Part shown: one piece after another, positions 1 to 64,000 of the stretch
Numbering within the stretch: position 1 is the first letter of the stretch
Layout of the letters: each line of letters starts with the position of its first letter
NCBI RefSeq assembly: GCF_035084215.1
Contig: NW_027138407.1
Span: forward strand, 1,426,001 to 1,490,000
DNA: 64,000 nt
Source of the DNA: Heptranchias perlo
Taxonomy: Eukaryota
Direction of reading: 5' to 3'
Made by a program: the position numbers and the translations under genes
The notes under the pieces: generated by a model
Databases searched by the model: none
What the model saw: only the letters and a program-made list of their open reading frames with translations
What the model was told of the DNA's origin: nothing

Positions 1-1119
1 GGTACAGTGACTCACACGGGCACTGAGAGAGAGAGAGATTAACGCTGTCTGAAGATCAGGGACATGTAAACACAGACTGCAGACTGCACTTTGTCATAAG
101 GTAGCATGGGAATGGGTGGGAATATGTGGCTTGTGAAGGGAATGGGGGAGATAGGGATAAAAGAGCAGAGGGAAAAGCAGAACAGTTTGGGAAAAATCAT
201 CGGAAAGAGAGGTTAAAAAATAGACAGGTATCAGGAAAATAAACAGAAGGCTAAAATAAAGCAAAGAAACTTATGAAATAGGATAATGAAAGTGATTGAA
301 TGAAAGGAAGATGCGAGCAATGTATCTGAGCAGGACAGTGAGACCGCCCCCCTCCTCCACGGTGGATCAGTTCAGTGCCCGCCTATACTCAATGGTTAAA
401 GATCTGAGCAATGTACCTGTGCAGATGACTGACGCTCCGCTCAGTCCACCAGCCGAGTGCCTGCCTGTGTTCAATGGTTAAAATGTTCTCCCCAGGTAGC
501 AGCCCTGAAACCCGGATCCAAGGCGGGAGAGTCCTCACACAGGCCAAGGAAGGAGCCATTTGGGACATTGCCACATGGCAGAAGGCCCATTCTTCTCCTC
601 CACCCACGGATACAAACAAACTCACCTTGGACTCTCCCACATCTGGGAGGGCGGGGTCTCAGGCGCAGGGTGCAGTTACCTGGTAGGGAAGGGGCTTTGG
701 ACTGGGCGGAGGGTGGACTTTGTGTGACAAGCCTCTGCTATATTTTGGGAGGTCAGACCCACCGACCAACTCGCTTTTGCTCCTGGGATGCGCTGCTGCA
801 GTCAGATTGGTAAATGATTCTCCATCTTTAAACTCCTGTCTCAGTGCACAGGAAAATTAAAATGGATTGTAGGACAGTGTGGGTGTCTGTGTATCTTTAA
901 AAGCACTGTCTCTTTCTCAGTGCATATATTTAAAGTGTTCTGAGGATGATTGTAGTAAGGTGTGTGTGAGACTTGATCCAGCTCCTACCCATCCTTCCTC
1001 GCATTCTTGCACCAGTTTGCCGGCCCTGATCAGGGTCTTTCCCCTCCAGACAGAGCCGTGGGTCGACGATCTGTGAGGCGATGTTGCGATGTTTTGTCGA
1101 GTGAGAGCATCACCCGTGG

Positions 1120-1230
1120 CCAACTGTATGTCACGCAAACATGGCCGACTATACGTCACGCAAACAGGCCGACTGTACGTTACGCAAAACATGGCCGACT
1201 GTACGTCACACAAACATGGCCGGCTGCGTG
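1120..1230. repeat. ~25-bp tandem repeat (CTGTACGTCACACAAACATGGCCGA), about 4 copies; related copies at ~42315-42380
   Basis: Repeated unit visible directly in the sequence. Confidence 0.8.
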
Positions 1231-1354
1231 TGCGACGTGAGTATCGCATCGTTATTTTCTTTCCCTCCTCTCCTTTCTTTCTCTCTCATTCCATTCTTTC
1301 CCTCTCCTTCCTTTCACGCTGTTTTCTTCTCTTTCCCTTGTCGCCTGTTTCCCC

Positions 1355-1925
1355 CCTTTTTAATCCCCTTTGTGTAATCCCCATGAGTAATCCTCCTGTG
1401 CACCCCCCTCCTCCATGTAATCCCCACTGTGTAATCACCCCGGGTAATCCCCTCTGTGTAATCACCCCGGGTAATCCCCTCTGTGTAATCACCCCGGGTA
1501 ATCCCCTCTGTGTAATCACCCCGTTTAATCCCTCTGTGTAATCACCCCGGGTAATCCCCTCTGTGTAATCACCCCGTTTAATACACCCCAAGTAATCCCC
1601 CACGTCTAATCGCCATATGTAATCCCCACCTGTGTAATCCCCCTGTGTAATCCCCCCTGTGTAATCTCTCCTTTGTAACCACCCTTTTTTAATCTCTCCT
1701 GTGTAATCCCCCATCTTTAATCCCCCCCGTGTAAGACCACTGTTTAATTCCCCTCTCTAATCCCCCGTGTAATCCCGCTGTGTGATCCCCCCTTGTGTAA
1801 TCTCTGCTGTGTTATACCCCCTGTGTAATCCCCCTCTATGTAATCCCCTACACTGTAATCCCCCACATGTAATTCCTGCATCGTGCATTCCCCCATGTAA
1901 TCCCCCCGTATAATCCCCCCCCCCG
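1355..1925. repeat. Minisatellite built on TGTAATCCCC, including perfect 27-bp units (ATCCCCTCTGTGTAATCACCCCGGGTA)
   Basis: Direct repeats; the ORF track shows the ITPGNPLCV 9-aa periodicity. Confidence 0.9.
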
Positions 1926-2399
1926 CAGCGAAACAAACCCCTCCCCCAGTGAAACGCCCCCGCTGAAACACCCCTCCACCTCCCCCAGTGAAACTCAGCA
2001 GTCACCGCGATACCATTCTGTAATGTCGAATTGCGCTGAACCATTAAAGATTTTACGTTTGTGATTATGCAAATTAATTTTATGGGATATTTGAAAGGCC
2101 CCGATTCCCTGGTCTTTGCTGATTCTCTGATGGTTTACTGGGTAAAAGCCCTGATCCCTGGTCTTTGCTAATTCACTGACGGTTTAATTGTTAAAGGCCC
2201 TGATCTCATCAGAGAATCACGTGTCAACGTATCTTTCAGGTTGAGAGCTCACTCACATCTTTCAGGTTGAGATCTACCAGACAGATTTCTGTCACCTAAT
2301 TGAATCTTTCTTATATCTAAAATGCTACAGAAATGTATTTTTTTGTTATTTTACACGATGAAACTGAAATATTTCACGATGTTTTACAATCAAGAAAAA

Positions 2400-3015
2400 A
2401 ATCAGAGACACAGCAGGGAGGGGAAAGAGAAAGGAAGATAGAGAAAGGGAGAAGCCGGTGAAGAGTGGGAGATAGCAAGAGAGATAGAGAGAGGGAGAGA
2501 CAGGTTGAGAGATAGGAGTATTGAGAGAAGGAGAGAAAGAAATAAAGACAAGTAGAGAGGGGGAGAAATAAGAGCAGGGAGAGAGAAAGAAAGAGAGAGA
2601 CGGGGAAAGATGGGCGAGGTAGGAGCAGAGAGGGAGAGAGCGAGAGAGAAAGAGAGAGGGGACAGAAATAGGGACAGGGGAAGGGAGAGACAGAAGCAGC
2701 ACCTGTTCAGCAGAAAAGAGAATGAGAGAGAAAGAGGTAGCAACGAGAGAAGGAGAGAACGGGAGATACAGAGAGAGATAGAAGCAAGGAGACAGAGAGA
2801 GGGAGAGAGAGAGAGAGATGGTGAAAGACGAGCTAGATGGGGCAAAGAGAGAGGGATGGAGTGATAAACAGAGACAGAGATAGGGACAGGGAGGACGAGA
2901 GAGACAGAAGCAGCAATGGTTGAGCAGAAAAGAGAAAGAGAGGAAGAAAGAGGTAGTATCGTGAAACGTAGAGAAAAGGAAAGGGGGAGAGAGACAGAGA
3001 TGGAGAAAGGGAAAA
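2400..3015. repeat. GA-rich low-complexity tract
   Basis: Purine-rich (GA)n-like sequence; overlapping ORFs are S/L- or E/R-rich artefacts. Confidence 0.9.
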
Positions 3016-3039
3016 AATGATTTTGTGTGAGCTCCTTTA

Positions 3040-3300
3040 CATGTACAGCAGACAGCGGGCAAGAGGTAACAATTCACTTCCGTCTGGTACTGTACGGCCC
3101 GTTTGTGTTTCAGGTTCAGCACATGTACAGCAGACTTCAGGTAAAGGGGAACGATTCACTCCCGTCTGGTAATGTGCTCGTGTGTGCCCCAGTTTCAGCT
3201 CCTGTACATCTACAGTCCACAGGGAGTAAAAGGGAACGATTCACTCCCGTCTGGTACTGAACGACTAGTGTGCGTCCCAGTGTCAGCTCCTGTTCAAGTG
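3040..3300. repeat. ~83-bp tandem repeat, 3 copies
   Basis: ATTCACT(T/C)CCGTCTGGTA recurs at ~3072, ~3154 and ~3239. Confidence 0.75.
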
Positions 3301-3392
3301 CAGCACACAGCTGACTTTAACGTTGGTTGTCCCAGCAGAGCAGCCCCGGGGCAGATTCGAACTCCTGTTAAACTTGGAGTTACATATCGTCG

Positions 3393-3406
3393 CCACCAGA
3401 GGGCAG
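3393..3406 (+). promoter_or_regulatory. Candidate CTCF site CCACCAGAGGGCAG at the 5' edge of cassette 1
   Basis: Close match to the CTCF core consensus; absent from the paralogous position (~43050). Confidence 0.5.
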
Positions 3407-3968
3407 CGGGAGAAAGTGTTCACTCTGCAAGTTTCAACGTGGGGCCGAGTTCCAGACTAAAAACAATGTTCAGTTACTTTATTTCAGAAAAAAAGATTAA
3501 AGAAGCAGATTCGGAAATAAAGGCATTAATTGCGAATGGAAGTTGAGTTGTGTTTTAATTTTATTATGAATTATTAAAGTATTATAAATTGCAAATACAA
3601 AATATGAAGGTTAGGGACTTTGAAATTAATCTTACAGACACAAAGAACGTCAGAACTCACCAAAAATAACATAAACAGAAGTTTTAATGCAAACCACAGA
3701 AGGGGACGGTGCACGAAGCGACTGTTTAAATTACAGTGACAGTTTATTCTCTATATATATTGTGCATATCTGCCTGTATATTGAAAATGGCACTGGACAG
3801 TCTCATATTGTAACCTGACTCTCAGTTGCTGGACTGAGGGAGCTCTGCATGGTCCGTCGGATGAGAGGTTTAACCGAGGTCCCATCAGCCGGTTCAGGGA
3901 GATGTTAAAGAATCCCCCGGCACTATTGGAATAAGAGCGGGGGGATTCTCCCGGTGTCCTTGGCCAAC

Positions 3969-4268
3969 CCGCGACCTCTACCACCTAGAAGGACAAGAGC
4001 AGCAGGTACATGGGAACAACACCACCTGCACGTTCCCCTCCAATTCACACACCATCCCGACGAGGAAATATATCGCCGTTCCTTCATCGTCGCTGGGTCA
4101 AAATCCTGGAACTCCCTTCCTAACAGCACTGTGGGAGAACCTTCACCACACGGACTGCAGCGGTTCAAGTAGGCGGCTTACCACCACCTTCTCAAGGGTA
4201 ATTAGGGATGGGCAATAAATGCCGGCCTCGCCATCGACGCCCACATCCCATGAACGAACAAAAAAAAC
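3969..4268 (+). mobile_element. 5'-truncated LINE 3' tail inserted only in cassette 1
   Basis: Matches the 3' end of the LINE at 34745-35785, ends in an A-run, and the empty site is seen at ~43600. Confidence 0.8.
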
Positions 4269-4638
4269 TTTCCCCTCATCAAACATCACCCAATAAAAAC
4301 ACATGAAACAACCACCCAGCTCGTTCATGTGAGGCAAAGGAGGCGGTAGCCTCTGCTGACAGAACAACTCCCCCCACCTGTATATCAGACTAATATGGGA
4401 GGGGCTTTCAGATCGGGCTCAGAGACCGATTGAAAAGCCATAAAACTGCAGGTCCGTCTTTAAACCTGTCGCCTATTAACACAGCACACAGCCAGAGATC
4501 CGGGAACCGTGCGGAGTATTAATGATCTCCGGGTCAATGCGTCGTGCAAATGAACTGGATCCCCTAAAGTATTTAAGTACAGCTCCGAGGTACAGCCTCC
4601 CAGGGCAGTCAAGGGCTGCAGTCTCCAGCTTCCCGTCA

Positions 4639-4644
4639 TATAAA
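4639..4644 (+). promoter_or_regulatory. TATA box of NAR-TCR V1
   Basis: TATAAA 30 bp upstream of the leader ATG; conserved at 43972 in copy 2. Confidence 0.65.
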
Positions 4645-4668
4645 CCATCAGCTCCAGGCAGCAGAACA

Positions 4669-4711
4669 ATGGGAATCCTCCTTGTTTTCATCCTGTGTGT
4701 CTATTTACCCC
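4669..4711 (+). CDS. NAR-TCR V1 leader exon (MGILLVFILCVYLP)
   Basis: Hydrophobic signal peptide with a phase-1 GTGAGT donor at 4712. Confidence 0.92.
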
Positions 4712-4857
4712 GTGAGTACCGTTCAACCAAACAGACATTGTGCACATTTAACAGAAAGCTGCCCGAGTCTATCCGAATTGCAGACACGGTCTCAGTTTTC
4801 GCCCCGTTGTGTTGTTCGGCTCTGACGGCTCATTAAACTCTCTGTTTAATTTTCCAG

Positions 4858-5146
4858 GCTCTTTCGGTCAGTCAGTGGTACAGACCCCGGATGCGGTAAC
4901 TAGGAAGGAGTGCCAGTCTCTCACCATCACATGCGTTTTCTGGGGAGGGTTTTTTAAACGTCCTTTAGTGAGTGGGGAATTCTTCAGACAAAGGCAGACC
5001 GGCACAGAGTGGGAGCCGATCAACGGCGGAGGACGATTTGTTACTTCGACGAATACCGAAGAAAAGACGTTTCGGCTGGAAATTAGGGACGCGAGAGTTG
5101 AAGATAGCGCCACTTATTACTGTAAAGCAAAGTACAAGTATGATAA
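4858..5146 (+). CDS. NAR-TCR V1 (IgNAR-like V exon)
   Basis: TTTCCAG acceptor; QSVVQTP..KECQSLTITC..FFRQ..GGRFVTSTN..FRLEIRDARVEDSATYYCKA matches the IgNAR V layout (no CDR2 strands, GGR[Y/F]V motif); extra FR1 Cys as in NAR-TCR; followed by an RSS. Confidence 0.93.
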
Positions 5147-5184
5147 CACAGTGATGGGTCTCGGCTCCCCGTGATACAAAAACT
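5147..5184 (+). promoter_or_regulatory. 23-type RSS of NAR V1 (CACAGTG, 22-bp spacer, ACAAAAACT)
   Basis: Read directly. Confidence 0.95.
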
Positions 5185-5534
5185 CTCACTGCAGATTGTC
5201 ACGGAAACAAATGAAAAAACGGATTTAATCTGCGATTAAACCCAACAGATCCGCCTCGCACCTTCTGCCCCACAATCTAGTTAATAATAAGCTTGGATTA
5301 TTACAGTCAACATTTTGTGTTTTATAAATACGGATTCTGTGCGGATAATGTCTTTCCTGGGATTGGTGTCAATGAATGGCGATTGGGATTGACTGATCCC
5401 ATTTACAAGTCCCTTGCACCAGATGGGATCCTGTTCTAACAGCTGGAACCGAGATCCGCAATCCCCACCGTTTAACTAATGTCCCCGCATATCACCAAGC
5501 ACCGGGGGATTTTATGCTAACTTGAAGTACTGTG

Positions 5535-5548
5535 TTGATTGGGATAAT
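5535..5548 (+). CDS. NAR-TCR D1 (TTGATTGGGATAAT) flanked by two 12-RSS
   Basis: 5': GGATTTTAT-12-TACTGTG (5507-5534); 3': CACAGTG-12-GCAAATACC (5549-5576); conserved in copy 2. Confidence 0.88.
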
Positions 5549-5938
5549 CACAGTGGAAGAGACCTCAGCAAATACCTCTGTACAATTAAAATATCAATTC
5601 TCCCGGCCCGGATCCTGAATTGTAGGTTTGATGTTATTATCGCTGTAATCTGGATTGATTTTATTGCAAATTCCTGCTTTCAGTGATCTTTCTTTGATTT
5701 TTTTTCCGTTTATGTTAAACGCCCATCTCCGGCCCGTGTACCGGGGCCATTTTACAAAGAGCTGAGAGTCTCAGAAAGAAGAGTTTGAAACGACTGGGAC
5801 TGTGAAACATGGAATGTTGTTCATTGATGTAAAATCCCTGGAATAATTGGGCAGCGTGGACTCTATGCTGATGTGTGACCAGCAGATTGAGGTGTCTGTG
5901 GTTCTTGTACAGGGGTGACTGAGAGCGGTGTCACTGTG

Positions 5939-6001
5939 GTGATAATAAATGGTATGATGCTTATGCGGATGGATCCGGGACAGTGGTGACCGTCACAGCC
6001 G
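5939..6001 (+). CDS. NAR-TCR J1 (DNKWYDAYADGSGTVVTVTA)
   Basis: 5' RSS GGTTCTTGT-23-CACTGTG (5900-5938); IgNAR/IgH-like GxGTVVTV; phase-1 GTAAGT donor. Confidence 0.92.
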
Positions 6002-8044
6002 GTAAGTGACTCCAAACCCCGCCGTGTTACAGAGTGCCCCGGTTAATATTCACCGTCAGTTTATTATTGTGATCAGTATCACCTCAATCCCCTTCAAATT
6101 AAAACATAGTGGTTTTCTAAGGGGGCATTTCAATTCCAGTTTGAGATTCCGCACCAGAATATGAACCGGGAGGCGGGTCGTGGTATGAATCCGGAGATAG
6201 GAGTTGTGAGACCCCCACGGAACAGGCAGACAGGGGTTTGACCCCATCAGGACCATCATTGGTTTAACGGGGACGTCGGACTCTTTCTCACTCTGATCCC
6301 CAGTTGGTGTAAATGAGCGCAGATTGTCGACACTCCGGCCTCCGCTCTCGGCGTTAACTGTGACTGAGGGAGATCTGCCTGTCCCTGTGAGCACGGGGGA
6401 AGTTTCAGAGCACTCTCCTGGGCAGGAAATTGCAATCCGAACCGGGCAGTGTGAATGAGGTACCGGTCGAGTAAACCTAACACTACAGCCGCCCATCCGA
6501 TAACAGCAGCGGCAGAAAAACTGGAGCATAACACGGCGGGGCTTCAGGTACAAGAGATCCGCTGTAGGTCCAGGTGGCATTTCATGATTGGACACCCAGT
6601 GACTGAAATTAATTGCATTTTAGCTAATATTTATTTCAATTCCCTTCACATAAACAGTCATTTGTCTCGATGCTCCAGGTTTGAGTCGAAATGTGAAAGC
6701 CTCGAACGACAGACACTTTTCCATATTTAATATCAGTGTTTCAGAGATCGGTTTCCATTAATTTACCTGGAGCCTTGATTAATTTTAATTGAAACAACAA
6801 TGGGCAGTGAGAGACTGAGTGCGAGGCGCAAATATTCTAATAAAGGAGAACAGGAACACCCGAGGGAACAAGTACAGGCTGGAGAAAAGTCCATTGAGAA
6901 CCAGCAAGAAATAATTCACTGAAAGGGAGCGAAATATCGCCCATAGCCGGTCAAGCGGGAATGTGGAGACACCGACCCCTGGGCCGTTCAAAGTACAATC
7001 CGGCACCGGTGGACTTACATTTACCGGAGGGATGGGCTTCGATTGGGCTCCGGGACTTTTCTCAGCTTTGCATTTCTTATACTCCTGAGAAAAGATATCA
7101 GCAGCAATCCACACCAATCTGGAAAGATTGAACAGGCCGGGGCTCTTTTCTCTAAAATAGAGAAGAGTGCGAGGAGACCTGATAAGAGGTCTTTAAAATT
7201 ATGAAGGTGTTCGATAGGGTGGATGTGGGGAAACGATGTCCACTTGTGGGTGAATCCAGAACAAGGGGTCATAAATATAAGACAGTCACTAACAGTAAAG
7301 TAAAGAATTTTTGAGGAATTTACTTACACAGAGAGTGGTGAGAATGTGGAACGTGCTGCCACATGGAGTGGTTGAAGCAGATAACATTGACACATTTAAG
7401 GGGAGGATTGAGACATACATGAGGGAGAAAGGAATAGAGAGATACGGGGTGGGGGGGGGGTCAGGGTGGAAAATGGTAATTAGAGTTGGCGGAGGGTCGT
7501 TTGGAATCTAAACGCCGGCATAAACCAGTAGGGCCGAATGGCGTGTTTCTATTCTGCAGGTTCAGTATATTGTAAAACTCAGAGAAAACTCCGCCCGGAG
7601 AGATTCAACCAATGCTCTGAAGGAATTGACATTATTAGAGAGTAGGAAGAGACAGTTCCCAGTGAGTAACAGTAAAACGACTGCGGAAACTGCACAGACT
7701 GATCCCACGGATCAATGAGAGACTCTGGGACAAGTTCTCAGGGTGGCGGGAAACCTCAAACAGCAGAGAGCGAGCGATCCTGGTGTAGACATAAAATGAA
7801 AGTTACTATAGAATCTGCTCCCACCGCCCTTTCAGGCAGTGCATTCCAGATCATAACAACTCGCTGCGTAAAAAAACATTCTCCTCATCTCCCCTCTGCT
7901 AATTTTTCCAATGAAAGTAAATAAAGTTCGAACGGGCTTCAAATGAAGAACAACATTACCGCTAGAGGCATATCAATTCATGCGATTGACAAGTGTCGAA
8001 ACTGCAGCTAAAGAAATACTAATCTCCCAATTTTTATCCTGCAG

Positions 8045-8355
8045 ATTCCAGTTTATCTGTGTCCCAGAGATTGCCTCGACAAACCTCTACTGCCGGTGAC
8101 ACCGTTACTATAAGTTGCGAATATTCAGGGCTCTGTCAGTACACAGTGCAATGGTACCGTCGGTGCCTATGGCAGGCTCCGAAATACCTCCTACAGAGAC
8201 ACACTTCAGGAGAAGGGAATAATGAAAACGCTGCCGGGGGCCGAATTTCTGCTTCTATCGATCCTACCGAGAAAACCAGCCGGTTAATTATCTCCAAATT
8301 ACAACTGAGTGACTCCGCTGTGTATCTCTGTGCACTGAGTCCGCGCACCGATACA
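8045..8355 (+). CDS. NAR-TCR supporting TCR-delta V1 (leaderless, CDR1 Cys)
   Basis: TTTTATCCTGCAG acceptor in phase with NAR J; TISCEYSGLCQYTVQWY..LQLSDSAVYLCALSP; no leader exon found between NAR J and this exon; RSS CACAGTA-24-ACAATAACC at 8356-8395. Confidence 0.9.
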
Positions 8356-8690
8356 CACAGTAGTTTGAGTCTGCTTAAGTGGTCGTACAATAACCTCCCA
8401 CCCACACAGAACGGTTCAACAACATTCTCAACACTCCCAGGAAGGTTTGGTTCCAATCCAGCAACGTTTACCCCCGGACCCTTACCGTTTTACATTCTGT
8501 TCATTTTGCAATTTTATTTCCCCTGGATATTTATTGCTGTGATCACATTGCGGGAACGCTCCAAGACCGCCAATGCATAAAGACATGACTCGTAAGCTTA
8601 CTAGTTCTATCCTTCAGGAACAAGCGAATCAGTTACTGGGAGATGTGGAGGAGATTCCTAGTGATCTTTTTACAAGATTCAACGATATGT

Positions 8691-8751
8691 AACATTAGGC
8701 GACAAGAAAAGTTCACGTTTTGGAATGGAAACAGGCTGATTTTGAATCCCT
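8691..8751 (+). pseudogene. J-delta a, pseudo (KFTFWNGNRLILNP)
   Basis: J-like motif with FGxG changed to FWNG; degenerate heptamer GATATGT; GTAAGT donor. Confidence 0.65.
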
Positions 8752-8867
8752 GTAAGTATCAACTCCTCAATTTGGTCTCTCTCTCAACAACTTCTTTTAC
8801 TAATTGGAGCCTTATTTTTAGTTATATTTATACATAACCGTTATATTTTTACATAACAGCATTAGTT

Positions 8868-8918
8868 GGGTGATAAGCTGATATTGGGAACTGGGGAACT
8901 GATAGATTGTGCAACGGG
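8868..8918 (+). pseudogene. J-delta b, frameshifted (DKLILGTG...)
   Basis: J-like start, frameshift, GTAAGT donor; the paralog at 47713-47768 is also frameshifted. Confidence 0.6.
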
Positions 8919-9226
8919 GTAAGTAGATTTGTGTCTTCTTTATCTCAATTCACGGCGGTTTCGTGTGTGATGCAAAGTTAGGGTCTATCCCTTCAACTGA
9001 CATTAAGCCCTTAGCACGAACACACACGTATGCACTGGAGGGAGACCTTTCACTGACCTGCGTGTGTAACGGCGAAAGACAATTAAGCAACACTTCGAAA
9101 GATATCCAGGAGGTAATTCAGCAAGATGGGGCCACGATCTAAGCCCCTGGTGCTTCTATTAAGCTACAGTCCAGACAGTTTACAGCCCTCTTGGAACAGG
9201 TTTCTGTCTGTTCAGCTGTTAATGTG

Positions 9227-9292
9227 CAGGATGTTGGCAAACTACCACTAAACTAATATCTGGAAATGGGACCAGAATTATTTTAGAAACGG
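9227..9292 (+). CDS. J-delta c, open frame but non-canonical (GCWQTTTKLISGNGTRIILET)
   Basis: 12-RSS GGTTTCTGT-12-TAATGTG (9199-9226); FGxG changed to SGNG; GTAAGT donor. Confidence 0.75.
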
Positions 9293-9537
9293 GTAAGTAA
9301 AATGTAAGGATATTGTCTCGTTCTTCCTCTTGTAGACACGTGTTTGCCTTCTGGTGAATATTGGTAGAGGGACCAGGTATCTATTATTAAATTGCGGTGA
9401 GGATAATTTTCCCCATTTACAGGGGTTTGCGGTACCCAGTTCGCTTTTCCAACAACGTGTCCACTTTCTGCTGCGATGAGGTGGAATTAGACCTGGTGGC
9501 GCTGTGCGGGTTTTACAGCTGGGTACTTATCACTGTG

Positions 9538-9599
9538 TGGATTAGGGGATGCTGCTGAACTAACATTTGGAAACGGAACTGAAGTGATTGTAGAGCCAA
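9538..9599 (+). CDS. J-delta d, canonical (GLGDAAELTFGNGTEVIVEP)
   Basis: CACTGTG heptamer at 9531 with a 12/13-bp spacer and GGTTTTACA nonamer; FGNG motif; phase-1 GTATGT donor. Confidence 0.9.
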
Positions 9600-10230
9600 G
9601 TATGTAATATTTAAACACATTACTCGTCCTTTTGTAACAATAGAAGACGCATGGCATGTGGTATCTGCTAATTATGGGCGGACGAGTCGGTTAACGGTTT
9701 TTAGAAAGAAATAAACAAAGAACGAAAGATTTCCATGTAAATCGCGCCTTTCGCTACCTCAGAACGTCTGAAGGCGCTTTATAACCAATGAAGTACTTTA
9801 AAAGTGTGCTCACTGTTGTAATGTAAGAAACCCGGCAGGCAATTTGCTCACAGCAAGGTTTGACAAACAGCGATGTGATAATGACCAGATAATCTGAAGC
9901 TTTCCCCTTCAAATCAGACGCAATTTTCCAGCGATTATGCGAGAGTATACATTATTTCCATAAAGATAATAAATAGGATTCAATTGAGACTTTTACTCTA
10001 TCCGCATATCCGCGAGGGAAAGGAAACCAGCGGTGGCTTCAGTGTCTGCCGAATCATTCCAGATGTTGCTTGTTGAATCATTACTCCAGGATTAATATAG
10101 GGGGCCTTAAATCATTGCAAACACATTGAATATTTGAGACGTTGTGTTGTGTTCCCATTTATTTAGTGCAGGACATGAAGAAATTTGCAGATGTGCATAG
10201 ATTGGCCATTTTTAAAAATTTAACACCGTG

Positions 10231-10294
10231 TACGGCGGTGGATATACAGATGTTCTTACGTTTGGAAATTGAACCTTGTTCAGTGTAGACTTGA
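10231..10294 (+). pseudogene. J-delta e, pseudo (YGGGYTDVLTFGN*TLFSVDL)
   Basis: CACCGTG heptamer at 10224; in-frame TGA in the FGxG motif, shared with copy 2. Confidence 0.75.
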
Positions 10295-11184
10295 GTGCTT
10301 TCAAATAGCCCCTGTCTCATAATCATGAATTGCAAAAAAAAAGTAATCTAGATTCACAGGTCATTGTGCGCTATTTTGCGATCAATGTACGTTTAGATAT
10401 TATGGGTTGGATTTCTCTCGCAAAAGCCAACCTCACACAAGCACAGCTAATCCGTAAAACCCCAATTATCTGATCCCGTGAATTGTGTTGTTTCATGGAA
10501 TTGAACCAGTAATCTACATTTGATGGAAAAAAACAGGAAATAACATTTTTATGGAGGGAACTGGAGTCAATGGGTTCAGATACGTTTGCCTCATTATCTA
10601 AGGATTTGAGCAACTAACATTTTTACGAGGCGTCATTAATTTAAAATATCCACTAAGGGGAGGGAGATGAGAGAAATTTCTGTGAACAGAGTTATTGGAA
10701 AATTGGATGTTTTTGAACAGGGAATGGTTGAGGGTTTTTAAATGATGAAAGGATTTGACAGGGTAGATAGAGAAATACTAATTCCTCTGGTGGGGGAGTC
10801 CAGAACAAAGGGGCATAATCTTAAAATTGGAACTAGGCCGTTCAGTGGTGATGTCAGGAAGCACTTCTTCACACAAAGGGAAGTGGAAATCTGGAACTAT
10901 GTTGAGGCTGGGGGTCAATAGAAAATTTCAAAACTGGGATTGAAAGATTTTATTAGGCAAGGTTGTTAAGGGTTCCGGTACCAAGGCGGGTAAATTGAGT
11001 TAAGACATAAATAAGCCATGATCTTATTGAATAGCAGAACAGGCTCGAGCGGATGCTTTTTAAAAAAATATGTGTGGACTATTATTTTATTATCGAATGT
11101 CATTATTAGTCATTTATAGATCTACCACTGTGCTCACATTGATGAATTCTGAACAGTTTTCCCGTTCTATTCTTTAATTTTCAG

Positions 11185-11505
11185 AGGACAAAACTCCGAA
11201 AGAGCCAACCGTGTCGGTCTTTTACCCGCCCGTGATACAAAATGGGGACGGGGACAGTGCCGATACGGTGGCGGTATGTCTGGTGTCGGAATTCTCCCCC
11301 AAGGAGATTGGGCTCTTCATGGATACGATCACTGTCCCAAAGACCAATGTCACGAGATCCAGTCACTTATTGAACAACGGGTATTACAGGAGCTCAGGGT
11401 TCCTCTCTTTCAATTCATCCAAACAATCAGTAAATGTCACGTGTGAGGCAAGACATAGGGCTCAATCTTTCTATGCAAAACGCGACAGCCAGGATTCTGC
11501 AGCCG
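11185..11505 (+). CDS. TRDC: TCR delta-type constant region exon 1 (Ig C1 domain), cassette 1
   Basis: TTTTCAG acceptor; PTVSVFYPP..AVCLVSEFSPKEI..YRSSGFL..VTCEARH with both Cys; GTGAGT donor; position downstream of NAR-TCR and supporting V implies delta. Confidence 0.85.
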
Positions 11506-11530
11506 GTGAGTAATAAAATGTTTCATAAAT

Positions 11531-11985
11531 AAAGAACTTGCATTTATAAAGTGCCTTCGACGGTCTCAGGAATTCCCAAAGCGCTTTACTTTCAATTAAG
11601 TATTGTTTGACGTGTAAACACAGTTGTAATGTAGGGGAACGCGGCAGCCAATATGTGCACAGGGAGATCCAACAAACAAAGCAATGTGATAAATGACCAG
11701 TTAATCTGTTTGAGGGATAAATATTGACCGGGACACCGAGGAGAACTTCCCTGCTCTTCTTCGAAATAGTCCCGTGGGATCTTCTGCATCCACTGGAGAG
11801 GACAGACGAGGCTTCCGTTAAACGTCTCAACCGAAAGACGGCACCTCGTACAGTGCTGCGCTCCCACAATACTTCCACTGGTAGTGTCGGCCTAGATTAT
11901 GGTCTCAAGTCCCTCGCGTGGGATTAGAACCAACAAACTTCTGATACAAAAGCCAGAGTGCTACCATTGAGCCACGGCTGACACA
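11531..11985 (-). mobile_element. tRNA-derived SINE in C intron 1 (similar copies at ~18615-19030 and ~50900-51360)
   Basis: Minus strand begins GTGTCAGCCGTGGCTCAATGGTAG (A box) with a GTTC B-box-like motif; dispersed copies in the window. Confidence 0.7.
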
Positions 11986-12157
11986 ATAATCGAAGGCCGA
12001 CTGTGATCAATAATAGGATGAAGAATCAATACTGCTACTTTGTTATTACTTCCTCCATTATTACTACCAGTAACGATAATAATAACAGTGATAATAATAA
12101 CGACAAAGCAACAACAAAGTAACTTACTCAATAAATCCTTTACATGTTTGTTTGCAG

Positions 12158-12229
12158 GCCCCGGCAGAAAGCCTGATTGTGGAAAACGTTCAAACAATTC
12201 CAGAGCAGGAATAAAGGACACGGAAACAG
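12158..12229 (+). CDS. TRDC: TCR delta constant exon 2 (connecting peptide GPGRKPDCGKRSNNSRAGIKDTET), cassette 1
   Basis: TTTGCAG acceptor, GTCAGT donor, phase 1/1; contains the interchain Cys. Confidence 0.85.
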
Positions 12230-12435
12230 GTCAGTGCCTCATGTTAAATATGTTTAGATAAAAGACAGACAGTCAGAAAAAAAAAGAGATGGATAGATAC
12301 ATAGATAGATGTATAATAACCAGCCAGCTAAATAGAGCAATACATTCCAATTTTGTGGTACTGATACATTTATTTTAGTGAAATACAGTAGGTTTGTTTC
12401 ACTAAATCAACTCCTTAATTTTATAATTAACACAG

Positions 12436-12545
12436 ATCGACCGAGGGTGAATTTTCTGTCTTTGACCGTGTTGGGATTGAGAGTTCTCTTTTTGAAGTGC
12501 GTTGCTTTCAATGTCCTGCTGACGGCCAGAGTGTGGTTATTTTAA
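12436..12545 (+). CDS. TRDC: TCR delta constant exon 3 (TM/cytoplasmic DRPRVNFLSLTVLGLRVLFLKCVAFNVLLTARVWLF*), cassette 1
   Basis: TCR alpha/delta TM signature with intramembrane R and K for CD3 assembly; TAA, then G and a GTGAGA donor. Confidence 0.9.
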
Positions 12546-15376
12546 GGTGAGACTGATTACCCCAATGGACATGCAGAATATAATTTGTTTTTAACAATAT
12601 TGTTAGCAATGAACTTGGCAATCATTAAAATCAATCTCTCCGTTCCCATTCCTATAACCGGTGGCCGATTCGCAACGCCACTCTTACACCAGACACTGAA
12701 AATAGTCTTGTACTATTTGGGAGTAAAATCCAACTTCGGCGTGGGCGCAAAACAACCTGTCGAGTATCGGCCTCCTCTGATACACCCTGTCCGATTTTCC
12801 TTTGCCTTATATTAGAATTATCACTCGATCCATCCACTGCCCATTTTACAACCCATCGAAGTTGAATTTTAACCCCTTTGTCTTCAGAAACTTGTCCAGA
12901 TTTGGAACATTTCTAATGTATTTCTGTGCCCCATTGAATAAAGCCTTAATATTGCCAAGCCCCAAATCAATAAATCTGCTCATGCATTTATCAATCTGTT
13001 TATTTTCTGTTGCACCTCTTCATTGCTTGAATATCCATTTTAAAACAAGATACCCACAGGTGCACACAGTACTCGAGTTGTGAACCAACTCACGATTTGT
13101 ACAAGTGCATCATCAGCCACTTGGTATGATGAGCCCTCTGGTATAGCATAACCTTGTGCTCAAATCTCTCCATGACCTCGCCCCTCCTTATCTCCAAATC
13201 CTCCTCCAGCCCTACAAGCCTCCGAGAACTCTGTATTCCTCCAGTTCCGGCATCTTGTGCATCCACCACTCCCTTCGCCTCACCACTGGCGGCCGTGCCT
13301 TCAGCTGTCTAAAACCTCCATAAAGCTCACCGCCTCTCCACATCTCCACTCCATGAAGATCGTCCTCAAAACCTGCCACTTTGACCAAGCTTGTGGTCAC
13401 CTGACCTTATATCTCCATATGTGTCTAATTTTGTTCGTAAACGCTGCTGTGAACGGCCTTGGGACGTTTTACTTCGTTAAAGGCGCTGCATGAATGTAAG
13501 TTGCTATTGTTGCTGTTGCAGCAAAATTAATGTCTTTGACTCGACTTTAAAATATCTGTCTATCTCTGGCCCCTGGATCTCACGGTTTCTCTGCTTGATC
13601 ACAATTCGGCTTATATTTCCATTCTCGATTCTTTTCCCCCAAACATGTTCGAGCTCACACAGGTCCACGATGAGCTCCCTTTGCCATATATCTCCCCGCT
13701 CTTCTGAACGACGCATGTCCTCCTGCAATCTGCCCCATTTTTTCCACCATGTCCCCATCCCTGAAATTATAGGTTTAGCAAAATTGATATCTCCTTCACG
13801 GCTATGTACAAATCACGCATGTCTACGAATAACAAGAGAGGTACAAACACCAAATCTACTCACATCCCACCAGCCACATTTTGCGAACCTGAAAAAAAAA
13901 CATTTACTACCTTCACTCTGTTAATTTCTAATATTTACCCGTTTCTGAGGTTGGGTTGCATAAACATGGCTTCTGTTCCCTTGAGTATAGAAGATTAAGG
14001 GGTGATCTGATGGAGCTGTTTAAAATGTTAAAAGCAGGCGATAGGGTAGATACAGAGAAACTATTTCCTCTTGTGGGGGAATCAATAACGAGGCGACATA
14101 ATCTGACAATTAGAGCTGGGACATTTAAAAGGGAAATCAGCAAGCATTTTTTTCACAAAAAGGGTGGTAGAAATCTAAAATTTCCTCTCCCAAAAGGTTA
14201 TGGATGCTGGAGAACAATTGAGCTTTCACGACTGAGACAGATAGATTTTTTCACAGAAGGGTATCAAGGGATATGGAGCTGATGTGGGAAAATGGCGTTG
14301 AGGCACAGATCAACCATCTCATTGAATGCAGACTCGAGGGGCTGAATGGCCTCCTCCTGTTCCTATTGTTCCTATGTTCGGTACTGGCCCACAAGCCCCT
14401 GGTACGGAATTCCGGTGCCATCTATATTTAAATACTATAACATGAAATGAATTGAAAGAGACTGCAACTCTATACCTTCATTGTCGCTGTTAGGTAGCGA
14501 GACCATTATGGGAGCACCTGCACCGCGTGGACTGCAGCGGTTCAATAAGAAGGCCCATTACCACCTTCTCAAGGGCAACTAAGGAGGACAATGAATGCCG
14601 TCCTTGCCAGCGACGCCCATATCCCGAGATTTTTTTTTAAAAACTGCATTGTTACAATTGAGCTAAAAAAATTGAACAGGAAATGTTGACCTAACAACTT
14701 ACAATGGTAACCGTATATCCATCAGGAAAGGCTGAACAGGCTGAGGCTCTTTTCACTCGGAAACAGAAGTCTGAGGAGTGACCTGATCGAGGTCTTTAGG
14801 ATTATGAAAGTGGTTGATAGGCTAGATGTAGAGAAGATGTTTCCACTCTTGATTTAAAACAAATCTAGGGGCCATAAATTAAAGATTGTCACCAATAAAT
14901 CCAATAGGGAATTCAATAGAAACGTCTTTACTCAAAGAGTGGTTAGATGTGGCTCTCGCTATCACATGAAATAGTTTAGGCAAATAGCATAGATGTATTT
15001 AAGGGGAAGCTAGATAAGTACATAAGGGAGTAAGGAATAGAAGGATATGTTGATAGGGTGAGATGAAGAGGGGTTGGAGGGTGTTAATGTGGATCATAAT
15101 CACTGGCATTGACTCGTTGGGCCGAATGGCCTGTATTTATGCTGTACATTCTATGTAATGCCAAGTAATATAGATAGAAGAACATAGGCAAGCCGTATGG
15201 ATGCGTTCAGTGATTCAGAATTTGCACAGCACAATTTTTCAAGGTGGAGAGTTGGGAGCAGAAATGCATTCATCATCTTAAAGTTGAATAAAGATTAAAC
15301 TTGTGATTTACTCGTACACTGTTCGATGTCACTTCTTGTACTCCACTCATTACTACTGGTTTTTTCAATCAAACAG

Positions 15377-16330
15377 GAATTCTCTCCGATGAAATGGATT
15401 CCAGCGTGAACACAACCCACTGGGAATTCAGAGCCCGAGACATCGAGTTCAGCTGACTCACCTTACTTTAATTCAATATAGCATGTGTTAAATGACTAAT
15501 TCTCTGCTGCTGCCACTGTTAAACTTTCTACTTTAGTAAACTTTTGTCCAATTGCTGTGACATATTGATTTTATACTCATAGTTTTGTGGAAGTCTCATT
15601 GCATGTACGAGGTAAACAAATTGATTACATGCATGAAAATCATAGATTTAAATATGTAGAGCACACAATTATGTTTTATGCTTGAATTAGTCATAAGAAC
15701 AGCTTCAAAATAGCATTTTAGATTAAAATAAAGATATAATTTTACATGTTTTTCTTCGAATCATGGCATCTTACAGCACAGACTGGGGACATTGGGCCCA
15801 TCGTGCCTGTGCCGTCTCTTTAAAAGAGCTTTCCAGTTGGTCCCACTCACCCTGCTCTTTCCCCAAACTCCTGCAAATGTTTGCTTTTCTCTGAAAGTTA
15901 TTTTAGTTTCTTTATTTCTTATAATTTAAATGCGCCAGATGGATTTCTTTGACAGACATCTGTCTGCATTGGAAGCAAAGCATTCAACTCAAGAGTTGTG
16001 TCTGAACTGTTACCAGGAAGGCTAGATTTAAAATATCCCGTAGCTATTCTCTCGTTCTGGTTTTAATGTCACTCTATCTTTACCATTTTGGGGGAGAGAT
16101 TTTCTCTGTTGGCCTCGCATTAGGAGCGTGACAAACGGAAAAGAAATTACCCTCTGTTCTCGATTGTCAGCGAGTGGATACTGTTTTGTTCTACTGTAAT
16201 CGTTTTCTCCGTGAATGTTTGGATGTACTGCCATTAATCATCTATATATTTGGTAAATGTAATGATGCGCGGTTTCAAACCTATTTTTCAAATTGTAACG
16301 CAATGTGAATAAAGCATTTAGTTTTGGTCA
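15377..16330 (+). other. Probable C exon 4 (3' UTR), cassette 1
   Basis: Conserved pyrimidine-rich ..CAAACAG acceptor in both copies; AATAAA at 16308 conserved at 55735; exon ends are inferred. Confidence 0.55.
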
Positions 16331-16489
16331 ACATATAAAATGAGTTGCCTTTCTCTTTGAATTTCAAATGGAACTTTTGGGGTCTCTAATCTAAAGTTAT
16401 TGTACAACACAAAAGCCTGCGCCTCGGCATCAGTCACCAGGCTTATTTATTTCCATTTTTTAAACATCAAGCGGCAGCAGGAGGGTTAA

Positions 16490-16740
16490 TTGACGTTAGG
16501 CTCCGTGTTTCGACCACAGCTGTTAAGAAATAACGATTCACGAATTGCCTCTTGACTGGGGGAGCCGGAGCCCCGTTGACAAGGCAACCAAGGGCAGCAG
16601 GAAATGGGTTGATGGTGCGGTTTCAGCGAACACGGTCGCGTAATCTGTCAGTTTAAACATACGGGCCAACTGCGGTTTAATTGACTGAGGCTGGAATCTG
16701 AAGCAGCGAGGTGGCAGTTAGGCGGGGGAGGGGAGGGCGG
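16490..16740. promoter_or_regulatory. Candidate 3' TCR enhancer (RUNX/MYB/ETS cluster); paralog at ~55920-56170
   Basis: Non-repeat block conserved in both copies with ACCACA+CTGTTA, CCGTTG, CAGGAAAT and TGCGGT. Confidence 0.45.
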
Positions 16741-19700
16741 ATGTTGCAATAAGCAAGAATATAAAATAATAGCAACATTAACAATTGACTTTCTGAGCAA
16801 CACTGTTTGGGGCAGTTTTTTAAAGCATAAATTTTATCTGTTATCTCGGATGCAACAAATGTCCATCAAAAACACTCCTGTGACTGTATTAAAATGTAAA
16901 GTCTGAATGCAGCCGTGCAGTATACTTGGATCAATCTGTTTATTTACTTTACACAAGATATCACTTAACTTAACGTTTTAATTGTTCATGTCCCTTTGCT
17001 TCCACAAAGGATATTTAGGAGCTGTTCCTTCTCAAGCCCCCAACGTCTTCCCTTCCTCCTCAAATCCATACAGACGTGATGAGCACAAATCCCACCATTG
17101 GCAATTTGTGAAATTGAATTTTTAAAACATCTGTTAATTTGCAAGCTATTACCAGATAAAATTCCAATGAAAACAGCGGGATTGTGGCAATAACCGAAAT
17201 GGGCCACTAATGTCTTTCAGGGGAGCGACCTGGCCCAATGCATAAACAAAACATTGCGGATGCTGAAAATCTGAAATAAAAGCAGAAAATGCTGGAAACA
17301 CTGAACGGGTCAGGCACGATCTGTCGAGAGAATCAGAGCTAACGTTTCAAATCGATGTCCTTTCATGAGAACTGGAACATGATAGAGAAGAACAGTTTTC
17401 AGGCAAGTACAGAGCCAGAGGGATAAAAGGGTTGGGGATGCAGTGAAAGTACAACAGGGAAGCTCTGTGCTGGATGGAGCGGCAGAAGATGATTAAATGA
17501 CAAAGGGGATGATGGTGCAAGGCAAAAGGTAATGGGACAAGTAAAGAAACAAAAGTTAGTTCCAGAGGCGGTGACAGTGTTTAGAGTAAAATAAGCAGAG
17601 GTGGAGGGAAGCAGGGAAATCTGGCAAGAAGGTGAAGGCTCCCGTGGCCCTGGATTGTGGAGGAAGAAAGGCAGTTGGGCCCCAGCGGTGCGGACCATCC
17701 CGTCGGTCGATAGGGGTTCCCTGCCCCATTTTTTATGAACTACATGTGACTGCAATCTCACAGTATGTGGTTTGCTCTGAATGTCCTCGGGGAACTAGGG
17801 ATGGGCAGTAATTACAGCCAGATCAGGAAGATTATCCCTCCATTGAAATTAGCGGACCAGAAATCCGGCGGGTTCTGAAGGAGGCGTTCCAATCAATCCG
17901 GCGGTTCTCCTCTGCTGTGCCCCGTCCGGGCGATGCTTGAAGCCCAGAGGGTCAAGGCTAAAAGCTAGCCCAGAATGCAGTGAGCAAAGCACTGAGGGGC
18001 AGAAATTTACCAGGGTCGATTTTCACCTGTTGCATTCGCCCTCAAGCATCGGATCGGCCAAGAGACGTGTAGAAACAACACCGGGACAGAGTTCATGTAC
18101 CCAATAGCCTGCTCCTCTGCTGAAATATTCTACGTTTCTATAGTCCACGGTTTATAAGGCCACGGTATACTATCTCATTCTTTCCCAGAGCTTTCAGATG
18201 TGCAAGTCCGCTCCACACTCGTCCCTTCCTTTGACAGCCGACGAGCTTTTCAGGCCCAAACTTTTTCTCACTTTATCACCAATTGTTCACCTAGCGGGTC
18301 TTCTCTTCACCTCCTTTTCAAAAGGGAATGAAACTTAGAAAGCGCTTTGGGCCTTCGACTTCAATCTGAACACTCGTGGGTGAATGGACGCTAATGGGAA
18401 ATGCGCCTGCTCAAAGACTATGATGACATGCATATTTTTCCACTTGCGTTGATTACTCCGATCACAACCCTCTGATTAATGTACATCCTGAGTGGGCATC
18501 CGAACAATAGACACGGTTTTTCATGTACTCCGAAAGTAGGTTTCAGTAATTTTCCCTGTGACCTGACGTGCGCGCCGTAGCTGTTAAAAGTAAGAATGAA
18601 GGAATAAAAGTAAGAAAGAACTAGCATTTACATTTCGACTTTCACGACCCCAGAACGTCCCAAAGCGCTTTACAGCCAAGGGAGAACTACTTGAAGTGTA
18701 GACATTGCTGTAATGTCGGAAACCGGCAGCCAATTTGCACACAGCAAGATCCCACTAAAGGCGCGATAATGACCAGATAATCTGTTTTGATGGTGTTTTT
18801 TTGAGGGACAAATATTGGCCAAGACATCGGGGAGAACACTTATTCGAAATACTGCCATGGGACCTTTTACGTCTACCCGAGAGGACAGAGGAGGCCTCCG
18901 TTTAACGTCTGATACGAAAGACGGCGCCTCCGACAGTGGGGCACTTCGCTCAGTGCTGGAACTCGATTGTCAACTTCGATTGGTGCTCAAGTCTCCAGAG
19001 TGGGACTTGAACCCACGACCTTCTGACCCAAGGGCGACTGTATGGAAACATTTTGGCTTGTTGCAAGTGAAAGCAGATCGACATGGCAATAATATCAAAG
19101 ATATGAATCAGACATACTTTGATATTTAATGCCTCCTGTTAATTTCTACTATCATAATTTCATTTAGGTTATGGTCTTTTCAGAAATAGTAGTTCTCCGA
19201 TTTACAATCCCTTAATTTTTCATAAAATCGTCGCAATTTACAATACATAATATGGTCATTCGGCCCGGTCTCTTGTTTATTTTACATAAAATTTACAGCG
19301 CAGAAACATACCATTCGGTCCAATTGGTCTATGCCGGTCTTTATGCTCCACACGAGCCTCCTACCACCCTATTAATCTCACCCTATCCATATAACCTCCT
19401 ATTCCTTTCTCCCTCATGTACTTCTCTAGCTTCCCTTGAAATGCATCTATGAATTTTAAAAGCGTTATCCTCCATGTCTCATTCATCCTGTACTTTCCTC
19501 AGGCCACTTTTATCAGCTTGAAATTTTTTTTCGGTTTTCCTTTGAAAACCATTACGTCCATCACTATTTCCATCACTGTTTCTGCCAGAATATTCTGACT
19601 ATCCTGCCTTACTCTCTTCCTGCATTCTTTTTGTACCAAGAATTTACAGCACAGGAACTGGCCAATCAGCCTAACAGGTCCATATCGGTGTATATGCTCC

Positions 19701-19955
19701 ATAAGAGCCTCCTCCCACCCTACTTAATCTAAACCTATCAACATATCCTTCTAATCCTTTCTCCCTCATGTACTTGTCGAGCTAAACATTTAAGGCACCT
19801 ATGCTCTGCGCCTCAACCAGTCCACCTGGTAGTGAGATCCATATTCTCACCACTATCTGGGTCAAGAAGTTACTCCTTAATGTTTTTGTGGTGATATTAA
19901 ATTTAGTTTTCGACTAGCCATTGCTAATATATTTTGCCCCTATTTAACTCATTAA

Positions 19956-20998
19956 CATAGAAATAGAAGCATAGAAAATAGGAGCAAGAGTACGCCATTC
20001 GGCCGCTCCGGCCTGCTCCACCTTTCAAAATGATCATGGCTGATCGTCTGACTCAGTATCATGTTCCCGCTTTTTCCCCATATCCCTTGATCCCTTTAGC
20101 ATTAAGAAATATATCGATCTCCTTCTTGAAGACATCTAATGACTTGGCCTCCATTGCCTTCTGTGGTAGAGAATTCCACAGGTTCACCACCCTCTGAGTG
20201 AAGAGATTTTACCTCATCTCGGTTCTAAATGGCAAACCCCGTATCCTGAGACTGTGACCCCTGGTTCTGGACTCCCCATCCATCGGGAACATCCTCCCTG
20301 CATCTAGTCTGTCTATTCCTGTCAGAATTTCATATTTTTCGATTAGATCAACTCTCATTCTTCTAAACTCTCGTAAATGTAGGCCTAGTCGACCCAATCT
20401 CTCCTCATACGTCAGTCCTGCAATCCCATGAATCAGTCTGGTAAACCTTACCTGCACTCCCTCCATGGCACGGATATCCTTCCTCAGATAAGGAGACCAA
20501 AACTGCACACAATACTCCAGATGTGGTCGCACCAAGGCTCTGTATAACTGCAGTAAGACATCCCTGCTCCTGTACTCACATCGTCTTGCAATGAAGGCCA
20601 ACATACCATTCGCCATTTCTTTGTTCCCCATTATAATTTCCCCCATTTCTGGCTGGAAGGGACCTACATTTGTCTTCACTAATCTTTTTCTCTTGACATA
20701 TTTATAGAAGCTTTTACGGTCAGTTTTTATGTTCCCTGCTAGTTTACTCTCATACTCTATTTTTCCCCTCTTAATCAATCTCTTTGTCCTCCTTTGCTAA
20801 ATTCTGAACTGCTTACAATCCTCAGGCCTGCCGCTTTTTCTGGCAATCTTATATGTCTCCTCTCTGGATCTAATACTATCCCTAATTTATTTTGTAAGCC
20901 ACGGTTGAGCCACCTTTCCTGTTTTATTTTTGTGCCAGACAGGAATGAATAATTGTTGTAATTCCTGCACACGTTCTTTAAATATTAACCATTGCCTA
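19956..20998 (-). mobile_element. CR1-type LINE fragment (ORF2 C-terminus and 3' tail, internally deleted)
   Basis: ORF 20209-20778 LYRALVRPHLEYCVQFWSPYLRKDI..SRTRGHSL is typical of CR1 ORF2. Confidence 0.88.
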
Positions 20999-34744: not shown

Positions 34745-35785
34745 AGATGGTAGTGGTTGTTGGAGGCCAATCATCTCAGCCCCAGGACATTGCTGCAGGA
34801 GTTCCTCAGGGCAGTGTCCGAGGCCCAACCATCTTCAGCTGCTTCATCAATGAACTTCCCTCCACCATCAGGTCAGAAATGGGGATGTTCGCTGATGATT
34901 GCACAGTGTTCAGTTCCATTCGCAACCCCTCCAACAATGAAGCAGTCCGAGCCTGCATACAGCAAGACCTGGACAACATCCAGGCTTGGGCTGATAAGTG
35001 GCAATTAACTTTCGCGCCAGACAAGTGCCAGGCAATGACCATCTCCAACAAGAGAGAGTCCAACCACCTCCGCTTGACATTCAACGGCATTACCATCACC
35101 GAATCCCCCACCATCAACATCCTGGGTGTCACCGTTGCGCAGAAACTGAACTGGACCAGCCATATAAATGCTGTGGCTACAAGAGCAGGTCAGAGGCTGG
35201 GTATTCTGCAGCGAGTGACTCACCTCCTGTCTCCCCAAATCCATTCCACCTTTTGCAAGGCACAAGTCAGGAGTGTGATGGAATACACTCCACTTGCCTG
35301 GATGAGTGCAGCTCCAACAACACTCAAGAAGCTCGACACCATCCAGGACAAAGCAGCCCGCTTGATTGGCACCCCATCCACCACCCTAAACATTCACTCC
35401 CTTCACCAACGGCGTACTGTGGCTGCAGAGTGTACCATCCACAGGATGCACTGCAGCAACTCGCCAAGGCTTCTTCGACACCACCTCCCAAACCCGCCAC
35501 CTCTACCACTTAGACGGAGAAGAGCAGCAGGCACATAGGAACAACACCACCTGCACGTTCCCCTCCAAGTCACACACCATCCCGACTTAGAAATATATCG
35601 CCGTTCCTTCATCGTCGCTGGGTCAAAATCCTGGAACTCCCGACCAAACAGCACAGTGGGAGAACCTTCACCACACGGACTGCAGCAGTTCAAGAAGGCG
35701 GCTCACCACCACCTTCTCAAGGGCAATTAGGGATGGGCAATAAATGCCGGCCTCGCTAGCGACATGAACGAATAAAAAAAAACAA
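34745..35785 (+). mobile_element. Non-LTR retrotransposon, 5'-truncated (RT C-terminal half and 3' tail)
   Basis: GVPQGSV..GP..F..FIN and MFADD motifs (ORF 34747-35538); A-rich end. Confidence 0.9.
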
Positions 35786-36487
35786 ATTCAGGCATTTCTG
35801 CCTGCTGTGAGCACAGATCTGCAGATCTCTGGGCTACATAACACGATTAATCTGTACAATCGAAAGTCCTGAATCTGGTGCCTTTCCGTCCTGTCACATC
35901 TTTGAAAAACTGTCTCATCTCAAAGATCGGCCGCGCGGGGGCGGGTGCTGCACACAAAAAACCCAGGGGTTGAAATAGTGATTGACTGAAATCAACACTT
36001 TGCTTTTGCAAGTTCAACCCCAGTGGTGCCGCAGAGAGCTTTGAAGAGGGATGTGTACTCATCATGTCCATAATGGCCTTAAGGCTGTAACTATTAATGG
36101 GGCTCATTGACTGTGGAGGGAACCCTATGATACCAGGGGTTGAGACAAATTTGGATATTTTTAAAATTTTCACCTTATTGGCAGAGAGAGAGGGAGACAG
36201 AGAGATAGAAAAGGAGAGAGTTAGAGGGAGAGGGAAAGAGAAACAGAGAGACAGATTTGATTGCCTGAATTCGATCCTGGATTACAACGGTAGAGAAATG
36301 TAACATTTCCCAACACTGACAGCACTGACATTAACTGGAGAAAACTGCTCAGCTCAGTCTGTATTTTCCCATTCATTTTCTTAACAAATTCTCTCCAGAA
36401 TTCAATCCCTGGTATTTTCTGCAGTTGCATTCCTTTCGAACATTGATCTCTGTCCTGTTTTTGACTGAGGGACCCTCATTCACTCTG

Positions 36488-36712
36488 GGTCTCAGGCCAC
36501 AGTAATACACCGCGCTGCCTGTGATCTTCAAGCCTTTCATGGACGAGTAAAAAGTGCCTTGTGTCCGGTTGAGATTCACGCTGAAGTGTTCAAAGCCCGG
36601 AGCCGTCTCGTTATTCCCATAACTATCGGCTCTGAACAGATACTGAGGGGCTCGGTGAGGATACTGGCGGTACCAGAACAGGTAATAGATTGTAGCTGAA
36701 CCCGATACAGAG
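36488..36712 (-). pseudogene. 5'-truncated TCR V pseudogene (same family as 37036-37345 and 62988-63297)
   Basis: YYLFWYRQYPHRAPQYLFRADSYG..AVYYCGLRP; heptamer CAGAGTG with shortened spacer; FR1 replaced by a LINE fragment. Confidence 0.82.
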
Positions 36713-37035
36713 TGTGTTTGTGTTTATTTGTGTGTCTTGTACGAGGACACTAAGTCTTTCTGAACACCAACGGTAAATAGTTTCTCACCATTTAAAAAAT
36801 ATCCTGTTTTTCTATTCTTCCTGCCAAAGTGAATAGGCTCACATTTCCCCACATAATACTCCATCTGCCACCTGCTTGCCTGACTCTGGTTATTGTCCTG
36901 ATCACAGGTCGGTGATATTGGAAACTTCCTAAAATATTCTCCAATCTTCAACAAATTTCCCATCTCCGTCTCCGGGTGATTATTTTCTTTCTGTTAATCC
37001 ATCCAACCAGCTGTGTGTCCGCTGTTTATTTTCAG

Positions 37036-37345
37036 AGACGAGTAACGGAGACACGGTGTCCCAGTCAGAATAAGGAGTCGGATCAGAAGAGGATGCAGAT
37101 CCAGCAATAACCTGCAGTTACCCTGTATCGGGTTCAGCATCAAACTATTACCTGTTCTGTTACCGCCAATATCCTCACCGAGGCCCTCAGTATATGCTCA
37201 GAGCCGATAGTTATGGGAATAACGAGACGGCTCCGTGCTTTGAACACGTCACCAGGAATCTCAAGAGGAAACAGGGCAATTTTCATTTCTCCATGAAACG
37301 CTTGAAGATCACAGAGAGCGCCGTGTATTAATGTGGCCTGAGACC
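37036..37345 (+). pseudogene. TCR V pseudogene (stop codon and frameshifts)
   Basis: TTTTCAG acceptor, GDTVSQSE* stop, YY* lesion, RSS CACAGAG-23-ACAAATGAA. Confidence 0.85.
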
Positions 37346-38024
37346 CACAGAGAATAAGGATCTTTCGGGTCTCGTACAAATGAAGGGCACAGGTCGGCAT
37401 CAAGGATTGGCTCCTGGAAAACATCAGGATGGTATACCAGAGACTGTATAGAAATTGAATGGGAAAGTACAGCCCGATCGAGCGGTTTACTCCACCTAAA
37501 TTCAGTGCTGTCAGTGTTCGAAAATGTAACATTTTCCAATATTGTAGCGAATTGTCATGTCCCTCCTGGCCTCAAGACTGCCACTGTTATTGGAGAGAGA
37601 GAGACGGTGGTAATGAGAGAGGTGGAAAGAGCGAAAATTACAGAGAAAGGGTGACAGAGGCAGAGGACATGATGCAGTGAGAGGGAATGAGATAGAGACA
37701 TAGGCAGAGTAAAATAGGTAGAGAGATGGAGAGAAAGATAGAGACAGACAGAGAGACGGAAAAAGAGCAAGACACAGACTGAGGGACCCAGGAACAGGGA
37801 GGTTCGGAGAGAGCCATCAGCAATTGGTCCACAGCTAACTGTGATTGGTGAACAGCTGCCGTCAGTCCTGAGATACGAGCCAATCCTGTCCCTGGGACAC
37901 GTCCCTCAGTTTCCCAGAATGTGGAGCCTGCCCCTGATCTGAGTTCACTCTTTAATATCAGACGAGAAGGATCAACATATTGAAAACATCCCGCTATTGT
38001 CTGTCGAACTCTAAACCAAACACC

Positions 38025-38070
38025 ATGTGCTCCCCACGTTGCTTACTGATAATAATAGTCGTGCTGCCCG
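38025..38070 (+). other. Orphan V leader exon (MCSPRCLLIIIVVLP) with intact GTGAGT donor
   Basis: Inverted paralog of the leader and promoter at 41112-41370; intron homology breaks at ~38135 and no cognate V exon follows. Confidence 0.65.
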
Positions 38071-38507
38071 GTGAGTCTATGTTTAAATGGTCAGTGTGTG
38101 TTCCATGCGTTATATTTACTCCTATACGTTGGACGCGTTCGTGATTACGCTCTTTAAAATAAGCCCCAAGGGCAGAGTTCCTCCAATGCCCATTGCCCAT
38201 CAGGATGTCTGTTTCATGCTGGAATGTTTTCTGTCACCATTAACAATCGCTGTCACCATTTACATGCCCACTCCCGGTCTCCAAAAGGCGGAAATATTCC
38301 CCCTGTCAGGACACTGACTGTCGCCCAACTCGGAGTATTTCCATTCATTGGCAGCCAGCTCGCCACCTGCCGGTCTCACAGCACCATTGGGGACACAAGG
38401 AAGTGAGGTGAGAGCATCCTGAGACACGACAGCAGATTATTTAGTGCGGGGATTAGAACGGGTGTCTTCAAATATCGAAAGCCCCTTTTACAGAGCGGAC
38501 AGCGACA

Positions 38508-38553
38508 ATGCGGCGACTCAGCATCTGGGTTGTGTGGGGAGCATTTCTGACAG
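38508..38553 (+). CDS. Leader exon of the V at 38663-38969 (MRRLSIWVVWGAFLT)
   Basis: ATG and phase-1 GTAATT donor. Confidence 0.85.
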
Positions 38554-38662
38554 GTAATTATGGACCAAACACATCTCATCTTTTTTCTAATTTCCAACTG
38601 AGTTTTAATTTAAATTTAAACACCCGTCGGTCTGATCTTTTCCTGTTGAACATCTTTTTCAG

Positions 38663-38969
38663 ATCTGAGTCATGGAGATTCTGTCACTCAGCCGCTACCC
38701 TCAGCAGTTAAGACGGAAGGAGGAGCGGTGACTTTATACTGTACCTATGATACTACACAGAGCGTCTACTATTTCTACTGGTACCGGCAATACCCAGGGA
38801 CAGAACCCGAGTATATATTGAGGAAGGATTCTGATGGTGATGAGTATAAATCAGATTTGGCAACAGCTCGTTTCTCAGCAGGGCTCCAGACCTCGACCAA
38901 ATTGACCACTTTAACCATCTCGGGACTGCAGCTGAGCGACACTGCATTTTATTACTGTGCCCTGAGACT
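38663..38969 (+). CDS. TCR V alpha/delta, apparently functional V exon
   Basis: GDSVTQP..VTLYCTYDTTQSVYYFYWYRQYPG..LQLSDTAFYYCALRL; RSS CACAGTG-23-ACAGAAACT (38970-39008). Confidence 0.93.
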
Positions 38970-39721
38970 CACAGTGATGGAATTCAATTAAACCCTCGGA
39001 CAGAAACTCTCCCCGCTTTGTAGATCAGAGTTTCTGCCTGCTGAAGCCGGATATAACGCTCAGTTTGTGCTGCTCGCGGTTTTCCGCCAACCTGGGAACT
39101 TGTCCAAAAGTCACTCAGTTGTAGTGGGTTCAGTCCGTGCAGTTTCCGCCGTGGTTTTCCTGTCACTTACTGGGAACTGACTCTCTGCGAATCTCTACAT
39201 TCAGACTATTGATTGTTGCTCTCTCGTGTTCTCTGGGCTCTCTTCTCTGAGTTTGCGCAACCAGTTTGGGGACCAGGAGTCTCATGGGATCACGATTCAG
39301 CGGAGACGTCATTGGTCTGAAGGTTTTTGACTCCTCTCTGTCTCTTTAAATCGTTAGTAAATGCGCCCCCTCCGTTCATTTCATTACCTGTCGGCTCGGG
39401 CGACAGGCCTGAGACGGAGAATGAGAACTGGTTTTATATTTGTTTCATTAAGGTTGAAAGTTAAGGTCCTCATTTAATGAACAGGGATTGGAAGCACCGT
39501 CTCATCGGTCTTACTATCAGGATATTAACAGCATGGTCATTATTATTAATAATAAAGAGTAATATTCCTGTCCTGCATTGTTGTTCATTTGCCTGTTTTT
39601 GCACCGACACTTTCGTGTGTTAAGTACTGACAGTCCCTGTTTCTCCCAACACTGCCCGCTATCTCGTCGACCTTGTCACATTCCGGTAGTGTTCTTGTAT
39701 GAGCCTTCCTCTGGCTCCTGT

Positions 39722-40030
39722 CTCTCAGCCCGCAGTGATACACTGCGCCGTCAGCCAGCCTCAGGCCGCGGACCGTGAAATTCCCCTCGCTTTTCGATGT
39801 GTCGAAAGATGCGGAAAGTCGAGTCCCCGGGCCCTCTGCTCTGAAAACATCCCCGGAGGAACAGCTGTGGATCAGCACTTCTTGGGAAACCGAGGGGCGT
39901 TTCCCAGGGCTGTGATTGGCTTGTTTCTCAGAATTGGGGTTTTGCTGCCATCTAGCGGAATAGATCAGAATTTCTCCCCCAGAAATTTGCTTTGAGCCCA
40001 AGACTCAGTGAACTCTTGTTTCTGAGTTAC
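39722..40030 (-). pseudogene. Chimeric/disrupted TCR V pseudogene
   Basis: FR3 RLSASFDTSKSEGNFTVRGLRLADGAVYHCGLR; FR1-FR2 replaced by other sequence; RSS damaged. Confidence 0.75.
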
Positions 40031-40718
40031 TGCAGAGTAATATTTTAAACCAATCATCATTTGTCCATTTGCCGTTCAGTATATCTGAAGCAGCAGTGCA
40101 ACGGAAAGTTGATAAAGCTGTTAAAAAATACACGCGATCTTTGTCTTTATAAATAGAGGCATAGAGTACAAAAGCAAGGACGTTATGCTAAACCTTAAAA
40201 AACACTGGTTAGGCTGCAGCTGGAGTATTATGTTCAATTCTGGGCACGGCCTTGGAGCGTGTGCAGAGGAGATTTACTAGAAAGATACCAGGGGTGAGTG
40301 TGGAGAGACTGGAGAAGCTGGGAATTTTCTCCTTGGAGTTGAGGCTGTTAAGGGGAGATTTATGAGAGTTTTCAAAATTACATGGGGTTTTGTTAATAAC
40401 GATGCTATAACTAACTATAACAAACCGGTTACTGAGCAGTGAAACAAACCGCGTTATACACGAGCAGACTCGGCAGCCGGAATTGAAACGGGCTGGGTTT
40501 TGTCTGCATGGAATAGACACTTTCAAACAAAGGAACAAGGAATAATTGGGAGAGAAATCGAGGATATGGAGACTGTCTGTTTATTTCTCTGCTTGTCTAT
40601 CTATTTAATTATATATACATCTATGTATTAATCCATCTGTTCACATTTCTAGTTTGGTGTCTGTTCTATTTTCAGATCACAATCCAGATCGCAGATCGGA
40701 TTCAGTGAGAGGAGGTGA

Positions 40719-41157
40719 GGGCTCCATGTTGCAGAGATACACGGCAGAGTCAGAGACAAGAGCCCCGGTGATATTTAAAGGAACCATTTTCTTGCGTTCG
40801 TCCAAATCAGCAGAGTACCGGCCTGGGAAATCTGGCGACTTGTATCTCAGCCCCGAGCTGTATCTCTTCAACAAATATCTCTGAGCTGTTTCGGGATACT
40901 GGATGTACCAGAAGAGTTGAGGAAAAGGATGGGTTGTAGAGTGACTGCAGTCCAGTATTATGGTCTGTCCTATCTCAACCTTTAATTCAGACGGATCCTG
41001 GGACACTGAGTCTTTGCCACTCGTTCCTGTAACAAAGTACAGCATGTGTCGAAAGTCTGGCAGTAAATATAACCCATGAAACACACACTGATCATTTATA
41101 CAAAGACTCAGCGGGCAGCAGGAACATTATTATCAGTAACCAACATGGGGAGCACAT
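40719..41157 (-). pseudogene. TCR V gene with open V exon (40719-41026) but deleted RSS and a GT-to-CT mutation in the leader (41112-41157) donor
   Basis: KDSVSQDP..LDCSHS..LFWYIQYP..VSDSAVYLC; comparison with the paralog at 63780-64000 shows the RSS is missing. Confidence 0.85.
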
Positions 41158-41419
41158 GGTGTGTGGTTAAGAGTTTGACAGAAAATAGCAGAATGTTTTC
41201 AATATGTTGACCTTTCCAGTCTGATGTTGAAGAGTGAACTCAGATCCGGGGCAGGCTCCACGCACTGGAAAACTGAGGGGCGTTTCCCAGGGACAGGATT
41301 GGCTGGTCTCTCAGAACGGACACTGGCTGTGCACCAATCACTGTTAGCCGTGGACCAATTGCTGTGTGTGGTTGAGACAGTTACTGTTTCAATCCCCAAC
41401 TCTTTCCTGCCCATCGGTG

Positions 41420-42010
41420 TCAGTGTGTGTGTTTCTCTCTCTCTCTCTGTTTCTATCTCTCTCTGCCTCTATCTGTGTCTCCCTATCTCTCTCTGGTTCC
41501 ATCACTATCTGTTTAACTCGAAGTTTCACTCACTCTGTGTATGTGTGTGCCGGTGTGTGTCACTGTCTCTCAGTCTCCCTCTCTGTCTCTCTGTTTCTAT
41601 CGCTCTCTGTCTCTGTTTCTATCTGTCTCTCCCTATCTCTCTCTGTTTCCATCTCTATCTGTTTAACTCGAAGTTTCACTCACTCTGTGTATGTGTATGC
41701 CGGTGTGTGTCACTGTCTCTCAGTCTCCCTCTCTGCCTCTCTGTTTCTATCTCTCTCTGTCTCTGTCTCTATCTGTCTCTCCCTATCTCTCTCTGTTTCC
41801 ATCTCTATCTGTTTAACTCGAAGTCTCTCTCACTCTGTATGTGTGTGTGTGCCTGTGTGTGTCACTGTCTCACCGGTCTCTCTCTCTCTATGTTTCTCTG
41901 TTTCGATCTCTCTCTGTTTAAATCGGAGTCTGCCTCATTCTGTTTCTATCTCTATGTGTCTCTCTGTTTAACTCAGTAACTATCTCCCTCCCTCCCTTAC
42001 TCTCTCTCTC
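41420..42010. repeat. CT/GT-rich tract with a 150-bp tandem unit (about 3 copies)
   Basis: AAGT(T/C)TC(A/T)CTCACTCTGT at 41521, 41671 and 41821. Confidence 0.85.
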
Positions 42011-44001
42011 TATTAAGGTGTAAAGTGAACAAACTCTAACTCAGTCTTAATCCCCGGTATCACTGAGTTCTCTCCACACTCAATGAGCGCCAATAATAGT
42101 GACAGTCTTAAGCCCACGAAGAACATCTTAATTGGACACCACTCTGCACCGGGTGAGGGAGCTTTTGAAAAATGTGCGCTGATGGATCTGCCACAGATCC
42201 CGGACTTATCCTTGTACAGGTTGATCCTTTCATAAACCCCAGAGATCTACAGATCTGTGCTAATAGGGGACTGGAAATGTTTGAATTTGACACTGGATTA
42301 ACATGATACAGAGATGTCACTCAAACATGGCCGTCTGTACGTCACACAAACATGGCCGTCTGTATGTCACACTAACGTGGCCGCCGGGAGGTCAGGGGCC
42401 GCCTCGGGCCTCCGCTTCGCGCGAAAGAACCCAGTTTTTTCAGCCTGTGACCGCTGACCCAGGGCCGTCATCATGGGGCTCAGCACGGGGCCTCTTATAG
42501 GGACCCAGCCTATCCTGTTTCTCTTAGTTTTAATACTTAAAGGGGGAAGTGTCGGTGGGAATTTGAATAAGGATGGGAACAAAAGGAAATTTAACTCTTT
42601 TAATATTAGTTTATTCAGCAAGGTTGATAAACAGTCAGTGTTTATGTAGGCTAATAACTAAAGATAATTTCCGACAGGTAACATTATAAAGTAGGACCTG
42701 TTCTTTTAAAGTAATTTTGAAGGAGAACTGTGCACGTGAGTGAGGCTCCCCACGGTGGATCAACCCGGTCCCTGTCTACTCTTTGGGAGAGCGATCAAAC
42801 AGAGGGAGATAGATAAGGCTGAGGCTGAGTACAGTGAGTGAAACAGAGAGAAACCAACAGAGGGAGATTGACAAAGGTGGAAGTGAGTGATACAGAGAGA
42901 AAGCAATAGTGGGAGATAGAGAAAGGTGAAATTAAGTGCAGTGAGTGATATAGAGAGAGATAAACCAACAGTTAATTTTAACGCCGATTGTTCCAGCAGA
43001 GCAGGTCCGGGGCAGATACAAACTCTTCTTAAACTTGTAGTTACATATAGTCAGTGGGAGGATGTGTTCACTGTGTTGATTTCAGTGTGGGGGCGTTTTA
43101 CAGCCTGCGAACATTGTTCAGTTATTGACTCAAGAAAAACGATGAAAGAAGCAGAGTTGGAAATATATTGGAAATTTTGTTGCGTTGTAATTTCATTATT
43201 AATTATTAAAGTGATCGAATTGCAAATGGAAAATCTGAAGTTTAGGGAACTTGAAATAGATCATACAGACACAAAGAAGGTCAGTATTCATCAGAAATAA
43301 CGTAAACAGAATTTTTAATGCAAACCACAGAAGGGGAAGGTGCACGAAGCGTTTGTTCAAATTACAGTGACAGTTTATTCTCGATATATATTTGTGTATA
43401 TCTGCATATATATTAAAAATGGCACTGGACTGTCTCATATTGTAACCTGACTCTCAGTTGCTGTACTGAGGGAGCTCTGCATGGTCCTCCGGATGAGAGG
43501 TTTAATCGAGGTCCCGTCAGCCGGTTCAGGGAGATGTTAAAGAATCCCCCGGCACTATTGGAATAAGAGCGGGGCATTCTCCCGGTGTCCTGGGCCAACA
43601 TTTCACCCTCAACAAACATCACCCAATAAAAACACATGAACGGACCACCCAGCTCATCACTGCAGGGCAAAGGAGGCGGCAGCCTCTGCTGACAGAACAA
43701 CTCCTCCCTCCTGCACATCAGACTAATGTGGGAGGGGCTTTCAGATCAGGCTCAGAGACCAGATGAAGCGCCATAAAACTGCAGGTCCGTCTTTAAACCT
43801 GTCGCTTATTCACACAGCACGCAGCCTGATCTCCGGGAACCGTGCAGACCATTAATGATCTCCGGGACACTGCCCTGTGGAAATGAACTCGATCTCCTAA
43901 AGTATTTAAGTACAGCTCTGAGGTGCAGCCTCCCAGGGCAGTCCAGGGCTGCAGTTTCCAGCTCCCCGTCATATAAACCATCAGCTCCGGGCAGCAGAAC
44001 G

Positions 44002-44044
44002 ATGGGAATCCTCCTTGTTTTCATCCTGTGTGTCTGTTTACCCC
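44002..44044 (+). CDS. NAR-TCR V2 leader exon (MGILLVFILCVCLP)
   Basis: TATA upstream; GTGAGT donor at 44045. Confidence 0.92.
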
Positions 44045-44189
44045 GTGAGTACCGTTCAACCAAACGGACTTTGTGTGAATTTAATACAAAGCAGCCCGAG
44101 TCCATCCGAATTGCAGACGCTGATACGGTTTTAGCCCCGTTGTGTGGTTCGGCTTTAATGGCTCATTAAACTCTCTGTTTAATTTCCAG

Positions 44190-44482
44190 GCTCTTTCGGT
44201 CAGTCAGTGAAACAGGACCCGAGAGCGGTGACCAAGAAGGAGTGTCAGTCTCTCACCATCACCTGCGTTTTCAAAGGGCATTCTTTCTATAACTATTATT
44301 TTGAGCGTGGTGAATTCTTCCGACAAAGCCGGTCCGGGACAGAGCGGGAGCGGATCTCCAGCGGAGGACGATTTGTTGCGTCAACGAATCAGGCTAAAAA
44401 TATGTTTTCTCTGGAAATTCGGGATGCGAGAGTTGAAGATAGCGCCACCTATTACTGTAAAGCCCACTACAAGTACGACGAC
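44190..44482 (+). CDS. NAR-TCR V2 (IgNAR-like V exon)
   Basis: QSVKQDP..KECQSLTITC..FFRQ..GGRFVASTN..DSATYYCKAHYKYDD; RSS CACAGTG-22-ACAAAAACT (44483-44520). Confidence 0.93.
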
Positions 44483-44862
44483 CACAGTGATGGGTCTCGA
44501 ATACCCATGTTACAAAAACTCTCACTGCAGATTGTCACGGAAACAAATGAAAAAACGAAGTTTATCTGCGATTAAACCCAACAGATCCGCCTCGCACCTT
44601 CTGCCCCACAATCTAGTTAATAATAAGCTTGGATTATTGCAGTTAACATCTTGTGTTTTATACATAAGGAGAGTGTGCGGATTCCTGGGATTGGTGTCAA
44701 TGAATGGCGAATGGGAACGACTGATCCCATTTACAAGCCCCTAACACCAGATGGGATCCTGTTCTAACAGCTGGAACCGAGATCCGCAATCCCCGCCGTT
44801 TAACCAATGACCCCGCAGATCACCAAGCACTGGGGGATTTTATGCTGACTTGAAGTACTGTG

Positions 44863-44876
44863 TTTATGGGGACAAT
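44863..44876 (+). CDS. NAR-TCR D2 (TTTATGGGGACAAT) flanked by two 12-RSS
   Basis: GGATTTTAT-12-TACTGTG and CACAGTG-12-GCAAATACC. Confidence 0.88.
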
Positions 44877-45263
44877 CACAGTGGAAGAAACCTCAGCAAA
44901 TACCTCTGTACAATTAAAATATCAATTCTCCCGATCCGGAACCTGAATTGCAGGCTTGATGTTATTATCGCTGTAATCTGGATTAATTTTATTGCAAGTT
45001 CCTTCTTTCAGTGATCTTTGACATTTTTCTCCGTTTATGTTAAGCGCCCATCTCCGGCCGGTGTACCGGGGCCATTTTACAAAGAGCTGAGAGTCTCACA
45101 AAGAACAGTTTGAACCGACTGGGACTATGAAACATGGAGTGTTGTTCATTGATGTAAAATGCCTGGAATAATTGGGCGGCGGGGACTGTCTGGTGATGTG
45201 TGACCAATAGATTGAGGTGTCGGTGGTTCTTGTACCAGGGTGACTGAAAGCGGTGTCACTGTG

Positions 45264-45326
45264 GTGAATATAGATGGAAATATTATGATGTGGATGGACC
45301 CGGGACCGTGGTGACCGTCACAGCCG
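45264..45326 (+). CDS. NAR-TCR J2 (EYRWKYYDVDGPGTVVTVTA)
   Basis: GGTTCTTGT-23-CACTGTG (45225-45263); GTAAGT donor. Confidence 0.92.
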
Positions 45327-46921
45327 GTAAGTGACTCCAAACCCCGCCGTGTTACAGACTGTCCCGGTTAATATACACCGTCAGCTTATCATTGCGATTA
45401 TTATTACCTCAAAGTAAAATATAGCGGCTTTCGAAGGGGTCATTTCCATTGCATTTTTAAATTCAGGATCAGAATATGATCCGTGACTCGGGACTGGGTG
45501 TGATTCCGTAGAGAGGAGGAAGGAAACACCCCCCCTCCCCCCCCCCGACCCCACCTCTCCACGGAACAGGCAGTCGAGGGTTTGACCTCATCACGACCAT
45601 CATTGGATTGATCGGGATCCAGGGGATCCCATGACCATCCCGGACTCTTTCTCAGTCTGATCCCTTGTTGTTGTAAATGAGCGCAGATTGTCGACACTCC
45701 GGCCTCCGCTTGCGGTGTTAACTGTGACTGAGGGAGCTCTGCCTGTCCCTGTGAGCACGGCGGAGGTTTCAGAGCTCTCTGCTGGGCAGGAGCTGGCAGT
45801 CCGAGCCGGTAAGTGTGAATGAGGTACCGTTCGAGTAAACCCAAAACTACAGCGGCCCATTCGATAACAGCAGCGGCAGAAAAACTGGAGCATAACACGT
45901 CCGGGCTTCAGATACAAGAGATCCGCTGTAGGTCTGGAGGGCATTTCATGATTGGACACCCAGTGACTGAAATTAATTGCATTTTAGCAATCCACACGTA
46001 TCTGGAAAGATTGAACAGGCCGGGGCTCTTTTCTCTAAAATAGAGAAGAGTGCGAGGAGACCTAATAAGAGGTCTTTAAAATTATGAAGGTGTTCGATAA
46101 GGTGGATGTGGGGAAACGATTTCCACTTGAGGGTGAATCCAGAACAAGGGGTCATAAATATAAGACAGTCACTAACAGTAAAAGTAAAGAATTTTTGAGG
46201 AATTTACTTAGAGAGTGGTGAGAATGTGGAACGTGCTGCCACATGGAGTGGTTGAAGCAGATAACATTGACACATTTAAGGGGAGGATTGAGACATACAT
46301 GAGGGAGAAAGGAATAGAGAGATACGGGGTGGGGGGGTCAGGGTGGAAAATGGTAATTAGAGTTGGCGGGGGGTCGTTTGGAATCTAAACGCCGGCATAA
46401 ACCAGTAGGGCCGAATGGCGTGTTTCTATTCTGCAGGTTCAGTATATTGTAAAACTCAGAGAAAACTCCGTCCGGAGAGGTTCAACCAATGGTCTGAAGG
46501 AATTGACATTATTAGAGACTAGGAAGAGAGAGTTCCCAGAGAGTAACAGTAAAACGACTGCGGAAACTGCACAGACTGATCCCACGGATCAATGAGAGAC
46601 TCTGGGACAAGTTCTCAGGGTGGCGGGAAACCTCAAACAGCAGAGAGCGCGCGATCCTGGTGTAGAAATAAAATGAAAGTTACTATAGAATCTGCTCCCA
46701 CCGCCCTCTCAGGCAGTGCATTCCAGATCATAACAACTCGCTGCGTAAAAAAACATTCTCCTCTTCTCCCCTCTGCTAATTTTTCCAATGAAAGTAAATA
46801 AAGTTCGAACGGGCTTCAAATGAAGAACAACATTATCGCTAGAGGCAGATCTATTCATGTGATTGACAAGTGTCTAAACTGCAGCTAAAGAAATACTAAT
46901 CTCCCAATTTTTATCCTGCAG

Positions 46922-47232
46922 ATTCCAGTTTATCTGTGTCCCAGAGATTGCCTCGACAAACCTCTACTGCCGGTGACACCGTTACTATAAGTTGCGAATA
47001 TTCAGGGCTCTGTCCGTACACAGTACACTGGTACAGTCAGTGCCCAGGGCAGGCTCCGAAATACCTCCTACAGAGACACACTTCAGGAGCAGGGAATAAT
47101 AAAAACGCTGCCGGGGGCAGAATTTCTGCTTCTATCGATCCTGTCAAGAAAATCAGCCGGTTAATTATCTCCAAATTACAACTGAGTGACTCCGCTGTGT
47201 ATCACTGTGCACTGAGTCCGCGCACCGATACA
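46922..47232 (+). CDS. NAR-TCR supporting TCR-delta V2 (leaderless, CDR1 Cys)
   Basis: TISCEYSGLCPYTVHWYSQCPGQAP..DSAVYHCALSP; RSS CACAGTA-24-ACAATAACC (47233-47272). Confidence 0.9.
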
Positions 47233-47557
47233 CACAGTAGCTTGAGTCTGCTTATGTGCTCGTACAATAACCTCCCACCCACACAGAACGGTACAACAAC
47301 ATTCTCAACACCCCCAGGAAGGTTTGGTTACAATCAAGCAATGTTTATCCCAGGACCCTTATCGTTTTTCATTCTCTTTATCTTGTAATATTATTTCCCC
47401 TGGATATTTATTGCTGTGATCACATTGCGCGAACACTCCAAGACCGCTGGCGAATAAAGACATGACTCTAAGGCTTACCAGTCCTATCCTGAGAATCAGT
47501 TACTGGGAGATGTGGAGGAGATGCCAAGGGATCATGTTACAAGATTCAACGACATGG

Positions 47558-47768
47558 GACATAAGGCGACAAGAAAAGCTGACGTTTTGGAATGCAACCA
47601 GCTAAACTTTGGAACCCATTAAATATCTACTCCTCAATTTGGTCTCTCTCTCAACGCTTTCTCCTTTTACTATTCAGCGGTTTATTTTTAGTTATATTTT
47701 TACATAATAGTGTTGGGTGGGTGACAGCTGACATTTGGAACCCGGTACCAGATTGATTGTGCAACGAA
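47558..47768 (+). pseudogene. J-delta a and b pseudogenes, cassette 2
   Basis: KLTFWNATS* with donor lost; QLTFG followed by a frameshift, then GTRLIVQR. Confidence 0.6.
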
Positions 47769-48092
47769 GTAACTCGATTTGGGTCTTCTTTACCTCAATT
47801 CAGGGAGGTTTAGTGGATGATACAAAGTTAGGGTCTTTCCCTTCAACTGACATCCAGACCTTAGCACGAACACACACCTATGTACTGGAGGGAGGTGTTT
47901 CAATGACTTGCGTGTATAACGACGAAAGACAATTAAGCAACACTTCTAAACATGTCCAGTACGTAATTCAGCAAGACGCGGCCACAATCTAAGCCCCTGG
48001 TGCTTCTTTTAAGCTACAGTCCAGACAGTTACAGCACTCCTGGAACACTACATGTGTTCTCCGTGGTTTCTGTCTATTCAATTGTTAACGTG

Positions 48093-48158
48093 CAGGATAT
48101 TGGGATACTATCTCTAAACTAATATTCAGAAGTGGGACCAGAATTATTATAGACCCGG
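48093..48158 (+). CDS. J-delta c, cassette 2 (GYWDTISKLIFRSGTRIIIDP), non-canonical FRSG
   Basis: GGTTTCTGT-12-TAACGTG; GTAAGT donor. Confidence 0.75.
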
Positions 48159-48403
48159 GTAAGTAAAATGTAAGGATATTGTCTCGTTCTCCCCCCTTTT
48201 AGACTGGTGTTTGCCTTCTGGTGAATATTGGTAGTGGGACCAGGTATCTATTATTAAATCGCCGATGATATGATTTGCCCCATTAACGGGGGTTTGCGGT
48301 ACCCAGTTCGCTTTTCCAACAACGTGTCCTCTTTCTGCTGCGATGATGTGGAATTAGACCTGGTGGCGCTGTGTGGGTTTTTCGCTGGGTACTTATCACT
48401 GTG

Positions 48404-48465
48404 TGGATTAGGGTATACTGCTAAACTAACATTTGGAAACGGAACTGAAGTGATTGTAGAGCCAA
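48404..48465 (+). CDS. J-delta d, cassette 2, canonical (GLGYTAKLTFGNGTEVIVEP)
   Basis: GGTTTTTCG-12-CACTGTG (48376-48403); GTAAGT donor. Confidence 0.92.
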
Positions 48466-49010
48466 GTAAGTAACATTTAAGCAAATTACTCGCCCTTTTG
48501 TAAAAATAAAAGATGCATGGCATGTCGTATCTGCTAATTATTGGCGGACGAGCGAGGCAACGGTTTTTGGGAAGAAAGAAATAATAAAGAAAGAAAGATT
48601 TCATTCATATAGCGCTTTTCCTGACCTCAGGGAGTCTGAAGGTGCTTTATAGCCAATGGAGTATTTTAAAAGTGTGCACACTGTTGTAATGTAGGAAACG
48701 CGGCAGGCAATTTGTTCACAGCAAGTATACATTATTTCCATCAAGATAATAAATTGGATGCAATTGAGAGGTTTCCTCTATCCGCATACCCGCGAGGGAA
48801 AGAAACCAGCGGTGGCTTCAGGATCTGCGGAATCATTCTAAATGTTGCTTGTTGAATCATTACTCACGGATTAATATAGGGGACCTTAAATCGTTTCATG
48901 TACCAGTCATATTTGAGAAGTTGTGTTGTGTTCCCATTCATTTGGTGGAGGATATGCAGAAATATGCAGATGTGCACAGATCGGTCCTTGTTTTGAAATT
49001 TAACACCGTG

Positions 49011-49074
49011 TTTGGCGGTGGATATACAGATGTCCTTACACTGGAAAATTGAACCAAATTCAGTGTAGAGTTGA
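49011..49074 (+). pseudogene. J-delta e, cassette 2, pseudo (FGGGYTDVLTLEN*TKFSVEL)
   Basis: GGTCCTTGT-12-CACCGTG; in-frame TGA. Confidence 0.78.
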
Positions 49075-49609
49075 GTAAGTTCAAATAGCCCATGTCTCAT
49101 GCACATTAATTTTTTTAAAAAACAATAATCTGGATTCACAGATCATTGTGTTTCGATATTTTGCGATCGATGTACGTTTAGATATTATGGGGTGGGTTTT
49201 TCTCGCAAAAGCCAAACTTACACAAGCATAACTAATCCGTAAAAATCCAGTTGTTTGATCGCGAGAATTATGGTGGCCCATGGAATTAAACCAGTAATCT
49301 ACATTTGCTGGAAAAAAAGGGAAATCATATTTTTAACGTGGGGAACTAGAGTCAGTGGATGAAGATATAATGCTTGCCACGTTATATAAGGATTTGAGCA
49401 ACTAACATCAAATTAAGGCGAGGAGGAGTCATCAATTTAAAATAGCCACTAAGGGGAGGGAGATGAGAGAAATTTCTGAACACAGTGTTATTGGAAAATG
49501 GGATGCGAATGAATTGGGAATTGTTGAGGGGTTTAAGATGATTAAAGGATTTGATAGGGTAGATTGAGAGATGCTAATTCCTCTGGTGGGGGAGTCCAGA
49601 ACAAGAGGT

Positions 49610-50160
49610 TAGGTCACAGCTTGATTACTGTGTACAGTTCTGGTCACCACATTACAGGAAGGATGTGATTGCACGGGAGAGGGTGCAGAGGAGATTTACG
49701 AGGATGTTGCCAGGACTGGAGAATTTTAGCTATGAGGAAAGTTTGGGTAGGCTGGGGTTGTTCTCTTTGGAACAGAGAATACTGAGGGGTGATTTAATTG
49801 ATGTGTACAGAATTATGCAGGGCTTCGATAGAGTGGATAGGAAGGACCTATTTCCCTTAGCAGTGAGGTCAATAACCAGGGGGCATAGATTTAAAGTGAT
49901 TGGTAGAAGGATTAGGGCGGAGCTGAGGAAATATGTTTCCATCCAGAGGGTGCTGGGGGTCTGGAACCCTACTGCCTGAAAGGGTGGTAAAGGCAGCAAC
50001 CCTCAACTCACTTATAAAGTATCTGGATGTGACCTACAAGGCTACGGACCAAGTGCTGGGAAGTGGGATTAGGCTGGGTGGCTCATTTTCGGCCTGCGGC
50101 GGACACGATGGGCCGAATAGCCTCCTTCCCTGCCGTCAACTTTCTATGATTCTTTGATTC
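49610..50160 (+). mobile_element. CR1-type LINE 3' fragment inserted only in the cassette 2 J-C intron
   Basis: ERVQRRFTRMLPGL..LGLFSLEQR.LRGDL; interrupts an older LINE tail that is contiguous at ~10810 in copy 1. Confidence 0.82.
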
Positions 50161-50553
50161 TAAGAAGGCATAACCTTAAAATTAGAGCTAGGCTTTTCAG
50201 GGGTGATGTCAGGATGCACTTTTTCACACACATGGCAATGGGTATCAGGAACTCTCACCACGAAAGACTATTGAGGCTGGGGGTCAACTCAAAATGTCAA
50301 ATCGGAGATTGATCGATTTTTGTTAGGCAAGGGCATTAAGGGTTACGGTACCAAGGCGTGTAAATGGAATTAAGATACAGATCAGCCATGATCTAATTGA
50401 ATAGTGGAACAAACTCGAGTTGCTGTTTTTTTTTAAATGTGTGGACCATTATTTTAATATCGAATTTCATTATCAGTCATTTATTGATGCATCGCTCTGC
50501 GCTCACATTGATGAATTCCGAATAATTTACCCGTTCTATTCTTTAATTTTCAG

Positions 50554-50874
50554 AGGAGAAAACTCCGAAAGAGCCAACCGTGTCCGTCTTTTACCCGCCT
50601 GTGATACAAAGAGGGGACGGGGAGAGTACCGACAAGGTGGCGGTATGTCTGGTGTCGGAATTCTCCCCCAAAGAGATTGGGCTCTTCATAAATACGACCA
50701 CTGTCCCAAAGATCAATGTCACGAGATCCAGTCACTTATTAAACAACGGGTATTACAGGAGCTCAGGGTTCCTCTCTCTCAATTCATCCAAACATTCAGT
50801 AAATGTCACGTGTGAGGCAAGACACATGGCTCGATCTTTCTATTCAAAACGCGACAGCCTGTATTGTGCGGCTG
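50554..50874 (+). CDS. TRDC: TCR delta-type constant exon 1, cassette 2
   Basis: Same 321-nt exon as 11185-11505, open frame; ends SLYCAA (new Cys). Confidence 0.85.
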
Positions 50875-51668
50875 GTGAGTAATAAAATGCTTCATGGAAG
50901 AAAGAACTTGCTTTGATAACGGGCTTTTCACACTCTCAGGAATTCCTAAAGCGTTTTACATGCAATGAACTACTGTTTGAAGTGTAGTTTCTGTTGTAAT
51001 GTAGGGAAACGCGGCAGCCAATATGCGCACAGGGAGATCCCACAAACAAAGCAATGTGATAAATGACGAGTTAATCTGTTTTACTGGCGTTGGTTGAGGG
51101 ATAAATATTGACCAGGACACCAAGCAGAACCCCCTGCTCTTCGAAATACTTCTATGGGATCTTTTATACCCACCGGAGATGCCAGACGGATCCTCGGTTG
51201 AACATCTCATCCGAAAAACAGCACCTCCTGCAGTGCAGCGCTTCCGCAATGCTGGCATTGGTCGTATCAGCCTCCATAATGGTCGCAACTCTCTGGAGTG
51301 GGATTTGAGCCCAAAACCTCTGATAGAGAAACCAGATTTCTACAACTGAGCCACGGCGGATACAATTATCGAAGCCCGACTGTGATTAATAATGGGCTAA
51401 GTAATCAATACTAAGTAATCAAGGCTATGGACCAAATGCTGGAATATGGGATTAGAGTAGACAGGGCTGATGGCCGGCGCGGACACGATGGGCCGAAGGG
51501 CCTCTATCCGTGCTGTATGACTCTATGACTCTATGACAATACTACTGCTTTATTATTACTTCCTCAATTACTGCTACAAGTAACCATTATAAAAACAGTG
51601 AAAATAATGACAACAATAGCAACAACAAGGGAATATAGACAATAAATCATTTAAATGCTTGTTAGCAG

Positions 51669-51753
51669 GTCCCGCCAGAAAGCCAGATTGTGGAAAACGT
51701 TCAAATAATTCCAGAGCAGGAATAAAGGGCGCGCAAATGTTAAAAATGTTTAG
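51669..51753 (+). CDS. TRDC: Constant exon 2 (hinge), cassette 2; normal splice donor deleted
   Basis: GPARKPDCGKRSNNSRAGIKGAQMLKMF; about 14 nt containing the GTCAGT donor are missing relative to copy 1; next strong-looking donor is AG/GTAAAA at 51754 (phase 2). Confidence 0.7.
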
Positions 51754-51931
51754 GTAAAAGGCAGACAGGCAGAAAAAAATATAAATAGATAGATACCTAG
51801 ATTAATGTATACTAGCCAGCTAGATAGATAGAGCAATACATTCCAATTTTTTGTTACAGAAATATTTATTTCAGTGAAATACAGTGGGCTTGTTTAACTA
51901 AATAAACACTTTAATTTGATAATTATTACAG

Positions 51932-52041
51932 ATCTACCGAGGGTGAATTTTCTGTCTTTGACCGTGATGGGATTGAGAATTCTCTTTTTGAAGTGCGTTG
52001 CTTTCAATGTCCTGCTGACGGCCAGAGTGTGGTTACTTTAA
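51932..52041 (+). CDS. TRDC: Constant exon 3 (TM: DLPRVNFLSLTVMGLRILFLKCVAFNVLLTARVWLL*), cassette 2
   Basis: Intact acceptor, TM motif with R and K, GTAAGA donor. Confidence 0.88.
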
Positions 52042-54799
52042 GGTAAGATTGATCACCCCAATGCACATGCAGAATATCATTTGTTATTCACAATATTGTT
52101 CGTAATAAACATGGCAATTAATAAAGTAAATCTCTCGATTCCCATTGCTATAACCGGAGGCCGACCCACAACGACACTGTTGCACCAGACACTGAGAATA
52201 GTCTTGTACGATTTGGGGGTGAAATGCAACTTCGGCGTGGGTGCAAAATGGCAGGTTGGGTATTGGCCTCCGCTTATACACTCTGTCCGATTTTCCTTTG
52301 CCATGTTGTACAATGATCAACCGATCCCTCTACTGCCCAATTTTGCGACCCATCGAAGTTCAATTTTAACCCCTTTGTCTTCTGAAAGTTGTCCAGATTT
52401 GAAACATTTCTAATGTATTTCTGTGCCACGTTAGTTTCGCCAAGTCCATCATCAATAACTCCGCTCATGCCTTTACAAATCTACTCATTTTCTGTTGCAC
52501 CTCTTCATTGCTTGAATATCCAGTTTTAAAACAAGATGCCCACAGATGCACACATTATTCCAGTTGAGGCCCAAACAACGTTTTGCAAAAGTGCATCATC
52601 AGCCACTTGGTATGATGAGCCTTCTTGTTTAAACTAATCTTGTCCTCAAATCCCTCCATGACCTCGCCACTCCTTATCTCCATAACCTCTTGCAGCTCTA
52701 CAAGCCTCCAAGAACTTGACGTTCCTCCAATTCCCGCCTCTTGTTTATCCTCCACTCCCTTCGCCTCACCATTGGCGGCCGTGCCTCCAGCTGCCTAGAC
52801 CGTGAGCTCTGTAATTCCCTCCATAAACCTCTCCGCCTCTCCATACCTCTCCTCCTTGAAGATCGTCCTCAAAACCTGCCTCATTGACCAAGCTTATGGT
52901 CACCTGAACTTAAATCTCCTTATGTGTCTAATTTTGTTTGAAGACGCTGCTCTGAAGCGCCTTAGGGCGTTTTCCTATGTAAATGGCGCTCTGTAAATGC
53001 AAGTTGCTGTTATTCACGTTACAGCATAAATTCTGTCATTGACACTACTTTCAAATATCTGTCTATCTCTAACCCCTGGATCTCTCGGTTTCTCTGCTTG
53101 ATCATAATTCGGCTTATATTTCCATTCTCGATTCTTTTCCCCCAAACATGTTCGAGCTCACACAGGTCAACGATTAGCTCCCTTTGCCATATATCTCCCC
53201 GCTCTTCTGAACGACGCATGTCCTCCTGCAGTCTGCCCTATTTTTTCCGCCATGTCCACACCCCAAAAATTATATGGTCAGCAAATTTGATATCTCCTTC
53301 ACGCCTATATCCAAATCAAGCATTTCTATGAATAACAAGAGAGGTACAAACACCAAATGTGTTCACACCCCACCAGCCACATATTGCTGGACTGAAAAAT
53401 AACATTAACCACTGTTAATTTCTAATCTTGAGCCATTTCCGAGAACAGATTGCATAAACATGGCCTGTATTCCATTGAGTATCGAAGATTGAGGGGTGAT
53501 CTGATCGAGTTGTTTGAAATGTTAAAAGCAGTCGACAGGGTAGATGCAGAGAAACTATTTCATCTGGTGAGGGAATCCATAATGAGGCGACATAATTTTA
53601 CAATTAGAGCTAGGAAATTTAGAAGGGAAATCAGGAAGCATTTTTTCGCACAAAGGGCAGTAGAAATCTGAAATTGACTCTCCCAAAAGGCTGTGGATGC
53701 TGGGGAACAATTGAGCTCTGAAGACTGAGACAGATAGATTTTTGTTAGATAAGTGTATCAAGGGATATGGAGCTGAGGTGGGAAAATGGCGTTGAGGCAC
53801 AGATCAAACATGATCTCATTAAATGGCGGCCTTGGCTAGAGGGGCTCAATGACCTACCCCTGTTCCTACTGTTCCTATCTTCGATACTGGCCCACAAGGT
53901 CCTGGTACGCAATTCCACTGCCATCTATGTTTATAGGCTATAACATGAACTCAATTGACAGAGAATGCAACTCTATACATTCATCGTCGCTGAGTCAAAA
54001 TCCTGGGCCTCGCAACCTAACAGCATCATGTCAGTCCCTTCAGCGCGTTGGCTGCAATGGTTCAAGAAGAAGGCCCATCACCACCTTCTCAAGGGCAACT
54101 AAGGATGGGCTGTAAATGCCGGCCTTGCCAACGATGCCCAAGGCCCGAGACTTTTTTTCAAACTGCATTTTAACAGTTGAATGAAAATATTGCTCAGGAA
54201 ATTTTGACATAGCAACTTACAATGATAACTATATGCCTATCAGGAAACGCTGAACAGGCTGGGCCACTTTCCTTGAGACAACAGAAGCCTGAGGTGTGGA
54301 CTGATAGAGGCCTTTAGGATTATGAAAATGCTTGATAGGGTAGACGTAGAGAAGATGCTTCCACTCGTGAGGGAGACAAAGTCGAGGGGTCATAAATAAA
54401 AGATAGCCACCAACAAATCCAATCGGGAACTCAGTAGAAATTGCTTAACCCAGAGAGTGGTAAGAATGTGGAACTCGCTATCGCTTGGAATAATTGAGGC
54501 AAATAGCATAAGTGCATTTAAAGGGAAGCTGGATAAGTACATGAGGGAAGATGGAATGGAAGGTTATGTTGATTGGCTGAGATGAAGAATGTATATTAAA
54601 TCTATGTAATATAGATAGTCGAACAGAAGCAAACTATATGGATGCGTTCAATATTTGAGAATTTGCACAGCACAATTTTCCAAGGTGGAGAGTTAGAGAC
54701 TGAAATACATTCGTCATCTAAAAGTGCTCTTTTCACGTACACTGTTCAATGTAACTTCTTGCAATCCACTCATTACTACTGGTGCTTTTATTCAAACAG

Positions 54800-55760
54800 G
54801 AATTCTCTCCGATCAAATGGATTCCAGCGTGAGCACAACCCATTGGGAATCCAGTGCCCTTGACATCGAGTTCAGCTGACTCAATTTACTTTAGTTCAAT
54901 TTAGCAGGTTTTAAACGGCTAATTCTGTGTTGCTGGAACTGTTGAACTTTCTTCTTTAGGAAACATTTGTTCAATTTCTGTGACATATTTTTATAGTCAT
55001 AGTTTTGTGGAATGCTCATTGCATATATTAGGTAAACAAATTAAATGAATGAAAATCATAGATTTAAATATATAGAGCTCGCAATTATGTTTTTATGCTT
55101 GAATTAGTCAAAAGAACAGTTTCAAAATAGCACTTTAGCTTCAAATAATTACAGAATTTTACATGCTTTTCTTAGTATCATTGAATTTTACGGCACAGAC
55201 TGAGGACATTGGGCCCATCGTGCCGGTCCCGGCTCTTTAAAAGTGCTATCCAATTAGTCAAACTCACCCTGCTCTTTCCCCAAACACCTGCAAATGTTTG
55301 CTTTTCTCTGATAGTTATTTTAATTGCAGTTTGGTTTTATTTTATATCATTTAAAAGCGCCCGATGCATTTCTTTGATAGACATCTGTCTGCATTGGAAA
55401 CAAACCGTTCAACTCAAGCGTTGTATCTGAATTGTTACCAGGAAGGTGAGTTTTAAAATATCCCGTAGCTATTCTCTCGTTCTGGTTTTAATGTCATTCT
55501 TTCTTTACCATTTTGGGGAAGAGATTTTCTCTGGTCGCCTCGCATTAGCTCCGTGGTAAACGTGGAGAGAAGTTACCCTCTGTTTGCGATTGGCAGCGAG
55601 TGGGCACTGTCTTGTTCTCCTGTCATCGTTTTCTCCTTGATTGTTTGGTTGCACATCAATTAATTATTATTACATTTGGTAACTTTAATGAGGCGAAATT
55701 TCAAATCTATTTTTCCCACTTGTAACGCAATGAGAATAAAGGATTTACTTTTGGTCAACA
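54800..55760 (+). other. Probable C exon 4 (3' UTR), cassette 2
   Basis: TTCAAACAG acceptor; AATAAA at 55735; paralogous to 15377-16330. Confidence 0.55.
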
Positions 55761-58379
55761 TATCGAATGAGTTGCCTTTCTCTTTGAATATTAAGGGGAA
55801 CTTTGGGGGGTCCCTAATCTAAAATTATTTTACAATACTAAAGTCTCCGGCGCTCGATCAGTCATCAATTTTAATTTTTCCATCGGTTTATTTTAAATTA
55901 AGCGGTAGCAGAAGGGTTAATTGACTGTAAGCTCCTTGTTTCGACCACAACTGTTAAGAGCTAACGGTTCACGAGTTGTATCTTGACTGGGCAAGCCAGA
56001 GCTCCGTTGACAAGGCAACCAAGGGCAGCAGGAAATGCGTTGAAGGTGCGATTTCAGCGAACACGGTCTCGGAATCTGTCAGTTTGAACACATGGGCAAA
56101 CTGCGGTTTTATCGCCTGGGGCTGGAATCGAAAGCAGCGGGGTGGCAGTTTGGCGGTGAGGGGGGGGCGAATGTTGCAATGAGCAAGAACAAAAAATAAT
56201 AGCAACATTAACAAGGGACTTTCTGAGCAACACGGATTGAGGCAGGTTGTTTTTTTAAAGCATCAATTTTATCTGTTATTTAGACTGCAACGAAAATCAA
56301 TCAAAAAACACATGGCCAGGTTGCACTCCTGTGAATGCACTTGTTGGTTACCAGAAATCATAGAATCATACAGCACATTCGGCCCATCGTGTCCATGCCG
56401 GCTTTTTGAAAGAGCTATCCAATTAGTCCCACTCCCCCCTGCTCTTTCCCCATCGCCCTGGAAATATTTCCTTTTCAAATGTGTATCCAATTCCCTTTTG
56501 AATGTTACAATTGAACCAGATTCCACGACTATCTAAGGCAGTGCATTCCAGATCTTAACATCCCACTGCGTTAAAAAATTCTCCTCATTTCCACCGGATT
56601 TTCTTTGCTAATTATCCTAAATCTGCGTCCTTTGGTTACCTACCTTTCTGTCACTGGAGACAGTTTCACCCTATTTAATCTATCAAAACCCCTCATCATT
56701 TTGAACACTTCTATCAAATCTCCCCTCAACCTACTTTGTTCTAAGGAAAACCACCCCAGTTTCTCCAATCTCCCCACAATCTATGAAGTTATTGGCTGAA
56801 GTAACATTAAAATGTAAAGTCTGAATGCAGCCATACAGTATACTTGCGTCAGCCTGTTTATATACTTTACTCAAGATATTACCGAACTTAAAATTTTAAT
56901 TGTTACATGGTCGTCTGCTTCCACAAAGGATATTTAGGAGCAAATCCTTCTCAGTCCCCAAAATCCTTCCCTTCCTCCTCAAATCCATATAGACGTGGTG
57001 AGTACAAATTCCACCATTGGCAATTTGTGAAACTGAATTTTAAAAACATCTGTTAATTTGCGAGCTAGCACCAGATTAAATTACACTGAAAACAGCGGGA
57101 TTGTGGTAATAACCGAAATGGGCCACTAACGCCTTTCAGGGGACCGACCTGCCCCAATGCAGAAACAGAACATTGCGGAAACACTCAGCAGGTCAGGCAC
57201 GATCTATCGGGAGAGAAACAGAGTTAACGTTTCAGGTCGATGACCTTTCATGAGAACTGGAACATGTTGCAGACGAACAGTACAGAGCCAGGGGATAAAA
57301 GTTTGTAGGCGGAGAGGGGTTGGTGGTGCAGGGAAAGAACAAAAGGGAAACTCTGTGTTCAGATGGAGCGGCAGGAGATGGTTAAATGAGAAAATGGATG
57401 ATGGTGTAAGGCAAAAGGTAATGGGACAAGTAAAGAAAACAATAAAGGTGGGTCTGGAGGCGGTGTCACTGCTTACAGTAGAATAGCAGAGGCGGAGGGA
57501 AGCATGGAAATCCGGCCCGGGGGTGAAGGCTCCCGTGGCCCTGGATTATGGAGGAAGAAAGGCAGTTGGACCCCACCCCGCCGGCCGATAGGGGTTCCCT
57601 ATCCATTCGGTACTACACTTGACTTCAACCACACAGTAAGCTGTTGCCTCTGAATGTCCTCGGGGAACTAGGGATGGGCTGTAATTACTGTCATATCAGG
57701 AAGTGAACCCGTCTCCTTGTCCCTCCATTGAAATTAGTGGAACAAAAATCCGGCGGGTTCTGTTCTGGGCTTTCCAGCCATTCAGACAGATCTCCTTTAC
57801 TGTGCTCCATCCGGGCGATAATTAAAGGCCAGAGGGTAAAGGCTAAAAGCTAGTTACAATCTCTTCGTTTTTCATAAATCATCGCATTTTGCAACACATA
57901 ATATGGTCATTCGGTCGGCTGTCTTGTTATTTTACATAGAATTTACAGCACAGAAACAAGCCATTCCGTCCAACTAGTCTATACCGGTGTTCATGCTCCA
58001 AACGAGCCTCCTACCTCCATGAGTAATCTCACCCGAACGACAAACCCTTCTATTCCTTTCCGCCTCATGTATTTCTCTAGCTTCCCTTTAAATGCATCTA
58101 TGAATTTTAAGAGTTATCCACCAATTCCCTTTATCCTGTACTTGCCCAGGCCACTTTTTCAGATTTCATTATTTCCCGGTTTTCCTTTGAATGCCATGAT
58201 GAATTTTATATCATTATTTTCATCACTGTTTCTGCCAGAGTATTCTGACTATCATCCCCTAGTATCTTCGTTCGTTTGGTACATAGAATTTACAGCACAA
58301 ATACAGGCCATTCGGCCCAACTGGTCTGTGCCGATGTTTATATTCCACACGAGCCTCCTACCACCCTACTTAATCTTGT

Positions 58380-59500
58380 ACTATAGAAACACAGAAAATA
58401 GGAGCAGGAGTAGGCCATTCGGCCCTTCGAGCCTGTTCCGCCATTCAATATGATCATGCCTGATCCTCTCTCCCCATACCCCTTGATGCCTTTTGTGTCT
58501 AGAAATCTATCCAGCTCCTTCTTAAATATATTCAGTGACTTGGCCTCCACAGCCTTCTGTGGTAGAGAATTCCACAGGTTCACCACCCTCTGAGTGAAGA
58601 AATTTATCCTCATCTCAGACCTAAATGTCCTACCCAGTATCCTGAGACTGTGTCCCCTCGTTCTGGACCCCCCTCCCCAGGGGAAAGATCCTCCCTGCAT
58701 CCAGTCTGTCTAGCCCTGTCAGGATTTTATATGTTTCAATGAGATCCCCTCTCATTCTTCTAAACTCTAGTGAATACAGGCCGAGTCGACCCAATCTCTC
58801 CTCATACGACAGTCCTGCCATCCCAGGAATCAGTCTGGTGACCCTTCGCTTCACTCCCTCGATGGCAAGTATATCCTTTCTTAGGTGAGGAGTCCAAAAC
58901 TGCACACAATACTCCAGGTGTGGTCTCACCAAGGCCCTGTATAACTGCAGTAAGACATCCTTGCTCCTGTACTCAAATCCTCTTGCAATGAAGGCCAACA
59001 TACCATTTGCCTTCCTAACTGCTTGTTGCACCTGCATGTTTGCTTTCAGTGACTGGTGTACAAGGGCACCCAGATCCCTTTGTACATCAACATTTCCCAA
59101 TCTATCACCATTTAAATAATACTCTGCCTTTCTGTATTCCTTCCGAAGTGGATAACTTCACATTTATCCACATTTCACTGCATCTGCCATGTATTTACCC
59201 ACTCACTCAACTTGTCTAAATCGCCTTGAAGCCGCTTTGTATCCTCCTCACAACTCACGATATCAGCTCGTTTTGTGTCGTCAGCAAACTTGGAAATATT
59301 ACATTTGGTTCTCACCTCCAAATCATTGAAATATATTGTGAATAGCTGGGGCCCAAGCACTGATCCCTGCGGTACCCCACCAATCACTGCCTGCCACCCC
59401 GAAAAAGACCCATTCATTCCTACTGTCTGCTTCCTGTCTGTTAACCAATTTTTAATCCATGCCAGTATATTACCACCAATCCCATCTTCTTTAATTTTGT
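58380..59500 (-). mobile_element. CR1-type LINE, 5'-truncated (RT C-terminus and tail)
   Basis: GVPQGSVLGP..KFADDTK and LVRPHLEYCVQFW motifs (ORFs 59175-59417 and 58630-59100). Confidence 0.9.
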
Positions 59501-62500
59501 CATATCATCATATCCTTCCCATCCTTTCTCCCTCATGTATTTATCTAGCTTCCCCTTAAATGCATCTATATTATTTGCCTCAACTACTCCTTGTCGTAGC
59601 GAGTTCCACATTCTCACTACTCTCTGAGCAGAGAAGTTTCTCCTGATTTTTTTGTGGTGATATTAAATTAAAACCGTTTAGTTATTGACAGGTCGGCCAT
59701 TGGTAATATTTGGCCCCAATTTAACTTCTGAAAGCTTCTAGTAAAACAAGCTCCTGTTTCAATCTTTCTTTTAAAATATGCAAGGATTTACTTTAATATT
59801 GAAGCAGAAAAAAGTCATGGTCACTTGTTTTTTCTTCTGGACACCAAGACATCCAGAAAACAATAAAATTTAAACGTTGAACTTAACATAACAAAGAAGA
59901 AACAATAAGAGGAAATAGAAACGTTAAGAAAGAATGAAAGAAGGATGGAAGGTGAGAAAGAAAGAGAAATAAACAAATGAAGAAAGAAAGATGGACAGAA
60001 TGAAAGAAAAAACATGCAAGATTTTGTATTGTGCTATTGCCAGGACAATTCAAATAATCTAATTTCATACTCTAGTTCGTGCATTTATCAAGACGAGAGT
60101 CTGAATTGAAAGCGGATATGGTGGTCCAGTACTTGGAGATTAGAGTTAATCCAAAACAGAGTGTGCAGTGAGCTCAGCTGCTGCAAGTAGCTTAGTGCAA
60201 CAGTGTCGCATCTGTAATATCATTGATTGGCAGTCATGGCGTAGAATGACAAGCCTAAGCAGAAAACATAAACGCCTCACTTGTTAGAATCTTGAAGCAC
60301 AGAAGGAGGCCCTTCAGCCCATCGAGACTGTGCCGGCCTTTTTAAGAGCTTTCCAATTGGTACCACTCAACTATTCGAACCCCACAGCCCTGCAAGTTTC
60401 TCCTTTACAAGTAGATATCCATTTCTGTTTTGAAAGTTTCGATTGAATCTGCTTCCACCACCCTCTCAGCCAATGTATTCCAGATCACAACAACTCGCTA
60501 CATTAAAAAAATTGCTCGTCAAAACGTCATAATTTTCAACACCTCCATTAAATCTCCCCTAAACTTTCTCTGCTCTAAGGAGAACAACCCCAGTTTCTCC
60601 AGTCTCTCCACATAACTGAAGTCCCTCATACGTGTTACAATTTTTATAAATCTCTTCTGCAACATCTCCAAGGCCTTGATATCCTTCCTAAGGTGTGGTG
60701 CCCAGAATTGGACTCAACACTACTGCTGAGGCCTATCCAGTGATTTATAAAGGTTGAGCATCCGTCCTAAGCCTTGCCCCATTCAACCCCAAATGCATTT
60801 GAATCAAGAAGATATATTAATAATCTGAAACCCCGAATCCCCCTTTATGGACCCACAGTTCCTTTATAAAAATGCAAAATACCCCAGAATTCATTACTTT
60901 TATTGATAGTTTGCTTTCCGTATCCAGTATGTGGCGGCGGTTGACCGGGAGTTGGGGGGGGGGCGTTGGCGGGGGACTGGGGTGAATAGCAGTTGGAGCT
61001 TTGTTTCCATTATGTGCGAACTAACTGATCAGTAACGATGAGAAACCAGTTTTTTTAGATGAACAGTTCTGGATCGCGCAACATTTTGTACACGTTTCCT
61101 CTCTACTTTTGTACTGTGATATGCGTGTTGGGCGCCCTCTATTGGCTGCCAGTTGCTATGGATGACATGCATTTTGAAAGTGAATGGTCGTGCACATGGA
61201 ATGGATTTAGAAACGTCTCCTGAAGTTATATCTTTCACTCTGCAATTGAACACTTGAATCTTTACAGGTTTTATGCTCCATGCTAACCGATCAGGTTATA
61301 CCTCTCAGCAAAGATTGAACAGGCTGGGCCCTTGTCTTTAATCCGTGTCCTCTGGTTACCGACCCTCCGACCAGTTGAAACATTTTCCGCCTATTTTCTC
61401 TATCAATACCCTTCGCACCTTTCAGTGCTGGTAGAAATAATTGCTGCGTCGTCAATTTGGGGACAGTAAACTTAATAGATTTCTATAGCCAAATGTTACA
61501 CAGAAATGCAATTCTTGTTTATGCATTATCCCTAATATCGTAGAATTATTGAATGTTACAACACAGAAGGAGGCCATGTGGCCCATCGTGCCTGTGCCGG
61601 CTCTTTTCAAGAGCGATCCAATTAGACAAACTTCCCCCTGCTTTTCCCCATAGCACTGCACTTTTCACCCTTCGAGTATTTATCCACTTCCCTTTTGAAA
61701 GTTCCCATTCAATCTGCTTCCACCACCATTTCAGGCAGAGCATTTCCAGATAGTAATAACTCGCTGAATAAAAAAAAATCTCCTCATCTCAACTCTGGCT
61801 CTTCTGCCTATTACCTTAAATACTGCAACCCTTCTGCTGGTGGAAATAGTTTCTCCCTATTTACTCTATTAAAACCCTTCATGGCATTGAACACCTCTAC
61901 CAAATCTCCTCTTGACCTTCTCTGCTCTAAGGAGAACAATCCCAGCTTCTCCAGTCTCTCCACATAACTGAAGCCTCTCATACCTGGTACCATTCTCGTA
62001 AATCTCGTCTGCACTTCCTCAAATATCTTACAATTTTCTGTCCAAAGATACCGCACTCCGAAATAATCCATTGTTCCTGAAGAACTCTGAGTGGTTTCTG
62101 TGAGACGTGAGAATCGATGGCACAAGTCAAAGCTTTTTCATTCTATTTTTGCTGTAATGCGCTGGAGTTTAAAATAGTTTCAAATTATCACTGCAAAGAT
62201 ATGATTTCTTCCTTCCTTTCTTCTTTCCTTCATTTTCATTTCTTCCAGTTACACCCTAAGATAAGATTAATTTATACAATCTAGAGAGACGTTTTACTTC
62301 AAAGGGACAATAAAGTATTCCTGCACTTGAAGGCAAATTAAAATATATTCTATATTTTACATGCAAGATCAGTAATACGCGGTAGGTATCTACAGACCCC
62401 TGTGTTGATTGTCTCGACAATTAATTATGTTGAGTCCGCTCTTTATTTGTAAATTAAATTCTGATGCCCAGTCTATATCTGAAGCGTCACGAGGGACATG

Positions 62501-62987
62501 ACAAGTAGACATCTCTCTTCAAAGCTGCCGGTGTTACCACTGGATTTGAACTTGTACCAGTAAAGTGCTGATTTCAGTCATTCACTATTTCTAACCCAGG
62601 AGCTTTGAACAGTGAACCCCTGAGTCCGCCCTTTGAGATGAGACAGCTTCTGAACGATGTGACCCGACGGATCTGCACCAGATCCAGGACTTTTACTTGT
62701 ACATATTGTTCCTATTATCCATCCCAGTGATCTGCAAGTCGGAGCTAACAGGGGGCTGGAAATGTCTGAATTTGACCCTGGATTAAATGGTTGATAAATG
62801 TCACATTTCCCAACACTGACAGCACTGACCTTAATTGTAGAAATCCGCTCGGAACAGGGTGTATTTTCGCATTAATCTCCTGTAAAATACTCTGGGATTC
62901 AATCCCTGGTATTTTCCCGGATCCCACACTTGACGCCGACTTGTGCCCTGTTTTTGTATGAGGCCCGAGGGACCGCTATTCACTGTG

Positions 62988-63297
62988 GGTCTCAGTGCAC
63001 AGTAATACACGGCGCTGTCTGTGATCTTCAAGCGTTTCACGGATAAGCGAAAAGTTCCTTGTGTCTGGTTGAGATTCGCTCGGAAGTGTTGAAAGCCTGA
63101 AGCCGTGTCGTTATACCCATAACTGTCGGCTCTGAGCATATACTGAGGGGCTCGGTGGTGATACTGGCGGTACCAGAATAGGCAATAGTTTGTAGCTGAG
63201 CCCGATACTGAGTAACTGCAGGTTATTGCTGAATCTGCATCCTCTTCTGATCCGACTCCTTGTTCTGACTGGGACACCGAGTCTCCGTTACTCATCT
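62988..63297 (-). CDS. TCR V alpha/delta exon with open frame and intact RSS; no leader exon detected
   Basis: GDSVSQSE..AITCSYSVSGSATNYCLFWYRQY..ITDSAVYYCALRP; RSS CACAGTG-23-ACAAAAACA (62949-62987); upstream intron ends in a LINE fragment. Confidence 0.85.
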
Positions 63298-63850
63298 CTG
63301 CAAATAAACAGTGGATACAAGGCGGGTTATACAGAGGGATAGACAGTGAATAGAGAAGGAGATAGGAGTTTGCATGAGAATTGGAGGATATTGTTGGAAG
63401 TTTCCAATTTAACTTTCATTGGAAAATGTACCCGAGGGAAGATGAGGAGAATTTGTTTTACGCAGCGAGTTGCAATGATCTGGAATGCACTGCATGAAAG
63501 GGTGGTGGAAGCAGATTCAACCGTAAATTTCAAAAGGGAACTCAACAAATACTTAAAGGGAAAATATTCATCGAGATATGGGAAAAGAGCAGGGTAATGG
63601 AACGAATTGGATAGCTCTTTTAAAGAGCCGGCACAGGCACGATGGGCCGAATCTCCTCCTCATGTGCTGGGCCTACTCTGATATATTATACTGTGATTTT
63701 ATGTCTGTCGGTGACGGTGCCTCTGTCTATCTGTCTGTCTTTCTTTATTTCTATCTACCTTTCAGTTCACTAGCGCACTAATTCAGTGAGAGGAAGTGAG
63801 AGGCCTTTGCAGGTTTTTGTACGGTCTGACTGCGCCTCTGTAACAGTGTG

Positions 63851-64000
63851 GGGCTCATCGCACAGAGATACACGGCAGAGTCAGAGACAAGAGCCCCGGT
63901 GATATTTAAAGGAACCATTTTCTTGGCTTTGTCCAAATTAGCAGAGAACCGGTCTGCGAAATCTGAAGACTTATCTCCCTGCCCCGAGCTGTATCTTTTC
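63851..64000 (-). CDS. 3' part of a TCR V exon (runs off the window)
   Basis: KRYSSGQGDKSSDFADRFSANLDKAKKMVPLNITGALVSDSAVYLCAMSP; RSS CACACTG-23-ACAAAAACC (63812-63850). Confidence 0.88.

What the first reader, a model, noticed from the sequence alone, without database searches (positions are those of the whole stretch)
3310..62487. NAR-TCR organised as duplicated self-contained clusters, each with its own J-delta set and C-delta gene
Seen: two ~20-kb copies of L-V(NAR)-D-J / V-delta / J x5 / C exons 1-4. Cassette 1 splice phases all join in frame into a two-V-domain chain. Established: NAR-TCR is a shark TCR-delta chain with an extra IgNAR-like V on a leaderless supporting V-delta. As I recall the described shark loci, the NAR-VDJ plus supporting-V units sit in the V array and rearrange to the shared D-delta/J-delta/C-delta. 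Inference: here NAR-TCR has become a multi-cluster mini-locus with private constant genes. That layout matches shark Ig clusters and converges on marsupial/monotreme TCR-mu (V-D-J-V-J-C clusters), and could amount to a distinct TCR chain isotype.
Basis: partly seen in the sequence, partly recalled or inferred. Interest (0 to 1): 0.95.

Follow-up and report, generated by a model that had tools for sequence, protein, structure and literature searches.

The report
Duplicated shark NAR-TCR clusters with own constant genes
Two diverged tandem copies of a complete shark two-V-domain T-cell-receptor delta gene sit here, each with its own joining segments and constant gene, and the first copy is rearranged, transcribed and spliced to its own constant gene, which departs from the usual picture of one shared delta constant gene.

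Summary
Window 3307-23864 and 42968-62487 are tandem copies, 85.0% identical over 17,697 aligned columns, with 10 private indels of 80 bp or more. Each copy carries leader, NAR V, D, NAR J, a leaderless supporting V-delta, five J-like elements (one canonical) and C exons 1-3. Exon 4 is not verified.

The window is Heptranchias perlo. RefSeq model P0021 maps at 100% to cassette 2 exons.

Contigs of RNA-like runs from the same animal show:
- three different supporting-V to J joins at the recombination signals;
- a GT..AG J-to-C-exon-1 splice (9599 to 11185);
- exon 1 running on into cassette-1 exon 2;
- a rearranged cassette-1 NAR V-D-J.

So cassette 1 uses its local C.

The C genes are delta type. 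They carry the CLXXXFXP signature, and the best named hits are ray and skate TRDC.

A separate isotype is not supported. The C domains group by species, and in Mustelus asterias NAR-linked and other C genes intermix. "Private" use of the C genes is not shown either.

Cassette 2 has lost its hinge-exon donor.

The scan noted the same layout at four other places on this genome piece; one of those was followed up.

I found no text describing local C genes for NAR-TCR. The primary NAR-TCR papers and the supplements could not be read.

The parts
3307..23864 (+). Duplicated unit 1 (cassette 1 gene plus about 11 kb of repeat-rich tail)
   Evidence: blastn self-comparison; MAFFT alignment, 85.0% identity
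4669..4711 (+). Cassette 1 leader exon (ATG; donor GTGAGT; phase 1)
   Evidence: sequence read
4858..5146 (+). Cassette 1 NAR V exon. It has a Cys in the a-b loop (KEC) and no canonical Trp (EFFRQ).
   Evidence: Pfam V-set E 1.7e-07; best solved-structure matches are shark VNAR, E 1e-14
5147..5184 (+). NAR V recombination signal: CACAGTG, 22-base spacer, ACAAAAACT
5507..5576 (+). NAR D (5535-5548) flanked by 12-spacer signals on both sides
   Evidence: paired-signal score 27 of 32
5900..6001 (+). NAR J: 23-spacer signal (heptamer 5932-5938) and coding 5939-6001 (DGSGTVVTVTA). Donor GT at 6002, phase 1.
   Evidence: RNA-like contig laid at 5943-6001; the unaligned letters before it are the cassette-1 NAR V end plus 9 extra letters.
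8045..8355 (+). Supporting V-delta exon: no leader, splice acceptor, Cys in CDR1 (SGLCQY)
   Evidence: Pfam V-set E 2.4e-13
8356..8395 (+). Supporting V signal: CACAGTA, 24-base spacer, ACAATAACC
   Evidence: V-J joints begin at 8352/8354
8709..8751 (+). J-like element a (FWNGNRLILNP), degenerate; donor at 8752
8872..8918 (+). J-like element b (LGTGE), degenerate; stops in the phase-1 frame
9198..9292 (+). J-like element c: weak 12-spacer signal (TAATGTG) and coding 9227-9292 (KLISGNGTRIILET); donor at 9293
   Evidence: not seen used
9509..9599 (+). Canonical J-delta: 12/13-spacer signal (heptamer 9531-9537) and coding 9538-9599 (AELTFGNGTEVIVEP); donor GT at 9600
   Evidence: Three V-J joints end at 9538, 9541 and 9542, and the splice joint runs 9599 to 11185.
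10224..10297 (+). J-like element e, pseudogene (TFGN*T: stop inside the motif)
11185..11505 (+). Cassette 1 C-delta exon 1 (C1-set domain; CLVSEFSP)
   Evidence: Pfam C1-set; HMMER hits; RNA-like contigs cover 11202-11506 with 0 other letters
12158..12229 (+). Cassette 1 C exon 2 (hinge, KPDCGK)
   Evidence: the unaligned letters after 11506 in run X5 read as the start of this exon
12436..12546 (+). Cassette 1 C exon 3 (transmembrane LGLRVLFLKCVAFNVLLTARVW; stop 12543-12545; a donor follows)
   Evidence: 97% identical to the end of P0001
15377..16313 (+). Candidate exon 4 (3' untranslated), NOT verified: conserved acceptor-like site and conserved AATAAA
   Evidence: no RNA evidence
42968..62487 (+). 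Duplicated unit 2 (cassette 2)
44002..44044 (+). Cassette 2 leader exon
44190..44482 (+). Cassette 2 NAR V exon, open frame; signal at 44483
   Evidence: Pfam V-set E 2.3e-11
44863..44876 (+). Cassette 2 NAR D between two 12-spacer signals
45264..45326 (+). Cassette 2 NAR J
   Evidence: P0021 residues 1-26 match at 100%
46922..47232 (+). Cassette 2 supporting V-delta; signal at 47233
   Evidence: P0021 matches at 100%
48404..48465 (+). Cassette 2 canonical J-delta (heptamer 48397-48403)
50554..50874 (+). Cassette 2 C-delta exon 1 (ends DSLYCAA, with a new Cys)
   Evidence: identical to P0021 over the domain
51669..51740 (+). Cassette 2 C exon 2. The donor is deleted relative to cassette 1.
   Evidence: RefSeq model P0021 goes from exon 1 straight to exon 3
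51932..52042 (+). Cassette 2 C exon 3 (transmembrane; stop 52039-52041)
38509..39008 (+). Intact conventional V-alpha/delta between the cassettes: leader 38509-38554, V exon 38664-38969, 23-spacer signal at 38970
25907..30128 (-). Conventional V segments on the opposite strand: 25907-26365 and 29670-30128 are open with signals; 27262-27489 is truncated
62834..63415 (-). Conventional V segment after cassette 2, opposite strand; signal at 62987

Best explanation
The window, from the sharpnose sevengill shark Heptranchias perlo, holds two old, diverged tandem copies of a complete, self-contained NAR-TCR delta gene.

In each copy a leader and an IgNAR-like V join a D and a J by the 12/23 rule (V-23, 12-D-12, 23-J). 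That J is spliced to a leaderless supporting V-delta exon. The supporting V (23-type signal) joins directly to one canonical J (12-type signal) without a D. That J is spliced to a delta-type constant gene 1.6 kb downstream: an Ig domain, a hinge with the pairing cysteine, and a transmembrane exon with the Arg/Lys pair.

Shown for cassette 1: rearrangement of both V units, J-to-C splicing, and exon 1 to exon 2 splicing.

Inferred: the leader-to-V and NAR-J-to-supporting-V splices, pairing with TCR-gamma, and surface expression.

Cassette 2 has all parts open, but its hinge-exon donor is deleted. It can only make a hinge-less chain (exon 1 to exon 3, in frame) or is decaying.
For: - The duplication is real and old: 85.0% identity with 10 private indels of 80 bp or more.
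- Recombination signals sit exactly at the coding ends. No D-like paired signal lies between the supporting V and J in either cassette, while the control NAR D scores 27 of 32.
- Runs X5 and X6 are labelled 'RNA? (a guess)'. Runs X5-X7 give zero depth in 13 unique intron bins where DNA run X1 has 9.7-23.4.
- In the same call, X5 and X6 show three distinct supporting V to J joins: 8354 to 9538 with 4 extra letters, 8352 to 9542 with 6, and 8354 to 9541 with 6. By my count of lengths, 2 of the 3 are in frame.
- X5 shows a GT..AG joint from 9599 to 11185 (2 contigs, depth 100.7).
- RNA-like contigs cover 11202-11506 with 0 other letters.
- At 11506 the unaligned letters that follow read as cassette-1 exon 2. 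At 5943 the unaligned letters before read as the cassette-1 NAR V end plus 9 letters.
- None of these joints is present in DNA run X1.
- RefSeq model P0021 maps at 100% to cassette 2.
- The C is delta type: it has the CLXXXFXP signature of PMC10322711 (passage read), and its named hits are TRDC of Hypanus and Leucoraja.
Against: - All runs are contigs from one animal, the same sample as the DNA and perhaps the assembly source. Contigs cannot link NAR V, supporting V and C on one molecule or give expression levels.
- The NAR-J to supporting-V splice is not among the listed joints.
- One of the three V-J joins is out of frame.
- The shorter side of the J-C joint is only 26 letters, so an identical C copy elsewhere in the genome is not excluded.
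- dN/dS between the two C exon 1 copies is 0.65, from 8 synonymous and 18 non-synonymous changes, which suggests relaxed constraint.
- No RNA test was possible for cassette 2, because the single read-laying run was used on cassette 1.
Confidence: 0.8

Rival explanations
1. The local C genes are not private to NAR-TCR. TCR-delta in this shark would be a multi-cluster locus whose J-C units are also used by conventional V segments lying between the clusters. This overlaps the best explanation and differs only on exclusivity.
For: - An intact conventional V with leader and 23-type signal lies on the + strand at 38509-38969, 9.4 kb upstream of cassette 2's 12-type J.
- Pristiophorus P0002 and Rhincodon P0027 join a conventional V to a C of this family.
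- Mustelus models P0023 and P0025 have non-NAR upstream parts, yet their C lies among the NAR-linked C domains on the tree.
- No separate conventional C-delta of H. perlo turned up in 3 protein searches.
Against: - No read or contig here shows a conventional V joined to these J segments. One search covered only 5935-11530.
- Most neighbouring V segments are on the opposite strand.
- The protein searches are limited by word and length filters and by clustering, so absence of a conventional C-delta is not shown.
Confidence: 0.35
2. The cluster C genes form a distinct TCR chain isotype, a shark counterpart of TCR-mu, that separated long ago from conventional C-delta.
For: - The layout V-D-J-V-J-C in tandem clusters is that of TCR-mu (PMC2275272 and PMC7615758, passages read).
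- The three H. perlo C copies form their own clade with support 99/97.
- No TRAJ array follows either C within about 11 kb.
Against: - The C carries the TRDC signature, and its named hits are TRDC.
- The tree groups C domains by species, not by NAR linkage. In Mustelus, NAR-linked and other C domains differ by branch lengths of 0.01-0.05.
- No conventional H. perlo C-delta was available for comparison.
Confidence: 0.1
3. The local C genes are decaying relics, and working NAR-TCR chains use a shared C-delta elsewhere.
For: - The cassette 2 hinge-exon donor is deleted.
- dN/dS is 0.65 for C exon 1.
- Three or more of the five J-like elements are degenerate.
Against: - The J-to-local-C-exon-1 splice, exact-match exon 1 contigs and the exon 1 to exon 2 continuation are all seen for cassette 1.
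- All cassette 1 exons are open with intact splice sites.
Confidence: 0.05
4. The two copies are an assembly or haplotype artefact.
For: None found. All the DNA contigs come from one sample, which may be the assembly source, so they are not independent support.
Against: - The copies are 15% diverged with 10 private indels of 80 bp or more.
- The NAR V copies are only 71% identical in protein.
- Cassette-1-specific RNA-like contigs exist, and there is a separate RefSeq model for cassette 2.
- DNA contigs at 97% or more cover 30 of 30 bins of the stretch laid.
Confidence: 0.02

Closest known systems
NAR-TCR (doubly rearranging TCR-delta of cartilaginous fish; Criscitiello et al. 2006, known to me here only through passages in PMC1845163, PMC5931798, PMC12227049 and PMC2275272)
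   Same: - IgNAR-like N-terminal V with a leader, an a-b loop Cys and no canonical Trp.
- Leaderless supporting V-delta with a CDR1 Cys.
- Two separate rearrangements.
- A delta-type C.
   Different: [quoted passage not shown] Here each NAR-TCR unit has its own J set and C gene.
- The supporting V joins J without a D.
TCR-mu clusters of marsupials and monotremes
   Same: - Tandem V-D-J-V-J-C clusters.
- Three extracellular domains.
- The platypus supporting V also lacks D segments (PMC3457774 passage).
- Derived from TCR-delta.
   Different: - The N-terminal V of TCR-mu is VH-related, not IgNAR-related.
- Marsupials have a germline-joined supporting V.
- The cited papers state an independent origin. 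Homology to TCR-mu was not tested here.
Shark immunoglobulin miniclusters (V-D-D-J-C)
   Same: Repeated short self-contained V-(D)-J-C units, each with its own constant gene (PMC1845163 and PMC12227049 passages).
   Different: - Here the constant gene is a membrane TCR-delta type, with a transmembrane exon carrying Arg/Lys.
- There are two V units per cluster.
- The clusters are embedded among conventional TCR V segments.
Second TCR-delta locus of birds (VH-delta-D-J-C cluster outside TRA/TRD; PMC3457774 and PMC5278385 listings/passages)
   Same: An extra C-delta copy in a compact cluster with an antibody-like V.
   Different: - In birds it is a single V domain in a separate locus.
- Here there are two V domains, many copies, and the clusters lie inside the V array.

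Membership tests
NAR-TCR | The N-terminal V is related to IgNAR V, with a leader, a Cys in the a-b loop and no canonical Trp of WYRK (features as listed in PMC1845163) | tested here: met
   - The best solved-structure matches are shark VNAR, E 1e-14.
- Leader exons lie at 4669-4711 and 44002-44044.
- KEC and EFFRQ are present in both copies.
NAR-TCR | The supporting V-delta lacks a leader, is entered by a splice acceptor and has a Cys in CDR1 | tested here: met
   - An acceptor lies at 8044/8045 and no leader is present.
- SGLCQY / SGLCPY is present.
- Phase 1 matches the NAR J donor.
NAR-TCR | Two independent V(D)J rearrangements make one chain | tested here: met
   - Signals are present for both units.
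- RNA-like contigs show the NAR V-D-J junction and three supporting V-J joins.
- That both lie on one molecule was not shown.
NAR-TCR | The constant region is TCR-delta | tested here: met
   - CLVSEFSP fits the TRDC signature CLXXXFXP and not the TRAC signature CLXTD (PMC10322711).
- Named hits are TRDC of Hypanus (E 2.2e-09) and Leucoraja (E 7.7e-07).
Canonical TRA/TRD translocon | The order 5'-TRDC-(TRAJ)n-TRAC-3', with one C-delta shared by all V-delta | tested here: not met
   - There are two C-delta genes in 64 kb.
- No J with FGXG plus a donor lies in the roughly 11 kb after either C.
- The rest of the locus could not be seen.
Cluster-type antigen receptor locus (Ig minicluster / TCR-mu type) | Tandem repeats of self-contained V-(D)-J-C units, with the local C used by the local V | tested here: met
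   - Two units are present here.
- The local J-to-C splice is seen for cassette 1.
- Exclusive local use was not tested.
TCR-mu | Orthology of C and V to mammalian TCR-mu genes | not tested
   No TCR-mu sequence was compared. The cited papers state convergence (PMC3457774, PMC7615758).
New TCR isotype | C genes form a lineage apart from conventional C-delta across species | tested here: inconclusive
   - The tree of 22 rows groups C domains by species, and Mustelus NAR-linked and other C domains intermix.
- No conventional H. perlo C-delta and no C-alpha were in the tree.

The most novel reading that the evidence does not exclude
In the sevengill shark, and perhaps in sharks generally, TCR-delta is not a translocon with one constant gene. 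Instead it would be a field of Ig-like miniclusters. Every C-delta gene would sit in a V-D-J-V-J-C unit scattered through the V array, and conventional delta chains would be made by neighbouring V segments joining the cluster J segments. That would be a living intermediate between cluster and translocon organisation of antigen-receptor genes.
Probability: 0.25. Interest if true: 0.85.

Novelty: new variant of a known kind. Interest (0 to 1): 0.7.

Why it matters
- NAR-TCR is cited as the shark analogue of marsupial TCR-mu at the protein level. Local J and C genes in repeated clusters would extend that convergence to the gene layout.
- It would show that a TCR locus in the oldest jawed-vertebrate lineage can use the cluster organisation thought typical of shark immunoglobulins.
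- It gives a concrete, testable system: several diverged C-delta copies, one of them naturally hinge-less. This could be used to ask how cluster and translocon loci interconvert, and how two-V-domain receptors are regulated and paired.
- Six gene models in Mustelus asterias and one in Cetorhinus maximus have the same domain order. This suggests the layout may be widespread across both shark superorders. Their loci could not be inspected.

Tried and rejected
**Searches and look-ups that gave little or nothing**

- The search for homologous proteins with C exon 1 alone gave nothing because of its length filter. The HMMER search of representatives and two searches using the C part of public models P0001 and P0002 replaced it.
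- A solved-structure search with C exon 1 gave only antibody constant domains, so it does not separate delta from alpha.
No other tool holds shark DNA, so those models stand as protein models only, and the distance between their V and C is unknown.
- A conventional C-delta or C-alpha of H. perlo was not found. Three protein searches and scan-note searches turned up none. This is not evidence of absence.

**Features not settled**

- Exon 4 was not established.
- A D between the supporting V and J was looked for and not found.

**Readings rejected**

- Artefact, relic and separate-isotype readings are rejected or down-weighted, as set out under the rival explanations.

**Literature**

- Six searches were run.
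- Passages were read in PMC12227049 (also the whole of section 6), PMC7615758, PMC6795676, PMC3457774, PMC1845163, PMC2275272, PMC5931798, PMC10787021, PMC3964593, PMC10322711, PMC12698447 and PMC3149040.
- None states that NAR-TCR units have their own C gene.
- Not held, so unread: PMC1458790, PMC7909615, PMC3222143, PMC7039070 and PMC3805090.
- Supplements are closed. Table S1 and Fig. 1 of PMC12227049 and Supplementary Note XI of PMC3964593 may already show several TCR-delta C genes.

**Joining of exons**

Searches, Pfam scans, dN/dS and the tree were all done exon by exon.

Full report
**What is there**

The window has no N. A blastn self-comparison shows that 3307-23864 and 42968-62487 are collinear copies in the same orientation. 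A MAFFT alignment gives 15,043 identical of 17,697 aligned columns (85.0%), with 10 indels of 80 bp or more that are private to one copy. This is far too diverged for haplotypes or a collapsed assembly.

**Anatomy of cassette 1**

Read from the sequence, with the recombination-signal scan:
- Leader exon at 4669-4711.
- NAR V at 4858-5146, followed by CACAGTG, a 22-base spacer and ACAAAAACT.
- A 14-base D at 5535-5548 between two 12-spacer signals.
- NAR J at 5939-6001 behind a 23-spacer signal, with a phase-1 donor.
- A leaderless supporting V at 8045-8355, entered by a phase-1 acceptor and followed by CACAGTA, a 24-base spacer and ACAATAACC.
- A canonical J at 9538-9599 behind a 12/13-spacer signal.
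- C exon 1 at 11185-11505, exon 2 at 12158-12229 (hinge, KPDCGK) and exon 3 at 12436-12546 (transmembrane with Arg and Lys, stop at 12543, then a donor).

All junctions are phase 1, so the chain reads in frame. That the Arg/Lys spacing is the CD3-assembly motif is recalled, not tested.

**Anatomy of cassette 2**

Cassette 2 has a counterpart of every part, all open. About 14 bases that include the exon-2 donor are missing.

**Domain checks**

- Pfam calls V-set in 4 of 4 V exons and C1-set in 2 of 2 C exon 1 translations. The 35-residue transmembrane exon had no hit.
- The NAR V finds shark VNAR structures first, at E 1e-14.
- The supporting V finds V domains in general, including a human V-delta-1 chain.

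**The J set**

Five J-like elements lie between the supporting V and C in each cassette.
- One is canonical (FGNGT).
- One is near-canonical (SGNGT in cassette 1, FRSGT in cassette 2).
- Two are degenerate.
- One has a stop inside the motif.

A scan for paired signals found no D between the supporting V and J in either cassette. The same scan scored the NAR D 27 of 32.

**Species**

- C exon 1 found 16 proteins at E up to 0.001 among 1.84 billion representatives.
- The best hit, P0001 (92% identical), and P0021 are RefSeq models of Heptranchias perlo on one 1,715,135-base contig.
- P0021 maps at 100% to cassette 2's NAR J, supporting V and J-like element c. Its C exon 1 domain is identical to cassette 2's. 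Its C end matches exon 3 at 51901-52038, and it goes from exon 1 straight to exon 3.
- P0001 matches nothing in the window above 95%, so it belongs to a third cluster.
- H. perlo is a hexanchiform, in Squalomorphii.

**Expression**

- Eight runs of one sample hold parts of 5935-11530. Four are DNA-like and four are labelled 'RNA? (a guess)'.
- I laid X5, X6, X7 and DNA run X1 on 5935-11530 at 97% likeness.
- The three RNA-like runs have zero depth in 13 unique intron bins (6122-7056, 8553-9487, 10049-10609), where X1 has 9.7-23.4. They do have depth on NAR J, the supporting V, J and C exon 1. So they behave as RNA.

They show the following:
- Three different supporting V to J joins that begin at the V coding end and end at the J coding start: 8354 to 9538 with 4 extra letters (X5), 8352 to 9542 with 6 (X6), and 8354 to 9541 with 6 (X6). 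By my count of lengths, the two X6 joins are in frame and the X5 join is not.
- A GT..AG joint from 9599 to 11185 in X5 (2 contigs, depth 100.7). This is exactly the predicted J donor and C exon 1 acceptor.
- Contigs covering 11202-11506 with 0 other letters. The two cassettes differ at 26 codon-level changes in this exon.
- After 11506, unaligned letters that read as the start of cassette-1 exon 2.
- Before 5943, unaligned letters that read as the end of the cassette-1 NAR V plus 9 letters. This is a rearranged NAR V-D-J.

None of these joints occurs in X1, which covers 30 of 30 bins.

Limits of this evidence:
- These are contigs from one animal, perhaps the one the assembly was made from.
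- They show no single full-length molecule.
- The NAR-J to supporting-V splice is not among the listed joints.

**Which constant gene**

- Both copies read CLVSEFSP. This fits the TRDC exon 1 signature CLXXXFXP and not the TRAC signature given in PMC10322711 (methods passage).
- Named hits are 'T cell receptor delta constant' of Hypanus sabinus and Leucoraja erinacea. Other hits carry automatic names.
- No FGXG J array follows either C within about 11 kb, so these are not in the canonical TRDC-(TRAJ)n-TRAC position.

**Isotype question**

- I built a maximum-likelihood tree of the C exon 1 domain with 22 rows. These were the 2 window exons and 20 public proteins, with no C-alpha. P0012 and P0020 were left out as too short, and P0006, P0010 and P0013-P0017 as non-TCR or redundant.
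- The tree puts the four H. perlo rows in one clade with support 99/97.
- It places Mustelus C domains linked to NAR V among those linked to other upstream parts.
- So there is no sign of an old, separate NAR-TCR constant lineage. No conventional H. perlo C-delta was available for comparison.

**Other species**

- Local blastp of the four window exons against the fetched proteins shows NAR V, supporting V, C and transmembrane parts in that order in 7 of 29 proteins.
- Six are from Mustelus asterias (P0003, P0019, P0022, P0026, P0028, P0029), on six contigs. One is from Cetorhinus maximus (P0005), which also has further V domains between.
- Mustelus is a carcharhiniform, in Galeomorphii.
- These are gene models only.

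**Evolution of the copies**

Divergence is uneven:
- 7053-8451, the intron upstream of the supporting V plus the supporting V itself, is 95-100% identical.
- The background is about 85%.
- The NAR V core is 77%.

By exon:

| Exon | dS | dN/dS | Changes (synonymous / non-synonymous) |
|---|---|---|---|
| Supporting V | 0.027 | 2.14 | 2 / 13 |
| C exon 1 | 0.118 | 0.65 | 8 / 18 |
| NAR V | 0.438 | 0.49 | 20.8 / 41.2 |

The numbers are small. The pattern fits a recent conversion over the supporting V and faster change in the antigen-binding NAR V.

**Context**

- Between and after the cassettes lie conventional V-alpha/delta segments, mostly on the opposite strand: 25907-26365, 29670-30128, 40680-41126 and 62834-63415.
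- One intact V with a leader lies on the + strand at 38509-38969.
- By the 12/23 rule, that V could join cassette 2's J. This is why 'private' is not established.

**Earlier notes of this scan**

- The scan lists the same layout at 259 kb (inverted), 215 kb (followed up), 131 kb and 33 kb before this window. I could not test these.
- Notes on this window agree with what I found: a single canonical J with no D, the lost hinge donor in cassette 2, and a new Cys at the end of cassette 2's exon 1.

**Literature**

- The passages I could read describe NAR-TCR as using the C region of TRD (PMC2275272).
- They describe it as encoded by the TCR-delta locus (PMC5931798).
- They place V-NAR clusters in the TCR-delta loci (PMC3149040).
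- They describe shark TCR-alpha/delta as a translocon (PMC12227049 section 6; PMC6795676).
- None mentions local C genes.
- The primary NAR-TCR papers and all supplements were unreadable here, so prior description cannot be excluded.

**Verdict**

This is a real, expressed, duplicated NAR-TCR delta cluster with its own J set and C gene. It is a new variant of a known receptor's gene organisation. It is not shown to be a new isotype.

Noticed in passing
window 7053-8451 versus 45986-47328: This tract covers the intron upstream of the supporting V plus the supporting V itself. It is 95-100% identical between the cassettes, against a background of about 85% (7253-7451 is 100%). The supporting V has dS 0.027, against 0.118 for C exon 1 and 0.438 for NAR V. 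It looks like a recent gene-conversion tract.
   Followed up: partly
window 51669-51780 and 50855-50874: Cassette 2 lacks the hinge-exon donor. RefSeq model P0021 goes from exon 1 to exon 3, which stays in frame and drops the hinge Cys. Cassette 2 exon 1 ends DSLYCAA, with a new Cys.
   Followed up: partly
window 38509-39008 (+): An intact conventional V-alpha/delta with leader, open V exon and a CACAGTG-23-ACAGAAACT signal lies between the cassettes, in the same orientation as cassette 2. It could in principle join cassette 2's J.
   Followed up: partly
window 8338-8355 and 47215-47232: The supporting V coding end runs five codons past CALS (PRTDT) before the heptamer. This is longer than in the neighbouring conventional V segments (CALR + 1-3 codons). 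It may be a remnant of a germline-fused D.
   Followed up: no
window 7805-7991 and 10797-10983: These are very high-copy repeats. Summed contig depth is 17,000-200,000 and 11,800-60,500 respectively in all four runs. Many spurious DNA joints link 7205-7352 to 10794-10860, so the same repeat family lies in both introns.
   Followed up: no
window 30348-30896, 41435-41917, 1350-1919, 27556-27837: Tandem arrays: a 54-base unit x 9.9, a 150-base unit x 3.2, a 14/27-base unit x 41/19, and (ATC)n x 94. The 54-base array has an inverted partial copy at 42798-42971, just before cassette 2 begins.
   Followed up: no
window 36490-36687 (-), 37095-37391 (+), 39723-39896 (-), 63856-63999 (-): Further weak V-like matches (28-42% to the supporting V part of P0021). 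They are probably V fragments or pseudogenes; the last is cut by the window end.
   Followed up: no
proteins P0003, P0019, P0022, P0026, P0028, P0029 (Mustelus asterias) and P0005 (Cetorhinus maximus): Public gene models with NAR V, supporting V, C-delta and transmembrane parts in order. The six Mustelus models lie on six different contigs. This hints that many C-delta copies linked to NAR-TCR units exist in a carcharhiniform too.
   Followed up: partly

Follow-up and report, generated by a model that had tools for sequence, protein, structure and literature searches.

NAR-TCR clusters with private C-delta genes in the shark Heptranchias perlo, and a supporting V segment probably pre-joined to D-delta

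In Heptranchias perlo, the TCR alpha/delta locus probably holds a self-contained form of the shark NAR-TCR cluster, with its own J and its own C-delta, in which the supporting V joins a single segment (J d) in one step and D-delta has been pre-joined to that V by RAG. That this is a real, expressed variant of NAR-TCR with autonomous clusters is well supported. The literature treats TCR loci as translocons and regards germline joining in sharks as a feature of Ig genes. At this locus a fixed V-D joint appears to be present in a TCR gene, which now exists as six Ig-like clusters with diverged C-delta.

A first-pass annotation of this DNA had described a supporting V followed by five J segments with 12-type RSSs and no D, and had read the arrangement as direct V-to-J joining like that of TCR-mu, in an inner domain that is losing its diversity. 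The architecture was confirmed, and the direct joining and the likeness to TCR-mu held up; the spacer length, the five 12-RSSs and the absence of D required correction, and neither short junctions nor decay to low diversity fits what was found.

Organization of the locus

The stretch of DNA analysed (the window, 64,000 nt; G000:C240:1426001-1490000) is part of a cartilaginous-fish TCR alpha/delta locus. It holds two copies of a unit of ~20 kb, in the order leader, NAR-type V, D, J, leaderless V, five J-like segments and three C exons. We name the NAR-TCR cassettes of the genome K1-K6; the two in the window are K5 and K6, and all features given for them below are on the plus strand. The genome has six supporting Vs (75-100% amino acid identity, next-best match at most 45%), six NAR-TCR Vs and seven C-delta Ig exons, six private and one main. 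The private exons are 84-100% identical to the first copy in the window, and each lies ~3 kb behind a supporting V. The main C-delta is 63% identical to the private copy at the amino acid level, with collinear introns, and lies 360-670 kb away. The three sets of six are in register on one contig, which carries the main C-delta and C-alpha as well, and the clusters are dispersed among ordinary Vs in both orientations. Two public gene models of this species called 'TCR alpha chain-like', P0004 and P0044, match K6 and K1, respectively, when compared by eye.

In K5 the leader exon (4669..4711) has an ATG and a GT donor; it was found in five of the six cassettes. The NAR-type V exon (4858-5146; 4858..5184 with its RSS, whose spacer is 22 nt) has an open frame and an extra FR1 Cys. 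The NAR Vs of all six cassettes have KECQ and FFRQ/FFKQ and an extra a-b loop Cys, and lack the Trp of WYRK. The NAR D (5535-5548) has a 12-RSS on both sides (5507..5576), and the NAR J with its 23-RSS (5900..6001) is spliced to the supporting V: the loose contig ends before 8044 correspond to the 3′ end of the NAR J in two runs. The leaderless V occupies 8045-8355, and its copy in K6 46922-47232. Behind the J segments come the private C-delta Ig-domain exon (C1; 11185..11505), which receives the splice from J d, a connecting-peptide exon with the hinge Cys (12158..12229; GT..AG joint 11504-12157 in four of four runs) and a transmembrane exon with R, K and the stop codon (12436..12545); one contig links C1 to the transmembrane exon.

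K6 has its leader, NAR V, D and J at 44002..45326, the supporting V with a likely fused D remnant (47228-47232) and a D-type RSS at 46922..47272, J a-c at ~47557-48158, J d with its 12-RSS at 48376..48465, J e at ~49011-49074 and the private C-delta exons at 50554..52041; its J a-c and J e are non-canonical. The connecting-peptide exon of K6 (51669-51760) lacks the donor present in the other five cassettes, which has been deleted, and model P0004 skips the exon and so loses the hinge Cys.

Between and after the cassettes the window (25988-63882) contains, in both orientations, two V pseudogenes and ordinary alpha/delta Vs with 23-RSS, the latter at least five in number. VH-like V segments with 23-RSS stand just upstream of the main D-delta (G000:C240:817680-823075); we take them to resemble TAILV genes.

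J segments and their signals

Recombination signals were scored with a matrix whose training set was 53 V and 54 J signals from the same locus. Five J segments do lie within 2 kb behind the supporting V, but 12-RSSs on all five could not be upheld: in the window J a and J b have no CAC heptamer, and J e of the first copy scores below the threshold of the RSS scan. The defects that the first-pass annotation listed for the individual segments were mostly confirmed and extend beyond the window. J a (8690..8751 in K5), ortholog of the first main J-delta, has FW in all six cassettes; that of K5 has lost its heptamer, and that of K3 has an open frame and a good RSS. J b (8864..8918, approximate limits) is a pseudogene, as claimed, but its damage is no cassette-specific decay, for it is frameshifted and without an RSS in the main delta locus too. 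J c with its 12-RSS (9199..9292) reads SGNG in an open frame in K5, where its use was not seen, and FRSG in K6; FGxG is lost from J c in all six. J e (10224..10295), ortholog of the last main J-delta, has an in-frame TGA in both window copies; across the six cassettes a stop is found in three and deletions in three.

J d (9509..9599) alone keeps FGxG, in both window copies and in all six cassettes. It is also the only segment that combines FGxG with a perfect heptamer and a GT donor in each of the six, although its nonamer is weak. The RSS of J c outscores that of J d in both window copies (18.4 versus 10.7 and 16.5 versus 13.9), so the single-J reading rests on the protein motif and on RNA, not on RSS quality. 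No ortholog of J d stands in the collinear position of the main locus, where its best match, 66% over 85 nt, is another J.

The RSS of the supporting V is of the 23 type, as had been proposed, but with a spacer of 24 nt rather than 23. Spacers of 24 nt were found in six of the 71 Vs scanned, and these six are the supporting Vs. The best nonamer of J d is at 13 nt in four of the six cassettes, and joints form in K5 (8356-8395, 9509-9537) nonetheless, which indicates that RAG accepts a 24-nt spacer paired with the weak J d signal.

Somatic joints and expression

The RNA data are contigs from four runs of one sample in one study. Their type, 'RNA', was guessed by a tool, none of the records with matches being registered as RNA, but the joints in the contigs are spliced at GT..AG; contigs drop rare variants. 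All four V-J joints recovered from spliced contigs of this sample run directly from the supporting V to J d, as had been predicted. J d is spliced to the private C, the NAR J to the supporting V, and splicing of C1, hinge and transmembrane exons was seen. No loose end at the V end of these contigs leads elsewhere than J d; the lack of contig coverage at J a-c was not counted as evidence.

The four joints all differ. Each has 4-6 added nt, with 1-3 nt trimmed from V and 0-7 nt from J, and two to four of the five bases that end the V and resemble D-delta stay after trimming. Three are in frame, with CDR3s of 16, 17 and 18 amino acids, so the short junctions expected in the first-pass annotation were not found. 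In the pieces listed, no difference from K5 occurs in at least two of the joints. Combinatorial choice has been lost from the inner domain and junctional diversity kept.

One of the four junction inserts shares 5 nt with the main D; a D-derived insert was considered and judged to be chance (5 nt, G-rich, one junction of four). The RSSs of the outer V, D and J are intact, and no somatic outer joint was found among the matches listed. One contig, from another cassette (corresponding to window 8338-8744), has an unrearranged V-RSS-J a spliced to a private C-delta.

On this evidence the NAR J is today spliced to the supporting V, which joins J d in one step, and J d to the private C. With no leader on the supporting V, one such V and one good J per unit, a unit would make only a three-domain chain and would need nothing from the main D-J-C. 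The inner domain would keep a CDR3 of normal length and diverse junction that starts with a fixed germline stretch.

The D-delta signal behind the supporting V

The claim that no free 12-D-23 segment lies between the supporting V and C was borne out in all six cassettes by the locus-trained RSS scan, which recovers the main D; the same scan found in the six no second forward 23-RSS paired with a 12-RSS. Over 657,218 bases, part of the locus, it returned the main D and three weak pairs. The main locus, in the sequence scanned, has one D-delta, of 15 nt, with a 12-RSS and a 23-RSS. D is nevertheless not gone from the cassettes: its 3′ RSS and five D-like nucleotides stand in the germline, fused to the supporting V.

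In K5 the RSS behind the supporting V (8356..8395, 24-nt spacer) is homologous to the 3′ 23-RSS of the main D-delta, with 82% identity and the same heptamer and nonamer. Four supporting Vs share both elements with the main D; K4 differs in the heptamer and K3 in the nonamer. By blastn and alignment, the match to the main D-J-C-delta begins 5 nt ahead of the heptamer in all six cassettes and continues at 71-73% for ~1 kb through J a, b and c. Then ~10 kb of the main J array is skipped, at the same place in all six, after which the match takes up again and covers the last J and the C exons. When the genome was searched with the main D region, eight matches came back: itself, the six cassettes and one 57-nt piece on contig C383, with no other copy of D. 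All six cassettes match from query position 68, which begins the last 5 nt of D, and sequence upstream of it found no match in any of them.

The 60 nt behind the RSS, compared with the D flank, score 35-41 in the six cassettes; among 64 other Vs the mean is 15.3 and the highest score 24. The separation is poorer for the spacer by itself (14-16, against a maximum of 15 in the other Vs). Flank and homology together identify the RSS of the supporting V, on sequence grounds, as the 3′ 23-RSS of the locus's D-delta. Only one heptamer occurs within 300 nt behind the supporting V in each of the six cassettes, which is what removal of the V's original signals would leave. The last 5 nt before it (8351..8355 in K5), a likely remnant of D-delta, match the end of D at four of five positions in all six, as do those of one of the 64 other Vs; the six copies have one origin and the match counts as a single event, at ~1.6% by chance.

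Origin of the likely V-D joint

The joint is the same in six copies that have diverged by ~13%, and the unrearranged form is also present in RNA contigs. It belongs to germline DNA and is not a somatic product.

Most ordinary Vs stop 12-17 nt beyond the beginning of the Cys codon (57 of the 71), and the supporting Vs 27 nt beyond it. Our search found 42 homologs of the supporting V, 38 of them readable and from other sharks or rays (one same-species model and three without the motif were left out). A-Q stands at residues 8-9 after the Cys in 21 of the 38, and 18 end there. These models place a V-type heptamer 22 nt after the Cys start, and 22 plus 5 gives the 27 nt seen. Read from its protein translation, model P0022 continues through spacer and nonamer in the 22-nt register; in other species tails of 24, 26 and 27 nt also occur, that of 27 in the sawfish model P0038. 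From these comparisons we infer that the tail of the supporting V consists of 22 V-coded nucleotides, with the V-coded part of K5 at 8045..8350 by the end point of the 21 A-Q models, and five D-like ones, and that it fits best a RAG V-D joint fixed in the germline.

With the V end set by the protein models, the junction falls at coding ends: both inner signals (V RSS and D 5′ RSS) are absent and the D 3′ RSS is kept. Such a junction, which meets V at its coding end and D in its interior and has lost the two inner RSSs, has the form of a RAG coding joint, and a germline V-D join by RAG is the likely origin of the supporting V. No more than 5 nt of D would remain, each copy with one mismatch, and there are none of the P or N nucleotides that would prove RAG action. 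RAG-like germline joining is established for shark Ig genes, with a light-chain VJ coding joint fixed in the germline in the passages of PMC2193156; here the join is partial, V to D, and the gene is a TCR gene.

The V might instead have come to lie next to the D 3′ RSS without RAG, through a deletion or crossover at the heptamer or close to it, where both RSSs, each 23-type, start with the same CACAG. The five-base match, only four of five, would then be chance, and the native 27-nt tail of the sawfish model suits this account. We think it unlikely, because it makes a coincidence both of that match, so rare among other Vs, and of the exact fit of the commonest homologous tail, 22 nt, and because K1, in the same family, has V and D fused in the manner of a coding joint.

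In that cassette the NAR V (G000:C240:1166085-1166043) runs in frame into its own D, to which it is fused with extra nucleotides between; the V RSS and the D 5′ RSS are gone and the D 3′ 12-RSS is kept. It is a germline-type join, which counts in favour of a RAG-type join of the supporting V, though it may be a somatic join caught in the assembly. On the 43-kb contig C383 (~19984-20046) the 5′ RSS of the main D-delta stands head to head with the 23-RSS of an ordinary V, 6 nt apart. This is the imprecise signal joint that a V-D rearrangement by inversion leaves, and its source is probably lymphocyte DNA in the assembly.

Under joining by RAG, the supporting V of an ancestral cassette (NAR V-D-J and supporting V) would have been joined in the germ line to the D-delta of the locus, with its end intact, 10 nt trimmed from the 5′ end of D and no need for added nucleotides. 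The D 3′ RSS would thereby have taken the place of the RSS that the V had before. The J array would then have lost ~10 kb, a deletion that all six cassettes share, and the unit would have been copied to six.

Diversity and decay

The first-pass annotation was read as a model in which D was lost as in platypus TCR-mu and decay is turning the inner domain into a short scaffold with almost no variation. That model has on its side that there is no free D, that four of the five Js are non-canonical, and that the germline diversity of the supporting V is lower than that of the NAR V (pN among cassettes 0.085 versus 0.151). The last is mild support for low inner diversity at the germline level, but silent divergence is lower as well (0.082 versus 0.173). 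The supporting V is open, with its CDR1 Cys, in all six cassettes, and it keeps the D 3′ RSS and flank; the main locus, too, has a broken J b; and four different junctions, with CDR3s of ordinary size and nucleotides added, do not make an invariant scaffold. Such a course is very unlikely.

Decay is real at the level of the cassette. Only K2 and K5 look fully intact: K3 has a TGA stop in its NAR V, K4 a +1 frameshift near the end of C1, where an assembly error is possible, and K6 has lost its hinge donor, each lesion outside the V-J region; the supporting V of K1 has no conserved Trp. Among cassettes dN/dS is 1.03 for the supporting V, 0.85 for the NAR V and 0.44 for C1; it did not reveal selection on V or J d.

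With D pre-joined to the supporting V, the locus would be a genomic intermediate for the loss of combinatorial freedom in the supporting domain of a double-V receptor, a question raised for TCR-mu, and it suggests that such loss need not shorten or fix CDR3.

Comparison with known double-V receptors

Nurse-shark supporting Vs use shared D-delta, J-delta and C-delta segments. Here no inner domain built from shared segments was seen, all four joints leading from V to the private J d with the private C. It is scarcely credible that the private J-C blocks are passengers and that the supporting V rearranges mostly to the main D-J-C-delta 360-670 kb away, as the published model of NAR-TCR has it: its 23-type RSS could pair with the 12-RSS of the main D, which ordinary Vs use (the C383 signal joint), one junction has a 5-nt D-like stretch and joints to the main locus would show only as loose ends, but the loose ends at the V end lead nowhere else, every joint is to J d, J d is spliced to the private C, and dN/dS of C1 among cassettes is 0.44.

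The description of NAR-TCR in nurse shark and elephant shark comes from passages of PMC1845163, PMC12227049, PMC5931798 and PMC2275272, and the hallmarks given in those of PMC1845163 are found at this locus. As described there, a NAR V-D-J is followed by a leaderless V-delta with a CDR1 Cys, and the C is of delta type; two separate rearrangements may make the outer and inner domains here as well. Published NAR-TCR has a TCR-delta C and two V(D)J rearrangements, with neither a private J-C block in each cassette nor a D fused to the supporting V mentioned in these passages, and the present locus has six private C-delta and one somatic join for the inner domain. In passages of PMC2275272, PMC12227049, PMC5931798, PMC6795676, PMC3149040 and PMC3964593, NAR-TCR is said to use the TCR-delta C, and private C genes go unmentioned. 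In table S1 of PMC12227049 the label 'gj' is given, without detail, to one NAR-TCR model from the great white. No report of a private C-delta or a fused D in NAR-TCR appeared in the titles and passages of the literature searched. Pairing of NAR-TCR with TCR-gamma is put forward as a hypothesis in a passage of PMC6795676. A private C could separate NAR-TCR T cells from other gamma-delta cells by primer or antibody.

The analogy to TCR-mu holds further than the first-pass annotation had claimed, in that each cassette has its own C. As in opossum TCR-mu, in the passages of PMC2275272 and PMC3457774, there are tandem clusters each with its own C, a double-V chain and germline joining in the supporting domain. 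The opossum supporting V, however, is fully pre-joined (VDJ) and invariant, whereas here only V and D appear to be joined and V-J joining is somatic and diverse. Opossum TCR-mu Vs are VH-like, and here the outer V is of NAR type, the inner V is closest to alpha/delta Vs (41-45%) and the clusters lie inside the alpha/delta locus, not in a separate one. Platypus TCR-mu also builds its supporting domain by direct V-to-J joining (passages of PMC3457774), but its D segments are lost and its CDR3 is short, whereas here a likely D remnant and its RSS are kept and the CDR3 is longer. By this comparison the locus works like TCR-mu, in its cluster layout and simplified supporting domain, without being a member of it, since the V types differ and it lies in the alpha/delta locus.

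In gene models of another shark, Mustelus, from five scaffolds (P0020, P0026, P0035, P0036 and P0041), NAR V-V is joined with C regions of at least two types, a hint that a private C-delta recurs there, although haplotype duplicates are possible. In a C-domain tree built without C-alpha the seven C-delta of our genome form a group with support of 94/90, and five Mustelus rows form another with 92/92; neither node is starred, and the inside of the first group is poorly split; the tree with C-alpha as outgroup collapsed. This grouping suggests an independent C-delta duplication in Mustelus. Homolog searches with the C domain were insensitive (2 and 4 matches), and for C-delta copy number in other sharks the analysis covers the Mustelus models only.

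We put forward tentatively, as possible but somewhat short of probable, that sharks independently evolved a TCR-mu-like locus: a germline V-D join by RAG would have captured D-J-C-delta and led to autonomous clusters with a dedicated C-delta, and this would have been repeated in the distant shark Mustelus. If so, double-V receptors would tend repeatedly toward a cluster layout with a partly pre-joined supporting domain, and the locus would be an intermediate between nurse-shark NAR-TCR and opossum TCR-mu.

In models P0005 and P0009, each from another shark, a pair of NAR V-J units precedes the supporting V.

Follow-up and report, generated by a model that had tools for sequence, protein, structure and literature searches.

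The second of two constant-region genes in a 64,000-nucleotide stretch of Heptranchias perlo DNA (contig NW_027138407.1, positions 1,426,001 to 1,490,000; hereafter the window) has lost the splice donor of its hinge exon. The reading that we favour, tentatively and from sequence evidence, is that this copy is a NAR-TCR delta gene whose hinge exon would mostly be skipped, yielding a short-stalked membrane receptor. An earlier note on the same DNA had offered three outcomes, namely a secreted chain, a hinge-skipped membrane form and a decaying gene, with the secreted chain foremost. That interpretation is supported in part: the evidence places the skipped membrane form ahead of decay, and decay ahead of secretion.

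The window contains two NAR-TCR delta cassettes with one C gene apiece (Table 1), and the genome has at least three C-delta copies: copy 1, copy 2 and a third paralogue, P0002. The N-terminal NAR-type V of cassette 2 has its own D, J and RSS; leader and V type are as in the homologues P0004 and P0006. Judged from this likeness and from the architecture, the V is of the NAR class. The supporting V-delta splices directly to the NAR J through a phase-1 J donor and a V acceptor. Downstream lie a C1-set C domain and a delta-type TM segment with Arg and Lys, and the C region is 39-49% identical to those of other shark chains. Copy 2 lacks an exon-2 connecting peptide that carries an interchain Cys and joins the TM exon in frame; such a peptide occurs in all 17 TM-bearing homologue rows. 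Foldseek returned only generic C1-set matches for the C domain. A PDB search with P0001 as query gave matches in the V region. Three more J-like pieces of cassette 2 (around 47560, 48100 and 49020) are apparently defective or atypical. Four copy-2 features had escaped the earlier note: the Cys at 50865-67, the loss of pyrimidines from the exon-2 acceptor, the AATAAA at 51901 and the donor motif at 55446. Throughout, changes in copy 2 are scored against copy 1, and third-copy DNA would be needed to fix their direction. The introns of the two copies differ by 16-18%, which marks the copies as old paralogues and not alleles.

Table 1. Features of cassette 2 and of the copy-1 C gene used as control (positions are those of the window).
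Feature	Position	Strand	Remarks
Leader exon, cassette 2	44002..44044	+	open; phase-1 donor; 1/43 nt differs from copy 1
NAR-type V exon	44190..44482	+	open; V-set; 21% divergence from copy 1
RSS after NAR-type V	44483	+	22-nt spacer
D segment	44863..44876	+	flanked by two 12-nt RSS
NAR J segment	45264..45326	+	23-nt RSS; phase-1 donor; joined to supporting V in NCBI model P0001
Supporting V-delta exon	46922..47232	+	open; V-set
RSS after supporting V-delta	47233	+	24-nt spacer
J-delta, intact	48404..48465	+	FGxG motif; 12-nt RSS; donor
C-delta exon 1, copy 2	50554..50874	+	C1-set domain; open; phase-1 donor intact
Copy-2-only Cys	50865..50867	+	residue 104 of 106 of exon 1; outside Ig fold; candidate replacement for hinge Cys
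Exon-2 acceptor region	51629..51668	+	7 pyrimidine-to-purine changes, 0 reverse, relative to copy 1; new tandem AG 3 nt upstream; AG intact
Hinge exon 2 remnant	51669..51753	+	canonical hinge Cys retained; 15-nt deletion after 51736 took original donor
Copy-2-only cryptic donor	51754..51759	+	phase 2; overlaps read-through stop 51755-57
Copy-2-only AATAAA, intron 2	51901..51906	+	in 46% of intron shuffles, compatible with chance
Exon 3, delta-type TM segment with Arg and Lys	51932..52042	+	stop 52039-41; second frame open in both copies
Exon 4, inferred terminal 3' UTR exon	54800..55740	+	ends near AATAAA 55735 (common to copy 1); tail frame ends 54863
Copy-2-only donor motif in exon 4	55446	+	strong, 8/9 consensus
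Copy-1 C-delta gene (control)	11185..15456	+	exons 11185-11505, 12158-12229, 12436-12546, from 15377; every splice site intact

The deletion of the exon-2 donor was real, although its size had been put at about 14 nt and is 15 nt net; hence the reading frame is kept. The segment corresponding to 12226-12240 of copy 1 is absent between 51736 and 51737, and with it the copy-1 donor CAG/GTCAGT at 12230 has been lost. The reported new AG/GTAAAA was also found, with GT at 51754-55 in place of the AT of copy 1; exon 2 ended at this site is 85 nt long and in phase 2. Donor strength was measured as the energy of the U1 duplex and as the number of matching consensus bases out of nine. The splice-site scoring suggested earlier found the cryptic donor to be present but weaker than genuine ones, with 6/9 consensus bases against 7-8/9 in 13 real donors and a U1 duplex of -6.7 kcal/mol. 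The motif AGGT(A/G)A is otherwise missing from the 14,215 nt of sense intron (0 versus 8.9 expected; 5 in antisense), which suggests that the cryptic donor is probably recognised and that some use is likely, a point against skipping and in favour of the secreted form. No in-frame replacement donor of note was found among 23 GT/GC sites, the only donor-like substitute being in phase 2; two phase-1 GT sites within exon 2, considered as a possible rescue, were discarded (U1 energies -1.5 and +0.5). Without splicing, exon 2 reads through to a stop at 51755-57, just as the note had it, and the same stop terminates this frame in copy 1. On the acceptor side, pyrimidines drop from 12/17 in copy 1 to 9/17 in copy 2, and pyrimidine-to-purine changes outnumber the reverse by 7:0, versus 112:111 in intron 3. 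The other three C-exon acceptors tilt likewise (7:2 pooled), which makes the argument from the exon-2 acceptor weaker.

Exons 1 and 3 are both in phase 1, so that their joining stays in frame. The junction retains the C domain and an intact delta TM, brings a free Cys 10 residues closer and leaves a very short stalk. We propose that exon 2, having no good donor, would remain undefined and be skipped; mutated canonical splice sites usually lead to skipping, according to the accessible part of one source (PMC6060985). The skipped mRNA, with its stop 1 nt before the last junction, would escape NMD. The NCBI model P0001, a prediction whose C domain is 100% identical to that of copy 2, joins exon 1 to exon 3, and skipping is further favoured by the weakened exon-2 acceptor, the intact TM frame and the new Cys. 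Against it, the distance from the F-strand Cys to the TM motif would be 26 residues, and that from the free Cys to the TM motif 8 residues, versus 43-50 and 15-22, respectively, in the 17 homologue rows. Stalk length of mammalian delta chains is largely invariant, as stated in the available portion of PMC11485255. Exon 3 itself differs from copy 1 at only 4 of 111 nt, compared with 16-18% in the flanking introns, and two of the four changes yield the commonest homologue residue (Met in 14/16, Ile in 10/16).

The new Cys near the end of C exon 1 occupies a position held by Ser in copy 1 and by Tyr in P0002, and none of the 17 TM-bearing homologue rows has an additional Cys in this region. The chance of a new Cys arising within the last 6 codons of the exon is 1.4-2.7%. 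In the predicted structure the last strand ends at residue 96 and Cys104 falls in the linker (pLDDT <50 for residues 101-106). When an alignment to a lambda light chain was extended ungapped, Cys104 faced the penultimate residue of that chain, which we take to be the interchain Cys. A template for the altered exon end was sought elsewhere in the window, and every match had at least 5 mismatches in 18 nt. Counting against the skip reading, exon 2 shows no faster decay than exon 1 (copy-2-only residues 3/22 versus 13/106; P 1.0); the deletion may thus be recent, and Cys104 may predate it. In the skip reading, Cys104 would stand in for the lost hinge Cys in the disulfide to TCR gamma, and the product would be a three-domain receptor held in the membrane on a short stalk. 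Some frameshifted mRNA without a TM probably leaks from the cryptic donor; the protein that it encodes would be unable to recruit CD3 and would probably be retained and degraded.

That such a product might instead be functional, as a secreted NAR-TCR delta chain made alone or as part of a switch, appears unlikely. Here the 51754 donor would shift the frame across the TM exon and append a 58-residue hydrophilic tail with a penultimate Cys. The spliced product is indeed open and hydrophilic, with a maximum 19-residue hydropathy of 0.56 versus 1.91, and terminates in the exon inferred to be the last. It has 86 residues beyond exon 1, including 58 past the hinge. The second frame of exon 3 is stop-free and hydrophilic as claimed, yet hardly special: copy 1 has it open too, and random synonymous recoding of the TM peptide leaves it open in 19-24% of cases. 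Dual coding would be expected to suppress synonymous TM-frame changes, and there are 0 at 27 sites (P 0.013-0.11); on the other hand, three of the four copy differences are non-conservative in the alternative frame. The exon-4 tail frame translates as described, with TGA in copy 1 and TCA in copy 2 at codon 5. Since the TM frame ends 1 nt upstream of the exon-3 donor, the "early TGA" of copy 1 normally lies in the 3' UTR. Within its first 63 nt exon 4 has seven copy differences, all of which are compatible with the tail frame: four are synonymous, one removes a stop, one makes the Cys and one the final stop. Four or more synonymous differences have a P of 0.035, but this climbs to 0.10 when any of the three frames counts. 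In simulations from copy 1, an open frame with a penultimate Cys arose in 2/40,000, the event having been defined after the fact; at intronic control positions (n=5082), at least 20 open codons were seen in 41% and a penultimate Cys in 1.3%. Splicing of exon 1 or 2 directly onto exon 4 is not favoured: both copies keep the resulting 25-codon frame open, yet 5/7 changes in it are non-synonymous.

Other observations weigh against secretion. The donor is weak and the acceptor weakened, and low pS is not confined to exon 3 but extends to leader and supporting V, suggesting gene conversion. The tail has no sequon, the sole one beyond residue 100 sitting in the hinge, and no Pfam match above cut-off; no protein combining the copy-2 C domain with the tail turned up among hits of 58-2000 residues, and a search at 58-186 residues gave no candidates. 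Resemblance to an Ig secretory tailpiece extends to the penultimate Cys and not to sequon, length or position. The IgM/IgA tailpiece is an extension of the last C exon, and the copy-2 tail arises through a TM-exon frameshift. According to the accessible part of PMC7709107, the IgM/IgA tailpiece shares the penultimate Cys but has 18 residues and, in IgM, a sequon at Asn563. A TM-less chain would lack the CD3-binding Arg and Lys (PMC11485255, seen in the part available), and its V and C faces would probably be left unpaired. No naturally secreted TCR was found in a literature search of mainly open-access papers. As a quite improbable variant, exon 2 could act as an antibody-like switch, skipping giving the short-stalk membrane NAR-TCR and inclusion to 51754 a secreted disulfide-linked NAR-TCR delta. 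In copy 1 the homologous site would also be in phase 2; both donors may therefore have existed in the ancestor, with copy 1 perhaps keeping the membrane form and copy 2 the secreted form. Far less credible is an Ig-style short secreted chain with both Cys, made by exon-2 read-through to the 51755-57 stop with poly(A) addition in intron 2. Its product is open and hydrophilic, copy 2 alone has the AATAAA at 51901, and an exon-2 AATAAA common to both copies is, in copy 2, no longer followed by a donor. Yet chance would readily supply the intronic signal (Table 1), the acceptor is weakened, the read-through frame of copy 1 ends at the same stop, and the chain would share the assembly problem of any TM-less delta chain.

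A possible but less likely alternative to the short-stalk receptor is early decay of a redundant paralogue, with an unselected mix of skipped, frameshifted and intron-retaining mRNAs and all remaining features due to drift. The three or more C-delta copies make redundancy available, the terminal exon contains a second copy-2-only donor motif, and the stalk would fall outside the homologue range. The retention product has its stop 285 nt upstream of the exon 3/4 junction, which would presumably expose it to NMD, and exon 1 is under moderate constraint only (pN 0.074, pS 0.109 between copies). Decay fits less well with a leader, NAR V, supporting V, main J, C exon 1 and TM frame free of stops and frameshifts, with the strong conservation of exon 3, or with a Cys so improbable by chance at its position. 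Nor is there a general excess of off-target donor-like sites (4 in each copy), and the splice-site lesion, though present, leaves the skip route in frame. We consider it very unlikely that the deletion reflects a rare allele in the sequenced animal or a fault of the assembly. The data come from a single assembly and a 1.7 Mb scaffold in a repeated locus, and the NCBI model is built on the same sequence; however, the 15-nt deletion lies in non-repetitive sequence with substitutions nearby, a combination untypical of long-read errors.

If the skip reading is true, copy 2 would provide a TCR delta chain that is short-stalked by nature and has its interchain Cys in a new place. Stalk length governs flexibility and signalling of gamma-delta receptors, as the available portion of PMC11485255 states; with its three domains, a NAR-TCR may cope with, or depend on, a shorter stalk, and copies 1 and 2 form a ready test pair. 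Secretion, if true, would blur the line between membrane-only TCR and secreted antibody in the very lineage whose TCR and antibodies share the NAR V, and a switch would mean that a T-cell receptor bearing a single-domain antibody-type V is secreted in nature.

A search of mainly open-access papers found no literature on the Heptranchias T cell receptor. The NAR-TCR was reportedly described by Criscitiello in 2006 as a doubly rearranging shark TCR delta chain, and the accessible parts of later sources treat it likewise (PMC5931798, PMC12227049, PMC6795676, PMC3457774). Copy 2 resembles it in having a NAR V-D-J ahead of a supporting V-delta, J and delta-type C with an Arg/Lys TM, and differs in its deleted hinge donor and extra exon-1 Cys. 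The H. perlo cassettes each have their own J and C, whereas shark TCR loci are described, in the source parts available, as translocons. Marsupial and monotreme TCR mu is likewise a three-domain, delta-like chain of duplicated clusters, but it has VH-related V domains and is considered convergent; the platypus supporting V rearranges without D, and the accessible part of the source does not mention hinge loss (PMC3457774). Precedents for the lesion are salmon TRGC4 and TRGC6, which lack exon 2, and human TRGC2, which lacks the interchain Cys (PMC7349638, available in part). There, too, a duplicated C gene has lost its hinge exon or Cys and is, in that part of the source, regarded as potentially functional. 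Those genes are gamma; copy 2, in contrast, is delta, retains a remnant of the exon and has a new Cys in exon 1.

Self-comparison of the window showed a unit of about 20 kb to be present twice, each copy carrying a leader, then a NAR-type V with its D and J, then a supporting V with several J pieces, and a C gene of four exons. The C domain of copy 2 is 100% identical to the Heptranchias perlo NCBI model P0001, and a third paralogue, P0002 (80% and 91% to the two C exons), lies outside the window. Judged by its TM motif and by an identity of 39-49% with other shark chains, the C region is of delta type, although it carries the automatic NCBI name "alpha". Since the introns around the C exons differ by 16-18%, the copies are old paralogues. 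The NAR V and NAR J differ by 21% and 19%, against 7-14% in neighbouring non-coding DNA, as would be expected under diversifying selection. In the supporting V, 24 nt separate the second Cys from the heptamer, whereas five of the window's ordinary V genes have 10-11 nt there, and the RSS spacer is 24 nt; a D-delta of its own did not turn up ahead of the cassettes' J segments. This gene may be a germline-joined V-D. The intron preceding it is 2.4% divergent and the V has a pS of 0.027, against 13-18% nearby, and the tract likely arose by gene conversion.

Features of the two cassettes and their surroundings (window positions)
Feature	Copy 1	Copy 2	Remarks
Repeated unit	about 3300-23900	42970-62500	
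Mini-cluster cassette	4669-16310	44002-55740	own J segments and C-delta gene
NAR V		44190-44482	
NAR J		45264-45326	
Low-divergence tract	7110-8355	45990-47232	
Supporting V	8045-8395	46922-47272	
Extra J-like segments	8660-10310	47540-49090	three per cassette; altered FGxG, stops or weak RSS
Gained N-glycosylation sequon		50691-50699	C-domain residue 46
Lost exon-2 donor		after 51736	
New donor		51754	
Read-through stop		51755-57	
Exon-4 phase-1 frame	15377-15456	54800-54879	25 open codons to same stop
Extra donor motif		55446	
Ordinary TCR V exons/fragments			24900-41100 and 62880-64000; about eleven, between and after cassettes, mostly minus strand; some contain stops or lack an RSS
Mutual repeats (parts)			within 35780-41400 and 62500-64000

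The earlier note had reported about 14 nt, including the exon-2 donor, as deleted from copy 2; the donor is indeed lost, but the deletion measures 15 nt. The GT proposed as its replacement is there (AT in copy 1), its use is in phase 2 and gives the tail described, and read-through runs into the anticipated stop. Normally translation ends within exon 3, at a stop 1 nt ahead of the donor, so that exon 4 is 3' UTR; an AATAAA common to both copies follows about 930 nt into exon 4. Skipping of exon 2 would leave the frame intact and add 36 residues past exon 1, with the TM preserved (maximum hydropathy 1.91). The new donor would yield 86 residues without a TM (hydropathy 0.56), and read-through 29, also without a TM. 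Because the read-through stop precedes the exon 3/4 junction by 285 nt, by the general rule this mRNA would be subject to NMD if it were not cleaved within intron 2. It is also possible that none of these products matters. Exon 4 has an open phase-1 frame in both copies, so exon-3 skipping would produce a further chain lacking the TM; among the 7 changes in this frame, 5 are non-synonymous.

Compared with the standard donor consensus, the new donor agrees at 6 of 9 positions, against 7 or 8 in all 13 real donors scored. With a U1 duplex energy of -6.7 kcal/mol it falls behind 12 of the 13, but is still among the best 4.3% of 3458 GT sites. Eight sense-strand intron stretches, 14,215 nt in all, contain no AGGT(A/G)A (8.9 expected; five on the antisense strand), which suggests that the spliceosome would see such a motif. 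The exon-2 acceptor of copy 2 shows seven pyrimidine-to-purine differences from copy 1 and none in reverse (intron 3, 112:111); as the remaining three C acceptors, pooled, tilt 7:2, its weakening is suggestive only. One review gives skipping as the usual outcome of canonical splice-site mutations and cryptic-site use as the alternative (PMC6060985). Given these signals and this precedent, a mixture of skipped and cryptically spliced products is the realistic expectation, and the question is which one is selected.

Our tentative preference, at somewhat under even chances, is for a short-hinge membrane chain, in which exon 1 would be spliced to exon 3 and the TM kept; the likelihoods voiced here are our judgement, not computed. 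P0001 makes this very junction, as a prediction whose J region contains junk. Of the 111 nt of exon 3, four differ between the copies; each of these changes alters the TM-frame residue, three from hydrophobic to hydrophobic, and two yield the majority residue of 16 homologues. Exon-1 residue 104 is Cys in copy 2, Ser in copy 1 and Tyr in the third copy. Twenty-one homologue rows besides P0001 were checked, P0015 and P0016 being left out; in the 17 with a TM motif no additional Cys stands between the F-strand Cys and that of the hinge, and the four lacking the motif include the delta-like fragment P0009, which has no TM at its end. In the predicted fold the last strand stops at residue 96, so that Cys104 sits in a linker of low confidence; ungapped extension of an alignment sets it opposite the penultimate residue of a lambda light chain, the position of the interchain Cys there. 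By chance, a Cys would newly appear among the final six codons with a probability of 1.4-2.7%, and the last 15 nt hold 5 of the 26 exon-1 differences (P 0.006, uncorrected). Against skipping, the F-strand Cys would lie 26 residues from the TM motif (43-50 in homologues) and the free Cys 8 (15-22), and exon 2 is no more diverged in residues (3/22) than exon 1 (13/106), so that the Cys might predate a possibly recent deletion. The skipped form would also lose the hinge sequon.

A functional secreted form made through the new donor, alone or as a switch, came first among the outcomes proposed in the earlier note and strikes us as improbable. Exon 4 has seven differences within its first 63 nt, and every one fits the frame of the tail: four are synonymous (at least four, P 0.035; 0.10 over three frames), one removes a stop, one makes a Cys and one the final stop. 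Only 2 of 40,000 simulations from copy 1 gave an open frame with a penultimate Cys, an event defined post hoc. Exon 3 has no synonymous TM-frame change (P 0.013 against the intron rate, 0.11 against exons 1-2), but synonymous divergence is low in the leader and the supporting V as well, and the supporting V lies inside the converted-looking tract. The homologous site in copy 1 would likewise be phase 2, so an ancestral second donor is possible; yet the alternative exon-3 frame is open in copy 1 too and in 19-24% of synonymous recodings, and 3 of its 4 changes are non-conservative. The penultimate Cys stands, but the tail is not an Ig tailpiece: it has 58 residues and no sequon, unlike the glycosylated 18-residue tailpiece of IgM (PMC7709107). 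Ig tailpieces are encoded as a continuation of the last C exon; this tail would come from a frameshift across the TM exon. Its absence from all protein-search matches is weak evidence, H. perlo entries being gene models only. In the human complex the TM Arg and Lys of the delta chain contact CD3 (PMC11485255), contacts impossible for a chain lacking them, and secretion would require a soluble partner or homodimer. A literature search, mostly outside subscription journals, found no natural secreted TCR.

Decay of the copy-2 gene, though unlikely, is a stronger contender than secretion. C-delta copies are redundant, and the inferred terminal exon has a second copy-2-only donor motif (8/9, -10.7 kcal/mol), about 290 nt before the shared AATAAA, which could lower polyadenylation or create a UTR intron; however, no coding segment is interrupted, and each copy has four donor-like sites with at least 7 matches. 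A 15-nt deletion in non-repetitive sequence, with substitutions nearby, is not a typical long-read error; a private allele or artefact is very doubtful, and a read-through form hardly credible. One RNA data set could decide between the readings.

The copy-2 gene would work like a NAR-TCR delta chain, the doubly rearranging shark type described in PMC5931798, PMC12227049, PMC6795676 and PMC3457774, but lacks the canonical hinge feature of that class. The cassette layout, possibly more interesting than the hinge lesion, resembles the TCR mu mini-cluster (PMC3457774) in having J and C-delta within each cassette; in the published descriptions consulted, shark TCR loci are termed translocons. For Mustelus asterias there are eight C-delta-bearing NCBI models, five with NAR-like V, on contigs of eight different lengths, so the layout may be widespread. 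The hinge loss proposed here for a delta gene has precedents among gamma genes: exon 2 is missing from two salmon TRGC genes, and human TRGC2 is without the Cys (PMC7349638).
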